Origin: an uncultured delta proteobacterium
Lineage (GTDB): Bacteria > Desulfobacterota > RBG-13-43-22
Assembly: GCA_963790475.1 (NCBI GenBank)
Contig: CAWBOS010000010.1
Span: 1,568,001-1,632,000, forward strand
DNA: 64,000 nucleotides
Direction of reading: 5' to 3'
The position numbers and the translations under genes are program-made. The notes beneath the pieces are model-generated. The model ran no database searches. It saw nothing but the letters and a program-made list of their open reading frames with translations, and was not told the origin of the DNA. Each line of letters opens with the position of its first letter. Positions within the stretch are counted from its first letter, which is position 1. This document shows positions 1-64,000 of this stretch, piece after piece.

Positions 1-28
1 TTCTTATAGAAAAACGACTTTTTATTCT

Positions 29-57
29 TTGACAAAACCAGTTGAATTTATTATATT
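29..57 (+). promoter_or_regulatory. sigma70-like promoter
   Basis: TTGACA-17 bp-TATATT upstream of ORF 98. Confidence 0.5.
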
Positions 58-97
58 ATTAGCCAAATTTAAATAAGTTGCTGAAATAAGGATATTT

Positions 98-745
98 ATG
101 GATACCAGGCCTCCGAAAGGTCGATTTCATTATAGGAGGGAGGAATTAGCCTCACGTTGTGGACAAGCTTTTTCTTACTTTACAATCAATGGTACTTTCA
201 GCAGAGGAAGAACCTGTAAAAATTGGTCTTTCCCTCTTTGTGTCGAAATCAAGGTTAATGAAATCATTGAATGTCTGGAACAGAACATAACTGGACCAAA
301 TGTTTTTGTGTCAAAGATTTGGCTTACCAAAAAAAGATTAAGTAATTGGATAGAGGAAAGCAAGCCGGGGAAAGTATCGAATTTTTTTTACTACGCGTTT
401 CAGAGGTGTCACGAGAATACTCTCTTGATCTCAAGTCATAGTTTTCCAATCGAATATAAACGTCGTTCTAAAATTGGGTGTCTAAAAGAGCTTAGAGCCT
501 ATCTACTGGAGCATCACATTGAAATAGAAAGAACTTCTCGTTCACTGATAAGTTCAAATTATGAGAAGGAGCCTCCATTTATTTTAGCGAAACTACCTAA
601 GAATTCTGAAAGAGAATCGGAATATAAAAAACTTAGGACAGATAAAGAAAAAGCTGAGTGGCTGTATGTTAACAGAGACATGATTAAGTTGTATCACATA
701 GGTAGACAATTGATAAGGGAACATCTCGGAGACCAGGCTTTATAA
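98..745 (+). CDS. hypothetical protein
   Basis: 215-aa AT-rich ORF with AAGGA RBS and promoter; no motif recognised. Confidence 0.55.
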   Translation: MDTRPPKGRFHYRREELASRCGQAFSYFTINGTFSRGRTCKNWSFPLCVEIKVNEIIECLEQNITGPNVFVSKIWLTKKRLSNWIEESKPGKVSNFFYYAFQRCHENTLLISSHSFPIEYKRRSKIGCLKELRAYLLEHHIEIERTSRSLISSNYEKEPPFILAKLPKNSERESEYKKLRTDKEKAEWLYVNRDMIKLYHIGRQLIREHLGDQAL

Positions 746-831
746 GATGATGATCTGCGAAGGAGGACTTCTCATACCTCTTGCAAATAGAACCCATCCG
801 GGCTAATCTTGCCCATCTTGCGGAGGTCAGA

Positions 832-1380
832 ATGAGAAAACCCTTTACCCCTTTTTTCCTTTTTACGGTCCTTGTTTTATTACTCATTCCCTCCTTGTCC
901 TATTCCCTCAACCTGCCCCTGGCCAACATCCCCACCCAAGTCTATTTCAGCCCCCATGGAGGTTGCACTGAGGCTATTATCCGGGAGATCGACCGAGCCA
1001 AGGTGGAAATCCTGGTCCAAGCCTATTCTTTCACTTCCCAGCCTATAGCCAAGGCCCTCTTTGGAGCCCATAAACGGGGGGTAAAGGTTCAAGCCATTGT
1101 GGATAAAAGCCAGAGGTCCAAGAAATACACCTCCGCCACCTTCCTGGCTAACGTTGGCATCCCGACCTATATTGATCCTGCCCATGCCATCGCCCACAAT
1201 AAGGTTATGGTTATCGACCGAGAGACGGTTATCACCGGGTCGTTTAACTTCACCAGGGCGGCTGAGGAGAAGAATGCTGAAAACCTCTTGATCATCAAAT
1301 CCAAAGACCTGGCCAGGCCCTATATAGACAACTGGAACCAACATAGGGGGCATTCTGAGCCTTATCAGGCCAGGTATTAG
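832..1380 (+). CDS. secreted phospholipase D-family (Nuc-like) endonuclease
   Basis: Signal peptide, YFSP..GC, single HNKVMVID (HxKxxxxD), TGSFNFT..A...NAEN; GGAGG before ATG 832. Confidence 0.9.
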   Translation: MRKPFTPFFLFTVLVLLLIPSLSYSLNLPLANIPTQVYFSPHGGCTEAIIREIDRAKVEILVQAYSFTSQPIAKALFGAHKRGVKVQAIVDKSQRSKKYTSATFLANVGIPTYIDPAHAIAHNKVMVIDRETVITGSFNFTRAAEEKNAENLLIIKSKDLARPYIDNWNQHRGHSEPYQARY

Positions 1381-1760
1381 ATCTGTTTCATTCTTGAAGG
1401 TTAAAACCAGGTTGGTGAATAATTATTTCTCTCCTCCCGAGATCTCATTTGGCAGAAATCTTTTTCATTAATAAGGACCTCCTAAGCATCCTACACCTTA
1501 AACCTATACTTTGCCTTACAGAGGTCAAAGAAGTCGGCCTGTGGGAGATCCCCCAAAAAGACAGAAATAAGTATTGTTGACACGCAAATAATGTGATAAG
1601 TTATTAATATTTCTATTATCCAGATACCCGGGGACTAAATTCCCAAGATTGTATCCATGGGTAAAAAAATAGGAAAAACCAGGAGGTAATTTATATTGAT
1701 TTTAAGAATTATTTGATCTGATTGGAATAAGCATTTAACCTTAAATTAAGGAGGCTTACC

Positions 1761-2003
1761 ATGAAAAAATTAGTTAATATTTTTATCATTATGGTTTCCT
1801 TGATTCTAACCTTTACCCTCCCTGTACTTACCGAAGAAATTCAAAACATCGATTGTTTTCTTAAAGAAATTTCATTTACAAGTCCCCTTGCAGATCCCGA
1901 AAGGAGCGGGTGCTGTTCCTGGCATGGAGGAGTCTGCGGGTGCAGTTCGACTGGAAGAGTGATTTGTTGTGATGGAACCTTAAGCCCAAGTTGTACTTGC
2001 TAA
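1761..2003 (+). CDS. small secreted Cys-rich protein
   Basis: Signal peptide; C-terminal GCCSWHGGVCGC...CCDG..SPSCTC; AAGGAGG RBS. Confidence 0.75.
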   Translation: MKKLVNIFIIMVSLILTFTLPVLTEEIQNIDCFLKEISFTSPLADPERSGCCSWHGGVCGCSSTGRVICCDGTLSPSCTC

Positions 2004-2019
2004 GAAAGAGAGGCTAAAT

Positions 2020-2295
2020 ATGAAAAGGATTATCATTTTAACTTTGGCGATTATTCTGTTAGTTCCTGCAATAACCTTTGGTGCCAGTGTACGTGGATAT
2101 TGGCGAGATTCAAACCACGACGGAATAAAAGACACCTATGTCCAGCCATACCAACGAACCAATCCCAACAATACCCTACGGGATAATTATAATTATCCCG
2201 GAAATTATAATCCCAATACGGACAGAATCACACCTGGGGATCCCTATAATTACGAGCGAAGCCATCAAAATAAAAGCAATAGATATGGTTGGTAA
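2020..2295 (+). CDS. small secreted protein (VRGY...YVQPY.RT.PN family)
   Basis: Signal peptide; VRGYWR...YVQPYQRTNPN...DNY..PGNYNP motif typical of small mobile-element proteins. Confidence 0.75.
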   Translation: MKRIIILTLAIILLVPAITFGASVRGYWRDSNHDGIKDTYVQPYQRTNPNNTLRDNYNYPGNYNPNTDRITPGDPYNYERSHQNKSNRYGW

Positions 2296-2338
2296 GTTCT
2301 ATTAATAAAAATTAAATCCTTACTGAAGGAGATCAATC

Positions 2339-2545
2339 ATGGCACAGTGTCCAGAATGCGATTCTGTTGCAGTATTTTCCATCCCAACCAGAGGGAACGG
2401 TAAATGTTCAAGGTGTCACGGTGATGGTAAAAAATTGTTGTCGGGTCTGAACGAAGCTATTTTTGATACACCGCTGGAGTGTGAGAATTGTGGAGGTTCA
2501 GGGGAGTGCCCTACTTGCGGAGGAACAGGCGAAATTGACGATTAG
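2339..2545 (+). CDS. small DnaJ-type CxxCxGxG zinc-finger protein
   Basis: Four CxxC pairs, three followed by xGxG; AAGGAG RBS. Confidence 0.7.
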   Translation: MAQCPECDSVAVFSIPTRGNGKCSRCHGDGKKLLSGLNEAIFDTPLECENCGGSGECPTCGGTGEIDD

Positions 2546-2674
2546 ACTAATAGGAAAACTAATTATGGCCATTTCTGTTAGTGATGATACCTGCTTCACT
2601 TATTTCCGCCTACTTTCTATATTTATTTATTGACTAAAAGGGGCCTCTTACTATTCCAGGTATCCTAATAACGA

Positions 2675-2929
2675 GTGATACAGGGCTGGGGTCCCCAATT
2701 TCATCCATATGGTATAGCCATAACGCCAGACGCCTCGGTGTGGTACAGCGAATCCGGCCTAAATTCAAATACCATTGTTCGATTCGATCCCTCCTCAAAG
2801 GGATTCCAAAGTTGGCCGATACCGTCTGGATGTGGTACGGTGCGAAACATGGTATCCACTCTGGAAGAAAGTCTTTACATTGTCTGTAGTGGGGTCAACA
2901 AGGTGGGGATCGTCAAAATCGAGCGTTAA
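2675..2929 (+). pseudogene. C-terminal fragment of virginiamycin B lyase (Vgb)-like beta-propeller
   Basis: PYGIAITPD..VWYSESG...NTIVRFDP..FQSWPIPSG.G.VRNM; only about two blades, no N-terminus. Confidence 0.7.
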
Positions 2930-3015
2930 TTATATTGACAAAAAAGCATCATCTTGGTGTCAAGATAAGCGTGGAAGTTACCATTACGCAGTCAGATTTG
3001 GTTTAAAGGTGAATC

Positions 3016-3459
3016 ATGGATATCTATGAAGAAATGGCGATGTATTTTGTGACGGCAAATAAAGAAACCTTTGTTTCTCCCCAATATGACATTGGAAACG
3101 GTTGGAGTTGTCCCGACTTTGTGGCAATGAGACCCCCGAAAAGAACTGTCTATATTGTTGAGGTATCTGCTGGAGGAAACCTGTCGGGGCTTGCTGAGAA
3201 GGTACTCAATTACGAGGGGCATTGGCTTAACCCACTTCGGGAGCACCTAATGGCTCTTAATCTCGTCGATTCTGACTGGTCTTTTAAGGTGCTTGTGTTC
3301 ATACGGCGAGACCAACTCAAATGGTTCAAGACCACGGTAGACAGTTCTAAAGGAGTTGTAATTATCTGCCTGGAGGATGTATTTAAACACTGGCTCTGGG
3401 ACAACAAAGTCTGGACTGGTGACTTTTTATTTGGAAAGGATTCGATAAAAAGGAAATAA
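3016..3459 (+). CDS. putative PD-(D/E)XK-fold nuclease-like protein
   Basis: PDFVAM.....VYIVEVS pattern; RBS AAAGGTGA. Confidence 0.55.
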   Translation: MDIYEEMAMYFVTANKETFVSPQYDIGNGWSCPDFVAMRPPKRTVYIVEVSAGGNLSGLAEKVLNYEGHWLNPLREHLMALNLVDSDWSFKVLVFIRRDQLKWFKTTVDSSKGVVIICLEDVFKHWLWDNKVWTGDFLFGKDSIKRK

Positions 3460-3650
3460 TGGCTGAAAAACTTGATCCCAAGAAAGTAGTTGACTATAAA
3501 GAACTCCTGATGAGCAATGTCTATGAACAAGAGGCCCTGATCAATCTTCTGGAGAAGAAAGGGCTCATTACCAAAGCCGAACTGCTCGAAGAGATAAGGG
3601 ATCTCCATCAAAAGATGCCAAGAGGTAAAAAGGTAATCAAAGAAACTTAA
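3459..3650 (+). CDS. conserved small hypothetical protein
   Basis: Coupled to the upstream gene (TAATG); EALINLLEKKGLITKAELLEEI helix. Confidence 0.65.
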   Translation: MAEKLDPKKVVDYKELLMSNVYEQEALINLLEKKGLITKAELLEEIRDLHQKMPRGKKVIKET

Positions 3651-3775
3651 CGGGTTGGAGGATCAGTCGTCTCCTTGTTCCCGGATTTTATTTCGCAACG
3701 AGAATGGTGATTTTCTCAGACTGATATTTAGTAAAATTCGCTTATACCATTGAAGACACCCCAAACCATCGGCTT

Positions 3776-4513
3776 TCATTTCTTTTTTGATGTCTTTCTT
3801 CCACTACAAAATGGACATCCACTTCCATGGCTTCTGTTGGAGATAGTCGCTTTCCATTCATGACCTTTTGAACAGATCCACCATGCTTTTTTGTTTGATC
3901 CAGAGACGGCATCTTCAGGAATTAAACCTCCATTTTTAGTGGGATGCCACTCCTTCGCTATTCCAGGGTTGTAGGATGTCAAATTAAATGGGCATATTTT
4001 TTTAAATTATGTGGTATCGACTTTTTCCAATTAGGAGGCATTAATTCGCTTAGGTACTTTGGGTTGCGCTGAAATTCATGGCAGTAAGTTTTTATTCTCC
4101 CTTAGATTTCAAGATCCTTGAGGTTACTGCCATAAATTTCAGCGCTTGAATAAAGACCATATTAGTTGAAAAAAAAGGCCAGTCATTCTGAATAAAAAGG
4201 GCCGTTTTTAGGCACTATAATTTGAAAAACAACAAGGGTTAACAGTTTTGAGACAATTTTCCTTACAAACTCGATGACCTGAACAGAATGGACAATTCCA
4301 ACCCCGGACAGTTCTATAATGAACCAATGTTTCATACTCGTGACCATTTGGACACATCCACCAGGCAAGCTTGCAGGCCCTGGCTTTGATCTCTTTGGGG
4401 GTCAAGCTTCCATTTTTGGAGGGATGCCATTCTTTGGCTAAAGCAGGGTATAAATATTCAAGACTTTCTTCTTCTGATTTTGCATTCCAGGTTGGCACTG
4501 TAATTTCCCCCAA
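3776..4513 (-). pseudogene. tandem zinc-ribbon (DUF4379-like) protein interrupted by an insertion
   Basis: Two EWHP.KNG...WW.C..GHE...R..G..CPFCSG repeats; removing 3970-4234 plus one AGGGT restores in-frame KTVNP|GIAKEWHP. Confidence 0.85.
3970..4234. mobile_element. 265-bp non-autonomous mini-transposon (TGT...ACA, 5-bp TSD AGGGT)
   Basis: TSD at 3965-3969 and 4235-4239; ends TGTAGGATGTCAAATTA / TAATTTGAAAAACAACA; iterated subterminal motifs. Confidence 0.85.
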
Positions 4514-4677
4514 AAGATATTATAATTATTGACTTTTTACCAATTGAAGGGTAGAAAATCAATAGTAAAGTGAAGAAGTTCTCTTGTTGGCAACCTTTGA
4601 GAGAGGGAATAATATAATTGAAAAACCCACCCCTCAACCGTTAGCCTCACCATCTTAATCTAAATTAGAGGTCTTTT

Positions 4678-4944
4678 GTGAAAGACGAATTAGTTTTGAG
4701 TCAACTTGAAGGCCTGGCCTATAAGCTGGGAATAACCATACGCCATGACAAGGTCATACGAGATGAATCATCCGGTAGAGGAGGGCTCTGTCGGATAAGA
4801 GGGGATTACGTTTTGTTTATTGACTCCCAGGCAACAACAAAAGAGAAGATTCGGGTCTCCATAGAGGCCTTAAAACAGTTCAACTTGGCTGACATTCAGG
4901 TCATGCCGCTTATCCGGGACCTCCTGGATGGTCCTAAAGAATAA
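4678..4944 (+). CDS. conserved hypothetical protein
   Basis: LEGLAYKLGI.IR...GGLCRIRG..VLFID pattern; GAGG RBS. Confidence 0.65.
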   Translation: MKDELVLSQLEGLAYKLGITIRHDKVIRDESSGRGGLCRIRGDYVLFIDSQATTKEKIRVSIEALKQFNLADIQVMPLIRDLLDGPKE

Positions 4945-5076
4945 TTGGGAAAATAAGGATAAGACCTGATGGGAACTTGAAGGTGATTTAGCGAGTAGTT
5001 CCTCTTACTGAAGTCCTTATAGGTCTAAAAACATGATGGCTGATATTGAATCGAGAAATATTTCAGAAAGGACATA

Positions 5077-5532
5077 ATGTTTTCTAAGATTATCTCCGGT
5101 GGCCAGACCGGTGTTGACCGAGCGGCTCTCGATGTGGCCCTGGAACTCGGTATTCCTTGTGGGGGCTGGTGTCCCAAAGGACGAAAGGCTGAGGATGGCC
5201 CTATTGACCCCAAGTATCCCCTTCAAGAAACGCTCTCCCCCAATTACCAGCATAGGACGGAGAAGAATCTAAGGGAAGCTGATGGCACCCTTATTCTAAC
5301 CAAGGGACCGGTTAGCGGGGGAACTTCCTTTACAGTCCAGTTGGCCGTTGAATACAAAAAACCCCACCTGATAATTGACTTTGACGACAAAATAGACCCA
5401 CAAATGGTCAGGGCCTGGGGAGAGAAAAACAAGATTGAAATTCTCAACGTGGCCGGACCACGGGAAAGCAAGGTTCCGGAGATTCATGACCGAGCGGTTG
5501 AATTTCTCAAAAAGGTCTTAACAGGACTATGA
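5077..5532 (+). CDS. putative molybdenum carrier / SLOG-family protein
   Basis: KIISGGQTGVDRAALD, GGWCPKGR.AEDG, LNVAGPRES. Confidence 0.9.
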   Translation: MFSKIISGGQTGVDRAALDVALELGIPCGGWCPKGRKAEDGPIDPKYPLQETLSPNYQHRTEKNLREADGTLILTKGPVSGGTSFTVQLAVEYKKPHLIIDFDDKIDPQMVRAWGEKNKIEILNVAGPRESKVPEIHDRAVEFLKKVLTGL

Positions 5533-6485
5533 GAATACTCCTCATTATTATTGCCATTCTGGTTTGCATAGTCGTTGGATTTATTTTAATAACCTATCCA
5601 GGTTATCATCGTGAAATGCAGGGGGCTCGCGACCGTCTGTTAGCTGGTAGCAAAGTCTTGAAAACAGATCAAGGAGATATCGAGTATTCAGTAATTGGAC
5701 AAGGGACGCCGATCCTCTTGATACATGGTGCAGGGGGCGGTTATGACCAGGGTCTATGGGCTGGCAAGATTTTTCTCGGTCAGACTGGTTACCAGTTCAT
5801 CTCGGTTTCGCGATTTGGTTATCTTCGCTCGCCGATTCCGGGGCAAGCTTCGATGGAAGCACAGGTTTCATTGTACAGTTCTCTCTTAGATCATTTGAAT
5901 ATCAAACGCGTAATTGTTATTGGCATATCAGCGGGAGGACCTTCAGCCACACAGTTTGCCAATGACTTTCCAAATAAATGTTCAGCACTGATACTGCTGT
6001 CCGCAGTAAGGAAGACTCTAACTCCTGGCGGTAAAGATCCATTTTTCATTAATATTATCCATCTCATCCAGCAATCTGATTATGCTTATTGGCTTTTCAC
6101 CAAGTTCATGCGGTCTCTAATCCTTAATCTCATGGGCATTCCTTCTAAAGTGTACGATAATTTTACCCCTGAACAGAAGGATCTCGCTCAGGAAATGCTG
6201 GACATAATGCACCCCATGAGCCAAAGATATAAGGGTACGATCAACGATGGTAAAATGATCCCTCCTGACGGGGTGCCGACAAACAATATCTCAGCACCTA
6301 CGCTAATTATACATGCCAAAGACGATGCATTGGTAAGCTACTCTCACGCCGAGAATGCTCATCAAAGAATTAAACGGTCGAAACTAATCCTACTTGACAC
6401 TGGGGGCCATGCGATGCTTTCTCAAAGAGACAAAGTCCGGGATTATATGAGAGGTTTTTTAAGGGATATTCCCGAAATCAGATAA
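5529..6485 (+). CDS. membrane-anchored alpha/beta hydrolase
   Basis: N-terminal TM; HGAGGG, GISAGG nucleophile elbow, H..DD, GGH. Confidence 0.9.
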   Translation: MRILLIIIAILVCIVVGFILITYPGYHREMQGARDRLLAGSKVLKTDQGDIEYSVIGQGTPILLIHGAGGGYDQGLWAGKIFLGQTGYQFISVSRFGYLRSPIPGQASMEAQVSLYSSLLDHLNIKRVIVIGISAGGPSATQFANDFPNKCSALILLSAVRKTLTPGGKDPFFINIIHLIQQSDYAYWLFTKFMRSLILNLMGIPSKVYDNFTPEQKDLAQEMLDIMHPMSQRYKGTINDGKMIPPDGVPTNNISAPTLIIHAKDDALVSYSHAENAHQRIKRSKLILLDTGGHAMLSQRDKVRDYMRGFLRDIPEIR

Positions 6486-6525
6486 ACGAATCTTGGTGTA
6501 ACAGGATAATTTCCTCTAAGAGTCA

Positions 6526-6894
6526 ATGATTGATATTCCTCTATTAGACAATGATTACCGGGAAGCCTTTCTCTACCTGATGGATGAAATCAATACTGTA
6601 ATGTCCTGTTCAGATAATAAGGAACCCTGGTATCCCAGAGATGCGGAAAAATTAGAAGAGGCCTTGCGGGTTTATAGACAATGGCATCCGGATCCAGATA
6701 AAAACGCTATTCTTAACTTCCCTTGGCCAAAGCCTGGGGGTATCCCCAAAGTCCCGGCCGATTATTTAAAACCTACCGATGAAGAAAAAAAGAAGGTTAA
6801 GGATTTTATAGCCGAAAATGAAGGTCCTGAAATGGACCCGTTTACAGAAGGGATAGTTCAACTGGCTAAGGAGTTATTGCAAGAGATTCATTAA
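6526..6894 (+). CDS. hypothetical protein
   Basis: 122-aa ORF in line with its neighbours. Confidence 0.55.
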   Translation: MIDIPLLDNDYREAFLYLMDEINTVMSCSDNKEPWYPRDAEKLEEALRVYRQWHPDPDKNAILNFPWPKPGGIPKVPADYLKPTDEEKKKVKDFIAENEGPEMDPFTEGIVQLAKELLQEIH

Positions 6895-6907
6895 AAGAGA
6901 TAGGAGG

Positions 6908-7795
6908 TTGCTGAACATGAATAGATCATTAAACGTTAGATGTATCTTAGGTTTGGCATTTTTAATTCTTTTCTATTTTGATCAGGTGGCCAAGCCTGAA
7001 ACCATGGATGAAGTATTTCAGACTGTTGCCTATCTCCAAGGGAAGGGAGAAGTAGAACGCACCCCAATTGATGGTACTGAGTATGAAATCTGGTTAAAGG
7101 CTCCGAGCGAAACTCAACCTCACCCTTACAGAAAAAGTAATTCTGGGACAGGGTTTTTCGTCAGAAAAGGTTCTCAAATATATCTCATCACCGCAGAACA
7201 CGTGGCAACAGGTCTCAAATACGATGTGAAAGTCACCGTCCATGGTCCAGACGATAAACCATTGACCTATGACATTAAAGACCTGACAGGACCTGGTAAA
7301 GGGCAATCTTGGTTCTATCATCCCGAAGCAGATGTAGCATTGCTATCGCTAAAGCCTTCAGAAGAATTCAAAGCCATAATAAAGGTCTTAGAGCCTAACA
7401 TGTTCTTAATGAATGAGAATGAATATAGCCAATATGAGAATCGTGTATTGACTACTGTTGGCTTCCCCCTCGCTTTAGGCCTGACCGGGAAATTCTCTCC
7501 TATTAAAAAGTCCTCCAAAGTAGCAAGTAATCTGTTTCGCCATAAAAGATTTGACAAGAACATTGAGACTACCTTTCTAATTATGGAAGATCCGACCGTG
7601 CAGGGTTTTAGCGGAGCACCCGTTTATGCTTTAAGCACAGTAAGTTTAGGAGGCGTGGCTTTTGGCACAGGCCGATTTGCTTGCATCGGCTTAGTTCACG
7701 GTACGCTCTCAGATAATACGGGTGGCAAGTTTGCAGCCGTGGTACCAGCATATTTCATTATCCAAACCATCGATAAATTTGAGGCTGGGAAATGA
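6908..7795 (+). CDS. trypsin-like serine protease
   Basis: GTGFF, ITAEHV (His), DVAL (Asp), GFSGAPV (Ser); N-terminal hydrophobic segment. Confidence 0.85.
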   Translation: MLNMNRSLNVRCILGLAFLILFYFDQVAKPETMDEVFQTVAYLQGKGEVERTPIDGTEYEIWLKAPSETQPHPYRKSNSGTGFFVRKGSQIYLITAEHVATGLKYDVKVTVHGPDDKPLTYDIKDLTGPGKGQSWFYHPEADVALLSLKPSEEFKAIIKVLEPNMFLMNENEYSQYENRVLTTVGFPLALGLTGKFSPIKKSSKVASNLFRHKRFDKNIETTFLIMEDPTVQGFSGAPVYALSTVSLGGVAFGTGRFACIGLVHGTLSDNTGGKFAAVVPAYFIIQTIDKFEAGK

Positions 7796-7799
7796 TTTG

Positions 7800-7862
7800 A
7801 ACTAACCAGCCGCTCCACCAGATCGCCAACGAACTCGTCTCCCAGTGACCGTCATGTTGTTG
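7800..7862 (+). other. degenerate integron attC-like site
   Basis: CTAAC-CAGCCGCTCCACCAGATCGCC...CTCCCAGTGACC...GTT a few bases after the protease stop codon. Confidence 0.45.
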
Positions 7863-8016
7863 GCTTTCAATCAGTAATACTTGGTTATTTATCCTTACGA
7901 AATCAACGAATAGTAGGTGAATTCCCCTACCTGAAATTATAGATCAATTGGCCAAGGATCTGATTCAGGAGGTCCATTAGGCATGATGAATGGAATACTC
8001 TTAAATAAAGAAGAAG

Positions 8017-8205
8017 GTGACAAAATCAATGGACCCTAAAAAGGAGCAGATAGTGTCTTTAGAGGAGGCTTTAATCGGGGTTAAAGATCAAAGGGAGGAG
8101 GCTTTCGTATTACTCAATGCCATTCCGGAAGTATACCTGCCAGATATAGTTGAGTATTTCCGAATATTGAGCGGGCTGAAGAAGTCCCCACCCCGATCTT
8201 GTTAG
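8017..8205 (+). CDS. small hypothetical protein, paralog of 17316-17507
   Basis: Shared L..ALIG....R.EAF.LLNA.PE.YLPDI.EY..IL.GL.K. Confidence 0.7.
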   Translation: MTKSMDPKKEQIVSLEEALIGVKDQREEAFVLLNAIPEVYLPDIVEYFRILSGLKKSPPRSC

Positions 8206-8214
8206 GTTTGACCG

Positions 8215-8655
8215 ATGAGCACCTTAGAACGAGCCGTGGTGATCGCAGCAGAGGCCCATGCCGGGCAGGTTGACAAGGCTGGGGCACCGTATATCCTCCA
8301 CCCTCTGAGGCTTATGCTCCAAATGGAAGAGCCCGAAGACCGCATTGTCGCTGTGCTGCATGACGTTGTAGAGGATACCAATTGGACCCTTCAACGGCTT
8401 CGTAAAGAAGGGTTCCCCCATGTGATCATAGATGCCATTGACTCGGTTACTTGGCGAAAATATGAAGATTACGAAGATTTTATCCAGAGGGCTGCACAGA
8501 ATCCGATAGGAAGTCGGGTGAAGCTTGCCGATCTTCGAGACAATTGTGACCTGAGTAGGATAGCGAACCCGAAGGAAGTCGATTTCAAGCGGGTCGCCAA
8601 GTACAGGGAGGCGATAAGGACGATTGAGAGGCATTCCCAGAGGAGTGCCCCTTAA
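8215..8655 (+). CDS. small HD-domain protein (RelA/SpoT hydrolase-like)
   Basis: H.GQ.DK.G.PYILHP, LHDVVED, VKLAD..DN. Confidence 0.9.
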   Translation: MSTLERAVVIAAEAHAGQVDKAGAPYILHPLRLMLQMEEPEDRIVAVLHDVVEDTNWTLQRLRKEGFPHVIIDAIDSVTWRKYEDYEDFIQRAAQNPIGSRVKLADLRDNCDLSRIANPKEVDFKRVAKYREAIRTIERHSQRSAP

Positions 8656-8777
8656 GGTTATGAATGTCAATGGGGGTGAACAGGGAATAATCTTGCATTT
8701 CCATAAATAATTACTTATAGCTATCCTGAAATTATCAATGTCTCCACGGAGAGACTCAATACCAAGGAGGGTTAACG

Positions 8778-8978
8778 ATGCCAGAAGGAAAAGTTAAATG
8801 GTTTAATGATTCAAAGGGATATGGTTTTATTGAGCAGGATGGGGGCAAGGACCTATTCGTACATCATTCCGCGATACAGGGAGAAGGTTTTAAATCGCTG
8901 GCCGAAGGTGATCGTGTCAGTTTCGATGTTGTCCAAGGTGCTAAGGGACCTGCTGCTGAGAATGTTCGTAAGCTGTAA
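8778..8978 (+). CDS. cold-shock protein
   Basis: [33 protein letters not shown]. Confidence 0.97.
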
Positions 8979-9095
8979 AAGTGATCATATAGGGGCTTTA
9001 ATGTTTTAGGCACCGCATTTTTCATTAGTGGTGATCATCGCCCCTAATAGACCAACTTTTAAAATGGAGTGTGAGATTTAGAGATTTCTTATATG

Positions 9096-9138
9096 AAGTC
9101 TCCAAAGGGGTCCAACCCTTGTGGAGGCTTTTAATTTT
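9096..9138 (+). terminator. probable intrinsic terminator
   Basis: AAGTCTCCAAAGGG...CCCTTGTGGAGGCTT hairpin followed by T-rich run. Confidence 0.5.
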
Positions 9139-9176
9139 TGAGTCTTTGACAAATCAAATTAAGGAGAAGGAGAACT

Positions 9177-9353
9177 ATGAAGAATGTTGAAATGACCGTG
9201 GAACAAAGCATCCTAACTATCAAAGTCGATCTTTCCAAAGAGTTCGGCCCGTCGTCTTCGGGAAAGACCATCATCATTGCATCCACTGAGGGGAATGTAT
9301 CAATTCCAGACAGGGAAGAAAAAGTCGGACTGAACGTATACCGAAAGAAATGA
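9177..9353 (+). CDS. conserved 58-aa hypothetical protein (not in ORF track)
   Basis: MKNVEMTVEQSILTIKVDLSKEFGPSSSGKTIIIASTEGN...GLNVYRKK; strong AAGGAG RBS. Confidence 0.8.
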   Translation: MKNVEMTVEQSILTIKVDLSKEFGPSSSGKTIIIASTEGNVSIPDREEKVGLNVYRKK

Positions 9354-9446
9354 GGGGTGATTAAGCTAATTATTAGCTGCCAGCGGCAAGTTAAAATCTA
9401 ATTTTTCGAAGAGGTGCGGTTTAAACCTTCCCGCAGGAGGAGAAAA

Positions 9447-9824
9447 ATGAGTCTTAAACCCAAAATTCTCTTATTATCCATCCTTATTCTCACCTTTGCC
9501 GTCTCTGTCTTCGCCCAGGAGACCGTCACCCCTGAAGATGCCGCCAAATTCATAGGGCAGCAAAAAACCGTATGCGGCACCGTAGCCAGTGCCCATCATG
9601 CCACTCGTAGCAAAGGCCAGCCAACCTTCTTAAATCTCAACAAGCCCTATCCCCACCCAATTTTTACAGTCCTCATTTGGGGCTCAGATCGGGACAAGTT
9701 TAAAGAACCTCCTGAACCCCTTTCTGGAAAGGAGGTCTGTGTTAGCGGGGTGATCCAAAGCTTCCATGGGAAACCCGAAATAATCGTTAAAGACCCGACA
9801 CAGATTAAGGCGAAGCAGATTTGA
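9447..9824 (+). CDS. secreted OB-fold nucleic-acid-binding protein
   Basis: Signal peptide; A..IGQ.KTVCG.V, PTFLNL.KPYP..FTV.IW, G.PEIIV.DP.QI. Confidence 0.8.
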   Translation: MSLKPKILLLSILILTFAVSVFAQETVTPEDAAKFIGQQKTVCGTVASAHHATRSKGQPTFLNLNKPYPHPIFTVLIWGSDRDKFKEPPEPLSGKEVCVSGVIQSFHGKPEIIVKDPTQIKAKQI

Positions 9825-9895
9825 TCATCCGCAAGATTTTCTATATAATAATAAAAAATAGAACACCGGTCCCGTCATTGGAGTCTTAATACACA

Positions 9896-10660
9896 ATGTG
9901 TAAAAAAAACAAATCATTTATCCTTGGAGTTTGGCGTGACCCTGTTTGGAGTAAAGTCATTGCAATTGGGATCGTGGCATTAATAGGAGTTTCTTGGGCA
10001 TGGCTAAAGAATGATAATCGTATGGCTCCTAATATCATTGAGAAAAAAACTTTTCATCCTCAAGAAAAAGGGGGAAATGGAAAAACACCAGATTTTAATC
10101 CTGTTGAAGGGAAGCCTTCTTCTCCAAAGCCATTGGAAACAGATCAGGGGCAAGAAGTACCAAAAGAATTTGCTCTTTTAATAAATCGGGATATTCCTAT
10201 TCGTGTGGGCAAGTCAAATATAGCTATAGTAATTAAGTCAAGGAAAGATGAAAAGGGATTTACCCCTGAAAATTCCCTTTATAGTCTTTTAAGAACTGAA
10301 AAGGTTAACCTAATAGTTAATCTATTTAAGGAAAAATCATTTAAAGCAAAAGGATTCTTTAGAGAAATTTACGATGGAAACACGGATCTCTTAAGACAGG
10401 CAAAGGCTTTATCAAAAATTGATTTTCTTATCCTTGGAGAACTAAGTTACTCATTTCAAAAAGATTCAAAGATTGATAGCGACTTAATTTCATGTAACAT
10501 CAACTTCTCTTATAAAACCTTAAACAAGAACGCTGAAATTATTAAAAGTGATACTGTCAGTGTCATCGGGCCTGGTTTTTCTGAGAATGCGGCTTTGGGA
10601 CGTGGGTTAGAAATCCTTGCAGAGCAATATTCAGATAAAATATTAACTCCAAATCATTAA
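9896..10660 (+). CDS. membrane-anchored hypothetical protein
   Basis: DPVWSKVIA TM segment; C-terminal alpha/beta domain. Confidence 0.65.
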   Translation: MCKKNKSFILGVWRDPVWSKVIAIGIVALIGVSWAWLKNDNRMAPNIIEKKTFHPQEKGGNGKTPDFNPVEGKPSSPKPLETDQGQEVPKEFALLINRDIPIRVGKSNIAIVIKSRKDEKGFTPENSLYSLLRTEKVNLIVNLFKEKSFKAKGFFREIYDGNTDLLRQAKALSKIDFLILGELSYSFQKDSKIDSDLISCNINFSYKTLNKNAEIIKSDTVSVIGPGFSENAALGRGLEILAEQYSDKILTPNH

Positions 10661-10673
10661 AGGAGGAGATGAA

Positions 10674-11654
10674 ATGCATCGATTCTTGTCTGTAATAATC
10701 ATTTTATCAATCTTTTTATTATTAAATTCTAATCCTTCGATGGCTTACGACAAGGAGATAAAAAGCCTTTCCGCAAATATGGCAGAAAGTATTTCTAAGT
10801 TCCATAAAAAAACCATAGCCGTTGTTGATTTTACAGATTTACAGGGAAATGTGACAGAACTTGGTAGATTTCTTGCTGAGGAAATTTCAGCAGATTTAAC
10901 AATCGTAGCCCAAGGCTTTGAGGTAATTGATAGAACCCATTTAAAAACTATACTTGCTGAACACAAGCTCTCAATTTCAGGTCTTCTTAATCCTAATACT
11001 GTTAAAAAACTTGGACAAATTTCAGGAGTTGATGCGATTATAACAGGATCGGTTACCCCGTTTGGAGATAGTATCAGGGTCACAGCCAAAATGATAACAA
11101 CGGATACAGCCAGGATAATTGGGGCTGCCAATGGAAATATTGATAAGACAAAGGCTATTGAAGAACTTCTTGCAAAAGGGATAGGGACAGGTCGATCTTC
11201 TTCTGTAGACGATAGGAGTGAAGGTTCGCCCTTGTCGAAGAGCGAACGCCCCTTCTTTGATAGTTCCTTGCTTAGATTAGATGTTGTCTCATTTGAGCAA
11301 TCCGGTCCATATTTTCACCTTCTTTTGAAACATACTAATAAGACAAATCAGAGCTTAGAGATTAGAGCTATTGATCACAGAGAAAATACTTTCCTACAAG
11401 ATGATAACAACATCCAATTTAATTATGTTACGACCTATACAGCAGGCAGAAATAATGAATTGGAGTTGTCTGATCGCGGGCGTACCATTGAACTTCCACC
11501 CAACGGCTCAAGGGTTATATCTTTAAATTTTGAAGGTTCCTCCGTAGCTAAAGGAAAAAGATATTCTTTCTCGTCGAAATACGGATATCGCATAGGCAGT
11601 GGACGTTGGGCTCCATACAAGCCACTTTTCGTTAGTATTAAGGGGATTCAGTAA
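10674..11654 (+). CDS. secreted CsgG/FlgO-like protein with C-terminal Ig-like domain
   Basis: IAVVDFTDL.G..TELGRFLAEE, VIDR..L..IL.E, LG.I.GVDAI.TGS. Confidence 0.8.
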   Translation: MHRFLSVIIILSIFLLLNSNPSMAYDKEIKSLSANMAESISKFHKKTIAVVDFTDLQGNVTELGRFLAEEISADLTIVAQGFEVIDRTHLKTILAEHKLSISGLLNPNTVKKLGQISGVDAIITGSVTPFGDSIRVTAKMITTDTARIIGAANGNIDKTKAIEELLAKGIGTGRSSSVDDRSEGSPLSKSERPFFDSSLLRLDVVSFEQSGPYFHLLLKHTNKTNQSLEIRAIDHRENTFLQDDNNIQFNYVTTYTAGRNNELELSDRGRTIELPPNGSRVISLNFEGSSVAKGKRYSFSSKYGYRIGSGRWAPYKPLFVSIKGIQ

Positions 11655-11860
11655 GTTAACTCTCCTGAATCCGACAGAAATAATCGACAATTAGAAAAAC
11701 CTGGCTTGAACCAACGAAACAACATTATACACGCTCTAATGGAAATCCGACAAGGTATTAATATGAATTTCATCAATATGAATAACTTTAAAATACTTCT
11801 ATAAGAATTAACCCTTCTCAGATTAGGGCAAAGTAGTCCGATCAATTCCGTGATTACCCC

Positions 11861-12553
11861 ATGCTTATAAAAAATAGAATCCAAAGGATAGTTGCATTAA
11901 CAATTCTGCTATTCCTCAATCTTCCCGGTCTTTCCCAGGCGTGGTATGACAACACCCACTTAGCCATTGCCAAGGCAGCCGGATATCAGCAATGGTACAA
12001 TGCCGCTGGGCCGGACATCGCAAAAATCAAGGCAGGGGATAAGGAAGCCCGGAATCATTACTCCAATAATCCGCCTGGTTCGGTAATTACCCCTCAGATG
12101 ATTCTCGATCAAATAACAAGGTATGATGATCCCAGCGATGAAAAAGGCCACCTCTACGGGGCCATTGTAGCTTCCCTCCGGGACTATAGATCCGCTAAGG
12201 CTGCTGGGAAGTACGCCGTATATTATCTCGCCTACTGTGTCCATTACGTTGGCGACCTGTCCATGCCCCTCCATAATACCCTCTACAATTCGTTCAACCG
12301 GCAGAACCATGCAGCCATGGATGGAGCCGTAGATGATGAAGTTCTGGATCACTTGGACCGGATCAAGATCTACCCCATAAAGATCAATTCTGAAGACGAT
12401 CTGATCAAGGAAATAGCCAGAATAGCCAATCTCTCCATGAAATTGGGCTATCAGCTTGAGAAGGAGAATCGAAATTTGACCTAAGAGGAAGCTTATATTC
12501 AACTGGCCCACAGCACTTCCCTTTTCAAGGCCATTTTGGATTACGCTCGATAA
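11861..12553 (+). pseudogene. secreted S1/P1 nuclease / zinc phospholipase C-like protein with late in-frame TAA
   Basis: Mature N-terminal W...TH, HYVGDLSMPLH, H...D; TAA at 12482 followed in frame by EEAYIQLAHSTSLFKAILDYAR*. Confidence 0.75.
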
Positions 12554-12566
12554 GAAGGAGGATACT

Positions 12567-13244
12567 ATGAAGATTACAGCCATTGTTGGCAGCCCGAGAG
12601 GAGTTAAAGGGGCCACAGGCTCCCTCATGAAGATAGTTCTCCAGGGGGCTGAAAGCCTTGGAGCTACCGCCGAGATCTTCGCCATCAAAGGGCAAGAGGT
12701 AAAACCTTGCAAAGCCTGCAATACATGCCACAAGATGGGGTCATGCCCACAGAAAGACTCATTCAGAACGATCAAGGAGAGCATCGACAAGGCCGATGAC
12801 CTCATTCTCGCCAGCCCCAATTACATATTTCATGTTAGTGCTCAACTGAAAGCCTTCTTCGACCGCTGCTGCGGCGTGATCCATTGCCAGGGCTTTGAGG
12901 GAAAGTATGGTGTTGCGGTAGTTACTTCTGGAGGAGGGGATGAGGCCCCTATTGCGGACTACATACAGCATTTTCTGGCTACTACTGGGGCTATCCCTGT
13001 TGGTGCTGTATGGGCGACAATGGGTCAGATTCAGGACTATAACTTCCCTCCAGAATTAAGAGAAAAGGCCTTTACCTTGGGTCAGAGGCTTGTGAAGGCA
13101 TGGCGGGACAAAGAAACCAGCCCCGAGTACAAAAAGATTAGCCGGGAGTTCAAAAAAAGGATGCGTTCACTGATGCTCTGGCGTAAAGAGGAATGGCCCT
13201 ATGAGTACGAATACTGGAAGGCACACCAGGGTCTGAAGGGATAA
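12567..13244 (+). CDS. iron-sulfur flavoprotein / flavodoxin family
   Basis: GSPR..G.T, CxxCxxC(x5)C, ASPNY...VSAQLKAFFDR. Confidence 0.9.
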   Translation: MKITAIVGSPRGVKGATGSLMKIVLQGAESLGATAEIFAIKGQEVKPCKACNTCHKMGSCPQKDSFRTIKESIDKADDLILASPNYIFHVSAQLKAFFDRCCGVIHCQGFEGKYGVAVVTSGGGDEAPIADYIQHFLATTGAIPVGAVWATMGQIQDYNFPPELREKAFTLGQRLVKAWRDKETSPEYKKISREFKKRMRSLMLWRKEEWPYEYEYWKAHQGLKG

Positions 13245-13348
13245 GGCTGGCGGTCAACATCCGACTGCTGAGATGGAAAAACCGGTCGAAAGTCAGATTA
13301 CGATTTTATAGAAACAACAGTATAACAGCCTTGCCCATGTGAGATGGT

Positions 13349-13729
13349 ATGGTCATAAAGCTGAAAGCATCATATAAGGCCGCACTTCTATCCCTATTCG
13401 TCTTTCCTGGCCTTGGCCATCTCTATCTAAAAAGGTACTGGAGGGGTCTGGTTATCATGTTATTTTTCCTTACCGGAGTAAGCTATATGGTCTGGTTCAT
13501 CACGGCATCTGCTCTAAAGCGTCTTGACCGGGCAATGGTTATGATGAAGGGTGATATTACGAAATTGCAACACCTGCCAGACATTGTCGGATCAAAAATG
13601 TTAGTTACAGGACTCTATCAAGACGTTGTTTCCTATGTTATTATTTGCTTATGGATATTTGCCGTCATAGATGCCTATAGAATCGGAAGGCAGAGAGAAC
13701 TTCAAGACAAAGGGACTTCTAAAGTATAA
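13349..13729 (+). CDS. membrane protein (LLS..VFPGLGH.YL type)
   Basis: AALLSLFVFPGLGHLYL, W.FAVIDAYR. Confidence 0.75.
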   Translation: MVIKLKASYKAALLSLFVFPGLGHLYLKRYWRGLVIMLFFLTGVSYMVWFITASALKRLDRAMVMMKGDITKLQHLPDIVGSKMLVTGLYQDVVSYVIICLWIFAVIDAYRIGRQRELQDKGTSKV

Positions 13730-13752
13730 TTCCTTCATATCATCAGTGATAA

Positions 13753-15945
13753 ATGCCTACAAATAATCTCACCGATCTCCAAGGCCAAATTGAACGAATA
13801 ACCTATACCAATGATGAAAACGGTTATACCGTTGCCAAGGTAAAGGTCTATGGAAGACGGGACCTGGTAACGATTATCGGCAATATCATCAACCCCACAC
13901 CCGGTGAAATCATCAAAATGAAGGGGGAATGGGGCAACCATCCCAAATTTGGTGAGCAATTCAAGATTGTCTTTTGCCAGACCACAACCCCGGCCACGGT
14001 ATACGGCATCGAAAAATACCTGGGTTCAGGTCTGGTTAAAGGTATCGGTCCGGTTATGGCCAAACGGATCGTCAAGATGTTCAAGGAAGAGACCCTGAAT
14101 ATCATTGAACTGGAGATCGATAAACTCGCTGACGTTGAAGGGATAGGTAAAAAACGAATAGGTATGATCAAACATGCCTGGGAAGAACAGAAAGAGATCC
14201 GGGCGGTAATGATTTTTCTTCAATCCCATGGGGTCAGTTCCGGATACGCGGCCAAGATCTTCAAACAATATGGTAATGAGGCCATCAAGATTGTCCAGGA
14301 GAACCCCTATCGGCTGGCCACTGATATCTTCGGGATAGGATTTATCACCGCCGACAAGATAGCCGAGAAGCTTGGGTTTGCCAAAGACTCGGATCTGCGG
14401 GCCGGGGCCGGCATCCTCTACGTTCTCCAGGAAATGACCGATGAGGGTCATGTCTATTACCCCTATGAACCCCTGATTGTGAAATGCAAGGAGGTCCTGG
14501 ACATTGACCGGGAGGTTATTGTCAAGGCCTTGGGTACCCTGGCGGCCGACAAAGAGATCGTCATTGAGGACCTGAACCAGGATCTGGAGGCCTTCCAGGA
14601 GAACAACAAGGCGGTTTATCTGATTGGGTATCATATAGCCGAAACAAGCCTGGCCGCTCGCCTCAAGAGGCTCCTCACCACCCCGCAGGCGATTAGAGAA
14701 ATAGACTCAGAAAAGGCCATTCAATGGGTTCAGGCTAAGCTCTCCATCACCCTGGCCGATAAACAGGTCGAAGCCGTCCGATCTGCCGCTGGTAATAAGG
14801 TCATGATAATTACCGGGGGTCCCGGAACCGGCAAGACGACCATTATTACTGCCATCCTCAAGATATTCGCGGCCCTTAAAACCAAGATCATGCTGGCGGC
14901 CCCCACCGGAAGAGCGGCCAAACGGATGAGCGAAGCCACAGGGCACGAAGCCAAGACCATTCACCGGCTCCTGGAATACAATATGCGGAAAAGGGCCTTT
15001 GATAAGAACGACGAAAAGCCTCTGGATTGTCAACTCCTGATCATCGATGAAGCCTCCATGATCGACACCCTGCTCATGCATCATCTATTAAAAGCCATTC
15101 CACTAACCGCCACCTTTATCCTGGTTGGAGACGTAAACCAGCTCCCTTCCGTCGGGGCCGGGAATGTCTTAAGGGACATAATTGATTCAGGCGTAGCCCC
15201 AGTGGTCGAGTTAAATGAAATTTTCCGCCAGGCCCAGGAAAGCTCAATAATCGTCAATGCTCATAGGATCAACCAAGGTCTTACCCCGAACCTTAAGTCC
15301 AACCCGGATAAACTGGAAGATTTCTACTTTATCGAACAGGAGGATCCAGAAAAGGTCCTGGAGTTGATCATCAGCCTGGTCAAGGACCGGATACCGCATC
15401 GATTTGGGCTTAAGCACGGCACTGAGATTCAGGTCCTCACCCCTATGCACCGGGGGATAGTCGGGGCCGGGAACCTGAACATAGAGCTTCAGAAGGCCCT
15501 TAATCCGCGAGAAGATGGGGTCCTGCGGGGAGGAAGGACCTTTAAAGTCAACGACCGGGTTATGCAGATTGTCAATAACTACGACAAAGAGGTCTATAAT
15601 GGAGACATTGGGAGGATCGGCCTAATCGATGAAGAAGCCCAGGAGGTCACGGTGACCATCGATGACCGAAGGATTATCTATGACTACAGCGATCTGGATG
15701 AATTGGTCCACGCCTATGCTGTATCCATCCATAAATCCCAAGGCTCGGAATATCCGGCCGTGGTTATACCCATCCTCATACAGCATTATATCCTGCTCCA
15801 GAGGAATCTACTGTATACCGGGGTAACCAGGGGGAAAAAGTTGGTGGTGCTGGTCGGAACGAAAAAGGCCTTAGCTATAGCTATCAGAAACAACAAGACG
15901 GAGAAGAGATATACCCTGTTGCGGCAGAGATTAACGGCCAGGTAG
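13753..15945 (+). CDS. recD2: ATP-dependent RecD2-like DNA helicase
   Basis: N-terminal OB/HhH, ENPY.L, GGPGTGKTT, APTGRAAKR, IDEASM, GDVNQLPSV, AYAVSIHKSQGSEY. Confidence 0.95.
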   Translation: MPTNNLTDLQGQIERITYTNDENGYTVAKVKVYGRRDLVTIIGNIINPTPGEIIKMKGEWGNHPKFGEQFKIVFCQTTTPATVYGIEKYLGSGLVKGIGPVMAKRIVKMFKEETLNIIELEIDKLADVEGIGKKRIGMIKHAWEEQKEIRAVMIFLQSHGVSSGYAAKIFKQYGNEAIKIVQENPYRLATDIFGIGFITADKIAEKLGFAKDSDLRAGAGILYVLQEMTDEGHVYYPYEPLIVKCKEVLDIDREVIVKALGTLAADKEIVIEDLNQDLEAFQENNKAVYLIGYHIAETSLAARLKRLLTTPQAIREIDSEKAIQWVQAKLSITLADKQVEAVRSAAGNKVMIITGGPGTGKTTIITAILKIFAALKTKIMLAAPTGRAAKRMSEATGHEAKTIHRLLEYNMRKRAFDKNDEKPLDCQLLIIDEASMIDTLLMHHLLKAIPLTATFILVGDVNQLPSVGAGNVLRDIIDSGVAPVVELNEIFRQAQESSIIVNAHRINQGLTPNLKSNPDKLEDFYFIEQEDPEKVLELIISLVKDRIPHRFGLKHGTEIQVLTPMHRGIVGAGNLNIELQKALNPREDGVLRGGRTFKVNDRVMQIVNNYDKEVYNGDIGRIGLIDEEAQEVTVTIDDRRIIYDYSDLDELVHAYAVSIHKSQGSEYPAVVIPILIQHYILLQRNLLYTGVTRGKKLVVLVGTKKALAIAIRNNKTEKRYTLLRQRLTAR

Positions 15946-16107
15946 ATTGATGATTAGGGATGTACAGTTTCAAGACTGAGGACGAAAAATTTAACCAAGC
16001 TTCACCTATTGTCTATATTGTTTACGTTTAAATCGAGTTTATGGTACATTTCGGGAAAACCACTTAAAATAATTACATTGTTCTACATAAGGAGAGAGTT
16101 GTCACAT

Positions 16108-16626
16108 ATGTTTCATAGCCTTCTACCGTTCGTCATCATCATAATAGTCCTCTTGGTCGTCTCTGCCGTTATCAAGATCGTGTTGAGACGAAGAGCACGG
16201 GAGCCGCAGAACTACCCATACGAAAAGATGGACGCCTTATTCTCTCCTGCCGAGCGATCTTTTTTGGGTGTACTTGAACAGGCAGTCAACGGTCGTTACC
16301 GGTTCATGGGAAAAGTACGTTTGGCAGATATCGTGAGGGTAAAAGGCGGGATGAACAAAGGCAGTTGGCAAAACGCCTTCAACAGAATCCAGAACAAGCA
16401 TGTGGACATAGTGGGATGTGACCCAGCGACCCTGAACATCCAATTCGTGGTGGAACTTGACGACAGCACCCACGGCCAGTCGAGAAGACAAAGCCGAGAC
16501 CAGTTTCTTGACAACGCCCTTCAGACCGCTGGAATTCCAATCGTTCATGTTTCGGCGAAAAAGGGTTATTCATCACAGGATATCCAAGACGTGCTCTCGC
16601 AAGCAGGGGTAGTGACAAGAACGTGA
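16108..16626 (+). CDS. DUF2726 domain protein
   Basis: TM, L.SPAERSF, KVRLADI, KHVD.V.CD, VELDD.TH, RD.F...L..AGIP. Confidence 0.85.
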   Translation: MFHSLLPFVIIIIVLLVVSAVIKIVLRRRAREPQNYPYEKMDALFSPAERSFLGVLEQAVNGRYRFMGKVRLADIVRVKGGMNKGSWQNAFNRIQNKHVDIVGCDPATLNIQFVVELDDSTHGQSRRQSRDQFLDNALQTAGIPIVHVSAKKGYSSQDIQDVLSQAGVVTRT

Positions 16627-16759
16627 TTCTATAAATTATTGCGTCTCTGGGGTCGAAAATACCTAAGAAATTCAAAAAGCAATTCTTACCCTTCTTAGCT
16701 TTAAACTTTTCCAATTTGATTCAAAGGGCTTTAGTCTTCCTTTAACTTAAGCCAGCTAT

Positions 16760-17032
16760 ATGGATAACCCAGATCGAAGCAAATTCTATTTCCGAGACCT
16801 TCACCCCAACATCTACCTTGGAACGACTTCAGACCGTTACGCCGGATGGATCGGCCAGATTTATTCAAAGGACCGCTATGCTGGCAGGATTAACCGTCGA
16901 ACTAATGTCATAGGTGGGAAAAAGTTTATCGAAGAGGTCCTCCCGGTCGATAGCGTTGATGAATATTTCCAACATTTTCATTTTCCCGGAATCGATTATA
17001 CCTTCTTTCGTCCTCTTACTGAGTTCAGATGA
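16760..17032 (+). pseudogene. N-terminal fragment of DUF72 family protein
   Basis: IYLGT.SDRYAGW.GQIY...EYF.HF...IDYTFF.P, then stops. Confidence 0.7.
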
Positions 17033-17241
17033 GCCAGTGCGTCAATCCATTACTATGAGAATTATCGTTAGTGAAATGATATTTGTGAAATAAAATTGGA
17101 ATAAACGGAAATGTTTTTCCCTCCTAAAAAGGGAAATAAATCAGGAAAAAATGGAAATTTTCTTCATTTCTCAATAGTGCTCAAGTCTTTAGTTAAACAA
17201 TAAACCAATAAAAACAATCAATTAAAAAGTATTGAAGTTAG

Positions 17242-17257
17242 TGGCATCGGATTTGCT
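17242..17257 (+). promoter_or_regulatory. sigma54 (-24/-12) promoter
   Basis: TGGCATCGGATTTGCT, GG-N10-GC, after an AT-rich upstream region. Confidence 0.65.
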
Positions 17258-17315
17258 TAATACTTATTATCAGATGATCCAATTATCCAAAGATTTATAA
17301 TTAAGGTTAAAGTGA

Positions 17316-17507
17316 ATGGGGCAATTAATAAAGACAGAAAGCAATGGTGAGAAGATAGAGGCCTTAAAAAGGGCTTTAATCGGTATTAATAATAAGAGAA
17401 TGGAGGCTTTTTTATTACTGAATGCAACTCCGGAAGAATATTTGCCTGATATAGCGGAGTACCTTTGGATCCTTAATGGACTCAATAAAACAGGGAGAAG
17501 AAATTAG
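17316..17507 (+). CDS. small hypothetical protein, paralog of 8017-8205
   Basis: Clear similarity to 8017-8205. Confidence 0.7.
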   Translation: MGQLIKTESNGEKIEALKRALIGINNKRMEAFLLLNATPEEYLPDIAEYLWILNGLNKTGRRN

Positions 17508-17779
17508 GGATGGCTTTGGGCTGGAGGTGGATAGTAACATGACGGAGGGTTATAGCAACCCAGCTCCCAGCCCCAGCCCATAAGACCGCCGATAGTCAAT
17601 CCGGGAAAGAACTCCCCATACCCTCACCACCTACGATGTCCATACCTATCATATCTATATCCTCTATGCCATCCACGTTCACTATATCTTTCAGGCCCAC
17701 GGTAAGCTTCGGCCTGTATAGACGGCATGAATAGGGCTAACACAAAAAGAATGCTTAACAGACTAATGAGTTTTTTCAT
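17504..17779 (-). pseudogene. short paralog of the Gly/Arg-rich secreted protein, with internal TGA
   Basis: Near-identical signal peptide MKKLISLLSILFVL; after TGA (17624-26) continues GYGEFFPGLTIGGLMGW...YYPPP. Confidence 0.7.
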
Positions 17780-17923
17780 GTTCTTTCCTCCAGGCCTGTT
17801 TGGAACAGGCAACCGGCTTAACCTGGTCTTTTTTAAATGAGATTTAAAGGGACTGAATTTCTTACATTACCCTTCGATCAAGCCCAGTAAGCTTTAATAT
17901 GCAGAACACCAGCGTATGGCCAA

Positions 17924-18715
17924 TTATTGTTTTTTTAAGGTATACCCCCGGGCATCAAGGCAGGCACTGATCGCCCTAAGATAATCCCCGCTCTTTTGAA
18001 TTCTCTGAGCATCGGGGGCGTCCTCGGGTGGCGTTTGCGGATCAAAGCCTGCCTGATCAACAGCCCAGTCATGGCACTCGTCAAAATCCAGGGCCTGTTG
18101 CTCTTCACTCTGACCTTCTCGGGGGTAGATTAACATCCGGTTTTCCGATTCTTGGCTTGACAAGGGTGGCACCGGACTTCCCTCGACTGGAGGTGGATAA
18201 TATTCATCTGGAGGCAGTGGATAACCATAGTAAGGAGAGTAATAATATGGCCACAAGTTCCACCCTATGACTCCGCCGATAATCAATCCGGGCAAGAACC
18301 CTCTATGTCCACGAAATCCTCTATGTCTTCCATCCCGACGAAATCCATCATGTATTCCATCTCGACGAAACCCTCCAGGTATTCCATCCCTTCGGAACCC
18401 TCCAGATATTCCAGGCCTCCGAAACCCTCCGGATATTCCAGGCCCACGAAACCCTTCAGACCTTCCTGATCCACGAAAGCCTTCACGTCCTCCATCCCGA
18501 CGAAAGCCTTCATTTCTTCCGGATCCACGAAACCCTCCGGATATTCCAGGTCCACGAAACCCTTCAGACCTTCCAGGCCCGCGAGATCCTCCGGATATTC
18601 CATGCCCCCCAGATCCACGAGATCCTCTGGACCCACGGTCGGCCTCGGCCTGCTTAAGCGGCATGAATAGGGTCAACACAAAAAGGATGCTTAACAAACT
18701 AATGAGCTTTTTCAT
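17924..18715 (-). CDS. secreted Gly/Arg-rich repeat protein with C-terminal Cys domain
   Basis: Signal peptide; 9-aa repeats; Y/P-rich linker; IYP..GQS.EQQ..D..ECH.WA...Y.RA..ACL..RGY. Confidence 0.8.
   Translation of the reverse strand: MKKLISLLSILFVLTLFMPLKQAEADRGSRGSRGSGGHGISGGSRGPGRSEGFRGPGISGGFRGSGRNEGFRRDGGREGFRGSGRSEGFRGPGISGGFRRPGISGGFRRDGIPGGFRRDGIHDGFRRDGRHRGFRGHRGFLPGLIIGGVIGWNLWPYYYSPYYGYPLPPDEYYPPPVEGSPVPPLSSQESENRMLIYPREGQSEEQQALDFDECHDWAVDQAGFDPQTPPEDAPDAQRIQKSGDYLRAISACLDARGYTLKKQ
18300..18635 (-). repeat. 27-bp coding tandem repeats
   Basis: About 11-12 degenerate units encoding RGPGISGGF / RGSGRSEGF / RRDG..GF. Confidence 0.85.
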
Positions 18716-19080
18716 ACTCTCTCCCCGCCGGTTCGGAACAGGCAACCGCTTCAAACTGGTCTTTTTTACATAAGACTTTAAGGGGACTGAAAAGTTAAAG
18801 AATAACAAGCAAGACCATTTATACACTGGTTAACACCATGTTATATGGTAATACTTTTTAGCCCGTTATCAAGAGGGATCAAGTCTTAAAAGGAAAGGGG
18901 TAAAGTGGTAATCAGGACAGGCGGAGAAGAATCCTCTTTTTGCCTTCCCGGTATTTCTCCTTGACCCCACTTTTCCTTATATTATACTTCTTCCATCAAT
19001 AAACAAATTCTATCAATCATTCTCATCATTTTTTGCGACCTTCGCCCAACGGTGAAGGTGTCTTCAACTCAGGGGGAAAA

Positions 19081-19473
19081 ATGACCCTTCAAAATAGGCA
19101 TCGTCTTGCGGCATTATTAGCGATCATACCAGGGTTGCTTTCCATCAAGGAAGGCGGGAGCGTACTGCTCGGTCTCGTAACCAAGGACTATACTATTCTG
19201 CCCTGGCTCGTGTGGTACAATGTTGTCCTGGGATTCGCCTCAGTTATTATCGGTATTTGGTTGTGGAGGGAACGCAAGGGGAGCATCAAGATTGCAACAA
19301 CGATCCTTTCACTCCATGGCCTTGTCTTAATCATCCTCATCATTTTATTCTTTTTCAAGGCACCTGTGTCGTTAATCAGCATCACAGCGATGCTATTCAG
19401 GACAAGTATATGGATCGCAATCATTCTGTTATTGGGACTGAAGGGAAAAGAGCAAACCGGTAAGGCAAAGTAA
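19081..19473 (+). CDS. four-TM membrane protein
   Basis: Hydrophobic helices, LVWYN..LGF, AMLFRT.IW. Confidence 0.75.
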   Translation: MTLQNRHRLAALLAIIPGLLSIKEGGSVLLGLVTKDYTILPWLVWYNVVLGFASVIIGIWLWRERKGSIKIATTILSLHGLVLIILIILFFFKAPVSLISITAMLFRTSIWIAIILLLGLKGKEQTGKAK

Positions 19474-19630
19474 CCTGAGATCCCACTCAAACCCAAAACA
19501 CTTGAACTTAAGATCGACTCATCAGATTCCCAGCTTCCTTCTACCTGCCTTTAGGTTTAATTGACCAGTTCACCTATATGTTGTATACTATAATGGTTAG
19601 TAAAGGGTGTATTGGAGAGGAGGATATGAG

Positions 19631-20014
19631 ATGACGCTTCTGGAAGACTGGAAAAAGAAGACGGAAGAAGGCTTGAAGAAAATAAAGGAGAAAGCCGATG
19701 TCATTGCCTTCAACTTAGAGAAATTGGCGAAAATCGGCAAACGGAAGAGGGAGATCGTGAGGATCCAGAGGAGGACACGGAAACTCTACTTAGAAATCGG
19801 GGAGTACGTTTACGACGAGTGCACCATGGAAGAACCTCTTACCAACGAAGCACCTTTCCTGAAGGAGAGGGTCTCTTCGATAAGCCAGATGAAGGTGGAT
19901 ATACAGAAGATAGAGGCGGAGATAGAGGAGCTGCGGAGGATGCAGCCGCCCAAGACTGAAGAAAAAACCCAAAAGGAATTGGGTGAGGTTGATTCAAAAG
20001 ATATTCAAAGTTGA
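19631..20014 (+). CDS. coiled-coil hypothetical protein
   Basis: KIGK.K.EI........LY.EIGEYVY; GGAGG RBS. Confidence 0.7.
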   Translation: MTLLEDWKKKTEEGLKKIKEKADVIAFNLEKLAKIGKRKREIVRIQRRTRKLYLEIGEYVYDECTMEEPLTNEAPFLKERVSSISQMKVDIQKIEAEIEELRRMQPPKTEEKTQKELGEVDSKDIQS

Positions 20015-20176
20015 TCCCCTAATCTATCCCGGCAATAATCCATAACGATATCCACTTAAACATCCCCATTAAAGCTTTAATCCTTTAACTTCAATAATAA
20101 TTCAACAAACCCATCGCGCCCAACCCTACCGGATTAATTAAGGCTGAAGTCATTCGGACTAACTTTCAATTTTCTC

Positions 20177-20206
20177 TTGACACTGTACAAATGAACAGTA
20201 TATCAT
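20177..20206 (+). promoter_or_regulatory. promoter with SOS box CTGT-N8-ACAG
   Basis: TTGACA 20177-82, CTGTACAAATGAACAG 20183-98, TATCAT 20201-06. Confidence 0.8.
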
Positions 20207-20212
20207 AAAACC

Positions 20213-20821
20213 ATGAATCCTCTTACAACCCGACAGAATGAGATCTTGACCTTAATCCGGGATTACCAGACCAAACATGGTTACCCTCCTTCTCTGCGGG
20301 AGTTGGCCAGCCACTTTAAGGTCTACCCGAATTCCATCCAAGACCACCTGAAGGCCCTGATCAAGAAAGGATATTTAAAACGCGAGCCCAACCGCTCTCG
20401 TGGGGTGAGTTTGACCCGATCTTCCGGCCAACTCCGGACCATCCCACTTTATGGGGCCATCTCAGCCGGAGGGCCGCTTTTGATCGAAGAGGAGGTGGAG
20501 GACTATGTCACCCTTCCCGAGAGATGGACCAAGGGAGAGGAGGTCTTCCTTCTCCGGGTTCGGGGGGTGAGCATGAGCCCCTTTATCCTTCCTGGAGACC
20601 AGGTAATCGTCCGCCGCCAGCAAAGGATTCCTGAAGGGGCGGTTGGGGTTTTTCGCTTGGATAATGAGGTTACCCTCAAACGTTACTACCCGCAAAAAGG
20701 TCAAGTAATGTTGAAGGGAGATAATCCGGAAATCAAGCCCCTGATCATAAAGAGGGAGGACCTACACACTTTTTCGATCCTGGGGAAAGTCATCGGGGTC
20801 TATCGCTCTTTAACCGCCTGA
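20213..20821 (+). CDS. lexA: LexA repressor
   Basis: LT.RQ.EIL, GYPPS.REL, HLKAL.KKG, Ala-Gly site ISAG.P, GxSM Ser, TLKR Lys. Confidence 0.93.
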   Translation: MNPLTTRQNEILTLIRDYQTKHGYPPSLRELASHFKVYPNSIQDHLKALIKKGYLKREPNRSRGVSLTRSSGQLRTIPLYGAISAGGPLLIEEEVEDYVTLPERWTKGEEVFLLRVRGVSMSPFILPGDQVIVRRQQRIPEGAVGVFRLDNEVTLKRYYPQKGQVMLKGDNPEIKPLIIKREDLHTFSILGKVIGVYRSLTA

Positions 20822-20837
20822 TCAAATAAGTATTACA

Positions 20838-21977
20838 ATGACTGCTCGCGGCTGGCTTATTGATCTATATGTCCGGGATGATATCATAATCCTCTGGTTC
20901 CAGCTCGAATCGGGAACCCTCCTTTGCCTGACCGATGCCTTCTCGTACTGCTTTTATGCAGAGGGGAGTCCAAGAAATATCCTGGCCCTTGAAAAAGACC
21001 TCTCGTACCTTATCCGCCGGACCGGCTGGACCAAACGGAGAGACTTTTGGACCGGGAAGCTGATCCAGGTCAGGGAACTGGAAGCCTTCTCGTTTAAGAA
21101 GCTATTTGACATCCAAAAGGTTCTCTCGCGAGCCACTGAAGGACTTAGCTTCTATAATATTGACCTGGCTGTGCCCCAGTATTATGCCTATCTAAAAGGC
21201 CTATTCCCCCTATGTAATTGTCAACTCAACTGGGAAGAGAAAAGGCTTCTCGGCTTTGAACTCCTGGACTCTCCCTGGGACCCGGATGCCGAGCTTCCCC
21301 CTTTCAAGACCATAGAACTTAGCCTCACCCAGGACCCCCAAATTCCGCTTGAGAGGGGCAACAGCCTGGAACTAATCCATGAGGGTAGGTCCTATGAACT
21401 TGGTGGATCGAACAAGGTTGAGCTTTTAGAAAAGTTGAACGGCTATCTGAAGGAGTCCGATCCCGATCTGATCGTCTCAAGAAAGGGAGATGACAGGATC
21501 CTGCCTATACTCTGGAACTGGGCTCAGAGGGAAAAGATACCCCTGGTCTTGGACCGGGACCCCCATCCCCCTTTGAGACAAAAAGTCGGTCAGTGGAGAT
21601 CTTATTTCAGCTATGGTCAGATTATTTATCAGAGTTCAACCTTCCCCCTTTACGGCCGGTTCCATATCGATCAAAGCAACTCCTTCTTTTACCGTGAAGC
21701 CGGGTTGCAGGGGCTCCTTTTTATCTCCCGGCTGACAAAGATCCCTGTCCAAACCCTGGCCAGGTCCTCTCCAGGGACCGCTATAACATCCATGCAGCTT
21801 GACCGGGCTATCAGCAAGGGAATCCTCATCCCCTGGAAGAAGGGAAGACCCGAAGACTTTAAAACCGCCTGGGACCTCTTGGTGGCTGATAAAGGGGGCC
21901 TGGTCTTTCAACCACCCATAGGGCTCAGGGAAAATGTCGCTGAAATTGATTTTGCATCGATGTATCCGAACATCATG
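20838..21977 (+). pseudogene. family B DNA polymerase (PolB2-like), truncated after motif A
   Basis: GWLIDLY start, SYFSYGQI, GRFHID..NSF, SPGTAITSMQ, DKGGLVFQP..G..ENVAEIDFASMYPNIM then abrupt break. Confidence 0.85.
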
Positions 21978-22261
21978 CCAAGGAGATCTACGGTGACCTG
22001 GAACGCCTCAAAGCCGATGGCTTGGTGACTGTGGCCAACGACACCGACGAAGGGAAAACCCGTATCAGCTTGGTCGATCCCGCAAGTACCGATGATGCTC
22101 TGGCCGATCTTCCCGACGATTTCAAGGAGGACGTCGCCGCGATCCTTGATGCCTACGGCAATCTTGACAACAACGCTCTGCTTAAAACTGTCTATGAAAA
22201 GTATCCCGCCTATGCAAAGAAAAGTAGAATCTGGAAGGGATCCATAAAGAATAAATTTTAA
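21977..22261 (+). pseudogene. C-terminal fragment of Panacea/SocA-like antitoxin-type protein
   Basis: AKEIYGDLERL...GL and LLKTVYEKYPAYA; no start of its own. Confidence 0.45.
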
Positions 22262-22291
22262 AGTAGACCTTAATCGGAGTCAAAGATAAAA

Positions 22292-22462
22292 ATGATTATA
22301 GATACTCAAGTCATGAGAGAATTATCATCGATCATTCATGAAATATTGCTTCCCCTTCAAGCCCTCGCCAGTGATGCAGACAATTTGCTCCACGAAACGC
22401 AAGAGAGAAATCCCGACATGGAATTCATTCGGTCAGCCTCGAGAAGCATCTTATCCCAAATA
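22292..22462 (+). pseudogene. possible histidine kinase H-box fragment
   Basis: IIHEILLPLQAL..DADNL helix, truncated head-on against the endolysin. Confidence 0.3.
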
Positions 22463-22797
22463 GGCTTTCCGTCCCTGGTGACCGCAAAGTCGAAGGCTCG
22501 GGCTTTGTCGTTATCCGGATCATGGTCCTCGATGTCAACGATATGCAGCGACTTCAAAGTCCAGGTGATTATTCTGTTTTCGGGATCGTGGATAGGAGGA
22601 AGCCCAACCAGCCAGCGATAATGGTTGACGATATAAAGGCTGTCCCGGCCCTGGGAGTACAGGGCAACCTGCTCCTTATAGGAACAGGCCACCCTGGTCA
22701 GACAATACCGTAAACCCGCCTCCTGCATCCGCCGATCCCACACTAAATATCTATCGTATAGCCTGGGAGCCATGTCCTTTGGATTTCGGGTACTCAT
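22357..22797 (-). pseudogene. phage M15-family (L-Ala-D-Glu peptidase-like) endolysin, C-terminally truncated
   Basis: S..EQ.ALY.QGR, IT.T..S.H, AFDFAV..DGKPIWD; lacks the WGG.W..D..H end. Confidence 0.7.
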
Positions 22798-23006
22798 TTG
22801 GGACCTACCAGTTGGATGATTTTAATCATAACATCCCCTCCAACAAGAAAAGCCGAAAGGACCTGAATCAGCAGGAGCCAAAATATTTTATCCATGAGTT
22901 TGTCAATTTTCGAGAACAAGACCTCGATGTTTCCCGTTAACCCATCGTGTAGCGGGCAGGTCACGTCTTTTGGTTGCGGCATTAGGGATGTCCCCTTTCC
23001 GGTCAT
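22794..23006 (-). CDS. small phage membrane protein (holin/XhlA-like)
   Basis: Coiled segment plus C-terminal TM; ATGA overlap with endolysin. Confidence 0.55.
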   Translation of the reverse strand: MTGKGTSLMPQPKDVTCPLHDGLTGNIEVLFSKIDKLMDKIFWLLLIQVLSAFLVGGDVMIKIIQLVGPK

Positions 23007-23131
23007 TTAAATACAATCGTTAATCCTGGTTGTGAGATCCACCAGGCGGTCCCCAGAGAGGCGGAGACCGCCAGGATAGCAATTATGATCAGCCGGATAT
23101 TTTGACCAATCTTTTTCAGTGCCCGTCTCAA
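23003..23131 (-). CDS. 42-aa single-TM phage protein (not in ORF track)
   Basis: TTG start, RRALKKIGQNIRLIIIAILAVSASLGTAWWISQ...; stop overlaps next ATG. Confidence 0.45.
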   Translation of the reverse strand: MRRALKKIGQNIRLIIIAILAVSASLGTAWWISQPGLTIVFK

Positions 23132-23140
23132 GTGGCAACC

Positions 23141-23383
23141 CTACTTAAAGACGGACGATGAATTGGCGCCAGAACTGGAACCGGAGTTTCCCCCCTTGGT
23201 AGCGGCGCTTGATGTGGGCACACAAACCAGTTTTCCTTCGGCATCCGGAGTGCAAACCATTCCAGAAGCAGCGGTCGCGTCGCCCCCGGAAGCCGTGCCC
23301 TGACCGCTGGCATTGACGCTACAGGCCTGTTGACAGGCCGCCATTAGACACAAAAGCACGAGTAAAAAGAGTTTTTTTAACAT
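23141..23383 (-). CDS. small lipoprotein
   Basis: Lipobox-like LMAAC; AAAGGA RBS; low-complexity tail. Confidence 0.65.
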   Translation of the reverse strand: MLKKLFLLVLLCLMAACQQACSVNASGQGTASGGDATAASGMVCTPDAEGKLVCVPTSSAATKGGNSGSSSGANSSSVFK

Positions 23384-23399
23384 AGTTCTAATTCCTTTC

Positions 23400-23957
23400 T
23401 TAAATGAGTTTTAAAGATTCATTGAATACCCCCAAAAGGGGGACCATATCCGGCCTGGGGGCCTTCTCTCCGATCACGATGTGGCCACCATCCCGATAAC
23501 AGAGAAAGATGGATTCCGTGCAAAACAGGGCCCTCATGTCTGCCGAGACCAGCCCAATGGCATTTTTAAGCAGGCCAAGAAAATCATAGTGCCTTCCGGC
23601 CAGAGTCATGGCATAACAACCGATATCCAGCCTGGCGTAATCGTATTGGCCTCGTAACGGATACCAGTAGACTTGCCCGTCATAGGTGGCCAGATAATCT
23701 GAGAGCAATACTGGAAAAACCCCAGCCGATCGCGCGTCCAGTACCCAGCGGCGGTCTGTCTTACCCTCGTACTCCGGGAAACGCAGGACCATGTTGCCAT
23801 GGCTAAAAATGATTCGATCTCTTTGGGCAGACCGCAACAGGACGTATTTAGTCCATTCCTGTATGGTCCAACCAATGCAGGATTTGCCTATATATAAGAG
23901 GGAATCCCCGGTCTGCATCTGAGGTGCGCACTGCTGATAAATGGCTAAATTATTCAT
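23400..23957 (-). CDS. permuted papain-like (YaeF/YiiX) amidase-type phage protein
   Basis: QTGD.LL, FSH, G..YDF.GL, FCTES (His before Cys). Confidence 0.7.
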   Translation of the reverse strand: MNNLAIYQQCAPQMQTGDSLLYIGKSCIGWTIQEWTKYVLLRSAQRDRIIFSHGNMVLRFPEYEGKTDRRWVLDARSAGVFPVLLSDYLATYDGQVYWYPLRGQYDYARLDIGCYAMTLAGRHYDFLGLLKNAIGLVSADMRALFCTESIFLCYRDGGHIVIGEKAPRPDMVPLLGVFNESLKLI

Positions 23958-23986
23958 AGCTACCTTCTTTGGGTTGGCTTAAAATA

Positions 23987-24030
23987 AAAAAGGCGATAAT
24001 GGAGCACGCGAGCCTCCATTATCGCCTTTT
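23987..24030. terminator. bidirectional intrinsic terminator
   Basis: AAAAGGCGATAATGGAG-loop-CTCCATTATCGCCTTTT. Confidence 0.75.
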
Positions 24031-24075
24031 AGGTTTTCTATATTAAAATCTCAGGAACGGCCAGATTCCCGAAAT

Positions 24076-27000
24076 TTACTGTTTTCTATTTTTGTCCTTA
24101 ATTTGCTCCTTCTTGCTTGGTTTCAGGTTATTTCTGATATAGGTTCTCAGGCTGTCGCCGGTGATCATGGGTTCCACCCCGGCCAGACCATGGGACTTGA
24201 CCCGCTCGTTGTATCGCTTTACCTGGTCGATCATTCCAATCATATTATTTTTATCACGATCCGGTTCCGGTTGCAAATAAAACTTTAAAAACTGGCTTTC
24301 AATACTACTTCTCCGGTCCTTATAATCCCGCCATACTTCTTTTTCGGCCCGCTCAATATCCTTCATGCGCTGGATCCGGGCCGGGTTAAATGACAGAGAT
24401 TTCAGAAACGCATCTACAAAATTTTCTTTAATCTGTTCCCGCCCAAAGAAGACCGGGGCATTGGTCTTGGTCGTCACTCCCTCGGTGGCCTCCCGATATC
24501 CCTGCATAACCGTCCCGGCAACCCGGGGCAATATCTTCTCAGCTCCTTTCCAGGCATTACCTTTGATAATATCGGCCCCTCCCTGATAAACATCAGAAAG
24601 GACCGATCCGGGGGCCCCGAGCAGTTCGATCATATTGGTCGGTATATCGATCTTCCCAGTTCCCAGCGAGGCTCTGAAATCCAAGAGGTGTCCGCCCATC
24701 CCGGCCAGGCCCTGGCGCGGGATCCCGCCCACATAATCGTCCAGGGCCTTTTCCATGGAGGAATAAATTTTTTCTTCCGGGTCGTCTATCCCGAGAAGGT
24801 GCTTTAAAATCCCCATCAAGGCATCCCAGGCCCAGGGAATGGGAAAGGCGCCGGTGCCGGCCAGCAGGGTCGGGGCGGCCAGCATGAAGGTAGCGGCTTG
24901 CCAGTTTTTTTGTTTCCATCCCAGTTCATACATGGTCTGGAGATAGTTGTGTTGAAACTTTTTAAACATATAGAGGGATTTTACCACCATGGCCGCCGGT
25001 CCCTTCCCCTGAGCGATGGCCGGTATCGTGGCCGGACCATAAACACCATGGGCCCGGTCGGAAACCTTCTTGGCCGTTTCCATGGCCTTATTGACGGCGG
25101 CCTGTTCCACCAGGGACAAATCCCCCTGCTTTTGGGTTCCCCCTTCCCTCTCCCTGATGGCCGCAAAGGTACCCATGATGGTCGCCACCCGGTTTAATTG
25201 CTCCGTCACACTAAACATCCACATTGAGGCATCCATGGCCATATTCCAACCCTGGCCCACTTTGGACTTCAAAACGGCCATGGCCTCTTTGTTATATTGG
25301 GACTCGGCCCAACCCTTATGTTGGATGATCTTAAAGGCGGCCCGAGTCTCCGCCGGTAAAGTGGCCCAGGTCTCCGGGTGACGGTATTGTCTCCAAAGAT
25401 CGGCCCCTTTGCCCAGCCATTTAAAAGTGGACGGGAGCGAAATACCGGCATAGCCCTGCATGGCTGCCGGTACTGAGGTAATCAGGGCGGTCATGTTGAC
25501 GATTGGGGCGGCCACCCGGAATCCCAAATATTTAAAATTAGCCAGGCCCTTGGCTACACCCACCACCCGATCGGCCATTTCCGGATTGCGTAAAGCCTCC
25601 TGGATATAAGTCAGGCCGTCATGGTAGGCGTTTTTCTGTTCCGTAGGCGAGACCCGTTGCGAATTTACATACTTCATATAATCCTCGTACTCGGCCTCTT
25701 CGTTTTCCATCTTGAACTCCGCCCAACTTTTTTCAGTTCCATTAAAGGCCCGAATCATCTTTAAAGCAGTCTCTTTCTTGGCCTCACCGGCCGCCAGGCG
25801 GCTGGCATAGGAGGTCATGGCCTTCAAGGGATCCTGCTCGTATCCCTCCCAAACATTGACTCCCACCTCGGGGCTCCTCTGGATCATCGAGGATCGATAA
25901 CCACGGCCCTTTTCGATGTTGGCCACATTGGTGGTCAGGGCCCGGGCGAATTCTTCCTCGACGGCCAGGAGGCGGTTATCGTACCGGGAAAGGGCCCGCC
26001 TTAATTTATTTTCCAGGCGCTTATCCTTCCCGACAAAATGCCAGTATTTGGGCTCACCCTTCTCTGCCGAATACCACTTCCCGCCCAGGGCCTTAATGAT
26101 CGGCATGACCTTGGCCAACTGCTCTTGCGGCACCTTCTTGGTGTCAACGATAAAATCGGTTTTATCATCCGCCGATGTTCCCCACATGGCCTTGATGCCC
26201 ATATCGGAAAACTGGAAATTACTCTTGTTACCCACTTCCTGCAGGGACCGATTCAGGGCCTCGTTGATCATTTGTTCCGTGCCCAAAACTTTGCCGTAAA
26301 TGGCGAACAGATCCTCGGGTATGGACTTTGATTTAAAATATTCAACCCGGAAGCCCCGTTTTCGCAACTCGGCTACCCGATGCTCCACAAAAAAATCCTT
26401 AAACTCCAGCCGGTCATGTATTCCCTTGGCTTTCATTGCATCCGTGGCCCTGGCTATGATCTGGTATTGCCCGGATTCCCGCAGCCGGGGCCAGTACCAG
26501 CCCCGCATTTCGCCCATGAGGGCAATGGCGGCCTTGACCGATACCTCTTTAGGGTGTCCCTTTTCATCGAGAATTACAATGGTAGGAGCCGGGAGACCGG
26601 CTTCCGCATTTCTTCGGACCATCTCCTGGTAGGAGGCGATTTGCCGATCAAAACCGTTATCCATGATCGCCCGGGCATCGGCCCAGGCAGCTACGGCCTG
26701 ATCGGAAAACCCCATCTTCTTAATCAGGTCGGCATTATAGACCCGTTTATTTTGATCGGCCTTGACCAGTAATTTCCCCAGGCGCTTATATTCCTCCGGC
26801 CTTTCCTTTTGCAGAGCCCGCATTCCCTCATGGAGGTCCCGCCCATTCGGATCACTGATCAGGTCGTTGAATTTCCCTACCCGCAGATCGGCCCGATCCA
26901 GGTTATAGGTCACGACCTTTTTAAGGGCTGGGACTTTCTCAAAGGTGAATTCCGGGGATCCGAAGAATCGTCCCATAAGAGAAGTATCCGGCCGCCCGGG

Positions 27001-27246
27001 TTTTTGGGTCTTGCCCCAATTCTTGGCCATGTCCTTAATGGTGGCCATGGAATCGGAAAAAGAGGTTTTGTCAAAATCAGCAAGCTCGGTGTCAACCTTG
27101 GCTTGGTCGAGATCGGTGCGGGATTTGAGGGCCAAAAGGGGATCCTGCTGTTCCGCCACCCGGAAGGTTTGGGCATCGCCCGATCTAAACAAAGAAGCGC
27201 TGTTAGCGTAGAATAGCGAGGCTCCCGGAAACCTTCCGAATGTCAA
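24076..27246 (-). CDS. phage large polyvalent / internal virion protein (PLxRFG-like), probably N-terminally truncated
   Basis: GWYWPRLRESGQY, YLG...A..VNMT, EQLNR.AT, L.G..G.P, G...K..E..LP, YR.ATEG.TT; weak start beside AT-rich junction. Confidence 0.65.
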   Translation of the reverse strand: MTFGRFPGASLFYANSASLFRSGDAQTFRVAEQQDPLLALKSRTDLDQAKVDTELADFDKTSFSDSMATIKDMAKNWGKTQKPGRPDTSLMGRFFGSPEFTFEKVPALKKVVTYNLDRADLRVGKFNDLISDPNGRDLHEGMRALQKERPEEYKRLGKLLVKADQNKRVYNADLIKKMGFSDQAVAAWADARAIMDNGFDRQIASYQEMVRRNAEAGLPAPTIVILDEKGHPKEVSVKAAIALMGEMRGWYWPRLRESGQYQIIARATDAMKAKGIHDRLEFKDFFVEHRVAELRKRGFRVEYFKSKSIPEDLFAIYGKVLGTEQMINEALNRSLQEVGNKSNFQFSDMGIKAMWGTSADDKTDFIVDTKKVPQEQLAKVMPIIKALGGKWYSAEKGEPKYWHFVGKDKRLENKLRRALSRYDNRLLAVEEEFARALTTNVANIEKGRGYRSSMIQRSPEVGVNVWEGYEQDPLKAMTSYASRLAAGEAKKETALKMIRAFNGTEKSWAEFKMENEEAEYEDYMKYVNSQRVSPTEQKNAYHDGLTYIQEALRNPEMADRVVGVAKGLANFKYLGFRVAAPIVNMTALITSVPAAMQGYAGISLPSTFKWLGKGADLWRQYRHPETWATLPAETRAAFKIIQHKGWAESQYNKEAMAVLKSKVGQGWNMAMDASMWMFSVTEQLNRVATIMGTFAAIREREGGTQKQGDLSLVEQAAVNKAMETAKKVSDRAHGVYGPATIPAIAQGKGPAAMVVKSLYMFKKFQHNYLQTMYELGWKQKNWQAATFMLAAPTLLAGTGAFPIPWAWDALMGILKHLLGIDDPEEKIYSSMEKALDDYVGGIPRQGLAGMGGHLLDFRASLGTGKIDIPTNMIELLGAPGSVLSDVYQGGADIIKGNAWKGAEKILPRVAGTVMQGYREATEGVTTKTNAPVFFGREQIKENFVDAFLKSLSFNPARIQRMKDIERAEKEVWRDYKDRRSSIESQFLKFYLQPEPDRDKNNMIGMIDQVKRYNERVKSHGLAGVEPMITGDSLRTYIRNNLKPSKKEQIKDKNRKQ

Positions 27247-27437
27247 TGGCTTTGTGGTCCTTCCCCTCTAAATTTTGAAATGATGTTCTCTCCGTTTTTT
27301 TGTGCAGTAATTGTGTTCCAGACAAAAGAAGAACCCGGAAAAGATAACCTAATACAGATCTCTTCTCCGGGTTCTTTTTTAGAAAAAAACATAAAGTTAT
27401 CTACAAAAAAGGAAAATATCTTTCCCTTAGAGAAATA

Positions 27438-27483
27438 ACTGGCAGTCAAGAGGTCGACGGTTCGATCCCGTTCAGCTCCACCA
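27438..27483 (+). other. attR: duplicated 3' half of tRNA-Ala(GGC)
   Basis: ACT-GGC-AGTCAAGAGGTCGACGGTTCGATCCCGTTCAGCTCCACCA; anticodon loop, T arm and CCA present, D arm and 5' acceptor strand absent. Confidence 0.88.
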
Positions 27484-27492
27484 AAGATATTT

Positions 27493-27536
27493 AAGGAGTT
27501 AGTCCCGCCATTCAAGGCGGGATTAACTCCTTTTTT
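27493..27536. terminator. intrinsic terminator
   Basis: AAGGAGTTAGTCCCGCC-ATTCAA-GGCGGGATTAACTCCTT-TTTT. Confidence 0.85.
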
Positions 27537-27915
27537 ATTGGACTGCTAGTGATCGCGCACTTGACTTAACAAACTCGGCGATCTCATCTGCTTTTAATGA
27601 TTCCTTGACCAAAAAGCAATCAGCCCCATATTGAAGGGCCGCTTGTCTGTATTCAGGCAAATCGTAACCGGTCAGGATGGCTATCTGAATGTTTGGAAAG
27701 TCCCTCTTTATCATTTGAGTCGATTGAAGGCCATTGATTCCGGGCAAACGGATATCCATAAAAATGAGATGGGGCGGACTTTCTTTGACTTTCTGTAAAG
27801 CCTCTTCGCCGGTTGCGGCCTCTTCAATGACTATCGAAGGGAAATTCTCAAAGAGATTCCGCTTAATGGCTTCCCGAAAGAGAGGATTGTCTTCAACCGG
27901 CAATACGTTCAGCAT
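27535..27915 (-). CDS. single-domain response regulator
   Basis: VEDN, MDIRLPGING, LTGYD, FLVK. Confidence 0.9.
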   Translation of the reverse strand: MLNVLPVEDNPLFREAIKRNLFENFPSIVIEEAATGEEALQKVKESPPHLIFMDIRLPGINGLQSTQMIKRDFPNIQIAILTGYDLPEYRQAALQYGADCFLVKESLKADEIAEFVKSSARSLAVQ

Positions 27916-27944
27916 AGATATTTCTCCCTTCTAGCCTTAGTGTC

Positions 27945-30791
27945 TCAATCATTCTCCTGCAATGACCAGAAGGCACGAACCATAGTTCCTTGACCCGTAA
28001 CGGATTCAACTTCCAAGAGTCCCCCGGAAAGTTCCGTTCGCGCCTTCAGGTTCAAAAGCCCCAACCCCCCCCAGGGACTTCTCTTAACCATGACCTCCTC
28101 CGGGTCAAAACCGAGGCCGTTATCTTCAACGGTAAATTCCATCCGGTGGTCATTTTTCTGGAGGCGAAGCGTGACCCGGCGCGCCTGGCTGTGTTTGGCC
28201 ACATTGCTCAGCGTTTCCTGCAAGATTCTATAGATGACCAGTTTGGCCGATGAGGGGATTTCGTGTTCGGCCAGGCTTTCCTGTCTCTTAATGGTCAGGC
28301 CCGGATGGCTCTTTTCAAATTCCCGACAGTACCAATCTACCGTGGCCAGGATGCCGATATCATCGAGGACATAAGGCCATAGATCTCCCTGCATGGAACG
28401 GATTTTTCCCACTGCCTCGAGGAGGTCAGCCATGATTTTTTTCGATCTTTTCTGCAAAGCGGCCCGGTCCATTCCTTCCCGGTCGGAGAAGAGGTCTTCC
28501 ATCTCAAGACGAATGGCCACCAGCGCTTGCCAGGCATTGTCATGGAGATCATAAGAGACCCGCCTTCGTTCATCCTCCTGGGCGGAAACAAGCCGGGAAG
28601 AAAGATCGGCCAGCTCCGCGGTCCTTTCCTTGACGCGCTCTTCCAGCGTCTCCGTGAGATGCTCAAGTTCCAAGGTCCGTTGTTCCAATACCCCTTCAGC
28701 CCGCTTGCGCTCGGTGATGTCCAGAACGAAGGCTACCCCGTTGAACCGAACCTCATCCAGCATGGCACCGGCGATTAGGATTGGAAGGCGTGACCCATCC
28801 TTGCGTATATACTCCTTCTCGAAGGGCGTCTTGTTCATGCCTGTGGTTTTCAGTTCTGCAACCGAGTTCTCATCCAGAGGCCGATACTCTGGCGGGGTCA
28901 GGCCGCTCCATTCGATTCGACCCACAGTCAGGTCCTCCCGATCGAAGCCCACCATCTCCAGGAACTTATCATTGGCCTCAGTGATCTCGCCGTTCATGTT
29001 CCAGTAGAATACCCCGAGCAGGCCGGATTCATAAAATCGCCGCAGGCGGTTCTCGCTCTCGCGCAGCGCTTCTTGAGCCCGCCGCTTCTCGGTGACGTCA
29101 TGAAAGACCAGGACCATACCGGTGATGTTACCCGCATCGTCCTTGATCGGCGCTGCGCTGTCCTCGATGGGGATCAATTTCCCCTCTCGGGTGATAAGGG
29201 CCGTATGGTTTGAAAGGGTGACGACGGATCCGTCCCGCAGCACACGCCTAACGATGTCCTCGGCCGGCTCGCGATTCCGTTCGTTGATGATCCTGAAGAT
29301 GTTCTCAACCGGTTGTCCTGTGGTTTCCTCCGGTCGCCAGCCGGTCAGGGCCTGGGCAACCGGGTTAAGAAAAGTGATCCTGCCCGAAGCGTCCGTAGTC
29401 ATGACGGCATCGCCTATGCTCGTCAAAGTGACCCGGAGCCACTCACGCTGCCGGCGCAGTTCCTCCTCGGCCATGGTCCTCTGGATCCCGATACCTAAAG
29501 CCGAAGCCACCTGTTCCGAAACCTTCACCGTATTCAGGGGGACCCTGTTTTCATTGCGGTCCGCCAGATGAATAAGCCCCAGGATGTTCGGCCCGAGCCG
29601 TATCGGGATCAGGGCGACTGATTCGTAGCCCGTTTGATTACAGACATTCCGGGTCTGCCCCTTGTCCTCTTCAGAGACCGTGGCCAGGAACCGGGTAGTC
29701 CCGTTCATGTAGAAAGAGCCGCCCTCGGTGTAGAAGGACAATCCGGGGTCGGTGGTCCCCTTGATAACGTTGATGCACAGGCAATGGTCCGTTTTTAGAG
29801 AAAGGGGGCTTTCGGTTTCATAGAACTTTCGGCCGAACCCCAGATAGGCCATATAAGGGATGTTACCATTTTCCTCCCGTAAGCGGATACCGACGGCCTC
29901 GCACCCGGTGAATTCTTTCATTTCTCCGACGAAATCCTTGAGCAAGGGGTTTAGGTCAGTGTGCCGGTTGGCGATCTCCAGGAATTTTCTTGAGGCTCGA
30001 AGCTCCGTTTCCGCTTTGTGGCGCTCGACCATCTCCCTTTCAAGATCCGCTTTAGAGGCCGTCACTTCTTTCAAATTGAGGGTCATCCGGTTGAAGGCCT
30101 GGGTTAAATCTCCGATTTCATCATTGCGTCCTACAGTGATAGCATAGTCAAGGTTACCGGATCTGATGACTTCGATCCCATTGCGGAGTTTGGTCAGATC
30201 CGAGACGATGCTTCTCCTCATTCTGATCAGGATAAAGCCAAGAGGAAATGTGGTCAATACCAAAACCACGAAGATGAAGGTGAGAATTCCTGTTTGGGTC
30301 TTCCTTATGTCCTTATCAACCAAGCTTTTCAGGGCCGAGGCAATCGAATCCGCATTATGAGACCTTATCAGGAGTTGCCCCACCAACCGTTCGTCAACTT
30401 CTTTGATCAATTTATTGCTTTCGGCCGCACCGGAGAAGCCGGTGTTGGAGACCAGCTTAAAGAAGGCGTCTTTCATGGATTGACTATTAATACCGATCTC
30501 ATTCAGAAGCTTCTGCTGGTCGGGATTCCGGAAACGTGCGCCGGCGATAAGCCTCGTCATTTTCTCCTGCTCCGCCTGGAACTGTTCTTTCGGCCGTTCC
30601 TCCCGGTAAGTAATATAAGAAATGACCAGGTGGTTAAGCTCAGTAATACTGTCCCTGATCTGCCGCACTTTATCCCCATTGTCAAAGGCAGCTTCCATGG
30701 TGGCGTAGGAGAAGATTAAGGTGGCCCCGACCACCAGGACCAACAGAACGGGAACAAATACGGCCAGGAATAATTTCGTACCAATTTTCAT
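27945..30791 (-). CDS. sensor histidine kinase (TM-HAMP-GAF-PAS-PAS-HisKA_3-HATPase)
   Basis: DEIGDL..AFNRM, IGDAV, QEDERRRVSYDLHD, QETLSNVAKHS, DNGLGF, GLGL. Confidence 0.93.
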   Translation of the reverse strand: MKIGTKLFLAVFVPVLLVLVVGATLIFSYATMEAAFDNGDKVRQIRDSITELNHLVISYITYREERPKEQFQAEQEKMTRLIAGARFRNPDQQKLLNEIGINSQSMKDAFFKLVSNTGFSGAAESNKLIKEVDERLVGQLLIRSHNADSIASALKSLVDKDIRKTQTGILTFIFVVLVLTTFPLGFILIRMRRSIVSDLTKLRNGIEVIRSGNLDYAITVGRNDEIGDLTQAFNRMTLNLKEVTASKADLEREMVERHKAETELRASRKFLEIANRHTDLNPLLKDFVGEMKEFTGCEAVGIRLREENGNIPYMAYLGFGRKFYETESPLSLKTDHCLCINVIKGTTDPGLSFYTEGGSFYMNGTTRFLATVSEEDKGQTRNVCNQTGYESVALIPIRLGPNILGLIHLADRNENRVPLNTVKVSEQVASALGIGIQRTMAEEELRRQREWLRVTLTSIGDAVMTTDASGRITFLNPVAQALTGWRPEETTGQPVENIFRIINERNREPAEDIVRRVLRDGSVVTLSNHTALITREGKLIPIEDSAAPIKDDAGNITGMVLVFHDVTEKRRAQEALRESENRLRRFYESGLLGVFYWNMNGEITEANDKFLEMVGFDREDLTVGRIEWSGLTPPEYRPLDENSVAELKTTGMNKTPFEKEYIRKDGSRLPILIAGAMLDEVRFNGVAFVLDITERKRAEGVLEQRTLELEHLTETLEERVKERTAELADLSSRLVSAQEDERRRVSYDLHDNAWQALVAIRLEMEDLFSDREGMDRAALQKRSKKIMADLLEAVGKIRSMQGDLWPYVLDDIGILATVDWYCREFEKSHPGLTIKRQESLAEHEIPSSAKLVIYRILQETLSNVAKHSQARRVTLRLQKNDHRMEFTVEDNGLGFDPEEVMVKRSPWGGLGLLNLKARTELSGGLLEVESVTGQGTMVRAFWSLQEND

Positions 30792-30800
30792 ATTCTTTTC

Positions 30801-31802
30801 CTATCTTCCGGCTATCTTGACCGCCTCGGGCTTGACCGACTTCAGGACGTCGGGATAAATGAAGTCAAGGTAATTCGGCACTTTTTCCGCATTCATAATT
30901 CTGTTTCTTACGGCCCACCGGGCCTGGTCCTCCAGGGAAATCAGGATGGACTGATCCAGAAATAGCTTGAAAAGGAGGTCGTCCCAGATCGGCTTTATGC
31001 CCTCTTTATTTATTTTCAACTTTTGCCCGACAATCTTCATGGCCTCATTGCTGTTCTTCTGAATAAACGCCTCGGCTTTTTCAATGGCCCGGAGAAACCC
31101 CTTCAAGGCCTCGGTATGATCCTTTAGATAATCCTTGCGGGCAATAAAGTAAACGTCATCTCGAAAGATACCTTCGCTGGGCAAAAGAAGGGCCTTATCC
31201 CCCAGGGCCTTCCTGGCCGGGTAGATATGCGGCTCCCAGGTGGTTATGGCGTCTACCTGTCCTTGTATCAGGGCCGTGGATAAGCGGGCCGGTTCCAAAT
31301 CGACAATCTTGACGTCGGACATTTGCATTTGGTGATAGGTCAGAAATAAGCTCAGAAAAAAGTGGCTGGTGGTCCGGGTAGTCATTCCTACGATCTTGCC
31401 TTTCAGGTTTTCGGGGGCCTTTATTCCCTTGTCCTGCCTGGCCAGGATCTTGATATCCCTATCCGAGTAAACCATACCGCCGATAATGGAATAATCATTC
31501 CTATGGAAGCTGTTAATAATAACCGGCGTCTGGGATGCGGTGGCCAGGTCGATACCTTTGTCGTTCAACATGGCCTGCAGGGCCGCCTGTCCCGATGCAA
31601 ATTCCCTTATCTCCACCTTAAGGCCTTCTTCCTGGAAATAGCCCTTGTTTTCGGCTATCCAGACCGGTGCGATATGAGCTATCATCTGCGTCCCAAGGAC
31701 GATTTTCTCAGGCTGCTGCGGCGCCTTCTGGCCGCAACCGGCAATGACCAGAAATAGCATTGTCCCTAAAGCAGCGGGGATAAGTCCTTGGCCGATTTTC
31801 AT
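30801..31802 (-). CDS. SsuA/NMT1-like periplasmic binding lipoprotein
   Basis: Lipobox IAGC, IAENKGYF.EEGL, LKGK.VG, DAI.TWEP, LEDQARW. Confidence 0.9.
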   Translation of the reverse strand: MKIGQGLIPAALGTMLFLVIAGCGQKAPQQPEKIVLGTQMIAHIAPVWIAENKGYFQEEGLKVEIREFASGQAALQAMLNDKGIDLATASQTPVIINSFHRNDYSIIGGMVYSDRDIKILARQDKGIKAPENLKGKIVGMTTRTTSHFFLSLFLTYHQMQMSDVKIVDLEPARLSTALIQGQVDAITTWEPHIYPARKALGDKALLLPSEGIFRDDVYFIARKDYLKDHTEALKGFLRAIEKAEAFIQKNSNEAMKIVGQKLKINKEGIKPIWDDLLFKLFLDQSILISLEDQARWAVRNRIMNAEKVPNYLDFIYPDVLKSVKPEAVKIAGR

Positions 31803-31846
31803 AATGTTTTCCTCTTCGCAATAAATTGTTCTGAAGGGTTTTCATA

Positions 31847-31949
31847 GTTCTCACGCTGGAGCATGGGAACGATCAGATAAAAATAGGTCAGCCGTCTCGG
31901 CTGACATTTATTGGATTCAACCTATTGTCAGGCAAGATGCCTGCCCTAT
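31847..31949. repeat. short REP-like palindromes
   Basis: GTTCTCACGCT..AGCATGGGAAC and TAGGTCAGCCGTCTCGGCTGACA...TGTCAGGCAAGATGCCTGCCCTA. Confidence 0.55.
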
Positions 31950-31979
31950 TCGCTAAATTTATGATTTGTATTGATGAAG

Positions 31980-32104
31980 GACTCGTAAAAAGTCGTCAAG
32001 GCCCGCTCTCGTCATTCCGGGCTTGACCCGGAATCCAGGAATTTCAACCTGTTCTGGACCCCGGCTTTCGCCGGCGTGACGGCGGAGGAGATTTTTTACG
32101 AAAG
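31980..32104. repeat. GTCATTCCGG-type palindromic repeat, copy 1
   Basis: CGTAAAAAGTC...GTCATTCCGG..CCGGAATCCAG...CTGGACCCCGG..CCGGCGTGAC...TTTTTACG. Confidence 0.85.
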
Positions 32105-32120
32105 CATCATCAATAATAAA

Positions 32121-34859
32121 TCAAATCCTCCACGTCGCCCGAATGACCGTCCCTTTCCCTTGGACGGATTCGATGGAAAACCTTCCCCCGGAAAATTCAA
32201 CCCGTTCTTTCATGCTGGAGAGCCCCAGGCCCTTTTTCAAACTATCCCTGGAGGACAGACTTTCCAGATCAAATCCTTCTCCATTATCTCTGATATCCAG
32301 TTCTATGGTGTTGTCGACTTTTTGCAGCCCGAGATACACCGAGTTGGCCTTGGCATGCTTGCCGATATTATTCATGGCCTCCTGGGTGATTCTAAAAAGG
32401 ACGATCTTTAGATGATCCGGCACCCCCTCTTCCCGGATGGTGACCGCATTTTCAATCTTGATCCCGGAATAAATTGTTTCAAATCTCCGGCAAAACCAGG
32501 AAAGGGTAGGAACGATACCCAGATCGTCCAGAAGGGACGGTCGCAAATCGGCTTGAATTCGGCGGGCCTCATCGATCGTTTCCTGGACAAGGGGAATGAG
32601 GGCCTCCAGAGATCTACTAAAATTATTGGAGGACCCGTCTTGGGGGAGTTGTAGTAAGGCCTCTTCCGCCTTGAATTTGATGGCACTCAGAGATGATCCC
32701 AGGACGTCATGAACTTCCAGGGCGATCCGTTTTCTTTCATTCTCCTGGGCGGAGAGGAGCTGGGAGGCCAGGATCCGCAGTTGATCTTTTGATTCCAGCA
32801 AGGCTCGCTCCATCTTCACCCGTTCCGCGATTTCGATGGTCAGTTCCTTATTGCTTTGAGCCAGTTCCGCGGTTCGCTCAAGGACCCGGGCTTCCAACTC
32901 ATCATGGGATTTGCGAAGCTCTTCTTCCATCCTCTTGCGCTCGGTGATGTCGTGGGCTACGACGAAGGCCCCGACTATCTTCCCATCGGTGTATTTGAAC
33001 TTGGTGCGTAATACACCCCATAAGGTACTTCCATCCTTCCTCTTCGCCCTGTACTCGATTTGGTCCAGCGGAATCTCTCCGGCCTGGGCTTGCCTGATCC
33101 TGTCTAATAATATCACCCCGCTTTCTTGGTCGAGGAGATCCATAGGGTTCATTTCTAAGAGTTCAGCTTCCGTGTATCCGACCATCCTGCACATACCTTC
33201 ATTTACGGTCATGAACCGTTTCTCATTGAAGTCGATCTCGTAAATCGCTGTGGGTGAATACTCCACGATGTGCCTGTATTTTTCCTCGCTCTTCTTAGTC
33301 GCCTCCTCGGCCTCTTTTTGTTCGGTAATGACGTCAAAGATGGCCACGAAGTGCTCTTTTCGTGGACTGTAGACGGAGATCGAAAACCACATGCCCAGGG
33401 CTTCCACATAGGTCTCAAACCGCTCAGGGACGCCGGTGGTGGCTATCCGACCGTAAGTTTCGAACAACTCCGGATCGGATTCCCGTATGCCGGGAATGAC
33501 CTCGGACACCTTTTTACCGGTTACATTCTTCAACCCGGTCAGGGTTTCGAAGGAACTGTTAACATTGAGGAAGATAAAGTCTTTCGGTTTCCCTTCTTCA
33601 AAGAGCATTCTGCAGTAAGCATAGCCGTTCAGCATGTTATCGAACAAAGAGCGATAGTGCTCTTCGCTCTCCCTTAAAGTTTCCTCTGCGTATCGCTTCT
33701 CAGTGACATCATGAAAAACCAGGACCACTCCGATGATGTTGCCAACGCCGTCCTTGATTGGGGCCGCACTGTCCTCGATAGGAATCTCCCGCCCGTCTCG
33801 GGAGATCAGGGCTGTATGGTTAGCCAGGTTGATAATGAATCCTTCCCGCAGCACGCGTTCAGCGATGTCCTCGGCCGGCTGGCCCGACTGCTCGTCAACG
33901 ATCCTGAAGACACTCTGGATCGGCTGACCAAGGGCTTCTTCTATCGGCCAGCCCGTCAGGGTCGCTGCCACGGGGTTGAGAAAAGTGATACGGCCGGAGG
34001 CATCGGAGGCGATCACGGCATCACCGATACTCCGAAGCGTGACCTTTAACCATTCCCGATTCCGGCGCAGTTCCTCTTCGGCCCGCTCGCGCTCGGCTAT
34101 CTCCCTCTCGAGGTCCGACTTGGATGCGGTCACCTCTTTCAAGTCAGCGGTCATCCGGTTGAAGGCATGGGATAGCTCGCCGATTTCATCATGTCTTTTT
34201 TCTTCGAGGACAAAATCAAGATTGCCGGAACCGATAACAGCAGTACCAGCCCGGAGTGCCAATATCGATTTCAGGATGCGTCGGTAGGTCAGCATATAGC
34301 TTACTATCAGAAATAGACCAAACAAGGCCACCATCACATACACGAGCATAGTTCTTGTTTTTGTCCGCTCGTCTATCTGTTGAAGCAATAACTGTGACAA
34401 GCGTGAAGCATCTGCTGCCAACCCCTGGGACTGGACCGCCATCCGGCTCCACGAGACCTGAAAAAACGCCGGGTCAAAGACGGCACTCCGATTCCGGGAA
34501 GGACTTTCCAGAGCAGAGGCGGCGCTGTCGAATACCTCTTTGAACCGTTCTCTATTAGCCTTAATGTCAGCGACGAGCGCCCTCTGCTCGGGCCGGTCTA
34601 CACGCAGAGCGGCCACCTCTGAGGAAAAGGAGGCAAATCTGGAGTTCCAGCGCTTCAGTTGCGGGCTTTCGCGGTAAATGAGGTAGTCATTGGCCAGATA
34701 GCTCAGCTCGCTTGCCCCCTGGGCGATATGGGAGGCTATCCTTACCTGTTGACCGGTCTTTTCCACCTGTCGATTCGTGATAATCGCCGAGGCCGCGATG
34801 ACGGCCAGGGTGATTCCGAACAGGAGCATGGTGATGATGAATCGAGTTCTTAGTCTCAT
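32121..34859 (-). CDS. sensor histidine kinase (TM-HAMP-3xPAS-HisKA_3-HATPase)
   Basis: DEIGEL..AFNRM, QENERKRIALEVHD, QEAMNNIGKHA, DNGEGF, GLGL..MKER. Confidence 0.93.
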   Translation of the reverse strand: MRLRTRFIITMLLFGITLAVIAASAIITNRQVEKTGQQVRIASHIAQGASELSYLANDYLIYRESPQLKRWNSRFASFSSEVAALRVDRPEQRALVADIKANRERFKEVFDSAASALESPSRNRSAVFDPAFFQVSWSRMAVQSQGLAADASRLSQLLLQQIDERTKTRTMLVYVMVALFGLFLIVSYMLTYRRILKSILALRAGTAVIGSGNLDFVLEEKRHDEIGELSHAFNRMTADLKEVTASKSDLEREIAERERAEEELRRNREWLKVTLRSIGDAVIASDASGRITFLNPVAATLTGWPIEEALGQPIQSVFRIVDEQSGQPAEDIAERVLREGFIINLANHTALISRDGREIPIEDSAAPIKDGVGNIIGVVLVFHDVTEKRYAEETLRESEEHYRSLFDNMLNGYAYCRMLFEEGKPKDFIFLNVNSSFETLTGLKNVTGKKVSEVIPGIRESDPELFETYGRIATTGVPERFETYVEALGMWFSISVYSPRKEHFVAIFDVITEQKEAEEATKKSEEKYRHIVEYSPTAIYEIDFNEKRFMTVNEGMCRMVGYTEAELLEMNPMDLLDQESGVILLDRIRQAQAGEIPLDQIEYRAKRKDGSTLWGVLRTKFKYTDGKIVGAFVVAHDITERKRMEEELRKSHDELEARVLERTAELAQSNKELTIEIAERVKMERALLESKDQLRILASQLLSAQENERKRIALEVHDVLGSSLSAIKFKAEEALLQLPQDGSSNNFSRSLEALIPLVQETIDEARRIQADLRPSLLDDLGIVPTLSWFCRRFETIYSGIKIENAVTIREEGVPDHLKIVLFRITQEAMNNIGKHAKANSVYLGLQKVDNTIELDIRDNGEGFDLESLSSRDSLKKGLGLSSMKERVEFSGGRFSIESVQGKGTVIRATWRI

Positions 34860-34890
34860 GAATTCTCCTAAGCGCTGATAAGCGGTAACC

Positions 34891-35886
34891 CTACCTTATT
34901 ATACTTACCGCCTCCGATTTTATGGCCTTCAGACCATCCACGTAGATATAGTCCAGGAAATTGGGTACATTTTTCTCCGTGGTCAGACCGCTCTTTATCA
35001 TCCATCGTGCCTCATCTTCCATGGCCACAATGAGCGACTGGTCAAGGGAAAGCGAAAACTGGTAACGTGGCCAGACCCTCTCCATAAAGGCATCATCAAA
35101 TTTCATCCTTTTCACTACGATGGCTTTGGCCTCATCTTGGTGACGGGCGAGATAGTCTTCCGCCTGAGTTATCGATTTCATAAGCCGTTTTACGATATGG
35201 GAACGGTTCTTGGCCCAATTGCCAGTGCTGACTAAATTCCAGTAAGCCTGCTGGCTGCTCTGTAAGGCCCTTATGATTACTTCCTTACCCAGGTGTTGAT
35301 CTATTCGGTTTACCCAGGGTTCCCAGGTAACGACAGCATCAACCTCCCCATTGGTAATAGCCCTTTCCGCATCCGCCGCCTTAACGTAAACGAGTGTTAC
35401 CTGCTCAAGCTTCAGGCCATTCAAGCTGAAGGTTCTTCCCAGGTAGAATTCTGAGATTGTTTTTAGAGTAACGCCAACCTTTTTCCCCTTGAGGTCCTGA
35501 AGTGTCTTGATTCCACTATCGGTATGCCAGATAATGAAAGTATTCTCGTACTTGGCTATGGTTCCAAAATTGACGAGATTTTTTCTATTAAGTATCTGCC
35601 TCACGGCCACGAACTCAGACGCTGTAGAAATGTCCGCTTCACCATTTAACATCCCGACGGTCGCTGTCGCTCCCGAATCATAGACTTCTTTGAGGGTAAC
35701 CTTAAGGCCATTACGGGCAAAGAAATCCTGAGCTTCCGCAATGTAGAGCGGCGCATTAATCTCAGTTGGCACGGTTGCAATCGTCAGGGTCTCCGCCTTC
35801 CCGGGATAGTCCCTCTTCGAACAGGACAATGGACCGATGCCCGCCGCCAGAAACAGCAACCCAAAGAAAATGACTTTACTGCGCAT
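34891..35886 (-). CDS. SsuA/NMT1-like periplasmic binding lipoprotein
   Basis: Lipobox PLSC, DLKGKKVG, DAVVTWEP, AMEDEARW. Confidence 0.9.
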   Translation of the reverse strand: MRSKVIFFGLLFLAAGIGPLSCSKRDYPGKAETLTIATVPTEINAPLYIAEAQDFFARNGLKVTLKEVYDSGATATVGMLNGEADISTASEFVAVRQILNRKNLVNFGTIAKYENTFIIWHTDSGIKTLQDLKGKKVGVTLKTISEFYLGRTFSLNGLKLEQVTLVYVKAADAERAITNGEVDAVVTWEPWVNRIDQHLGKEVIIRALQSSQQAYWNLVSTGNWAKNRSHIVKRLMKSITQAEDYLARHQDEAKAIVVKRMKFDDAFMERVWPRYQFSLSLDQSLIVAMEDEARWMIKSGLTTEKNVPNFLDYIYVDGLKAIKSEAVSIIR

Positions 35887-35948
35887 TTGACTTATTCCTC
35901 ACTCCTATAGATCCCTCCCGATTTCCATGGTTCTTTTCCCCATTCTGC

Positions 35949-36395
35949 TCAGCGGATGATGTTAACCGAGTTAGGATTGACCTCCTTGAGGCTCTTGGTA
36001 TGGATAAAATCAAGGGAATTAGGAATCGTTTTTCCCCCCGCGGTCAGATTATTATGGATCATCCACCGGGCCTCATCTTCCATGGCCGTAATGAGGGCTT
36101 GGTCGACTGAGAGGGAAAACAAGTTCCGTTGCCAGATCCGATCCACCTATCCGGCGTCCAAATTAAATCGTTTCTGCACGATCGCCTTGGCTTCCTTTGG
36201 GTGTTGGGCGATATAGAGGTTGGCCTGCGCGATCGCTTTCAAGAGCCTGACCAATGGGACCGGATTCCGGGCGATCCAATCATTCCGGGAGGTAAGGACC
36301 GCGTAAAGAAACTGGCCGCTTTGCGCAGACCACTCGACCGCACCGGACCCCAGGGAGCTCTTGATGGAATCGTAAAATGGCGGGAGGGTGACAGG
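35949..36395 (-). pseudogene. third binding-protein gene, 5'-truncated with internal TAG
   Basis: ...AQSGQ...HPKEAKAIVQKRFNLDAG*VDRIW...DQALITAMEDEARWMI...VNIIR. Confidence 0.8.
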
Positions 36396-36437
36396 GGTCT
36401 CGATAACCGCCCGGTGGGTTTAAAAAAAGGATTATCA

Positions 36438-37409
36438 TCAGCCCGAAGGGTCATCTTTTCTTATGGGTTGCAATAGGTAATCGAGTCTTTCCTGGACGAT
36501 GGAATAAGGGTCCCTCTCTCTTCTTTCGATTTGCCGAACGGCCTTTTCCAGTCCTCCATCCTTCTCCCATTGATCCCTGATCAGACCGGTCAGCTGTTTT
36601 TCCAGCAACCCGATGAGTTCTTCTCTGATCCGCACCTCCTGCCAAACTCGTCGATGCCTCGAAGATTTCAAGAAATCCAAAACGGATTCGACTAATTCCG
36701 GCAGGCCCTTATTCTGATTGGCCACGGTTCGAAGGACCGGGGGTCGGTGATTGTCCTGGGCCGGATCCAGATCCAGCATAGCTTCAATATCCAGTATGAC
36801 CGCATCCGCACCTTCCCGATCGGCTTTGTTGACGATAAAGATATCGGCGATCTCCATGATCCCGGCCTTAAGTGCCTGGACTGCGTCCCCCTGGCCGGGA
36901 ACGCAGACGACCAGCACTAAATCGGCGGCTCGGACCACCTCTACTTCATCCTGTCCCACCCCGACGGTTTCAATGAGCACGAAATCTTTGCCGGAGGCAT
37001 CCAAAATCTTGGCCACATCCCGGGCCGATTGATTCAGGCCCCCCAAGGCGCCTCGGGTAGCCATGGAACGGATGAAGACCTCATCCAGATTCCAGAGGTC
37101 TTTCATACGGACCCGATCCCCCAGAAGAGAACCGCCGGAGAATGGACTCGAAGGATCCACGGCGATGATACCCACCTTGAAACCCCTGGAAACCAGCTCG
37201 CAGGCCATTCCGTTGGTCAGGGTGCTCTTCCCCGCTCCCGGTGACCCGGTGATTCCGATAAGCCGCGCTTTCCCGGACAAAGGGTATATTTGCTGCATGG
37301 CCTCCATCCAGCCGGGGTCCCGATTTTCAACCCGGCTCACCAACCGTGACAGGGCTCGAACGGATCCCTGCCGCATTTTTTCAATAAGTTCCGACCAATC
37401 GTTATTCAT
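36438..37409 (-). CDS. meaB: mutase-associated GTPase MeaB/ArgK
   Basis: GITGSPGAGKST, AVDPSSPFSGGSLLGDRVRM, IETVGVGQ, KAGIMEIAD..VNKAD. Confidence 0.93.
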   Translation of the reverse strand: MNNDWSELIEKMRQGSVRALSRLVSRVENRDPGWMEAMQQIYPLSGKARLIGITGSPGAGKSTLTNGMACELVSRGFKVGIIAVDPSSPFSGGSLLGDRVRMKDLWNLDEVFIRSMATRGALGGLNQSARDVAKILDASGKDFVLIETVGVGQDEVEVVRAADLVLVVCVPGQGDAVQALKAGIMEIADIFIVNKADREGADAVILDIEAMLDLDPAQDNHRPPVLRTVANQNKGLPELVESVLDFLKSSRHRRVWQEVRIREELIGLLEKQLTGLIRDQWEKDGGLEKAVRQIERRERDPYSIVQERLDYLLQPIRKDDPSG

Positions 37410-37467
37410 ATCTTAAAGCCTGATCATCAACAGGATGCACTCTCACCAAAAACGAAACCAACGGGTC

Positions 37468-37989
37468 TCAGATACAGTTTTGAGATAATTTCACTTGAGC
37501 AGCAATGAGCTCCTTCAGCACATTCATCAACCCGCCCTTTTCTATGATATGTAACATTTCTGTCGTGTAGAGTTGTCCCTGGAGTTCCTTGGTTCGAGTA
37601 AGATTGCGAATCTTAGCCGTCCTGAGATCCAGTTCCAGATCATCTCCCTCTTCAAAGGCGTTATGAATCCCCTGGCAGGCAATATTCGGAAAGGCAATGG
37701 CAATGGAGTTCCGCAAGTATATGCGTCCGAATGACTCGGCGATGACAGCCGCCAGACCCAATTCTTTTAAGTTCTCCGGGGCATTTTCCCGGCTCGACCC
37801 GCATCCCCAGTTACGACCGGCGACGATGATGTCACCGGGTCTTACCTGATCTGAAAACCCCTCTCGATTATGAAGGATAACCTTTTTCCGTTGCTCCCAG
37901 GGCAGACCGATAGAGTTCCAGGGGGCCATGACATCCGTGTCCACATCATGATCGAATTTCCAGACCTTGCCCCTAATAATCCAATCCAT
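37468..37989 (-). CDS. LeuD/HacB/DmdB-like hydratase small subunit
   Basis: DVDTD, G.NWGCGSSRE.A, IAESFGRIY.RN. Confidence 0.9.
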   Translation of the reverse strand: MDWIIRGKVWKFDHDVDTDVMAPWNSIGLPWEQRKKVILHNREGFSDQVRPGDIIVAGRNWGCGSSRENAPENLKELGLAAVIAESFGRIYLRNSIAIAFPNIACQGIHNAFEEGDDLELDLRTAKIRNLTRTKELQGQLYTTEMLHIIEKGGLMNVLKELIAAQVKLSQNCI

Positions 37990-38056
37990 AAAAACCCTCT
38001 TGCTGTTGTATTATAAATAATAGAGGTAATAAAACGAGCCCCATTCATTAATGGGA

Positions 38057-38203
38057 AACTCGTAAAAACTTGCCGAAATCAACATTAAGTCATTCCGGTC
38101 CCGCATCAAGTGCGGGATAGACTCCAGCCGGAATCCAGTGTCTTGAATTAGTAAAAACTTCTGGACCCCGGCTTTCGCCGGGGTGACGATTTTTACGAAG
38201 TCC
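38057..38203. repeat. GTCATTCCGG-type palindromic repeat, copy 2, with nested hairpin
   Basis: Same architecture as copy 1, plus TCCCGCATCAAGTGCGGGA insert. Confidence 0.85.
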
Positions 38204-38206
38204 TCA

Positions 38207-39502
38207 TTAATCCCGACATTCATGAAGATCCGTTCCCAACGTCGTTCCGCTCCAATACTTTCGTGGATCCGCGATACGGCCTTCAATAGCCGAAGCGGCC
38301 ACCGTGGCCGGAGATCCGAGGTAAACTTCGGACTCGGGTGACCCCATTCTTCCCCTGAAATTACGATTGGTGGAGGAGATGCAGACCTCTCCGGGACCGA
38401 TCAGCCCCATATGGCCTCCCGGGCAGGGGCCGCAGCCTGTGGGAGTAATATGCGCTCCCGCTTCCAGAAGTACCCGGATATAACCGGCCTTGTCGGCCTC
38501 AATAAGGACCTTGCGGGAAGCAGGGGTTACCAGAAGTCTGACCTTGGGGTTTACCTGATGACCCTTTAAAATTCCGGCCGCTACCTCCAGATCCTCCAGC
38601 CGGCCATTGGTGCATGAACCAAGAAAGGCCTGATCGATCAGGACATCCCCGATTTCCGAGACCGGTTTAGCGTTTCCGGGGTTGTGCGGGAGGGAAACCT
38701 GGGGTTCCACAGCGGTGATATCCAAGGTATAGCTCTCTTCATAAGAAGCATCGGGGTCAGGCCCGAATAGCGAAACCGGTTGGCGGGCCCGATCATGCAG
38801 GTAGTCGATCGTTTTTTGATCAGCCTCGAAAAAGGCAAACTTGGCCCCAATCTCCACACCCATATTGGACAGGGTCATCCGACTGGCAATGCTCATTTGG
38901 TTCGCCAGGGGTCCGCTGAATTCGATGGCTCGGTATTGGGCAACCTCGGTCCCGAACCGTCCGGCTATATAAAGCATCAGATCCTTGGACATCAAAGCCG
39001 GTCCAGGGGTACCGGTGAGCCGGAAACGAATCGTCGGTGGAACCCGCATCCACAATTCCCCCGTGGCCAGCACATAATTCATTTCAGTAACCCCGATCCC
39101 GGCACTGGCCGCGCCCAAGGCGCCGTAGGTGGTCGTGTGGGAATCCGTACCCAGGATCAATTGGCCCGGGATGACGAATCCCTCTTCGACCATGACCTGG
39201 TGACAGATCCCGGCAAAACCCAGGTAATGACGAATTTTGAACTCCTCGACCATCTGCCGGATAATGATCTGCCCTTGTGCCATTCTCACGGTGGGTGCCG
39301 GGAAATAGTGATCCACAATGACCACGACCCGCTCCGGGTCAAAGAGTTTCTTGACCCCCATCCCCTTAAGGGTCAGACCATTCATGGCAAAGGCGTCGTG
39401 GCACATCATCCGGTCAATGACGGCGGTCACGTACTGTCCCGCTTGAACCTCAGTCTGTCCGGAGGCCCTGGCCAGAACTTTCTCGGCCATAGTCATTCCC
39501 AT
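38207..39502 (-). CDS. LeuC/HacA/DmdA-like hydratase large subunit
   Basis: GICHQ, GTDSHT..YGA, GSCTNGR.EDL, GCGPC.G, STNRNF.GRMG. Confidence 0.92.
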   Translation of the reverse strand: MGMTMAEKVLARASGQTEVQAGQYVTAVIDRMMCHDAFAMNGLTLKGMGVKKLFDPERVVVIVDHYFPAPTVRMAQGQIIIRQMVEEFKIRHYLGFAGICHQVMVEEGFVIPGQLILGTDSHTTTYGALGAASAGIGVTEMNYVLATGELWMRVPPTIRFRLTGTPGPALMSKDLMLYIAGRFGTEVAQYRAIEFSGPLANQMSIASRMTLSNMGVEIGAKFAFFEADQKTIDYLHDRARQPVSLFGPDPDASYEESYTLDITAVEPQVSLPHNPGNAKPVSEIGDVLIDQAFLGSCTNGRLEDLEVAAGILKGHQVNPKVRLLVTPASRKVLIEADKAGYIRVLLEAGAHITPTGCGPCPGGHMGLIGPGEVCISSTNRNFRGRMGSPESEVYLGSPATVAASAIEGRIADPRKYWSGTTLGTDLHECRD

Positions 39503-39529
39503 AGGACGCCCTCCCCTTCTACTGAATTT

Positions 39530-39803
39530 CGCACCGGTTTATCCTTTCAAAATTCGAATACTTTTTTTAGACAGGATTTACCGGATTCCCCGGATTTTTG
39601 TGCCTTTCGACCTGTCTGCAAGCTAGCACGCAGACAAGCGGGGGGAAGAAAGGCACAAACTGAATCGTTCTCTGGACAGAAGCCTGAACTACCGCCAGAA
39701 GCGGATCGAAGTTGCTCAGGGTCCTCAGGAACCTGAGCAAAAGGCATGTAAATCCTGTTAATCCTGTCAGGTAAAGATTTTTCCCATAAGACAAAGCGTC
39801 GCA
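39530..39803 (-). mobile_element. ACAGGATT-armed MITE-like element, copy 1
   Basis: Inverted homolog of 59472-59710; contains extra CTGTCTGC...GCAGACA palindrome. Confidence 0.8.
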
Positions 39804-39830
39804 TAATTTCTTTTTTCATGGATCCCAACA

Positions 39831-40760
39831 TTAAGGTCGATAACCAACGGTCTCCCGGTATTTGCGTTGGACCTCTTCATCAGGCAGAAACAATTCTTCA
39901 TATTTTTTGATTTCCGGAAATCCGATAAATTGGTGAAAATTGCGAATCGGATGGTCCTTCAGTCCCCGGCCGAATTCCCTTAAAAATTCCGTGCCGCCGG
40001 ATTGAAGTCCGTGCATAAAATCCCACATGGCCCTGGCCGCGGCCACAAAAGCGCCTCCGGCGATCTCGACCATAGCGACGCCCAGGGCCTTGAGATCCGG
40101 CATAGGCAGCATAGGAGAAACGCCGGTCATATTGTATAAAATAGGGGCCCGGATTTCTTTGACGCTGCGTTCCAAATCTTCCACACTGGTCAGGCCATCA
40201 GGAAAGATCACATCCGCCCCGGCATCCCGATAGGCCCGACCTCGCCGGATCACCTCTTCCATACTTCCCCCTAACGCTCCCCGGGCATCGGTGCGGGCAA
40301 TCAGGACAAAATCAGGGTCAAGTTGACGGCGCACCTTATCAGCCGCTTTATATTTCCCAACGGCTTCTTCGATGGGAATCAATTGTTTCCCGGCTACGTA
40401 GCCACAGCGTTTCGGGGCGACCTGATCCTCCAGGTGGATGCCAGCTACACCCGCCTTGATGAATTCCTCCGTGGTGCGCATGACATTGATTGCGTTCCCA
40501 TATCCGGTGTCTGCATCACTGAAAACCGGGATATTCACCGCGCCGGCGATATTACGAGCGACACCTACCACTTCAGACATTGTCGTCAATCCCACATCGG
40601 GTTTTCCAATCAGAGAGGCCGAGACGCCATACCCGCTGATGGCCATCAACTTGAAACCCGCCTGTTCAATAATTTTAGCCGATAGGGCGTCATAAGCTGC
40701 GGGAGCGATGAGCAGTTCCTGGCCTGCTAATAATTCTCGAAATCTATGGCTTTGCTTCAT
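39831..40760 (-). CDS. isocitrate lyase/PEP mutase family C-C lyase (PrpB/Dml-like)
   Basis: YDALSAK, DADTGYG, EDQ..PKRCGY, IARTDA. Confidence 0.9.
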   Translation of the reverse strand: MKQSHRFRELLAGQELLIAPAAYDALSAKIIEQAGFKLMAISGYGVSASLIGKPDVGLTTMSEVVGVARNIAGAVNIPVFSDADTGYGNAINVMRTTEEFIKAGVAGIHLEDQVAPKRCGYVAGKQLIPIEEAVGKYKAADKVRRQLDPDFVLIARTDARGALGGSMEEVIRRGRAYRDAGADVIFPDGLTSVEDLERSVKEIRAPILYNMTGVSPMLPMPDLKALGVAMVEIAGGAFVAAARAMWDFMHGLQSGGTEFLREFGRGLKDHPIRNFHQFIGFPEIKKYEELFLPDEEVQRKYRETVGYRP

Positions 40761-40777
40761 GCCGGGGCCTTTCCTTA

Positions 40778-41965
40778 TTATATAATCTTCTCCTGCCGTA
40801 ACTGGTCCATATCTTCCTTCGAGTAACCCAAAAGCTGAGATAGAACCTCTTCCGTATTTTCCCCCATAACCGGAGGATAGGTGTATTTTGTTCTCAATTC
40901 CGATGGTGTCCCCGACATTTTGACGGGGTTCCCGGTTTGTTTGATCCGCCCGCCCGAACCGTTTTCAATAGTGGCCACCATGTCTGTGGCTGCTACCTGG
41001 GGATCGGCCAGGGCCTTGTCCAGGGTATTCACCGGCCCACAGGGCACATCGGCCTCGATGAGTATCCTCATCCACTCCTCGGTCCCTTTGGTGAGAAAAA
41101 TTTCCTGAAGGACTGAATTCCTCTTCCTTTTATTTTCAAGAGTGGATGGTCCGGTAAAGAGGGGCTCCTTAAGCAGGTCTTCCTGGCCCATGGCCTTAAA
41201 CAAACGGGGGTATTTGTCTCCCACGGCGGCAATGGTGATGTAGCCGTCCGCAGTCTGGAAGGCCTGATAAACCGGGAGAACGCGGTGCCCGGATCCTACC
41301 GGTCCCGGCACTTCACCGGAAGCGAAATAAATGCTGGCCTCATAAGCGAGCATGGCCAATGTGGCCTCAAAAAGGGAAGTCTCCACTTTTTGCCCTACTC
41401 CGGTGCGTTCCCGGGCATAAAGGGCGGCCAGGATACCATGAGCGGCAAACATTCCGGCACCCAGATCACTGACGGCGATTCCCGCCCTGACCGGGGGCCG
41501 GCCTTCCTCTCCGGTAATACTCATGGAGCCGGTGATGGCCTGAATGATCACGTCGTATGCCGGCCGGTCCCGATAGGGGCCGCTGGAGCCGAAGCCACTG
41601 ATCGAGCAACAGATAATCCGGGGGTTGATCTTCTGGAGGGTTTCATAATCCATTTTGAGCCTCTCCAGGACGCCGGGCCTGAAATTGTCAAAGACGACGT
41701 CCGATACCTTTACCAGATCATAGAAGATCTCCCTTCCCTTTTCCGTTCGGGTGTCCAGGGTGATGCTCTTCTTGCTGCGGTTGATGCTCATATTGTAGGC
41801 ATCCTGCCCTCTATAGGCAGTCGGTCCGCTGAACCCTCTATTAGCGGCCACGGCCTCTATCTTGATAATCTCCGCCCCCAGATCTCCCAAAATCATGGCA
41901 CCAAAGGGGCCGGCTAAGGCACGGGTTAAATCGAGAATTCTTACATTGGCTAATGCCGTTTCCAT
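40778..41965 (-). CDS. CaiB/BaiF family III CoA transferase
   Basis: LDLTRALAGP, LGAEIIKIE, NRSKKS, NFRPG, ISGFG.SGP...RPAYD. Confidence 0.93.
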   Translation of the reverse strand: METALANVRILDLTRALAGPFGAMILGDLGAEIIKIEAVAANRGFSGPTAYRGQDAYNMSINRSKKSITLDTRTEKGREIFYDLVKVSDVVFDNFRPGVLERLKMDYETLQKINPRIICCSISGFGSSGPYRDRPAYDVIIQAITGSMSITGEEGRPPVRAGIAVSDLGAGMFAAHGILAALYARERTGVGQKVETSLFEATLAMLAYEASIYFASGEVPGPVGSGHRVLPVYQAFQTADGYITIAAVGDKYPRLFKAMGQEDLLKEPLFTGPSTLENKRKRNSVLQEIFLTKGTEEWMRILIEADVPCGPVNTLDKALADPQVAATDMVATIENGSGGRIKQTGNPVKMSGTPSELRTKYTYPPVMGENTEEVLSQLLGYSKEDMDQLRQEKII

Positions 41966-42007
41966 TCCATCATTTCCTTTCTATTTTTCATTTGAGAATA
42001 AAACTCT

Positions 42008-42086
42008 TTGTATCTGTTTAGCTTTTTGAAATCCAAAATACTTTTTAATCCTGTCAGATATTTTCTTATAATGCTAAAGCGTCACT
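42008..42086 (-). mobile_element. internally collapsed copy of the ACAGGATT-armed element
   Basis: Both outer flanks of 39530-39803 joined through a single AATCCTGTCAG. Confidence 0.6.
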
Positions 42087-42118
42087 TTTATCTATTTTGA
42101 AGTCTCATCTTTTAAATC

Positions 42119-43462
42119 CTACAGGGACTCTATGAAATCTTTCATACTCTTCCTGTCTTCGAGGATGAGGATGGCCTTCATCACTTCTTCGGACTGCTTC
42201 CGGCCTAAGACAGGAACACATAAATCCATGAATTTGGCTTGCACTTTTTTCCTTTTCGTTTCCAGCTCGGGGATTTCATTCATGATGTCATTAAAACCCT
42301 GAAGCCTTTTGCCTGAAAGAGTCTCAACCTCCACCTTGGCCGCTAAGCCCAAGATGCTCGAATCCGGCACGGCCACAATGGATATCTTTTCCATCAAAGA
42401 CTTTATCTGAGGGTCATTGACCTTTTCATCCGTAAAGGCCTGCATGCCCGTGTCTCCTCTTAAAAGGGCATTGGCCACACAATAATAAATACTAAACTTT
42501 CCTTCCAGACCGGTTTTCGGCGTCTTTTTTCCGGCAATATTAATGGCCGTCTGGGTGGTGTGGATGATTATGGATTTAATATCCGGAACAGTTAAATGGT
42601 CCTTGGTTACCATATTAAGCACCGCCTCGATAGCTGAATGAGTTCCGTGGCAGGAAGCATGATATTTCTGGGCCAATTTCTCCGTATCCCAGGTTTTCCC
42701 CAGCGAATCAACGGCTTTTGGGTTCACCCTGCCCTTTAAAAGCTGGAAAAATCCGTCCGGCCCTTCCAGGATATCTTCGGCGGAAGTAAATCCCTCACTC
42801 CCCAGCAAAACCGATTCCAATCCTACCTGGGAGGCCTTTCCGGCATGATAGGGCTTGCACATGGTGCCGAATACCCTCTTTAACCCGGCGGCCTGGGTCC
42901 CGGCAATGCCCAGGGCGTAAACCGTCTGTTGTTCATTTAAGCCCAACAATCGGGCACAGCCGGCGGCCGAAGCCAGACGACCGATGGTCGATGTTCCATG
43001 CCATCCAGCCCCATAATGTTCTAACCCGGCACAGGCCCCGATAACCGCCCCGGCTTTAAGGCCGATAATGTAAGCCGATAAGAATTCGAACCCGCTTTTC
43101 TCCTTCCATTCGGAAAGGGCCAGCAAGGCCGGAAACAAGGTCACCGAAGGATGGCCCTGGAACTGGGCCATGGTATCGTCATAATCCAGGGCATGAGACA
43201 TGGCCCCATTGATCAGGGCCGCCTGGCTGACATTGGTTCTCTGTCCATGGCCCAGGATAGTCGCCTGGGCATTGCCGCCCATGAGGCTGTTATAATGGAG
43301 GAGCTTCAGCACCAGAGGCTCATCCTTTCCGGCCATCAGGACGGCGAACCAGTCCAGAAAGGCGACCTTGGCCTGTTCATAGCATTCCCGAGGAATGGAC
43401 GAAAGGTCGGCTTGGGTGATCAACCGGGCGATGGTTCTGGTCAATCCTAAAGTTGTTTCCAT
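42119..43462 (-). CDS. MmgE/PrpD family protein
   Basis: NG..SHALDYDD, GHPS, GWH.TST, GTMCKP.HAG, KYHASCH.TH, KFS..Y. Confidence 0.93.
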   Translation of the reverse strand: METTLGLTRTIARLITQADLSSIPRECYEQAKVAFLDWFAVLMAGKDEPLVLKLLHYNSLMGGNAQATILGHGQRTNVSQAALINGAMSHALDYDDTMAQFQGHPSVTLFPALLALSEWKEKSGFEFLSAYIIGLKAGAVIGACAGLEHYGAGWHGTSTIGRLASAAGCARLLGLNEQQTVYALGIAGTQAAGLKRVFGTMCKPYHAGKASQVGLESVLLGSEGFTSAEDILEGPDGFFQLLKGRVNPKAVDSLGKTWDTEKLAQKYHASCHGTHSAIEAVLNMVTKDHLTVPDIKSIIIHTTQTAINIAGKKTPKTGLEGKFSIYYCVANALLRGDTGMQAFTDEKVNDPQIKSLMEKISIVAVPDSSILGLAAKVEVETLSGKRLQGFNDIMNEIPELETKRKKVQAKFMDLCVPVLGRKQSEEVMKAILILEDRKSMKDFIESL

Positions 43463-43499
43463 GGGTTTGCTCCTTCGATACGAGAAAAAAAATTTTTAG

Positions 43500-43545
43500 C
43501 CTAAGGTTTGAGGCCTTTTACCTTACGCCTTACGCCTAACGCCTA
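43500..43545. repeat. heptamer-repeat remnant
   Basis: CCTTACG-CCTTACG-CCTAACG-CC. Confidence 0.5.
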
Positions 43546-43547
43546 TT

Positions 43548-44345
43548 TTATTTCCCTTTGAATTCCGGTTTTCGTTTTTGCATAAAGGCCTTCTGGGCTT
43601 CCTTGAGATCTTCGCTGTTAAAGGCCTGGGCGATAATTCCATTCGCCTCCCGGCGGTCTTCATCTGACAGGGTGATCGATTTAGACAACAGGTTCAAGAT
43701 GCGTTTCGTCCCTTTGACCGATAAAGGGGCATTGCCGGCAATTTCGCGAGCCATTTCATAGGCAAAGCTCTCCACTTCCTGTCGGGGCAGGAGATAATCC
43801 ACCAGGCCCATTTCCTTGGCCCTTTGGGCCGGATAATAACGACCGGTAAAAAATATTTCTCTGGTATTGGAAATTCCGATCACCTGGATGAAGCGCGTCA
43901 GACCGGAAAGCTGGTATACTAAACCCAGTTTGGCCGGGGGCATCCCCATCCGGATATCGTCGGCGCCGATCCGCAGGTCACAGCAGACGGCCAATTCGCA
44001 GCCGGCACCGAAGGCATAGCCATTTAACAGGGCTATAACCGGATAGGGAAAGTTGATGATGCTCTTGAGGGCCAGGTCCAGGGGGTTTTGATCTCTTAAT
44101 TTTTCCCTGGTTCGGGGTGAGACCTCGGTCGGAATAGCGGCAATATCGTATCCTGAGGAAAAGGCCTGATCACCGATACCCCGGACAACCAACGCTCTTA
44201 TGGCATCCTCCCGGGCGAAATCCTCCAGGGTCTGATGAATCCTGATCAACAGATCCGGAGAAAGGGAATTGCGCTTTTCGGGACGATTGAAGATCATGGT
44301 TGCCACCCGGTCTTTTTTTTCAATTAATAAAATATCTGTGCTCAC
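43548..44345 (-). CDS. enoyl-CoA hydratase/isomerase (crotonase family)
   Basis: NRPEKRN, AFSSGYDI, PVIALLNGYAFGAGCELA..CDLR, MPPAKLG. Confidence 0.92.
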   Translation of the reverse strand: MSTDILLIEKKDRVATMIFNRPEKRNSLSPDLLIRIHQTLEDFAREDAIRALVVRGIGDQAFSSGYDIAAIPTEVSPRTREKLRDQNPLDLALKSIINFPYPVIALLNGYAFGAGCELAVCCDLRIGADDIRMGMPPAKLGLVYQLSGLTRFIQVIGISNTREIFFTGRYYPAQRAKEMGLVDYLLPRQEVESFAYEMAREIAGNAPLSVKGTKRILNLLSKSITLSDEDRREANGIIAQAFNSEDLKEAQKAFMQKRKPEFKGK

Positions 44346-44366
44346 TTGGGCACCTCCTTAGAAAAT

Positions 44367-44503
44367 AGGGTTCAAGGATTCGAGGTTTCAAGGATTCAAG
44401 GGTTTTAATTTCCATGCCGTTCACTTGAAACCTTGACCCCTTGGCCCCTTGAGTCCTTTTTATGCTTTTTCTTCTCTAAACCTTAGACCTTGAACCTTAT
44501 ACC
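44367..44503. repeat. palindromic element with TCAAGG/CCTTGA tandem arms, plus heptamers
   Basis: GGTTCAAGGATTCGAGGTTTCAAGG...CTTGAAACCTTGACCCCTTGGCCCCTTGA; same family as 60605-60720. Confidence 0.75.
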
Positions 44504-44507
44504 TTTT

Positions 44508-44912
44508 TTATCCGTTGATCCGGACATGTTTCTTGATAGACTCGACCACCTGATTAATACTGGTTCCGGAAGTAAAAATTTCTTTTACCCCTAATTCCTT
44601 TAAGGCCGGGATATCCTCATCAGGAATCAACCCGCCTACCAGCAGGACCACATCATCGGCCCCCTGGGCCTTTAACCCCTCGGCCACTCGGCGGGTCAGG
44701 GCCAGGTGGGCCCCGGAGAGGATGGAAAGCCCTACTACGTCCACATCCTCCTGGATGGCTGCCCGGACAATGGAATCGGTGGTCTGTCGCAGCCCGGAAT
44801 AGATCACTTCAAAACCGGCGTCGCGCAAAGAATAGGCGATTACTTTGGCCCCTCGGTCGTGGCCATCCAATCCTGGCTTGGCCACCAGGACTCTGATTTT
44901 CTTTTCGGTCAT
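44508..44912 (-). CDS. cobalamin-binding small subunit of acyl-CoA mutase
   Basis: [12 protein letters not shown] (DxHxxG), [14 protein letters not shown]. Confidence 0.95.
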
Positions 44913-44940
44913 CGTTGTTCTCCTTCAATCGTAATAGTTC

Positions 44941-45231
44941 AGCCACCAAGTCACTAAGCAACAAAGACCTGCGGGTCTGCAGGCAATAATTCTCTTGATC
45001 CCATTTTTAATGATAGGTTATCGGAATATCGACTTGCCTTTGGTATTTCAATTCTCGCTTGGATAGTTCATGACAAAAACAGACCTCATAGACCCTCTCA
45101 AGCAAACCCGGTCCTAATGTTTTATGTACTGTATAGGCAGCGTCCACAATTTTTTCAGCAATAAATTCTTCTCTTTCTGATAAGGGTTTAAACATCATAT
45201 CCATTCTTTGCGCCTTCGTGTCTTAGTGGCT
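44941..45231 (-). mobile_element. inverted-repeat-flanked GxxExxY cassette, internally deleted
   Basis: 27-bp imperfect IRs AGCCACCAAGTCACTAAGCAACAAAGA / TCTTTGCGCCTTCGTGTCTTAGTGGCT. Confidence 0.7.
44980..45204 (-). pseudogene. GxxExxY protein remnant
   Basis: VHKTLGPGLLERVYE...IPITY joined out of frame to C-terminal IKNGIKRII. Confidence 0.85.
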
Positions 45232-45241
45232 GAGGGTACCT

Positions 45242-47062
45242 TCAATCAAAAATAGGGTCACATTCAATCAAACCCACCGGAATACCGGTCACACGTTCAA
45301 TATCTTTATAGACTCGGCCGCTCAAATCCCTTCCCCATCCGCTCATATGGAAAGGAGAGGATGGAATGACCACCAGATCAGGCGACACCAGGCCCTCCCT
45401 TAAAAAATCTTTTACAGCGAAGATAAAATCTTCGACCATTAATAAATCACCCATAAAAATATTTCCCCCCAGGCACCGGTTGGGGGGAACACGCAGATGG
45501 AGCTTAATCTCGGCCGGAAAAGGGGTTTCTCTGATCCTTTTTTCCAGCGTGGGCCTAACCAGGGTGGAGGTTAGAATGAGGATCTCCCGGGCCTGTACCT
45601 TTAGAATCAGGTTTCTTAATCGTCCTGTCCAATCCAAGGGAATCCCGGAGGATGGAAAAACGCACCCGGCGTAGGGAACTATTTTAGGATCAAAAGGATA
45701 GGCAAAGTTGTTTAATTCCAGGGACAGATCGTCCGGCCCGTCCGGTCGGGCAACGGTCACCGAGACCCTTTCCAACAGGCTGCTCTGGACCAATCCCAGG
45801 AGGGAAAGGGCTTGGGGCCGGGTTTTGATCGGAAGGCCGTTGATAGCATTCAATCGATCGCCCATTCTCAGACCGGCTCCGGCTGCCGGAGAATTCTTGA
45901 TCACCCCGATCAGCCGAGGGGTGTCTACAGCCTCCGGGTCGAGATATTCTTCAAACAGGCCAGGCCGGATGATCAAAGGACAATCGGTCAGGGATCGAAG
46001 ATGTTGGATCTCGTCCTTCACTCGATTCCAGACCTCTTCCCGATCAAAAAGGGTCTCCTTGGAAAACAGCCCTGAGTACCCCGGCAAACTAATTTGAATA
46101 AAGGCCGGGTTGAATTGGGCCGAAAAGGCCACGGTATGGACCAGGTCCTCCACCATTTCTTCAACGGAAGGAAAAGGCCAGGGGACAATGACCACCGAAT
46201 AAGGGATGAGCGCCGATTGGAGGGCCGCCGGAGCACTTAAAGCCGTTTCCGGGTGAAGGTCTCTCATCAGCCAGCGTCGTCGGCTGGCAGAACTGCTGTT
46301 CAAAGAGATATCGACAAACAAAGGCCGGAATTGCGCCAGGGCGGTTATGATCGCCGGGGTGAGTTGCGCGCCGTTAGTCGGGATGCGCAGGACCTCAGCG
46401 GTTTTTTTACGAAGGGCGGCCAGGATCTCCAGGATATGGGGATGGGTCAGCATCTCACAGGGACTACCCACGTCCGGGAAAAAACCCATCTTAGATCCGG
46501 GCACATAACAGGTGATGCGGGCCAGAATTTCCTGAAATTCTTCCTCGGCACTGCCGGGGTTTTCTTGAAAGGCCGGGGGGCTGCCGAGGTTATAACAAAA
46601 AAGGCACCTGAGATTGCAGCGGGTGGCAGCCTGGGCCAGGATGTCGGAGGCCCCGCCTCCTGGTCTCAGCCATCGGGCTGGTTTTCTTAAACGAAAACCG
46701 TCAATCTGAACTGGCTCATTATGGAACTCAAATTCGACTACCGACAAGAGCGATTCTATTAATTTTCGGATGTAGGTCAGGCGTGGCTCATAGATATCCA
46801 GACGATTATCGGACCGGCGGAAATCGCAGGTTTCATCAATAAAAAGTGGATGAACCAAATCGGGTCCGCCAAGAGACCGGTATCCATCGATGCGGACCTC
46901 TTCCCCTTTCCAGGTGGGAGTTAGCAGGTCCAGGAGGGCGCGAAGGTGCCGGCCCGGCAGGTCAATCAGGTTCAACCGGGCCGCATACGAGTTGTCATCA
47001 ATGGGGTATCGGAAGAGATATTCTTTGTCTTCGTCGGGCGTCCGGCCTCGATTTAATTCCAT
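45242..47062 (-). CDS. radical SAM protein with PDZ and DUF512-like domains
   Basis: CNLRCLFC, TNG..LT, ISLNS, GV..NSPA..AGL..GD.L..ING (PDZ), N..LGGNI..GDLL...D. Confidence 0.85.
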   Translation of the reverse strand: MELNRGRTPDEDKEYLFRYPIDDNSYAARLNLIDLPGRHLRALLDLLTPTWKGEEVRIDGYRSLGGPDLVHPLFIDETCDFRRSDNRLDIYEPRLTYIRKLIESLLSVVEFEFHNEPVQIDGFRLRKPARWLRPGGGASDILAQAATRCNLRCLFCYNLGSPPAFQENPGSAEEEFQEILARITCYVPGSKMGFFPDVGSPCEMLTHPHILEILAALRKKTAEVLRIPTNGAQLTPAIITALAQFRPLFVDISLNSSSASRRRWLMRDLHPETALSAPAALQSALIPYSVVIVPWPFPSVEEMVEDLVHTVAFSAQFNPAFIQISLPGYSGLFSKETLFDREEVWNRVKDEIQHLRSLTDCPLIIRPGLFEEYLDPEAVDTPRLIGVIKNSPAAGAGLRMGDRLNAINGLPIKTRPQALSLLGLVQSSLLERVSVTVARPDGPDDLSLELNNFAYPFDPKIVPYAGCVFPSSGIPLDWTGRLRNLILKVQAREILILTSTLVRPTLEKRIRETPFPAEIKLHLRVPPNRCLGGNIFMGDLLMVEDFIFAVKDFLREGLVSPDLVVIPSSPFHMSGWGRDLSGRVYKDIERVTGIPVGLIECDPIFD

Positions 47063-47072
47063 CTTGAAATCC

Positions 47073-48818
47073 TTAAAATATGGAGGGGGGATCATATTCT
47101 CCGAAAACATCTCTGAATACGTCACAGACCTCTTGCAAAGAAACATAAGCCTTGGCGCAGGCGATCAGATGAGGCACCAGGTTCATATCTTTCTGCCCCG
47201 CCTGTTCTTTTAATTCAGCCAACAGCTTTTGCACCTCCTGGTTGTTCCGGTTCTTTTTAACCTCCTTCAAGTTGGCAATCTGCCTTTCTTCGGCCCGGGC
47301 ACGGCGGTCGGGATCATAGGGGTGCGGGACCAGGCGGGTGGTCTGCACTTCGAGTTCATGTTCGCCGGTAAAACAGTTCACCCCCACCACCAGAGTCTCT
47401 CCGCTGGCTATTTTTTTCTGGTGTTCATAGGCGCTTCGCGTTACTTCCCGCTGCACGTAGCCTTGCTCGATGGCCGTCACGATACCGCCCATTTTATCCA
47501 ATTTTTCCAGCTCGGCCCAGGCCTCTTTTTCAATCGCATCGGTAAGGGATTCGATACAATAGGAACCGGCAAAGGGATCTTCAACTTCCAGCAGTTTGGC
47601 TTCACAGGTCAGGATGCGGCTGACGTCCTGGGATAATTGCTGGGCCTCCCTGCTCCAACCCAATCCAAGGGGTTCATCGTAAGGAGGGAAAGCCGAGGGA
47701 GGTCCTCCGGACATGGCCCCGGCCACCGCCCCGAGAACGGCCCGAGTCAGGTTATTGAGGGGACGTTGTTTGGTGGTACTGGAGGGACCGATGTGGGCGG
47801 TCATATTCATTCTAAGCAGCATGCTTCGGGGGTTCTTGGCTCCAAAGCGTTCCTTGAGGAGGCGGGCATACATGCGCCGGGAAGCCCGTTGAAAGGCGAT
47901 TTCCTGCAGGAACTCCATACTGCCGCCCATGGCATTAAAGGTAAAACGAGGGGCAAAGACATCCACGTCCAAACCGGCATTAATCCCTTCTTGCAGATAG
48001 GCAGAGGCGATGGCCATACTATAGGCCAGATCCTGTGTACGCGAGGCCCCTGCCTCCCGGATATGATACCCTCCCATGCTGGTGATATTCATACGGGGCA
48101 TATATTGGTTGGCAAAAACCAGGATATCTCTAAAGAGTCGCATGGCCGGCTTGGGGGGAAAGATATAGGCCCCGCGGGCGATATATTCCTTCAGAATATC
48201 ATTCTGAGGGGTGGCCTGTAATTTTTCCGGGGAAATGCCCCGGTTTTCAGCCAAAGCGGCGTACATGGCGATTAAATAAATGGCCGGACCATTGATGGTA
48301 AAATTAGAGGCGATGCGGTCCAGATCGAGCTCTCCCTGATACGGTTCATAAATGATTTCCATGTCACGGAGGGTGTCTATGGCCACTCCGACTTTGCCCA
48401 CTTCACCGGCCATTAGAGGGTTATCCGAGTCATACCCGCACTGGGTTACAAGATCCATAGCCAAGTTTGGGCCTTGCCTACCTCCCCGTGAAATATTCTG
48501 TTTATAATAATCCCTCGTGTCCTCTGGCGTTCCATATCCGGAATAGCCGGAGGCGCGGGTCAAACCGGAACCTGACGGGGCCCTGGCGGCCATCTTGGCG
48601 GTACCGGCTCTGGGATCAAAAGGATAAACGCTCGCCGTAAACGGATATTCTCCCGGAAAGCTCACTTGGGTCAGGAAATCAAAGTCCGGAGTATCCAGGG
48701 GGGTATAAAAACGGCTGGGGGCCTCTTTCAAATAAGGAAAACGCTCTAAGGCTTTCTTTACCGTTTTTTCCTGCCAAACCTGCCTTCTTTGACGTATCTT
48801 TTCATACTGGTCGCTCAT
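47073..48818 (-). CDS. divergent B12-dependent acyl-CoA mutase large subunit
   Basis: FPGEYPFT, DL.TQ.GYDSD, GEVGKVGVAIDT..DM, QNDILKEYIARG, GYHIREAGA, DP.AGSY..ESLT, VGVN.F. Confidence 0.9.
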   Translation of the reverse strand: MSDQYEKIRQRRQVWQEKTVKKALERFPYLKEAPSRFYTPLDTPDFDFLTQVSFPGEYPFTASVYPFDPRAGTAKMAARAPSGSGLTRASGYSGYGTPEDTRDYYKQNISRGGRQGPNLAMDLVTQCGYDSDNPLMAGEVGKVGVAIDTLRDMEIIYEPYQGELDLDRIASNFTINGPAIYLIAMYAALAENRGISPEKLQATPQNDILKEYIARGAYIFPPKPAMRLFRDILVFANQYMPRMNITSMGGYHIREAGASRTQDLAYSMAIASAYLQEGINAGLDVDVFAPRFTFNAMGGSMEFLQEIAFQRASRRMYARLLKERFGAKNPRSMLLRMNMTAHIGPSSTTKQRPLNNLTRAVLGAVAGAMSGGPPSAFPPYDEPLGLGWSREAQQLSQDVSRILTCEAKLLEVEDPFAGSYCIESLTDAIEKEAWAELEKLDKMGGIVTAIEQGYVQREVTRSAYEHQKKIASGETLVVGVNCFTGEHELEVQTTRLVPHPYDPDRRARAEERQIANLKEVKKNRNNQEVQKLLAELKEQAGQKDMNLVPHLIACAKAYVSLQEVCDVFRDVFGEYDPPSIF

Positions 48819-48854
48819 GGCCTTCCCTCCAAATTAAAATACTTGAACTGCAGT

Positions 48855-48975
48855 TTAGGTATACGGTGTAAGGTTTAAGGTATAAGGTATAAGGTTCAGG
48901 TTCAGGTTCAAAGTTCAAAGTTCAAAGTTTAAGATTCAAGATCTTTACCTTATACCTCATACCTTGTACCATGCC
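48855..48975. repeat. heptamer-armed palindrome
   Basis: AGGTATA/AGGTTCA/AAGTTCA tandem units facing TACCTTA/TACCTCA units. Confidence 0.75.
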
Positions 48976-48978
48976 GTC

Positions 48979-49716
48979 TTATGCATTGCCCCTTACTAAT
49001 TCGGCAACCCCTTTATAGGCATCTCCCGGGAAAAAAGTGATCGCCATCTCTAAGGCCCTACCGAACCTCGAAAAATAAACGCGTTTGATAACCAGAAGCG
49101 GATGTCCTTTTTTGACCTTCAGGATGGAGGCCAAATTTTTATCAGTCACCGAGGCGTAGGTGATCTGCCGGCTTCGCTTTACCGTCTCCAGGGATTCTTT
49201 CTCGACTCTCTCGATAAAAAGCGGGCGATCCGGATCGGTTATCTTTATGTTTTCCCCTATTTCTTCGGGGACATAGGCCTGAAAAAAGGCCTGGCGTTCA
49301 TTAATCAGATGCCGTAGTCCTTCGAAGAGATAAACTTTTTCCCCTGAGTTCAGCATCATATCCTGAATTATCTGGGGAGAAGGGTTGATCAATTTTTTCG
49401 AATGAAGTTTTAAAGTAGTCTGGACGCCGAGATCAAAAAGATCATCGACTGTTCCATAGAGCTTAAACTGGAAGTTGTTGTTTTTACGAAAAGAGACGAA
49501 GGTACCCCGCCCCTGTTCCCGGCGAATAAGGTTGTCACTTTCAAGAGACAAGAGGGCCTGTCTAACGGTTATTCGGCTGACCCCGAACTCCTGACACAAT
49601 TCTTTTTCAGTAGGAACGGCCTGATCGGACTTGAGTTTGCCGGAAAGGATTCCTTTTCGGAGGACCTTTTCCAGTTGATGGTACAGAGGAATGGGGGTTT
49701 TTTTTAATTTTATCAC
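48979..49716 (-). CDS. GntR (HutC/UTRA) family regulator
   Basis: PLYHQL, PTEKEL..EFGVSRITVRQAL, R.QGRGTFV; UTRA-like C-terminus. Confidence 0.92.
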   Translation of the reverse strand: MIKLKKTPIPLYHQLEKVLRKGILSGKLKSDQAVPTEKELCQEFGVSRITVRQALLSLESDNLIRREQGRGTFVSFRKNNNFQFKLYGTVDDLFDLGVQTTLKLHSKKLINPSPQIIQDMMLNSGEKVYLFEGLRHLINERQAFFQAYVPEEIGENIKITDPDRPLFIERVEKESLETVKRSRQITYASVTDKNLASILKVKKGHPLLVIKRVYFSRFGRALEMAITFFPGDAYKGVAELVRGNA

Positions 49717-49801
49717 AACCTCTTTCCTTTGGGGTGACGATGGCGGGTAAACCCGCTACCTATGGGAAAGGTTCTTGGCCCTCTTAATTCCGGTGGAAGA
49801 A

Positions 49802-49830
49802 AGGTTATAATGTCATAACAAATATGTCAA
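49802..49830 (-). promoter_or_regulatory. operon promoter with overlapping GntR-type operator
   Basis: Minus strand TTGACA-17-TAACCT; palindrome GTTAT-N6-ATAAC at 49804-49819. Confidence 0.6.
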
Positions 49831-50241
49831 TTAATATTTACACTGTTTCGTAATGAATCTTTGTTAAACCTCATTAATTTAAAAGACGCCTCGGCCCTAA
49901 GAGGCCGTTGGGGTCCATACCTCTTCTACGCTGTTAATCTGCGGCCTGATTAGGACTCCATTTCAAGATTTCCTTTTTTTCCCTGTTCTGGTGAGGCCTC
50001 GGTGTTTATGACTGGGGGAAAAACGGGAAAGAGGGACCTTATATCCACATCGATACCCGGGGATTTAAGGCCCGCTGGTGACGATATTCAAAAAAAGGGA
50101 AATAATTAGTGATAAGGGTGTTGACAGATTGCCCATGATTCTGTAATCTCAATCAATTCGTTAATTTCCTGGCCATTGCAAATTGGCACTGAATTATTGT
50201 TCAAAACGTTTCTATAGTTGTCTGTTAAGGAGTAACGCGCA

Positions 50242-51225
50242 ATGTCGATCCGAATCCTGGGAACAGGAAGCTACTTGCCCCCCCGGGTCCTTCACAACCG
50301 GGACCTCGAAATAATGATGGACACCACGGATGAATGGATTTCCCAGCGAACCGGTATTCACGAAAGACGTATGGCCGATCCGGAAATTGCCGCTTCCGAC
50401 TTGGCCCTGGAGGCATCCAGGTCAGCCCTGGAAATGGCAGGCAAGAAGGTCGAGGATATTGAACTCATCATCATGGCCACCATCACCCCGGATACCCATT
50501 GTCCGGCCGGCGCCAATTGGCTTCAGGCCAAACTGGATGCCCCCCAGGCAGTGACTTTTGACGTAACGGCGGCCTGCTCCGGTTTCATCTTTGCCCTGAA
50601 CGTGGCCGAACAATATATCAAAGCCGGGACCTACCAAAATATCCTGGTAGTCGCCTCGGAAATTATGACCAGGACTTTAAACTGGAAAGATCGTTCCACG
50701 GCCATCCTCTGGGGAGACGGGGCCGGGGCTGTTTTTCTTTCCGGAAATGGGGACAATCCCCAAATCCTTTCCACCCACATCCATACTGACGGGGCCAATG
50801 GAACCAATTTATTGATGCCCGGAGGGGGTTCCAAGACGACGCCCATCTCTCATGAGAGTGTGGATAAGGACCTTCACACCCTCAAATTGATCGAGGCCAG
50901 CGCTTCGGTTCGGGTGGCGGTCAAGCACTTTTCCGAGGCCTGTCTGGAGGCTGTTGAGGCCAACGGATTTTCCATCAAGGATGTTGATTGGGTCATCCCC
51001 CATCAAGCCAATTTGCGTATGATACAATCTTTGGCCAAACGGCTGGACCTTCCCATGGATAAATTTTTCATGACCATCCATAAGTACGGCAACATCTCCT
51101 CGGCTTCCGTTGCCATTGCTTTGGATGAGGCGGTTCGTAGCGGTGCCATCCAAAAGGGGCACCTGGTTTTGCTGACAGCCTTTGGCGGAGGCTTGACCTG
51201 GGGCAGTGCCCTCATAAGGTGGTGA
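50242..51225 (+). CDS. fabH: 3-oxoacyl-ACP synthase III
   Basis: GTGSYLP, WI..RTGI.ERR, AACSGF, HQAN.R, GNISSAS, FGGGLTWG. Confidence 0.93.
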   Translation: MSIRILGTGSYLPPRVLHNRDLEIMMDTTDEWISQRTGIHERRMADPEIAASDLALEASRSALEMAGKKVEDIELIIMATITPDTHCPAGANWLQAKLDAPQAVTFDVTAACSGFIFALNVAEQYIKAGTYQNILVVASEIMTRTLNWKDRSTAILWGDGAGAVFLSGNGDNPQILSTHIHTDGANGTNLLMPGGGSKTTPISHESVDKDLHTLKLIEASASVRVAVKHFSEACLEAVEANGFSIKDVDWVIPHQANLRMIQSLAKRLDLPMDKFFMTIHKYGNISSASVAIALDEAVRSGAIQKGHLVLLTAFGGGLTWGSALIRW

Positions 51226-51345
51226 ACTAAGAAAAGTGACCAGTGACCAGAAAAAACATAATTGGTCATTCTTGTTAATTAGCACTTGTCGCCCGTCACT
51301 TCATTAGGCTGTTGACTAAACAGGATGCGGAAAAACTCATTTTTC

Positions 51346-51484
51346 ACAGGTTGCTCAAAAAGGTCCAGATACAAGGCGCCCGAAATCCTGAGGAATGAGG
51401 CGTACATAGAAGTACGTCGCAATGACGAAGGATAAGGGCAATCCCGCCGTTGGCGGGATAGATGGGCCTTTTTCAGCAACCTGT
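51346..51484. mobile_element. MITE with terminal inverted repeats
   Basis: ACAGGTTGCTCAAAAAGGTCCA / TGGGCCTTTTTCAGCAACCTGT; internal GAGGCGTAC...GTACGTCGC. Confidence 0.8.
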
Positions 51485-51513
51485 TAATCAAGTGCAGGAG
51501 GTGCGAAAAGAGC

Positions 51514-54322
51514 ATGAATAAAAATAAAATAAAAGCCAAAATAAAAGCCATAAAATCATCCAAGCCCAGGAAAAATAAAAAATATGTCTATTTCTTCGGA
51601 AAAGGCAAGGCGGACGGAAATGCCGACATGAAAAACCTGTTGGGCGGCAAAGGGGCCAATCTGGCGGAGATGACCAACCTGGGGGTAACCGTTCCGGCCG
51701 GATTCACCATCACCACCGAAGTCTGCACCTATTACTACCAAAACAAACAGACCTATCCTCTGGAAATGAACCGACAGATGGAGGCCGCCCTGGCCAGGGT
51801 CGAAAATATTATGGGCCGAAAATACGGCGACCCCGCGGACCCTCTTCTTTTATCCGTCCGCTCCGGGGCCAGAAGATCCATGCCGGGTATGATGGAAACC
51901 GTTTTGAATATCGGGCTGACGACCAAGACCATCCCCGGACTGATTAAAAGGACCAATAACGAACGTTTTGTCTATGATGCCTATCGCCGCCTGTTGATGA
52001 TGTATGCCGATGTGGTCATGGAAAAGGCCGCCGGTATCGAACCGGCCGAAGGGGAAGGGATCCGGCAAAAATTAGAACAGGCTATGGACCTGGTGAAAGA
52101 GAAGAAAGGCTACCATCAGGATACCGACCTGACCGCAGCCGACCTTAAAAGTCTGTGTGAAAATTTTAAGACCATCATCAAGGACACCCTGAAAAAAGAA
52201 TTTCCTGATGATCCTCAACAACAACTTCTGGGAGGAATCGGGGCGGTCTTTCATTCCTGGATGGGCAAACGGGCGGTTTCTTACCGTAAGATCGAAGGGA
52301 TTCCGGAAGATTGGGGGACAGCGGTCAACGTCCAGGCTATGGTCTTCGGCAACACCGGGGATACCTCGGCTACTGGGGTGGCCTTTACCCGGAACCCGGC
52401 CACCGGCGAAAATGTATTCTACGGTGAATGGCTGCCTAATGCCCAGGGCGAGGATGTGGTGGCCGGCATTCGAACCCCCAACCCGGTCAACGAGGCGGGG
52501 AAGACCTCGGATACCCGGCATTTGTCTTCCCTGGAAGAAATGATGCCCGACCTGTACCGACAATTATTCAAAATCCAGAAGAGATTGGAAAAACATTACA
52601 CCGATATGCAGGATATCGAGTTCACCATCGAGGATGGTAAACTCTGGATGCTTCAAACCCGTACCGGGAAACGAAACGGCCAGGCGGCCATCAGGATGGC
52701 CGTGGAAATGGCCGAGTCCCGGTTGATCAGCAAGGAAACCGCCTTACTCCGGGTCAATCCCGATCAGATCGATGAGCTCCTGCACCCCAGCGTGGATCCG
52801 GAGGCCGGGAAAAAGGCCGTCGAATTAGTCAAGGGACTGCCGGCCGGTCCGGGCGGGGCCTTCGGTCAAGTCGTCTTTACCGCCGATGATGCCGATCTCT
52901 GGAACAAACAAGGGAAAATGGTAATCCTGGTCCGTAATGAAACCTCTCCTGAAGATGTCCATGGCATGCATGCCGCCCAGGCCATCCTGACCGCTAAAGG
53001 AGGTATGACCAGTCATGCGGCCCTGGTGGCTCGGGGTTGGGGAAAATGCTGTGTGGTGGGGGCCAATGCCCTGGACATCGATGCCCATAATAAAATAATC
53101 CGGGTCAAAGGCCATGAACTTCGGGAAGGAGATTGGATCACCATGGACGGCACTCGGGGCCGTGTCTTTGAAGGCCAGCTCAAATTATTGCCGGCCGATC
53201 CGGCCAATAATCCCTGGTATCTGAAAATGATGAAATGGGCCGACCAAACCCGGAAATTAAAAATCAGGACCAATGCCGACCGGCCCGAAGATGCGAAAAT
53301 AGCCCGGTCCTTCGGGGCCGAGGGCATCGGCCTTACCCGGACGGAACATATGTTTTTCGAGGCCGACCGGATTCGGTCGGTACGGGAGATGATCCTTTCC
53401 GATACCCTGGAGGGTAGACAAAAAGCCCTGGCCAAACTGTTACCCACACAAAAGGCAGACTTCATCGGCATCTTTAAAGCCATGGATGGGCTTCCGGTGA
53501 CCATCCGCCTTCTGGACCCTCCCTTGCATGAATTCTTACCCAAGACCACTGAGGAGACTTCAGGAGCTTTCCGCGGAAATGAAGGTGTCCTTTACCCAAT
53601 TGAGAGCTAAAAACGAGTCCCTTCATGAATTCAATCCGATGCTGGGCCACCGGGGCTGCCGGCTGGGTATCACCTTCCCGGAAATTTATGAAATGCAGGT
53701 CCAGGCCATTATGGAGGCTGCCTGTGAATTGACCCAAAAAAAAGTCAAGGTTATTCCGGAAATCATGATCCCATTGGTCGGGCACGTCAACGAACTGGAA
53801 TCCATGCGCAAGCTGACCATCCGAATCGCAGAGGCAGTCCAGAAAGAAACCAAGGTCAAGGTGAACTATCTGGTAGGGACCATGATCGAGCTTCCCCGGG
53901 CCTGCATCACTTCCGATGAAATCGCCACCCAGGCCGACTTCTATTCCTTCGGCACCAACGACCTGACCCAGACCGTGTATGGTCTTTCCCGGGATGATGC
54001 CGGCGGTTTCCTGCCCTTTTACCAGGAACAACGAATCCTCCCGGACGATCCCTTTATCACTATTGATGTTGATGGGGTCGGGGCCTTTATGAAAATAGCC
54101 GTGGAAAAAGGACGGAAGGTCAAAAAGAATCTGAAGATCGGTATCTGCGGGGAACACGGCGGAGAGCCGCGATCAGTGGAATTCTGCCATTCCCTCAATC
54201 TGGATTATGTGAGTTGTTCTCCCTTCCGGGTGCCCATCGCCCGGCTGTCTGCGGCCCAGGCCGCCATCAAAGAGAAACCGGGGAAGAAGAAAGAAGAAGT
54301 GAAGAATGCCCGGAGAGGATAA
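51514..54322 (+). pseudogene. ppdK: pyruvate phosphate dikinase, frameshifted near 53557
   Basis: GGKGANLAEM, GGMTSHAA.VARG, RLLDPPLHEF | EFNPMLGHRGCRL, FGTNDLTQ, GICGEHGG in two overlapping frames. Confidence 0.93.
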
Positions 54323-54353
54323 ATGTTTCGGGGGATGCAAATGATAATGACAG

Positions 54354-54474
54354 CTTGATAAAAAGTCGTCACCCCTTGGTGAAAACCGGGGTCCAGGATT
54401 ATATCTAATTGACAATTCTGGATTCCGGCTTTCGCCGGAATGACTCTGAGGGGTAATTCCGACTTTTTACAAAT
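54354..54474. repeat. GTCATTCCGG-type palindromic repeat, copy 3
   Basis: AAAAAGTCGTCACCCC...CTGGATTCCGGCTTTCGCCGGAATGAC...GACTTTTTAC. Confidence 0.85.
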
Positions 54475-54524
54475 CGCTGTAATATCGCCTCAGTGCGAAT
54501 AAAAGTTTAAAAAAGGAGAAAATT

Positions 54525-55149
54525 ATGTCAAGTCAAGATTCAAAAACAATGTTTGGCAACAAAATGTGGACCAAGGGGTTTGTTTCACTCTTCTGTCTCA
54601 TTTTCGCTATGGCAGTACTAATTCCCTCAATGGCTTTAAGCAGTTCGGATCGGCTGGTCGATGATAAGGAGTACAAGGACAAGGACTTCCACAAGGGCAT
54701 CATCACCGATTATACGGACATGGTCAAAGGAGACGAGGTGGACTGGGTGTGGGTCAAACCCGGAGAAAATCTCAGTCAATACCAGATAAAGCTGGGAACC
54801 ATTGAGAATAAATCGGATATGTTCAGCAAATCACTTAACTGACTCGGTTAAATCCATATTTGAAGAATACTTTTGCCAACGGAACCAAAAGGAAGCAAAG
54901 GGTACGCTCACGGCCGAGTTGTGTATTACCGAAGTGCAGAAATACAGCCCGGGTAAGGCCTGGATACCTTTTGCCGGAGGAAGACAAATGCAGGCCGGCA
55001 TAGGGATCGAAATGATTCTGCGGGATCAAGATAAAGGGATCATTGCCAAATTGAGGCATTTTGATCGGCAGGGCAGCGATGTCAGAGATGCTATTGAGGA
55101 AGTGGCCGGTCATATGACCAGATACATTTACAACGCATTAATAAAATAG
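54525..55149 (+). pseudogene. secreted hypothetical protein split by a +1 frameshift near 54837
   Basis: Signal peptide; removing one base reads SKSL-TDSVKSIFE continuously. Confidence 0.7.
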
Positions 55150-55271
55150 TAAATCAACTCATCTACAGACCTTGACCGGTTGCGAATTTGGCCTCCGGTT
55201 TCCGGCAGCAAATCCTGACCAAGAGGAGTAGAGAGCTTTTGCTTTACTCCTCTTGGTGCTTACCAACCTTC

Positions 55272-56300
55272 CTAATCCAAACGATAAACCCGTGTTGCCG
55301 TCTCTCGGAAAAGGGCATCCTTTTCTGACTCAGAAAAGCCGGCCACCATTTTCTTAAAGGCATTCCAGACCACATGGTAAGACAGGGAAAGCTTATCCAC
55401 CGGGAAATTGCTTTCAAACATGCAGCGCTCCGGCCCGAAGCATTCAATGGTATGCAGATAATACCTTTTTTGAGCTTCGATAAATTCGTCCGATGAAGGA
55501 GGGATTTCCCGCGTATGCCAGCCGAAACCGTTATCGGGCATGGCCAACCCGCCGAGCTTAGCGAAAACATTTTCACATTTGGCGATTTCGGCCATATCCT
55601 TTTTCCATTGGACAAAAATTTCCTCCCGTTTATCGCGGTAGGGACCAACACCCAACGGGGTCCCGAAATGATTCAGGATCATCCGGGTTCCCGGTACGGC
55701 CCGGGCCAACTCGGCAAAGGCCGGATTCTGGTGATGATAATGCCAGGTGTCATAGGTAAGTCCCCGGCGGCCCAATTCCCTCATCCCCTGTCTGAAGTCT
55801 TCTCTTTGATACAAATGCTCCGGTGCACGGCCGGGAATGGAAAGGGCTTCCCTGTTTTTATCACTTGCCCCTGCATGACGAATTCCCTTAAACAATCCCG
55901 GTCCGGCCTCTTCATGGGCTTGTAGCACCTCTCCGAGCCGGTCACCCAGGGTCAGGTCTGCATGGGCCACAATACCGGATATTTCAGCCCCCCCTTTTCC
56001 CCCTTTGGCGCTTTCCGCGGCGATCCCAGCCACAAACTCCGTTTCACCGACAGGACGCAGATGTTCCGGACCTTCGGTTCGGTAGCCGGAATGACATTCA
56101 ATAAAGACTGTTTTGACGATATGATGCCCGGAACCTGTATCGGCCCACAGGTCTTTTAACAAATAAGATCGCCCGCCCGGTCTTTCCCATAAATGGTGAT
56201 GTGGATCAACAATGGGACGTTCAGGTTCCACAATTTCTTCAACCACCTGGGCCAGCCACTCAGGGGTTCCCGGAACTGGTTTAGACATAATTTTCTCCAT
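55272..56300 (-). CDS. amidohydrolase family 2 protein
   Basis: IVDPHHHLW, GIRH, NHFG.P, KLGGL, FG.ERCMFESNFPVD. Confidence 0.92.
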   Translation of the reverse strand: MEKIMSKPVPGTPEWLAQVVEEIVEPERPIVDPHHHLWERPGGRSYLLKDLWADTGSGHHIVKTVFIECHSGYRTEGPEHLRPVGETEFVAGIAAESAKGGKGGAEISGIVAHADLTLGDRLGEVLQAHEEAGPGLFKGIRHAGASDKNREALSIPGRAPEHLYQREDFRQGMRELGRRGLTYDTWHYHHQNPAFAELARAVPGTRMILNHFGTPLGVGPYRDKREEIFVQWKKDMAEIAKCENVFAKLGGLAMPDNGFGWHTREIPPSSDEFIEAQKRYYLHTIECFGPERCMFESNFPVDKLSLSYHVVWNAFKKMVAGFSESEKDALFRETATRVYRLD

Positions 56301-56373
56301 TAACCGCTTAGTGTTTTATACATCGACAATATTTTGTCGATGTGTTTCTTTTTTGCTGATGCGCCCCCTTATC

Positions 56374-56466
56374 CGTCATTCCGGCAGGTTATTAGCCGGA
56401 ATCCAGGGACTTTGATTTCTCATTTTTTTTAACCTGGATTCCCGATAAAGACATTCGGGAATGACG
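56374..56466. repeat. GTCATTCCGG-type palindromic repeat, copy 4
   Basis: CGTCATTCCGGC..GCCGGAATCCAG...CTGGATTCCCGA..TCGGGAATGACG. Confidence 0.85.
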
Positions 56467-56479
56467 AAAAAAGCGCCAT

Positions 56480-57679
56480 TCAATCATCTATAGCCTGCGT
56501 AGCCAGTGTCTGCATATCCATCCTGATATTGAGATGATCGTAGGGACGCACCTGGGTAAGGACCATTCCGAATAATTTTTCTACAGGATCATTCCACCAA
56601 TAGGTGCAAAAAGCGCCTCCCCAGGTATAGGAACCTTCCGAGGCCATGTTATGGGTCTGCCCCCGGTCCAAAGTAACGCCGAACCCCAGGCCGAATCCGT
56701 TGCCCGGGCCGGTCAACCAGACCGGTCGATTGCCTATGTGACTCTTGGTCATCAACTCGATCGTTTTACGGCTCAGTATTCTCTTCTCTCCGCTCTTTCC
56801 CCCGCTCATCAGCATATTGGCGAATTGGAAATAATCCTTGGCCGTAGAGACCAATCCGCCGGACCCCATATAATAAATGCCGGGCTTGCTGAGCCAAAAA
56901 CTCTCCATCGTATCAGGATCGGTCAGTTTGATTTTCTTATCATCCCCCGGTGTGTACGCCACGGCAAAACTGGACAGTTTTTCTTCAGGCAGGAAGAAAT
57001 GGGAGTCCATCATGCCCAGCGGTTCGAAAATATGCTCTTTAAAAAAATCCGCCAGGGTTTGTCCTGATAATACTTCGACCAGCCGGCCCACAACGCAGGT
57101 GGCGCGGGAATAATCCCACACGGTCCCGGGATGATTGTTAAGAGGAACCGTGGCCAGCCGGTCCACAAAGTCACCAATGACCTCTTTGCGGCTGCGGAAT
57201 TTTGTGGTTTGCCTATAAATCTCCTGGTTTTTGGGATTGTATTCAGTGGCAAACCCGGCGGTGTGGGTTAGGATATGCCAGACATTGATGGGAGGGTCGG
57301 CCGGTACCAGATCATATCCTCTTCCGCTTTTGTAAATGGCCACCTGCATATTCTTAAAAGCCGGCAACCATTTGGAGATGGGATCCCCCAGTTGAAATTT
57401 ACCCTGTTCGTACAGCATCATCAAGGCCACAGAGGTTATGGGTTTGGTCATGGAAGCCATTCGGAATATGGTATCTTTGGTCATGGGAATCTGTTTTTCC
57501 ACATTCTGAAAACCCTGGACTTCGAAATGAACGATCTTTCCCTGACGGGCGACCATGGTGACCGCGCCCGGGATCAGTTGCTTTTGAATATACCCCCGGA
57601 TCATGGCTTGGATAAGTTTCAGACGTTCCGAAGACATCCCCACTTCAGCGGGATCGGTAAAAGGCAGGTTGTTGGTCAT
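56480..57679 (-). CDS. serine hydrolase, beta-lactamase class C-like
   Basis: FRMASMTK (SxxK), LTHTAG, WDYS, WGGA. Confidence 0.92.
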   Translation of the reverse strand: MTNNLPFTDPAEVGMSSERLKLIQAMIRGYIQKQLIPGAVTMVARQGKIVHFEVQGFQNVEKQIPMTKDTIFRMASMTKPITSVALMMLYEQGKFQLGDPISKWLPAFKNMQVAIYKSGRGYDLVPADPPINVWHILTHTAGFATEYNPKNQEIYRQTTKFRSRKEVIGDFVDRLATVPLNNHPGTVWDYSRATCVVGRLVEVLSGQTLADFFKEHIFEPLGMMDSHFFLPEEKLSSFAVAYTPGDDKKIKLTDPDTMESFWLSKPGIYYMGSGGLVSTAKDYFQFANMLMSGGKSGEKRILSRKTIELMTKSHIGNRPVWLTGPGNGFGLGFGVTLDRGQTHNMASEGSYTWGGAFCTYWWNDPVEKLFGMVLTQVRPYDHLNIRMDMQTLATQAIDD

Positions 57680-58006
57680 CGTTTTCCTCCAATGAATTTA
57701 TTTTTAAGAATTAATTTGAATCTTCTCCTGATGGATTTTTATTTTGTATATCTTTCCCGGCCAAATAAGTCAAACGTAATTGTGTTAAAGAACAGGCCTG
57801 AGGAAACCAATTGGAATCCAATGGGACTCAAGGTTCTTGACTCCCTTCACTTTGCCGAAAGCAACCTGGATAGCTCCGGCTCCCCCTGATTGCGGTCGAA
57901 ACGGCTGAACCGGTTAAAAGCGAAGGGGGGGCAACTTCATGGTTGCCTTGACAGTCCAAAGAGCCCTGTGATAGATTCTGTTTCATTACTGCCCGGAAGG
58001 AATAGT

Positions 58007-59458
58007 ATGACTGCTCCAGGATCGAAAAATATAATTGATGAAATATTTCATCCCAGGTCGATTGCCGTTATAGGCGCCCGTTCCAACGAATCAATGGAAA
58101 ACGACGGTTGGGTGTCCCGATTAATCGCCTTTGGTTATGCCGGCACGATCTACCCGATCAATCCCAAAGCCACCGAAATCATGGGGCTCAAGACCTATCC
58201 AACCATCAGGGACGTTCCTGGACCTGTGGACCTGGCCATTTTCAATGTCCCTTTTAGAGTATCGGATAAAATCATGGCCGATTGCGCGGCCAAGGGGGTC
58301 AAATTCGTTCATGTTTATACTGCCGGATTCAGCGAGACCGGCAAGCCGGAGGGGATCAGACTGCAAAACGAAATTGAACGCATTGCCGGAGAGGCCGGCA
58401 TCAGAGTGATCGGTCCCAATTGCATGGGTCTGTATTATCCTCACGGGGGTCTGACTTTCGGCCGGATGTTGTCAAAGATACCGGGCCCGGTGGCCTTTGT
58501 TTCCCAGAGCGGGGCCTCGGCTTCCCGGGTGGTGGCCCAGGGTAATGAAAGGGGTATTTTTTTCAGCAAGGTGGTTAGTTACGGAAACGCCATTGATCTC
58601 GACGGGACGGACTTCATCGAGTATCTGTCGAACGATCCGGAAACTCAGGTCATCGCCTCCTATGTTGAAGGGGTTAAGGACGGCCGCCGATATTTTAATG
58701 CGATCCGGGAATGCACCGGGAAAAAACCGGTCATCGCTCTAAAGGCCGGTATTACCGAAGGCGGCAGCCGGGCGGCAGCCTCTCATACGGCAGTCCTGGC
58801 CGGTTCGGAAATCATTTGGGATTCCTTTTTCAGACAGACCGGGGTCATCCGGGTTGACGATCTGGAGGAGTTGCTTGATGTGGCCCTGGCCTTCATCCAT
58901 CTCCATCGTCCGGCCGGGCGACAGGTCGGAATCGTCGGTCGAGGAGGCGGATTGGGGGTGGTGGCTACGGACATGTGCGAAAAAGCCGGTTTAAAGGTCC
59001 CTCAATTTCAGTTGGAAACGCAAAAACGACTGGAACAACTGATTCCCGACGCGGGGACGAGTGCCAGAAATCCGGTGGAGCCTGATAAGGGATTGGCCGC
59101 CTGGGCCGCCTTTTATGAAGAAGGATTGAAAGCCATCGATGCGGACCCAGGTATCGATATCATATTGACCCACCTCGGGATCGATATCTATGGGGGAATC
59201 GGAGTTCGCTTGAGCCAGTCCCTGGATGAAACCATCGGCATCCTCCTCAAACTCTCTAAACGATTGTCCAAGCCTCTGGTGATTGTCCTTTACTCGGGTG
59301 GACGGGCGGAAACGATCAATGCCGTACTCTTAGCCCAACAAAAGTGCTTGGAAGCGGGGATCCCGGTTTATCCCAGCGTACCCTCAGCCGCTAAAGCCAT
59401 CAGCCGTTTTATCGGCTATTACGAATTCCTGGATCGAAAATCGGGGCATCCGAAATAA
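58007..59458 (+). CDS. NDP-forming acyl-CoA synthetase alpha subunit-like
   Basis: PRSIAVIGA, YPINP, AGFSETG, IGPNCMG, SQSG, AASHTA (phospho-His). Confidence 0.9.
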   Translation: MTAPGSKNIIDEIFHPRSIAVIGARSNESMENDGWVSRLIAFGYAGTIYPINPKATEIMGLKTYPTIRDVPGPVDLAIFNVPFRVSDKIMADCAAKGVKFVHVYTAGFSETGKPEGIRLQNEIERIAGEAGIRVIGPNCMGLYYPHGGLTFGRMLSKIPGPVAFVSQSGASASRVVAQGNERGIFFSKVVSYGNAIDLDGTDFIEYLSNDPETQVIASYVEGVKDGRRYFNAIRECTGKKPVIALKAGITEGGSRAAASHTAVLAGSEIIWDSFFRQTGVIRVDDLEELLDVALAFIHLHRPAGRQVGIVGRGGGLGVVATDMCEKAGLKVPQFQLETQKRLEQLIPDAGTSARNPVEPDKGLAAWAAFYEEGLKAIDADPGIDIILTHLGIDIYGGIGVRLSQSLDETIGILLKLSKRLSKPLVIVLYSGGRAETINAVLLAQQKCLEAGIPVYPSVPSAAKAISRFIGYYEFLDRKSGHPK

Positions 59459-59471
59459 CCTAAAAAAACAG

Positions 59472-59710
59472 GTACCACTTTAGACTTATAAAAAATAAAT
59501 TATCCGACAGGATTAACAGGATTTATAAGTATTTTGCTCAGGCTCCGAGAGATCCTGAGCAACTTCGATCCGCTTCTAACGGAAACTGAGGCGTCTATTC
59601 GCAGGACGATATGGTTTGTGCCTTTCTTCCGGAAAGGCACAAAAATCAAGGTGATCCTGTAAATCCTGTCTGATAAAAATTGCGAAATTTAAAAAGCTAA
59701 ACGGGTACAA
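59472..59710 (+). mobile_element. ACAGGATT-armed MITE-like element, copy 2
   Basis: GACAGGATTAACAGGATT...TTGCTCAGG..CCTGAGCAACTTCGATCCGCTTCT...TTTGTGCCTTTC..GAAAGGCACAAA...ATCCTGTAAATCCTGTC. Confidence 0.8.
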
Positions 59711-59790
59711 ATAAAAGAAGAATCACTATCTAATCTCTTTTGTTACCTATTCAGAATGGGTGTCAATCCTAAGGGAGAAAGGAGTGTACC

Positions 59791-60558
59791 ATGGGAAAAC
59801 TTGATGGAAAGGTGGCTATTGTAACCGGTGCCAGTCGGGGGATCGGAAAAGCAGTCGCAATTGAATTTGCCAAGGAACGGGCCCGAGTGGTAGTTGCCGG
59901 CCGAACGGTTGAGCCGTTAAAAACCGGTTTGTCCGGGACCATTCTTGATACCGCCGAGGCGATTAAAGCCGCGGGCGGCCAGGCCCTGGCTATTAAGACG
60001 AATGTCATGGTCGAAGACGAGGTCCAGGCCATGGTGCAGCAGGTGTTAAAAGAATGGGGCAGGATAGATATCCTGGTCAACAACGCGGCAGTAGCGGCCC
60101 CCGGCCCCTTCGCCGAGACGACGACCCGTCGCTGGAATCTGGTCATAGGGGTGAACCTCCTGGGGACTTTCCTGTGCACCAAAGCCGTCCTCCCCATCAT
60201 GATGAAACAGAAAGGAGGGAGCATTATCAATACCAGTTCCGGCGCGGCAGACAGCAGGGTGTACGGGGTCACCGGAATCGCCTATGGCACGGCCAAGGCG
60301 GCGATTGAGCATTATACCTGCAGCTTGGCTGCTGAGCTTGGTCCGTATAATATTGCCGTCAACTGTTACAAGCCGGCTCAGGGAGTGGCTACAGAAGGAT
60401 ATGTATTCAATTTGCCGCCGGGATACGATAAGTCACGGTTGATCGGCCCAGAGAAAATGGTCAAGGCGGCCATTTTCTTGGCTCAACAGGATGCCAAGGG
60501 GGTTACAGGATGCGTGGCCAGGGATGAGGAGATCATCCAGTGGCACGGGTTAAAATAA
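59791..60558 (+). CDS. SDR family oxidoreductase
   Basis: TGASRGIG, ILVNNA, YGTAK (YxxxK). Confidence 0.93.
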   Translation: MGKLDGKVAIVTGASRGIGKAVAIEFAKERARVVVAGRTVEPLKTGLSGTILDTAEAIKAAGGQALAIKTNVMVEDEVQAMVQQVLKEWGRIDILVNNAAVAAPGPFAETTTRRWNLVIGVNLLGTFLCTKAVLPIMMKQKGGSIINTSSGAADSRVYGVTGIAYGTAKAAIEHYTCSLAAELGPYNIAVNCYKPAQGVATEGYVFNLPPGYDKSRLIGPEKMVKAAIFLAQQDAKGVTGCVARDEEIIQWHGLK

Positions 60559-60604
60559 GGCTTATTCCCATTTTTGCAGACGCCCGAAACACGAAAATTT
60601 TTCT

Positions 60605-60720
60605 AAGGTTTCAAGGAGCCAAGGGGTCAAGGTTTCAAGGTTTCAAGGGAAAAACTTGGAGACTAAAGACCTTGAACCCACTCGGCTGAGCTCGTCGCAT
60701 GCCTCGAACCCTGGAATCCT
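60605..60720. repeat. palindromic element with TCAAGG/CCTTGA arms
   Basis: TCAAGGAGCCAAGGGGTCAAGGTTTCAAG matches the reverse complement of 44425-44452. Confidence 0.75.
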
Positions 60721-60760
60721 ATAACCCTTTTTTTCGAACTAATGAAAGGAGCACATCATC

Positions 60761-61909
60761 ATGGACTTTATGTTTACCGAAGAACAAAAGGAATTGAGAC
60801 GCCGAGTACGGAAGTTCGCTGAGGAAAAGCTTGCTCCCCTGGCACCCGTGGTCGACGAGTCTGAAGAGATTTCCTGGGACCTGGTCAAGTTGCTGGCCGA
60901 TGAAGGGCTCCTTCGCCTGATGGTACCTAAAGAGTATGGCGGAGACGGAATGGTAAGCTGCGTCAACATTTCCATTGTGCGGGAGGAGTTCAGCCGGATA
61001 TGTAGTGCTGCCGCTTCCATCTTCACCATGCAGGGTCTGGGGACTTACCCTATTACACTTTTCGGCACCGACGAACAAAAGCGCAAATACTTGTCTCCCA
61101 TAGGGAATGGGGAGAGATTAGCCGCCTTTGCTCTCAGCGAACCCGATGCCGGCTCTGATGTCGCCCGGATGAAGACCACTGCCGTTCTGGATGGAGACCA
61201 TTACGTCCTGAACGGGTCAAAGCGCTGGATCAGTCAGGGACCGGCCGCTGAAATTTACACCGTTTTCGCGAAGACCGATCCGGCCCAAGGCAATAAAGGC
61301 ATCTCCGCTTTTATCGTAGAGAAGGGGACCCCGGGCTTCGACCCCAGCCGGAAAATGAAGCTGATGGCCGCTCACTGTATCTGTGAGCCGAGATTTGAGA
61401 ATTGCCGCGTTCCCAAGGGAAATCTCCTGGGCGAACTGAACCGGGGAATGAGGATTTCCATGGAGAACCTGGATATGTTTCGCACTACAGTGGGGGCAAC
61501 GGCGGTGGGATACGCTCAAAGGGCCTATGAGGAGGCTAAGACCCGAGCCAAGGGCAGGATTGTCTTTAACCAGCCCCTGTCTGAGTTCCAGGTCACCCAG
61601 TTTAAGTTGGCCGATATGGCCACCGAAATCCAGGCTGCCCGGCTGATGGTCTACTGGGCCGCTAAAAAGAAGGACCAGGGCCAAGACTGGCGAACGGTAA
61701 TGACTTCGGCCTCCATGGCCAAACTCTTCGCCACGGAAGTGTGTCATAGAGTGGTCGACGAGTCACTTCAAATCCACGGGGGTACCGGCCTCATTAAAGG
61801 AACCCCCATCGAACGCATTTACCGGATGCAGCGATCTCTTCGCATCTATGAAGGGGCCTCAGAAATCCAACGGATAACCATCGCCCGAAGCATTCTAAGA
61901 GAGGATTAG
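60761..61909 (+). CDS. acyl-CoA dehydrogenase
   Basis: FALSEPDAGSD, LNGSKRWIS, FQ.TQFKLADM, QIHGG.G, IYEGASEIQ. Confidence 0.95.
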   Translation: MDFMFTEEQKELRRRVRKFAEEKLAPLAPVVDESEEISWDLVKLLADEGLLRLMVPKEYGGDGMVSCVNISIVREEFSRICSAAASIFTMQGLGTYPITLFGTDEQKRKYLSPIGNGERLAAFALSEPDAGSDVARMKTTAVLDGDHYVLNGSKRWISQGPAAEIYTVFAKTDPAQGNKGISAFIVEKGTPGFDPSRKMKLMAAHCICEPRFENCRVPKGNLLGELNRGMRISMENLDMFRTTVGATAVGYAQRAYEEAKTRAKGRIVFNQPLSEFQVTQFKLADMATEIQAARLMVYWAAKKKDQGQDWRTVMTSASMAKLFATEVCHRVVDESLQIHGGTGLIKGTPIERIYRMQRSLRIYEGASEIQRITIARSILRED

Positions 61910-62595
61910 GGAAGAAGTCGTAAATATCAGGAGGTCAAATCTTCTTCAGCCACATCAGGCGGGATATTTTCTTTGAAAGCGTGCGGCAACTGATGCGGGA
62001 ATTCGTTGGTCAGAGTAAAGAATCGGTTCAGGGGGGGAAGGCAACAGAATGAGTCGATAACCCAGGCATCGCCCATAAACGAAACGATGCCCGGGTTAAT
62101 CTTTTTCCCGGTTGATCCCTATGAGTCTCCCGACCGCATAGCGGCAAATCCAAGAAGCAATATAATATTGGAAATAAAATTGCGGAAGTGTCCCTTCTCC
62201 TTGGAAGAAGAATTGCTTTCTGTAACATTGTCTTTCGTATTTTCCTGATTATACCAGAGTTCAATCGCTAATCGCCGACGAACCCCTTCCAGCCCCTTCC
62301 AGGGAAAAATCCCCATTTACAATTTCCAAAAACGTGTATAATGAAGGTCCATTCAAAAGCCAAATCAGTAAGGTAGCCTGTCTTTCAGAATCGCCGCTTT
62401 ACCATAAAGGAGGGGCAAAAATATGGAGGAATTTTAAAAATCCTGTTTCTCAACCAAGAGGCGGGGTTTTTAATTTTTGATGAATCGCCCAGAGATTTAA
62501 AGAATGAACGATAAAAAAAAGACAAAACCGTTTGAAATAATATCTATTATATAAGAACAACATTCCGTGAGTCTTATCCAGATTGGAGTTTATCA

Positions 62596-63288
62596 ATGGG
62601 CAGCTTTTTTTTCAATGTTCTGACTCACTTAGTGGTGGCGATGATCGCCGGAGGGCTTGTAGGGCTTGAAAGGACTTATAATGGGCATGCTGCAGGATTC
62701 CGCACTCACACTCTTGTATGCATGGCTTCGAGCCTCCTCATGCTTGTCACGGTTTACCAAGGCCAGTGGTTTTCTGGTGCCATGCCCGAGACCGTACGGA
62801 TTGACCCCACACGTATGGCTCAGGGGATTATGACCGGCATCGGTTTTCTCGGCGCCGGAGTTATCATGAAAGAGGGACTTTCGATACGGGGCCTGACAAC
62901 CGCAGCATCAATATGGATTACCGCAGCAATAGGGATTCTTGCAGGTGTTGCCTTTTACAACGCAGTAATCATCGTGACTATCCTAACCCTTGGTACCCTC
63001 ACTATTTTTCGTTGGATCGAGTCAAAAATACCTACCCTTATTTATGCTCATAACTCACTGCGTTTCCCCCGGGAGATGACAATGTCTGAAGCGGACTTGC
63101 GAACTCTTTTAACTCAACATGGATTCAATGTCGTAGAACTAAGCTACTCTCTTACAGATGAAGGGAAGTTCTTCGAATACGACTTGCTGATTCGTACTCG
63201 AAAAGAGGAAAACATATTGCGTCTCTCACAAACTTTATCAAGACTCGACTCAGTCAAGGGATTTCGCATCTCCCTGACCGGAGACTGA
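62596..63288 (+). CDS. mgtC: MgtC/SapB family protein
   Basis: GLER...AAGFRTHTLV, DPTRMAQGIMTGIGFLGAG, GLTTAASIW. Confidence 0.92.
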   Translation: MGSFFFNVLTHLVVAMIAGGLVGLERTYNGHAAGFRTHTLVCMASSLLMLVTVYQGQWFSGAMPETVRIDPTRMAQGIMTGIGFLGAGVIMKEGLSIRGLTTAASIWITAAIGILAGVAFYNAVIIVTILTLGTLTIFRWIESKIPTLIYAHNSLRFPREMTMSEADLRTLLTQHGFNVVELSYSLTDEGKFFEYDLLIRTRKEENILRLSQTLSRLDSVKGFRISLTGD

Positions 63289-63450
63289 GGCGGTCCCCAA
63301 AAATTGGAATGGTGAGGCAATTTTCGAGGAACTTAAGGGGTCTTCCGCAAACTTCCATTAATCTTCCCCCTTTTAACCTTTCCCCCCCAAAAAAGTCTGA
63401 TCTATTAAAAATAGGCTATCGGAAAACTATTAAAATTGAGATGAGATTGA

Positions 63451-63573
63451 TTCGCAAAAAGTCGTCGCCCCGGCGAAAGCCGGGGACCAGGAGATTAAAA
63501 CTACCTAAAATCACTGGATTCCGGCTTTCACCGGAATGACTAATGCGGATTTCGGCGACTTTTTGCGAGTTCA
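63451..63573. repeat. GTCATTCCGG-type palindromic repeat, copy 5
   Basis: CGCAAAAAGTCGTCGCCCCGG...CTGGATTCCGG..CCGGAATGAC...GACTTTTTGCG. Confidence 0.85.
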
Positions 63574-63679
63574 TCAGATAAAGGTCTTGACAAGCGGCAC
63601 ACCGCTGATCATTTTATTCCCTGAAAAAATCTTAAAAATAAAGAATCATTACAGTCAGTTAGATCGAGAAGGAAAAGCA

Positions 63680-64000
63680 ATGAAAATAAGAAAAAATATT
63701 ATCATTTCCTTGTGGCTGTGGTCGCTGATTCTGACCCTGCTCGCGGCCCCTGGGGAGATCATGGCCCAAGGCCCGGACTCGGGCGATCCAATGCCTTTCC
63801 GCCAGGAAGAACTGGACCAGATGCTGGCGCCCATCGCCCTCTATCCGGATGACCTTTTGTCAGAGGTCCTGATCGCGGCGACTTATCCCCTGGAGGTGGT
63901 CGAGGCCGCCCGCTGGATTCAAGCCAATCCTAATTTAGGGGGGGACCAACTGGCAGCCGCCCTGGAACAAAAAGACTGGGACCCCAGCGTGAAATCCCTG
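63680..64000 (+). CDS. DUF3300 domain protein (runs off the window)
   Basis: Signal peptide; ELDQMLAPIALYPD.LL..VL.AATYP.EVVEAARW...WDPSVKSL. Confidence 0.88.
   Translation, partial: MKIRKNIIISLWLWSLILTLLAAPGEIMAQGPDSGDPMPFRQEELDQMLAPIALYPDDLLSEVLIAATYPLEVVEAARWIQANPNLGGDQLAAALEQKDWDPSVKSL

Follow-up and report, generated by a model that had tools for sequence, protein, structure and literature searches.

A cobalamin-dependent mutase operon with a radical SAM partner, resembling a free-standing alkylsuccinate rearrangement gene set

Introduction

Two genome papers list a set of mutase, ArgK/MeaB, MmgE/PrpD and enoyl-CoA hydratase genes beside the alkylsuccinate synthase genes of anaerobic alkane degraders, and present this 'ass island' set, by name the mutase, as the candidate for carbon-skeleton rearrangement (PMC7180275, PMC13685792). 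The core of the operon described here also matches the overall logic of scpA-argK-scpB-scpC from E. coli and of the IaaL/IaaGH phenylsuccinyl-CoA route (PMC8360864). The ass island of alkane degraders carries the alkane-activating enzyme; this operon lacks it and has a cobalamin-binding radical SAM protein. Mmp10 is the sole functionally known member of the structural class to which this protein belongs, and it modifies a protein (PMC11659888); B12-dependent radical SAM enzymes act on unactivated carbons (PMC12931638).

The operon resembles a free-standing version of that little-studied set of genes for alkylsuccinate rearrangement and decarboxylation. The functions assigned to the ass island are putative, so this likening rests on another inference. 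The word 'undescribed', applied to the operon in a sequence-only reading of the same DNA, is too strong, since the mutase-ArgK/MeaB-MmgE/PrpD-enoyl-CoA hydratase set is already in print. We found no description in the literature of the module without MasD, nor of a DUF512/Mmp10-type B12 radical SAM protein that accompanies this subclade of mutases.

Gene organization and conservation

The window, the whole stretch of 64,000 nucleotides analysed, contains an eleven-gene unit at 36438-49716, entirely co-oriented on the minus strand (ORF list, Pfam and NCBIfam); all eleven genes of the sequence-only reading are confirmed. In unit order, with the intervening repeats, the features are:

48979..49716, minus: gntR, first gene; GntR/HutC-type regulator, GntR HTH and UTRA effector domain (Pfam GntR 71 bits, UTRA 62 bits)
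47073..48818, minus: acyl-CoA mutase large (substrate-binding) subunit, radical SAM-associated subclade B of the 'ass-island' mutase clade (PF01642 457 bits)
45242..47146, minus: class II (DUF512/Mmp10-type) B12-binding radical SAM protein; N-terminal domain, radical SAM core, PDZ, DUF512 (Pfam Radical_SAM 34 bits, PDZ_6 33 bits; CX3CX2C motif)
44508..44912, minus: mutase small subunit, B12-binding domain, DxHxxG base-off/His-on motif (PF02310 86 bits, TIGR00640 168 bits)
43548..44345, minus: crotonase-fold enzyme with methylmalonyl-CoA-decarboxylase-like active-site residues; proposed (alkyl)malonyl-CoA decarboxylase (NF008506 200.8 bits)
42119..43462, minus: MmgE/PrpD-family protein, iminodisuccinate (IDS)-epimerase/IRG1 branch; putative epimerase of a substituted succinate (PDB matches)
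40778..41965, minus: family III CoA-transferase, dicarboxylate type; proposed activator of a substituted succinate (PF02515 407 bits)
39831..40760, minus: ICL/PEP-mutase-family C-C lyase, KRCGY loop with lyase-type Cys; accessory insertion (Pfam PEP_mutase/ICL)
39503..39830, no strand: dispersed intergenic repeat (spurious 'orf94') between lyase and leuC (blastn)
38207..39502, minus: LeuC/HacA-family hydro-lyase large subunit; accessory insertion (NF001614 541 bits)
37990..38206, no strand: dispersed intergenic repeat between leuC and leuD (blastn)
37468..37989, minus: LeuD/DmdB-family small subunit; accessory insertion (TIGR02087 140 bits, cut-off 109)
36438..37409, minus: MeaB/ArgK G-protein chaperone of the mutase (PF03308 272 bits; TIGR00750 297.5 bits, above cut-off)

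Orthologues of gntR (61-81% identity) lie upstream of the mutase in same-genus loci, and no transporter gene is found within the operon. As had been noted for methylmalonyl-CoA epimerase, the operon ORFs include no glyoxalase-type epimerase (Pfam, NCBIfam); as a sign of a role other than standard propionate metabolism this absence counts for little, since scpA-argK-scpB-scpC of E. coli has none either.

The conserved core consists of mutase, MeaB and PrpD-like protein, together with crotonase and CoA-transferase. It is kept across families and in one Actinomycetota MAG, which supports this part of the sequence-only reading. Its genes are homologous (54-70% identity) to genes that neighbour the alkylsuccinate synthase MasD/AssA in further families within the phylum. 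In six loci (G083, G241, G040, G321, G322 and G297), mutS-mutL and a PrpD-like gene (53-59% identical to that of the window) occur beside a glycyl-radical activase. As a rule meaB is there too, though it was not seen in the G241 locus, and five of the six have the large glycyl radical subunit, which was not seen in that of G322. Such a subunit, from locus L059, scores 1485 bits against the solved MasD (PDB 9o8u). Among 401 genomes sampled from the phylum, 40 carry the mutase clade (E<=1e-150) and 15 a MasD-like glycyl radical enzyme (at least 69% identity); the clade is present in 14 of these 15, the exception, G004, being 66% complete. No MasD is present in the source genome (100% complete by markers, 9.7% contamination), where the best glycyl radical enzyme shows 32% identity and most resembles glycerol dehydratase. 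A MasD-like match is also missing from all 11 sampled genomes of the genus, this one included, so that no source of an alkylsuccinate is evident.

The mutase

The operon mutase has the methylmalonyl-CoA-mutase (MCM) fold but is not a canonical enzyme of that group. The large subunit matches HcmA (336 bits) and human MCM (318 bits) best in the PDB. It shares with E. coli ScpA the Tyr ('YSGYGT'), Arg ('ARGAYIF') and Tyr-His ('GGYHIREAG') positions, while the pocket differs in other motifs: 'THCQTSG' gives way to 'AHIGPSS' and two inserted residues, and 'SLHTNAFDEAL' to 'SAFPPYDEPL'. Both replacements are conserved from the source phylum through Actinomycetota. In the small subunit D16, H18 and G21 are invariant (14 orthologues). 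The genome has four PF01642 genes, including separate MCM-like and ICM-like paralogues, and the operon mutase is the most divergent of them; the MCM-like gene has its own small subunit. The earlier proposal of a non-standard enzyme of this fold is thus borne out, and that of CoA activation agrees with the CoA-transferase context of the mutase. The chaperone gene directly follows the CoA-transferase gene in two other genomes (G105 and G286).

In a FastTree phylogeny of 35 sequences (a topology without support values), subclade B, which holds the operon mutase and is radical SAM-associated, is sister to the MasD-adjacent subclade A. The substrate of the operon mutase could differ from that of subclade A.

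The radical SAM protein

The class of this protein was assigned from Pfam, homologue lengths, an AF2 model, Foldseek and VIA-align. It likely starts at Met29 (47062), which gives 606 aa and places the start 11 nt past the mutase stop; Cys149, Cys153 and Cys156 are invariant in 45 sequences. It occurs in 27 of the 401 genomes, 23 of which also have the mutase clade, the remaining 4 having cut contigs. Its gene adjoins mutS in the Actinomycetota locus and in three families (f1, f25 and f46); in family f37 about 7 kb separates the two. It is absent from 17 of the 40 mutase-clade genomes and therefore is no general requirement of the clade; it is a lineage-specific partner of the operon's mutase subclade. 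A mutase-directed role, in post-translational modification or cofactor handling, is tentatively favoured, at somewhat less than even chances; a radical step on the substrate itself seems doubtful.

Crotonase, PrpD-like protein and CoA-transferase

The sequence-only reading placed the crotonase in the degradation of an unknown branched di- or tricarboxylate. Its residues resemble those of E. coli methylmalonyl-CoA decarboxylase (ScpB, 32% identity) more than those of a hydratase or isomerase, although it scores below the NCBIfam decarboxylase cut-off (NF008506: 200.8 versus 257 bits). ScpB has His66 where the operon enzyme has Tyr66; Glu113 and Tyr140 correspond to Glu117 and Tyr144, and the second catalytic Glu is absent. 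The pattern recurs in 6 correctly framed orthologues, and three paralogous crotonases of the same clusters have different residues at the ScpB-aligned positions.

The MmgE/PrpD protein, previously taken for a PrpD-family isomerase or dehydratase, is closest to IDS epimerase (184 bits) and B. subtilis IRG1 (174 bits), not to PrpD (28-44 bits); CAD scores about 100 (PDB matches). Copies 53-59% identical adjoin the mutase in MasD loci. IDS epimerase, its nearest solved relative, acts on a substituted succinate, and from this relative alone an epimerase role is proposed. The CoA-transferase scores 268 bits against formyl-CoA transferase, 245 against SUGCT, 150 against a benzylsuccinate CoA-transferase subunit and 110 against AMACR (PDB), and 283 and 267 bits against the succinate-glutarate and succinyl-CoA:mesaconate families (NCBIfam), all far below cut-offs. 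It could also be an AMACR-type racemase.

The LeuCD-lyase insertion

Seen in only two genomes, the hydratase of LeuCD type and the lyase of the ICL family form a later, accessory insertion. Close copies of the lyase (89%) and LeuC (88%) are present in one (G384) of the five other same-genus genomes searched; G105 and G031 have no lyase match at E<=1e-20, and the operon loci retrieved for other families or phyla contain no close copy of either. The lyase scores 184 bits against methylisocitrate lyase and 161 against both petal death protein and dimethylmalate lyase, and LeuC scores 403 bits against the M. jannaschii isopropylmalate/citramalate isomerase and 342 against homoaconitase (PDB). As a side branch, these enzymes probably split a 2-hydroxy-dicarboxylate akin to methylisocitrate, citramalate or dimethylmalate.

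Proposed pathway and alternatives

We consider it probable that the conserved core, as a free-standing relative of the AssA/MasD accessory genes, encodes a CoA-dependent pathway in which a substituted succinate loses one carboxyl group. All steps are inferred from homology and gene context. The CoA-transferase would form an X-succinyl-CoA thioester, and the PrpD-like protein would fix the stereochemistry of the succinyl centre. The adenosylcobalamin mutase of two subunits, which MeaB would load and guard, would then shift the carbon of the thioester, and the resulting product of the X-methylmalonyl-CoA type would be decarboxylated by the ScpB-like crotonase to a branched acyl-CoA for beta-oxidation. 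The unit would be controlled by the GntR/HutC regulator. Against this pathway stand the missing MasD, the lack of a transporter gene in the operon, the subclade B position of the mutase, the sub-cut-off score and Tyr66 of the crotonase, and the racemase alternative for the CoA-transferase. Because the genome lacks MasD/AssA, the substrate may be an alkylsuccinate that is imported, or else a different substituted succinate, for example methylsuccinate.

The last possibility leads to a specific form of this pathway, the catabolism of C5 branched dicarboxylates, which we regard as unlikely. Methylsuccinate (or itaconate/mesaconate after reduction) would be activated by the CoA-transferase, rearranged as by ethylmalonyl-CoA mutase and decarboxylated to butyryl-CoA, and LeuCD and lyase would convert citraconate via citramalate to pyruvate and acetate. 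The dicarboxylate transferases nearest to the CoA-transferase, the IRG1/cis-aconitate-decarboxylase and IDS-epimerase branch of the PrpD-like protein, the isopropylmalate/citramalate isomerase nearest to LeuC, and the f37 and f46 clusters, with their additional crotonases and NMO-family (enoyl-reductase-like) genes, are all in its favour. However, the transferase scores fall far short of their cut-offs, the mutase comparison set includes no ethylmalonyl-CoA mutase sequence, most operons lack LeuCD and lyase, and the sister subclade adjoins MasD, which makes long-chain, not C5, succinates. It could also be imagined that the radical SAM protein is itself a pathway enzyme in the glycyl radical enzyme's place, for instance forming, epimerising or methylating a substituted succinate. 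Radical SAM and MasD genomes have nearly disjoint distributions (MasD in 3 of 27, radical SAM in 3 of 15) and a common downstream module, their mutases form the sister subclades, and unactivated carbons are within reach of such enzymes. This is nevertheless very unlikely: the Actinomycetota locus (L005) has both proteins, three f46 genomes have both at the genome-wide level, Mmp10 acts on a protein, the PDZ domain is usually a peptide-binding module, and SAM consumption would, by reasoning, be costly for a catabolic route.

Two further readings give LeuCD and lyase a central role. The sequence-only reading proposed a CoA-dependent variant of lower nicotinate fermentation, from 2-methyleneglutaryl-CoA via 3-methylitaconyl-CoA, dimethylmaleate and dimethylmalate to propionate and pyruvate, with the crotonase or PrpD-like protein as isomerase, LeuCD as DmdAB and the lyase as Dml. 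LeuD does pass the LeuD/DmdB family model, the lyase matches the solved 2,3-dimethylmalate lyase, the remodelled mutase pocket could fit a longer acid, and one f37 cluster has a 3-hydroxyisobutyrate-dehydrogenase-family gene. Of the co-occurrence that was to be looked for by gene neighbourhood, the core with the mutase is conserved across families, but LeuCD and lyase, on which the nicotinate logic depends, lie outside the conserved unit. Moreover, this route needs no decarboxylase, which the crotonase resembles, the lyase scores higher against methylisocitrate lyase, and upstream nicotinate genes were not seen in the window's flanks (Pfam, NCBIfam), all of which makes it highly improbable. 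Little probability is also given to an Sbm-type succinate-to-propionate route fused with a methylcitrate-cycle segment, in which a divergent MCM, the crotonase as ScpB and the CoA-transferase in place of ScpC would be joined by PrpD-like protein, LeuCD and lyase handling methylcitrate, methylaconitate and methylisocitrate. The E. coli-like gene logic, the closeness of the lyase to methylisocitrate lyase and the MCM-type Tyr, Arg and His agree with this route. Against it, a canonical MCM-like gene, accompanied by a small subunit of its own, is already present in the genome, the replaced pocket motifs are conserved in ScpA and in the MCM-like and ICM-like paralogues, the PrpD-like protein scores just 28-44 bits against 2-methylcitrate dehydratases versus 184 against IDS epimerase, and the combined reactions would, by reasoning, form a futile cycle from oxaloacetate to pyruvate and CO2.

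Intergenic repeats

A 94-codon ORF at 39547-39831 ('orf94') was rejected as a gene: it belongs to no protein family in Pfam or NCBIfam, and blastn identifies a dispersed repeat, with 24 further matches in the genome at 73-91% identity (wider query 39490-39840). The repeat between leuC and leuD has 95 further genome matches by blastn.

Organization of the operon

Judged by its gene content, the operon appears to be a self-contained module under a GntR regulator, equipped with a CoA-transferase and a predicted ScpB-like decarboxylase and joined to a putative class II B12 radical SAM protein. ORF calling, Pfam and NCBIfam place 11 minus-strand ORFs of one orientation at 36438-49716. The sequence-only reading had described an eleven-gene co-oriented unit, and this is borne out by all 11 ORFs and their family matches:

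48979-49716, minus strand, gntR, regulator with GntR and UTRA domains
47073-48818, minus strand, mutase large subunit (PF01642, 457 bits; TIGR00641, 484 bits; MCM equivalog, 403 bits against a cut-off of 876)
45242-47146, minus strand, radical SAM-PDZ protein (Radical_SAM, PDZ)
44508-44912, minus strand, B12-binding small subunit (PF02310)
43548-44345, minus strand, crotonase (ECH_1)
42119-43462, minus strand, MmgE/PrpD (N- and C-terminal MmgE_PrpD domains)
40778-41965, minus strand, family III CoA-transferase (PF02515)
39831-40760, minus strand, PEP-mutase/ICL-family lyase (PEP_mutase, ICL)
38207-39502, minus strand, LeuC-like (Aconitase family)
37468-37989, minus strand, LeuD-like (Aconitase_C; LeuD/DmdB family model)
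36438-37409, minus strand, MeaB (PF03308)

The ORF of the radical SAM protein (rSAM) shares 74 nt with that of the mutase large subunit (mutL). Gene calls of rSAM homologues are 27 residues shorter than the window ORF, and the alignments of distant homologues begin at residue 29 at the earliest and mostly at about 37 or beyond. Therefore, the true start is probably Met29 at 47062. A 94-codon 'orf94' between the lyase gene and leuC was rejected as a gene, being one copy of a dispersed repeat. Short dispersed repeats are present in the gaps 37990-38206, 39503-39830, 44346-44507 and 48819-48978, with 95, 22, 21 and 10 further genome matches, respectively (blastn). They look like REP or MITE elements, and the lyase/LeuCD insertion is interleaved with two of them.

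Directly downstream of meaB, at 32121-35886 on the minus strand, are genes for an NMT1/SsuA-like solute-binding protein and a HAMP-PAS-HisKA_3 histidine kinase, a pair that does not adjoin the operon in the related loci examined. On the plus strand, the pyruvate,phosphate dikinase gene (51514-54322) is split over two frames: the ORF 51514-53610 ends early, and the ORF 53528-54322 corresponds, at 88% identity, to residues 676-927 of an orthologue that is intact (928 aa) in a related locus (L004). Either a frameshift or an assembly error accounts for the split.

Conserved core and accessory cassette

The search for related loci gave four MAG loci of the same lineage and one from Actinomycetota. 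In two of them, L003 and L004, tblastn reveals the order gntR-mutL-rSAM-mutS-crotonase-PrpD-CoA-transferase-meaB (mutS, the mutase small subunit), without lyase or LeuCD. In the Actinomycetota locus, mutL-rSAM-mutS is accompanied by an AMP ligase gene, a PrpD-like gene and a crotonase that shares 46% identity with the window's (tblastn). Among the fetched regions, lyase-LeuCD between the CoA-transferase and meaB recurs only in the genome G384, and when five same-genus genomes were searched in full, G384 was again the only one with a close lyase (89%) and LeuC (88%). No lyase match is present at E<=1e-20 in G105 (85% complete) and G031 (97%), G286 and G138 have only 41-57% paralogues, and no close copy of lyase or LeuC is contained in the fetched operon loci of other families or phyla. 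The LeuCD-like hydratase and the lyase are thus an accessory insertion, carried in two genomes.

This has consequences for the analogy with lower nicotinate fermentation in Eubacterium barkeri, which uses Mgm, Mii, DmdAB and Dml. Compared by description, the likeness lies in a B12 rearrangement followed by a LeuCD-type hydratase, for which the LeuD/DmdB model is passed, and an ICL-family lyase. The window mutase is, in contrast, of the acyl-CoA type, hydratase and lyase have not been conserved alongside it, and there is no PrpF-type isomerase. With hydratase and lyase being accessory, the analogy is deprived of its main support. The nicotinate-type logic that the sequence-only reading saw in these genes is therefore not supported: they are not kept together with the mutase, close copies having been found in one of five other same-genus genomes searched. 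The same holds for the conservation of the whole set; the core around mutase and rSAM recurs across families and in Actinomycetota, but the full eleven-gene set does not, lyase and LeuCD being missing from most loci.

As to the accessory proteins themselves, the nearest relative of LeuC is the isopropylmalate/citramalate isomerase of M. jannaschii. The lyase carries the Cys of the lyase-type loop and scores 184 bits to methylisocitrate lyase, 164 to carboxyvinyl-carboxyphosphonate phosphorylmutase and 161 to petal death protein and dimethylmalate lyase. The G384 leuC orthologue (contig C46:381238-382508) matches as two pieces that overlap but differ in frame; it may be a pseudogene or reflect a sequencing error. 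The source genome has a paralogous leuC-leuD-lyase cassette (56%, 52% and 43% identity) at 8387-11358 of locus L054 (contig C12:1108000-1127999), neighboured by two family III CoA-transferases, two crotonases, a thiolase and an AMP ligase. The leuC-leuD-lyase set is a recurring hydratase-lyase cassette of CoA-ester catabolic clusters.

The mutase and its partners

In comparison to E. coli ScpA, the mutase keeps the Tyr in 'xYSGYGT' (ScpA 'QYAGFST'), the Arg in 'ARGAYIF' ('CRNTYIY') and the Tyr-His in 'GGYHIREAG'. We take these to be the carboxylate-binding and catalytic residues of methylmalonyl-CoA mutase (MCM), that is, Tyr89, Arg207 and His244 in P. shermanii. Other stretches are remodelled: 'PRFTFNAMGG' has a one-residue insertion, 'AHIGPSSTT' stands at ScpA 'THCQTSGWSLT' with a two-residue insertion, and 'SAFPPYDEPLG' stands at ScpA 'SLHTNAFDEALG'. 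These features occur in every clade member examined, the Actinomycetota copy included, in a reading that left out the locus L043 where its ORF is cut. Together, these sequence features fit a dicarboxylyl-CoA substrate in an altered pocket. The earlier proposal of an MCM-fold enzyme other than canonical MCM stands, as the score against NF006944 lies below its cut-off (403 against 876 bits) and the 'THCQTSG' and 'SLHTNAFDEAL' motifs are replaced. The small subunit has the DxHxxG motif.

The best PDB match of the mutase is HcmA (336 bits). A 2-hydroxyisobutyryl-CoA mutase presumably has Ile and Asp in place of the Tyr and Arg environment of MCM. This identity was rejected, since the Ile and Gln of HcmA align to Tyr92 and Arg in the window protein, which is MCM-like at these positions.

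A FastTree phylogeny of 35 large subunits, built without sequences of ECM, HCM, IaaGH, DmdAB and the strains AK-01, HxN1 and ALDC, groups the mutases adjacent to MasD, the alkylsuccinate synthase, in one subclade (A), sister to a subclade of rSAM-associated mutases (B) that includes the window's. A third paralogue of the source genome falls outside A and B, and E. coli ScpA as well as the MCM-like and ICM-like paralogues are more distant still. The window mutase is 54-61% identical to mutases beside MasD-like genes and shares with them a clade from which the MCM-like and ICM-like paralogues are separate. Of the phylogenetic placement envisaged earlier, the separation from these paralogues and from ScpA is thereby obtained, for a tree of 35 large subunits that covers neither ECM nor HCM.

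Several other mutase genes were seen. A third member of the clade in the source genome (53% identity; 9737-11560 of L053, C12:132000-151999) has no adjoining small subunit and is neighboured by a SIR2-family gene and two MaoC/hot-dog dehydratase genes. Clusters of family f46 have a second, very divergent large subunit (33-34% identity; L040 15972-17633, L042 3037-4632, L038 270-1760) with its own small subunit and with 'LVSGAMG' and 'NNSHSCNWF' at the MCM Tyr and Arg motifs. At L040 4962-8620, and also in L042, L046 and L038, the large subunit is duplicated in tandem, with about 60% identity to the window's; one copy has Ala for the Tyr of the Tyr-His motif, which suggests, by sequence, a catalytic/non-catalytic pair.

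The crotonase shares 32% identity with E. coli ScpB. In this protein and in six orthologues read in the correct frame, Tyr stands at ScpB His66, Glu at Glu113 and Tyr at Tyr140, 'MPPAKLG' is present and a second catalytic Glu is lacking; the L005 row was not taken into account. Three paralogous crotonases of the same clusters differ at the ScpB-equivalent positions. We take His66 and Tyr140 to be the active-site pair of ScpB; their positions were checked on the E. coli sequence. The NCBIfam methylmalonyl-CoA decarboxylase score is 200.8 bits, below the cut-off of 257. On these few residues, the crotonase is a plausible ScpB-like decarboxylase.

Among solved structures, the PrpD-like protein scores highest with iminodisuccinate (IDS) epimerase (184 bits), followed by B. 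subtilis IRG1 (174), cis-aconitate decarboxylases (about 100) and 2-methylcitrate dehydratases (28-44). Its nearest solved relatives make it a plausible IDS-epimerase-like epimerase. A 2-methylcitrate dehydratase was rejected on 60.6 bits against the NF006943 cut-off of 575, and on 28-44 bits to PDB PrpD/MmgE proteins versus 184. The CoA-transferase scores 268 bits to formyl-CoA transferase, 245 to SUGCT, 150 to a benzylsuccinate CoA-transferase subunit and 110 to AMACR.

Relation to the ass island and proposed pathway

The core, consisting of mutase, MeaB, PrpD-like protein, crotonase and CoA-transferase, has a counterpart in the accessory genes beside the glycyl radical enzyme AssA/MasD in anaerobic alkane degraders. 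[quoted passage not shown] Copies in MasD loci resemble those of the window, with PrpD-like proteins at 53-59% and MeaB at 50-60% identity, and one MasD-type locus (L062) has a crotonase 49% identical to the window's. As far as the available texts go, the ass cluster 1 of D. alkanexedens lists large and small methylmalonyl-CoA mutase subunits, a 'LAO/AO transport system' ATPase and MmgE/PrpD (PMC7180275), MmgE/PrpD and ArgK/MeaB are both listed at ass loci (PMC7180275, PMC13685792), and the mutase is named as candidate for carbon-skeleton rearrangement (PMC13685792). There, too, a substituted succinyl-CoA is proposed to be rearranged and then to lose CO2. Because this gene set is already in print at ass loci, the core is a known genomic module with an inferred function, and the operon cannot be called undescribed as it had been. 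The literature searches turned up neither the pairing of the core with a B12 radical SAM protein nor its occurrence as a free-standing unit. In the available text of the Smithellaceae paper, 'Radical SAM' and 'DUF512' have 0 occurrences (PMC13685792), and that of the ALDC paper does not mention the added DUF512 radical SAM either (PMC7180275).

There are also differences. The ass island has AssA/MasD and its activase, while the source genome and its genus are without either. For CoA activation, the window operon has a family III CoA-transferase instead of an AssK-type ligase; for decarboxylation, an ScpB-like candidate instead of a carboxyl transferase; for regulation, GntR instead of a sigma-54/PAS protein. 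Its mutase belongs to the sister subclade of the MasD-adjacent mutases. The operon resembles a compact, regulator-linked version of the ass gene set without the glycyl radical enzyme.

From the homology, gene linkage and residue patterns observed, we infer each reaction, its substrate and its direction. The family III CoA-transferase would transfer CoA to a substituted succinate, the product would be epimerised, a B12 rearrangement guarded by MeaB would follow, and decarboxylation would yield a branched acyl-CoA. By analogy, this order would match those of the scpA-argK-scpB-scpC and IaaL/IaaGH routes, transferred to a substituted succinate. The E. coli scpA-argK-scpB-scpC operon ('sleeping beauty mutase', succinate to propionate) has the same four parts: B12 mutase, G-protein chaperone, crotonase-fold decarboxylase and CoA-transferase. 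The window crotonase has Glu113 and Tyr140 in common with ScpB and lacks the second Glu; the mutase, at 34% identity to ScpA, has two subunits and a remodelled pocket, the family III CoA-transferase is not ScpC-like, and the PrpD-like and radical SAM proteins are extra. In indoleacetate degradation by Aromatoleum aromaticum (IaaL/IaaGH/IaaF), a family III CoA-transferase activates an aryl-substituted succinate, and an MCM-like mutase converts phenylsuccinyl-CoA to benzylmalonyl-CoA before decarboxylation, according to the portion of PMC8360864 available. This likeness is by description and not by mutase sequences, and the Iaa decarboxylation is described there as catalysed by an acyl-CoA dehydrogenase, of which the window operon has none.

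Against a substituted-succinate CoA pathway, it must be considered that the function of the reference ass-island module is itself inferred and its activity on (1-methylalkyl)succinyl-CoA putative; in the text available, ligase, mutase, decarboxylase and racemase are all termed 'putative' (PMC6776118). With respect to the origin of the substrate, the genus is without MasD and the operon without a transporter. Furthermore, the specificity of subclade B may differ from that of subclade A. Of the sequence-only interpretation, the non-canonical mutase, the CoA-transferase context and the conserved core are retained, while the role of lyase and LeuCD, like the nicotinate analogy, is not supported. 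In anaerobic alkane degradation, epimerisation, carbon-skeleton rearrangement and decarboxylation after fumarate addition are, in the accessible texts, assigned to 'putative' genes only (PMC6776118, PMC7180275, PMC13685792). Since the operon is a compact set with a plausible decarboxylase and a plausible epimerase, the chemistry of the substituted-succinate pathway is directly testable in a heterologous host.

Distribution of rSAM and MasD

Co-occurrence was counted in 401 genomes sampled from the phylum. Of these, 27 genomes from four families have the rSAM protein, and 40 have the mutase clade (E<=1e-150), 23 of them with rSAM and 17 without it. A MasD-like enzyme (at least 69% identity) is found in 15 genomes, 14 of them with the mutase clade. 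Only three genomes have both rSAM and MasD, 20 of the 40 mutase-bearing genomes have rSAM without MasD, and six have neither. Thus, rSAM and MasD are nearly mutually exclusive across the 401 genomes, and the downstream module is common to both. Every adequately assembled rSAM genome has the mutase, a one-way dependence. In the fetched regions, rSAM adjoins mutS and mutL in families f1, f25 and f46 and lies about 7 kb from mutS-mutL in f37, surrounded by CoA-transferase, crotonase and PrpD-like genes.

Ten mutase-clade loci were fetched, nine from rSAM-less genomes and one from G233, where rSAM is on another contig. Eight have mutS and mutL, and eight a PrpD-like gene (seven at 53-59% identity to the window's); meaB is also present in five, a glycyl-radical activase in six and a large glycyl radical subunit in five. 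Sigma-54/PAS regulators occur in all four scanned loci with glycyl-radical genes. The large subunit of L059 scores 1485 bits to MasD (9o8u, a 1-methylalkylsuccinate synthase subunit) versus 518 to benzylsuccinate synthase. The Actinomycetota locus has rSAM plus a MasD-like gene at 61% identity. No MasD-like match at E<=1e-150 was obtained in the source genome or 10 other same-genus genomes sampled; the best glycyl radical enzyme of the source genome is 32% identical and closest to glycerol dehydratase. With rSAM but no MasD in 20 of the 40 mutase-bearing genomes, the module is widespread in genomes unable to activate alkanes themselves, which hints at alkylsuccinate cross-feeding or at a wider class of substituted succinates.

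A glycerol-dehydratase-like glycyl radical enzyme, its activase and a crotonase of the source genome lie near SAVED, SMODS, ThiF and JAB genes in a row, a CBASS-like defence set (L066 14150-19201; contig C10, about 838-843 kb).

The radical SAM protein

Pfam does not detect DUF512 in the window rSAM protein, even at E<=10, and PF04459 is in the precomputed annotation of 10 among the 120 homologues listed. The CX3CX2C cysteines are invariant in an alignment of 45 sequences that drew on 44 of these 120, picked to span 40-84% identity. With the AF2 model from 45 sequences (mean pLDDT 84.7), Foldseek retrieves the solved DUF512 proteins 9cg1 and 9cg2 first and Mmp10 ninth to eleventh, behind SuiB and SkfB chains. 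VIA-align gives 22.1, 311 and 3.5 Å against pfDUF512 (9cg2), 19.8, 321 and 3.6 Å against Mmp10 (7qbs), and 17.8, 333 and 4.9 Å against csDUF512 (9cg1), versus at most 16.9 and about 210 against generic radical SAM cores. With a CX3CX2C core and a C-terminal DUF512 fold in the model, rSAM is predicted to be a class II B12-dependent radical SAM (Mmp10/DUF512) protein.

According to the available parts of PMC11659888 and PMC12931638, the DUF512 domain binds cobalamin, the target of methylation by Mmp10 is an arginine of methyl-coenzyme M reductase, and bacterial DUF512 radical SAM proteins have solved structures without an assigned function. In comparison to Mmp10 and the C. sporogenes and P. furiosus DUF512 proteins, rSAM has an extra N-terminal domain of about 135 residues. 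Its order is N-terminal domain, radical SAM core, PDZ and DUF512, whereas the PDZ of csDUF512 is, in the text accessible, N-terminal. Cobalamin binding is predicted, and unlike these proteins rSAM stands in the context of a B12 mutase. No literature link between a DUF512 radical SAM protein and an acyl-CoA mutase was found: the available text of the structural paper never mentions 'mutase' (PMC11659888), and that of the review draws no radical SAM-mutase link (PMC12931638). The association of DUF512 with one adenosylcobalamin mutase subclade is a concrete lead on function.

A role directed at the mutase is our favoured guess, based on the one-way dependence on the mutase, the adjacency to mutS, the PDZ domain and the only functional relative, Mmp10, which modifies a protein. 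One possibility suggested by the link to the mutase subclade is that a B12 mutase is matured or serviced by a B12 radical SAM enzyme. A radical role at the substrate level stays in view because the distributions of rSAM and MasD are nearly exclusive. It could be imagined that rSAM replaces the glycyl radical alkylsuccinate synthase, as a GRE-independent enzyme forming or reshaping a substituted succinate, for instance through C-alkylation or through addition of a radical to fumarate. We consider this very improbable and keep it in play because rSAM and MasD are nearly exclusive in 401 genomes and yet share the same downstream module; if true, anaerobic catabolism of the fumarate-addition type would have a second way in that has gone unrecognised. 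A complex prediction of rSAM with the mutase small subunit scored 0.00 in a run without controls and has no weight either way. The idea of a PDZ ligand at the mutase was set aside, as the C-termini of the large subunits are hydrophobic in both subclades and hence not discriminating. A function of rSAM as the only adenosylating enzyme was also rejected, since the source genome, in which no PduO-type adenosyltransferase was found, has one of the CobA type. A CobA-type gene lies directly upstream of an ICM-like mutase (Phe/Gln signature) and its small subunit, at C10:789253-791927.

Follow-up and report, generated by a model that had tools for sequence, protein, structure and literature searches.

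A predicted cobalamin-dependent radical SAM enzyme encoded between the subunit genes of a distinct acyl-CoA mutase

The window, a stretch of 64,000 nucleotides from an uncultured delta proteobacterium (Desulfobacterota, RBG-13-43-22; GCA_963790475.1, contig CAWBOS010000010.1, positions 1,568,001 to 1,632,000), carries a radical SAM gene among the genes of a split acyl-CoA mutase. The question raised by this locus is what such an enzyme does there. DUF512 proteins, about 6,000 sequences according to Wang et al. (2024), were recently shown to be radical SAM enzymes that bind cobalamin, and apart from the related Mmp10 none has a known substrate.

Gene position and surroundings

The genes of the locus were all on the minus strand:

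36438..37409, minus: MeaB-type G-protein chaperone, end of the gene string (PF03308, 272 bits)
37468..44345, minus: remaining co-directional string of six genes, namely the following six
37468-37989, minus: aconitase/isopropylmalate-isomerase-like small subunit
38207-39502, minus: aconitase/isopropylmalate-isomerase-like large subunit
39831-40760, minus: PEP-mutase/isocitrate-lyase family lyase
40778-41965, minus: family III CoA-transferase
42119-43462, minus: MmgE/PrpD
43548-44345, minus: crotonase-family enzyme
44508..44912, minus: mutase small subunit, 134 aa, B12-binding domain (PF02310, 86.3 bits; TIGR00640, 167.7 bits)
45007..45204, minus: truncated PD-(D/E)XK (PDDEXK_3) gene remnant (58.9 bits, profile positions 3-53 of 117)
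45242..47062, minus, stop codon included: predicted class-2 (DUF512/Mmp10-like) cobalamin-dependent radical SAM enzyme, 606 aa
47073..48818, minus: acyl-CoA mutase large subunit, 581 aa, distinct clade (PF01642, 457 bits)
48979..49716, minus: GntR/UTRA regulator, upstream of the mutase gene

The TAA of the mutase large-subunit gene occupied positions 47075-47073 and was followed by 10 nt (47072-47063) and then by the ATG of the radical SAM gene at 47062. The sequence TAAGGA at 47075-47070, the likely ribosome-binding site, overlapped the mutase stop. A second in-frame ATG was present at 47095, 11 codons upstream and inside the end of the mutase gene, and its equivalent was used in the annotation of some homologues, giving 617-aa forms. 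The choice between the two starts was of little weight, because residues 1-21 were variable among relatives and of low confidence in the predicted model. Since the small-subunit gene comes next, the radical SAM gene lies between both mutase subunit genes. The earlier note had placed it there, with a start 10 nt past the mutase stop (47073 to 47062) and a ribosome-binding site overlapping that stop, and the coordinates bore out all of this. Its interval of 45242..47062 also stood, with the strand now corrected to minus.

Of the scored candidates, 242 were related to the radical SAM protein at E≤1e-3, and a library of 1.84 billion proteins gave at least 385 matching clusters (50% identity, E≤1e-30); the gene is therefore real and not a chance ORF. 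The PDDEXK_3 remnant occupied the 329 nt that separate the radical SAM gene from the gene of the small subunit, an interval of 16 nt in a relative locus (L001), and was outside the system. The GntR/UTRA regulator was found at the same site in 11 of the 79 related loci. The crotonase-family enzyme scored 200.8 bits on a methylmalonyl-CoA decarboxylase model, its second-best NCBIfam model, which was below the cut-off of 257. An Rfam scan of 36000-50500 at E≤0.1 gave no match, and thus no cobalamin riboswitch was seen in that interval.

Domain architecture and enzyme class

The features of the radical SAM protein were as follows:

46658..46990, minus: N-terminal domain, residues about 25-135 (tandem duplication by alignment)
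45968..46642, minus: radical SAM core, residues about 141-365 (PF04055, invariant Cys, structural alignments)
46595-46618, minus: CxxxCxxC cluster loop, C149/C153/C156
45698..45937, minus: PDZ domain, residues about 376-455, an insertion that separates the radical SAM core from the putative cobalamin domain (PF17820, PF13180)
45245..45667, minus: C-terminal DUF512-like putative cobalamin-binding domain, residues about 466-606 (structural and profile alignments)
45440-45469, minus: motif GGNIFMGDLL, G532-L541

This architecture, an N-terminal tandem repeat lacking a known fold followed by radical SAM, PDZ and putative cobalamin domains, was new. The N-terminal domain consisted of two tandem copies of a unit made of a helix and a beta-hairpin, separated by an invariant YEPR, and its model had a pLDDT of 73.4. 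No known fold was found for it: the best VIA match among 48,161 chains had a Z of 2.8, which does not in itself prove a new fold, and an ESM Atlas search with this domain gave scores of 0.83 or less and nothing useful. The copy number of the repeat varied among relatives, which also occurred in shorter (about 520-545 aa) and longer (about 700-745 aa) forms. The 721-aa relative P0111 was considered as a mutase fusion and rejected, the extra length being a third N-terminal repeat. Fused forms of 1,062-3,030 aa were not found, which is weak evidence by the search tool's own statement.

The radical SAM core matched Pfam Radical_SAM (PF04055) at residues 147-305 with 34.1 bits (cut-off 29.5), and C149, C153 and C156 were invariant in all 26 aligned relatives. 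Furthermore, NifB, PFL-activase, SuiB and others aligned with the predicted model over about 200 residues, mostly in this core, at VIA Z values of 16-17. The invariant E203 in a GGE-like GSPxE, together with TNG and SLN stretches, would be the marks of SAM cleavage. The PDZ domain matched PDZ_6 (PF17820) at residues 387-439 with 33.5 bits (cut-off 27) and PF13180 with 28.1 bits. Moreover, the family profile matched the PDZ domains of RseP and DegP at 1e-14 to 1e-9 (RseP homologue, 1.1e-14), and phmmer of the protein against PDB sequences returned PDZ domains only. A putative carboxylate-binding loop in this domain reads L-I-G-V, with G386 invariant. The Pfam scan of the protein gave Radical_SAM and PDZ families only, and homology to PF02572, PF01923 or PF03308 was absent.

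In the C-terminal motif GGNIFMGDLL, residues G532, N534, G538, D539 and L540 were invariant in the alignment of relatives. The Pfam DUF512 model (PF04459) had no match in the full protein or in its C-terminal 152 or 252 residues, even at E≤10, but was matched by 24 of the 26 relatives at E≤0.1 (best 7.2e-7), which places the family at the edge of the Pfam model. The class-2 fold match rests on the predicted enzyme model (pLDDT 79.7). With this model as the query, the best three Foldseek matches were 9cg2 (5.8e-9), 9cg1 (8.7e-9) and 7qbs (1.4e-6). VIA gave Z values of 20.0 for 9cg2 (313/358 residues aligned), 15.7 for 9cg1 (324/443) and 17.6 for 7qbs, which is Mmp10 (322 residues aligned, model residues 136-606, 12% identity). 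The three alignments covered model residues 135-606, ending at 602-606, and so included both the radical SAM and the C-terminal domains. In addition, L540, the first Leu of the family GDLL, aligned with Leu366 of csDUF512, and the GLL of pfDUF512 likewise, in a profile-to-PDB comparison that is weak alone (E 0.2-0.3). Wang et al. (2024) name Leu366, Leu286 and Leu322 as lower-axial residues, and regard a hydrophobic lower-axial Leu as a mark of radical methylases. According to the same paper, all four tested DUF512 proteins bound cobalamin, made methylcobalamin and SAH, and made 5'-dA.

Because the predicted fold fits two solved DUF512 proteins and Mmp10 best, across both domains, the protein is very likely a class-2 (DUF512/Mmp10-like) cobalamin-dependent radical SAM enzyme. 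By sequence and predicted structure, there is strong support for a C-terminal domain that resembles the solved, cobalamin-binding DUF512 domains in its fold, in its GGNI...GxLL motif and in its lower-axial Leu. The CxxxCxxC, internal PDZ and C-terminal GGNI..GDLL motif described earlier were all present (C149/C153/C156; residues 387-439; G532-L541). The accompanying DUF512-type label held by predicted fold and for 24 of the 26 relatives, but not by a direct Pfam match, so that the HMM or structure-prediction check proposed with it came out negative by HMM for the protein itself and positive for the relatives and the predicted structure. DUF512 had also been called the domain of Mmp10; the fold is common to both, but Mmp10 lies outside the DUF512 family in Pfam/InterPro, according to Wang et al. 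(2024).

Linkage to a distinct clade of acyl-CoA mutase

The partner, with strong support, was a split acyl-CoA mutase of a distinct clade, served by MeaB and acting on a substrate with a free carboxylate. In alignments to 4r3u and human methylmalonyl-CoA mutase (MCM), Tyr92 and Arg215 of the large subunit fell on the Tyr and the Arg by which the human enzyme binds the substrate carboxylate. The large subunit carried the clade motif TRAxxYSGYGT and an insertion:

48549-48587, minus: 13-residue insertion, large-subunit residues 78-90 (clade alignment)

The partner mutases had in common this insertion and 23 clade-specific, nearly invariant positions. The candidate Arg88 was conserved in 95%, but was shifted or missing in a YAGYGT subgroup. 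The DxHxxG motif of the small subunit was D16-G-H18-D-R-G21. Most clade members ended in S/T-x-hydrophobic; as a clade-specific PDZ ligand this large-subunit tail was rejected, since the hydrophobic C-terminus is common to canonical mutases, which end alike. A complex prediction of the full enzyme with the mutase small subunit, run without controls, scored 0.00 and carries no weight for or against contact between the two.

A mutase subunit gene was found in 63 of the 79 related loci, which came from four bacterial phyla and had three different gene orders. It was no more than 400 nt away in 51 loci and co-directional in all 51. In 46 of the 63 mutase-bearing loci, the radical SAM gene immediately preceded the gene of the small subunit, in the orders mutL-rSAM-mutS (26), rSAM-mutS (10), rSAM-mutS-mutL (6) and rSAM-mutS-mutL-mutL (4). 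The mutase linkage of close homologues, on which the earlier proposal depended, thus extended well beyond this genome. The gene-order evidence amounts to a small number of independent events, since an operon passes on as a unit, by descent or by transfer. The adjacency kept across four phyla suggests that the enzyme serves that mutase or its pathway.

The presence of the two proteins across genomes was also compared. In a class sample of 21 genomes, the enzyme and a mutase of at least 83% identity occurred together in the same 8, and neither occurred in the other 13. In a phylum sample of 301 genomes, the mutase clade was found in 16 of the 19 genomes with the enzyme, compared with 11 of the 282 genomes without it, and the enzyme was accordingly missing in 11 of the 27 genomes with the mutase clade. 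All five genomes in which the radical SAM gene lay away from any mutase still encoded a clade mutase elsewhere. The loci found were in strict-anaerobe lineages only. Very probably, the enzyme is coupled to the clade mutase or to its pathway.

Other neighbours were recurrent as well. Crotonase genes accompanied the radical SAM gene in 54 of the 79 loci, and MeaB was present in 12. In Chloroflexota, the conserved adjacency was crotonase and then the radical SAM gene; four well-flanked loci held a carboxyltransferase, a biotin carrier, OAD_beta, crotonase(s) and the radical SAM gene with no mutase, and the mutase of those genomes was in a separate PrpD-mutase-CoA-transferase cluster. The radical SAM gene was beside crotonase and Na+-decarboxylase genes in L024, L026, L042 and L053, and near NMO-type and crotonase genes in L056, L067 and the f35-family loci L107-L109, in neither case beside a mutase. 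The neighbours in the well-flanked locus L071 were RNase Y, YmdB, a PHP-domain protein and a nucleotidyltransferase, with no metabolic context; three clade mutases were encoded elsewhere in that genome.

Possible functions and comparison with known systems

By analogy with Mmp10, the enzyme could be a dedicated maturase that methylates the mutase, a reading that we put forward tentatively. Cob(I)alamin in the C-terminal domain would react with a first SAM to give methylcobalamin and SAH, and a second SAM would be cleaved at the [4Fe-4S] cluster to the 5'-deoxyadenosyl radical. This radical would take H from an sp3 carbon of a mutase residue, and methylcobalamin would give its methyl group to the residue radical. 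The PDZ domain and the N-terminal repeats might hold the mutase, for example via the hydrophobic C-terminal tail of the large subunit, and the methylation target might be in a clade-specific element, such as the insertion together with the TRAxxYSGYGT stretch near the active-site Tyr. To judge from the E. coli sbm operon, the set of mutase, MeaB, crotonase-type decarboxylase and CoA-transferase needs no extra enzyme on the carbon path, and with that set complete the radical SAM gene is the extra one. To our knowledge, no modification of any acyl-CoA mutase has been described. The absence of the enzyme from 11 of the 27 mutase-clade genomes means that a modification, if any, is not essential.

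Several observations stood against the maturase reading. The gene was away from the mutase in well-flanked loci, crotonase neighbours were about as frequent as mutase neighbours, Arg88 was shifted or missing in the YAGYGT subgroup, and the hydrophobic C-terminus was non-specific. PDZ domains also occur widely among DUF512 proteins that have no relation to mutases; that of csDUF512 fills in part of the barrel, according to Wang et al. (2024).

An alternative, about as tentative as maturation of the mutase, is that the enzyme acts in the pathway, as a cobalamin-dependent methylase or other radical transformer of a carboxylated acyl-CoA or a free di-/tricarboxylic acid. The mutase and the crotonase-type enzyme would then act on what the enzyme makes or uses. 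Small molecules are the substrates of most cobalamin-dependent radical SAM enzymes characterised so far, and this alternative fits the frequent crotonase neighbours, the Chloroflexota crotonase-radical SAM adjacency lacking a mutase in four well-flanked loci, and the f35-family loci, where the gene adjoins NMO/FabK-like and crotonase genes. Moreover, in mutase-clade genomes without the enzyme, the cluster encoded a different anaerobic radical enzyme: an 834-aa glycyl radical enzyme was present in L113-L115, and a glycyl-radical activase was confirmed beside PrpD in L112 and L115. This suggests that the pathway may need a radical step on a small molecule; however, these glycyl radical enzymes appear to be eliminase-type, which is a different chemistry. 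Their assignment as fumarate-adding (X-succinate) synthases was unsupported, NCBIfam grouping them with the eliminase-type below all cut-offs. Hints to a pathway substrate were limited to a TctABC tricarboxylate transporter in L119 and the mutase Tyr and Arg. The set of mutase, MeaB, decarboxylase and CoA-transferase is chemically complete without methylation, and no sensible catabolic route requiring C-methylation could be written. The usual position of the gene, either just 5' of the gene for the B12-binding subunit or flanked by the two subunit genes, would also be odd for an unrelated step, and a PDZ with an intact putative carboxylate-binding loop plus a variable repeat module looks more like protein recognition.

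It is unlikely that the enzyme instead services the cobalamin of the mutase, using SAM as the adenosyl donor to make or restore adenosylcobalamin, which would be passed to the small subunit under MeaB control. We know of no precedent for SAM-driven cobalamin adenosylation by such an enzyme. It would be an ATP-independent stand-in for an adenosyltransferase, in which either the 5'-deoxyadenosyl radical recombines with cob(II)alamin or cob(I)alamin attacks C5' of SAM. Equally improbable is the form in which a radical SAM adenosylcobalamin synthase or repair enzyme cleaves SAM next to cob(II)alamin, bound in its DUF512 domain or taken from an inactivated mutase, and needs neither ATP nor cob(I)alamin. 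Such a service agrees with the frequent position directly upstream of the small-subunit gene, with MeaB in the operon of the window and in 12 of the 79 loci, and with the restriction of the family to strict-anaerobe lineages among the loci found. CobA- and PduO-type adenosyltransferases were absent from all 80 loci by tblastn, whereas the canonical mutase genes of three genomes (G000, G003 and G004) were directly beside adenosyltransferase genes. The class-2 pocket can also hold adenosylcobalamin: Wang et al. (2024) report 5'-dA above the cobalt with 44% AdoCbl in pfDUF512 crystals, and 38% AdoCbl in csDUF512 isolated after btu co-expression. However, all six genomes examined had ordinary adenosyltransferases (CobA in G000; CobA and PduO in G001-G005), so there was no gap to fill, and a role as the necessary replacement for a missing adenosyltransferase was rejected. 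The methylcobalamin made by all four tested DUF512 proteins and the hydrophobic lower-axial Leu, in the reading of those authors, also point away from it, as does the mutase clade without the enzyme in 11 of 27 genomes; the class-2 enzymes of known structure keep cobalamin buried as a cofactor and do not carry it as cargo. When maturation and cobalamin service are taken jointly, the chance that the mutase holoenzyme, as protein or through its cobalamin, is the substrate is about even. Finally, the enzyme might merely travel with these operons and act in the cell outside the mutase pathway, as other DUF512 proteins may do. The locus L071 is consistent with this, and DUF512 proteins in general have not been reported near mutases, the word "mutase" being absent from the Wang et al. 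(2024) main text. Compared with the mutase gene in 63 of 79 loci, the exact presence/absence match in 21 genomes of one class, the 16 of 19 against 11 of 282 genomes in the phylum sample and the three clade mutases elsewhere in the L071 genome, this explanation is very unlikely.

A link of DUF512 or radical SAM enzymes to acyl-CoA mutases was not found in the freely accessible papers searched, the main article of Wang et al. (2024) among them. This agrees, within those papers, with the earlier statement that no radical SAM maturase is known for acyl-CoA mutases. A DUF512 branch of at least 385 clusters (50% identity) thereby gains a strong lead, namely an uncharacterised acyl-CoA mutase clade. 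A mutase subfamily with altered active-site residues is also defined, which occurs in subsurface and hydrocarbon-associated anaerobes. If the enzyme is a maturase, it would bring a new post-translational C-methylation of an adenosylcobalamin enzyme; if it services cobalamin, a new SAM-driven route for adenosylcobalamin loading or repair; and if it acts in the pathway, a new C-methylation step in anaerobic dicarboxylyl-CoA metabolism. As an adenosylcobalamin synthase or repair enzyme, it would join both great 5'-deoxyadenosyl-radical cofactors in one cycle and give the DUF512 branch its first function.

The gene string resembles the E. coli sbm operon (scpA-argK-scpB-scpC), a succinate-to-propionate operon. 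That operon likewise encodes a carboxylated-acyl-CoA mutase, a MeaB/ArgK GTPase, a crotonase-family enzyme and a CoA-transferase. In contrast, the mutase here is split and of another clade, the CoA-transferase belongs to family III, the string also includes PrpD-, lyase- and aconitase-like genes, and a radical SAM gene, of which the E. coli operon has none, is embedded. MeaB and the CobA/PduO adenosyltransferases, the usual accessory proteins of acyl-CoA mutases, likewise have their genes beside those of mutases, work on base-off cobalamin and assist the B12-binding domain; the enzyme of the window has no sequence or fold relation to the adenosyltransferases, and bears the marks of SAM and an iron-sulfur cluster, not of ATP.

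Mmp10 (7QBS), the cobalamin-dependent radical SAM Arg C-methylase of methyl-coenzyme M reductase, has what appears from the predicted model to be the same plan of a radical SAM domain and a C-terminal four-stranded Rossmann-like cobalamin domain. It also has a Leu below the cobalt, according to Wang et al. (2024). Its gene is beside those of its protein substrate in most methanogens, adjoining mcrB (Deobald et al. 2018, PMC5943407), which resembles the mutase adjacency found here. Unlike the enzyme of the window, Mmp10 has no PDZ and no N-terminal repeat domain, is archaeal and acts on McrA. No sequence-level match to Mmp10 was obtained by phmmer against the PDB or among the 60 profile matches listed. 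The organisms were bacteria and no mcr context was seen, and with 12% identity the enzyme was rejected as Mmp10 proper. The best structural matches were pfDUF512 (9CG2) and csDUF512 (9CG1), for which Wang et al. (2024) report no mutase context and with which the protein has the FFGGNI...GLL motif and the lower-axial Leu in common. The csDUF512 protein also has a PDZ, but an N-terminal one, whereas that of the window is between the radical SAM and cobalamin domains. Compared with both, the protein of the window escapes the Pfam DUF512 model, adds a 140-residue N-terminal tandem-repeat domain and has a radical SAM core resembling the MoaA/NifB/SkfB type.

Gene and operon

The gene of the enzyme lies on the minus strand at 45242-47062 and encodes 606 aa. 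The ATG at 47062 was ten bases past the stop (TAA, 47075-47073) of the mutase large-subunit gene (47073-48818, minus strand), the frame ended at 45242, and a TAAGGA (47075-47070) overlapped that stop, in agreement with the spacing and ribosome-binding site described in the earlier note. An alternative ATG at 47095, used in the annotation of some relatives, would add 11 residues, which seem conserved because the overlapping last mutase codons are conserved. Residues 1-21 were variable among relatives and of low confidence in the predicted model; therefore, the choice of start is immaterial. The CxxxCxxC, internal PDZ domain and GGNI..GDLL motif of the earlier note were all recovered by alignment and Pfam: C149-x3-C153-x2-C156 was invariant in the 26 aligned relatives, Radical_SAM reached 34.1 bits against a cut-off of 29.5, PDZ_6 reached 33.5 bits against one of 27, and GGNIFMGDLL occupied residues 532-541. 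The family profile of the enzyme matched 385 clusters (50% identity) at E ≤ 1e-30, and the gene, judged from sequence comparison, is real and widespread.

The gene belongs to one co-directional string on the minus strand, which runs from a GntR/UTRA regulator to a MeaB GTPase.

Genes of the string, in order
Minus strand: GntR/UTRA regulator, first in the string, followed by the mutase large subunit
47073-48818, minus strand: mutase large subunit, directly before the enzyme gene
45242-47062, minus strand: the enzyme
Minus strand: truncated PD-(D/E)XK gene remnant, filling the 329-nt gap between enzyme and small-subunit genes
44508-44912, minus strand: B12-binding small subunit, with DGHDRG
Minus strand: crotonase-family enzyme; best NCBIfam match an enoyl-CoA hydratase subfamily model, 223 bits
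Minus strand: MmgE/PrpD protein
Minus strand: family III CoA-transferase
Minus strand: PEP-mutase/isocitrate-lyase family lyase
Minus strand: aconitase-like large and small subunits
36438-37409, minus strand: MeaB GTPase, end of the string, absent from the earlier note

The enzyme gene does lie between the mutase subunit genes, as had been claimed, with the remnant intervening before the small subunit. This remnant is a 65-aa ORF at 45007-45204 (minus strand), which matches the N-terminal half of PDDEXK_3 with 58.9 bits over profile positions 3-53 of 117. Since only 16 nt separate the enzyme and small-subunit genes in the relative L001, it appears to be an insertion that has since decayed. The second-best NCBIfam match of the crotonase-family enzyme was a methylmalonyl-CoA decarboxylase model (200.8 bits, under the cut-off of 257). 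Just downstream of the MeaB gene, 27945-35886 (minus strand) encodes an NMT1-like periplasmic binding protein paired with a large HAMP-PAS-HisKA_3 sensor kinase, twice in tandem; these pairs may sense the pathway's substrate. At 51514-54322 (plus strand), the gene of pyruvate phosphate dikinase seems to be split: the ORF 51514-53610 (698 aa) overlaps the ORF 53528-54322 (264 aa), which encodes the remainder of the PEP-utilizers_C domain. This suggests a frameshift or an assembly error.

Fold and domain architecture of the enzyme

The label "DUF512-type" was not upheld by direct Pfam matching, as PF04459 (DUF512) matched neither the enzyme nor C-terminal pieces of it with the threshold relaxed to E ≤ 10, and a single-sequence search of PDB sequences returned PDZ domains only. 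It held by way of the relatives, the family profile and the fold. PF04459 matched 24 of 26 relatives at E ≤ 0.1 (best 7.2e-7), and the family profile matched the DUF512 protein of P. furiosus (pfDUF512, PDB 9cg2) across the motif region with 8.7e-5. The AlphaFold2 model had a mean pLDDT of 79.7, and all structural statements here are based on predicted models. The best three Foldseek matches were 9cg2 (5.8e-9), csDUF512 (9cg1, 8.7e-9) and Mmp10 (7qbs, 1.4e-6). VIA-align gave Z values of 20.0 (313 residues), 15.7 (324) and 17.6 (322), respectively, covering model residues 135-606, compared with only about 200 residues, mostly in the radical SAM core (133-365), for other radical SAM enzymes. In a weak profile alignment of the C-terminal domain alone (E 0.2-0.3), the invariant L540 fell on Leu366 of csDUF512; the residue under the cobalt is Leu366 in csDUF512, Leu286 in pfDUF512 and Leu322 in Mmp10, according to Wang et al. 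2024. Together, the matches of the relatives, the family profile and the predicted fold place the enzyme, by computation, among the class-2 cobalamin-dependent radical SAM enzymes, a term used as in the review PMC13331322.

About 140 residues precede the radical SAM core. Here a unit of helix and beta-hairpin occurs twice in tandem, with an invariant YEPR; folded alone, this N-terminal part was predicted with a pLDDT of 73.4, and the predicted model found no match among 48,161 solved chains (best Z 2.8). The relative P0111 (721 aa) has a third copy of the repeat, the profile match of many relatives of about 520-545 aa begins at about position 70-80, the position of the second repeat, and other relatives (about 700-745 aa) have a longer N-terminus. 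The copy number of the repeat thus varies among relatives.

Linkage to a distinct mutase clade

The loci of the enzyme were scanned with one genome per species, giving 80 loci. According to the record titles, these were Deltaproteobacteria or Thermodesulfobacteriota-type MAGs (31), Chloroflexota or Dehalococcoidia (31), Actinomycetota including Ca. Geothermincola and Ca. Solincola (12), Bacillota or Peptococcaceae (3) and entries titled "uncultured bacterium" only (3). The operon proteins of the window were compared by tblastn with 79 loci, L062 being excluded since less than 40% of the enzyme was present there; genes were called by tblastn and simple ORF picking, and in these mostly metagenome-assembled, fragmented genomes an absence means "not found". 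The small-subunit gene was detected in 55 loci, the large-subunit gene and crotonase in 54 each, CoA-transferase in 33, PrpD in 32 and MeaB in 12. Linkage of homologs to mutase genes, the absence of which the earlier note had named as counting against its reading, was found: at least one mutase gene was present in 63 of the 79 loci, and within 400 nt of the enzyme gene in 51, always co-directional. In 48 loci the flanks reached at least 4 kb on either side; 41 of these had a mutase gene, adjacent in 32. The gene order depended on lineage, namely mutL-rSAM-mutS (26 loci), rSAM-mutS-mutL with one or two large-subunit genes (10), rSAM-mutL-mutS (5) and, on short contigs, rSAM-mutS (10); its conservation reflects few independent events only. 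Possible broken copies were seen at L028:199-570 (plus strand; N-terminal part of the enzyme gene with two in-frame stops), G020:C46:372385-374126 (mutase orthologue in two pieces) and G305:C257 (in-frame TAG).

The nearest solved structure to the large subunit was 2-hydroxyisobutyryl-CoA mutase (2.9e-99), followed by human methylmalonyl-CoA mutase. Tyr92 and Arg215 align with the Tyr and Arg that bind the substrate carboxylate in methylmalonyl-CoA mutase; therefore, the substrate is probably a carboxylated acyl-CoA. All linked large subunits had an insertion of 13-25 residues followed by TRAxxYSGYGTPEDTRDYY, compared with a shorter LWTMRQYAGF-type stretch in canonical mutases, and 23 positions were at least 93% conserved in 56 linked large subunits and different in all five canonical ones, such as R352 (canonical Q) and D398 (canonical R). 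The partner mutases are a distinct clade. The window's genome has four large-subunit genes, including two canonical ones and a 54%-identical paralogue elsewhere, and one copy of the enzyme, which adjoins the most divergent mutase.

The paralogue, at L104 (G000:C12:134000-152000), has the YSGYGT motif, a shorter insertion and Trp for Arg88. Its neighbours are Sir2, MaoC-like and hydrolase genes; neither a B12-binding domain (adjacent ORFs of at least 90 aa) nor an adjacent radical SAM gene was found. In L041, L064, L070, L072 and L079, one small-subunit gene is followed by a tandem pair of large-subunit paralogues that share about 60% identity with the window's, an arrangement reminiscent of mutases built from a catalytic and a non-catalytic chain. 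A second mutase pair, of canonical type, lies upstream in L070 and L072.

The enzyme and the clade also co-occurred across genomes, in counts that include related, non-independent genomes. Of the 21 genomes in the window's class, 8 had the enzyme; exactly these had a mutase at least 83% identical, adjoining the enzyme gene, and the other 13 had mutases of at most 44% identity. The phylum was sampled evenly with 301 genomes (mutase clade at E ≤ 1e-140): 19 had the enzyme, 27 the mutase clade and 16 both. Three genomes had the enzyme without the clade (G196, G209 and G280, assemblies of 130-610 contigs), and 11 the clade without the enzyme. Five genomes with the enzyme gene away from a mutase all had clade mutases elsewhere (53-65% identity), for example in PrpD-mutase-CoA-transferase clusters. 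The enzyme implies the mutase, not vice versa.

Some contexts speak against a strict partnership. Four well-flanked Chloroflexota loci had, in this order, carboxyltransferase, biotin carrier, OAD_beta (together a Na+-pumping acyl-CoA decarboxylase set), one or two crotonases and the enzyme, with no mutase. In family f35, which belongs to the window's phylum, the neighbours of the enzyme gene are NMO/FabK-like and crotonase genes, and the mutases are on other contigs. L071 has no metabolic context at all.

Nine clusters from genomes with the clade and without the enzyme were also examined. Small-subunit, large-subunit and PrpD genes occurred together in five (L112-L115, L117) and both subunits without PrpD in L111 and L118; no small subunit was found in L116. 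MeaB was present in L112, L114, L115, L117 and L118, and tblastn found no adenosyltransferase in these clusters. The ORFs of about 610-676 aa scanned in L111, L112, L113 and L115 were all sigma-54 regulators. All three scanned 834-aa ORFs (L113-L115) were eliminase-type glycyl radical enzymes that scored under all NCBIfam cut-offs, and both scanned ORFs of about 320 aa (L112, L115) were glycyl-radical activases (TIGR02494, 340.9 bits for L115). L113, L114, L115 and L112 come from the genomes G253, G279, G062 and G103. L119 (G187:C216) resembles the window's operon, with aconitase-like small and large subunits, PrpD, CoA-transferase and a mutase large subunit; neither a small-subunit gene nor a radical SAM gene is adjacent. 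It adjoins TctC, TctA and TctB tricarboxylate transporter genes, which may indicate that the pathway acts on a di- or tricarboxylic acid.

Possible functions and known systems

Computation shows that the enzyme is coupled to the mutase clade and its pathway; a role as a mere neighbour of the mutase genes is very improbable. It is tentatively proposed to be an Mmp10-like maturase of the mutase, because its gene is embedded among the mutase subunit genes, elements unique to the partner clade lie beside the active-site Tyr, and the remaining operon, which resembles the E. coli sbm operon, is presumably a chemically complete module. Furthermore, the sole class-2 enzyme of known function, Mmp10, methylates a protein encoded beside its own gene (PMC5943407), and all four tested DUF512 proteins perform methylase half-reactions (Wang et al. 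2024). In such a mechanism, SAM would form methylcobalamin on the enzyme, a 5'-deoxyadenosyl radical would take hydrogen from a mutase residue, and the methyl group would move from cobalamin to that residue, the protein substrate being gripped by the PDZ domain and N-terminal repeats. Ranked closely after this maturase, and likewise doubtful, is a small-molecule methylase of the pathway, which the crotonase and decarboxylase contexts of the enzyme and the glycyl radical enzymes of the enzyme-free clusters favour.

It is rather unlikely that the enzyme uses SAM to adenosylate or repair the cobalamin of the mutase. In favour of this reading, 46 of 63 loci have the enzyme gene immediately before the gene of the B12-binding subunit, and MeaB occurs in the loci, with no CobA- or PduO-type gene found by tblastn in the 80 enzyme-holding loci. 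The DUF512 pocket can hold adenosylcobalamin: according to Wang et al. 2024, pfDUF512 crystals had 5'-dA above the cobalt and 44% adenosylcobalamin, and csDUF512 had 38% after co-expression of uptake genes. However, the reading is weakened by ordinary adenosyltransferases, which were encoded elsewhere in all six genomes examined. In the window's genome, a CobA-type gene immediately precedes a canonical mutase gene (G000:C10:789253-791423), and no PduO-type gene was found there; the genomes G001-G005 each have both types, which in G003 (C12:31019-33971) and G004 (C67:12487-15287) lie beside a canonical mutase (39-40% identical). These genes adjoin canonical methylmalonyl-CoA-mutase-type genes, not the insertion-bearing clade. 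The maturase, small-molecule methylase and adenosylation or repair readings remain close contenders.

No paper was found in the searchable library that connects acyl-CoA mutases with DUF512 proteins or with a radical SAM enzyme; the word "mutase" is absent from the main text of Wang et al. 2024, the genome-neighbourhood data of which are in the supplements. The kind of enzyme, class-2 cobalamin radical SAM, is already known, and what is new is its architecture within that class and the conserved genomic partnership with a mutase. Compared with csDUF512, whose PDZ domain is N-terminal, the enzyme has its PDZ domain inserted after the radical SAM core and before the cobalamin domain. The enzyme is not Mmp10, with which it shares 12% identity and no sequence-level match, and it is unrelated to known mutase accessory proteins; its predicted fold places it among the class-2 cobalamin radical SAM enzymes.
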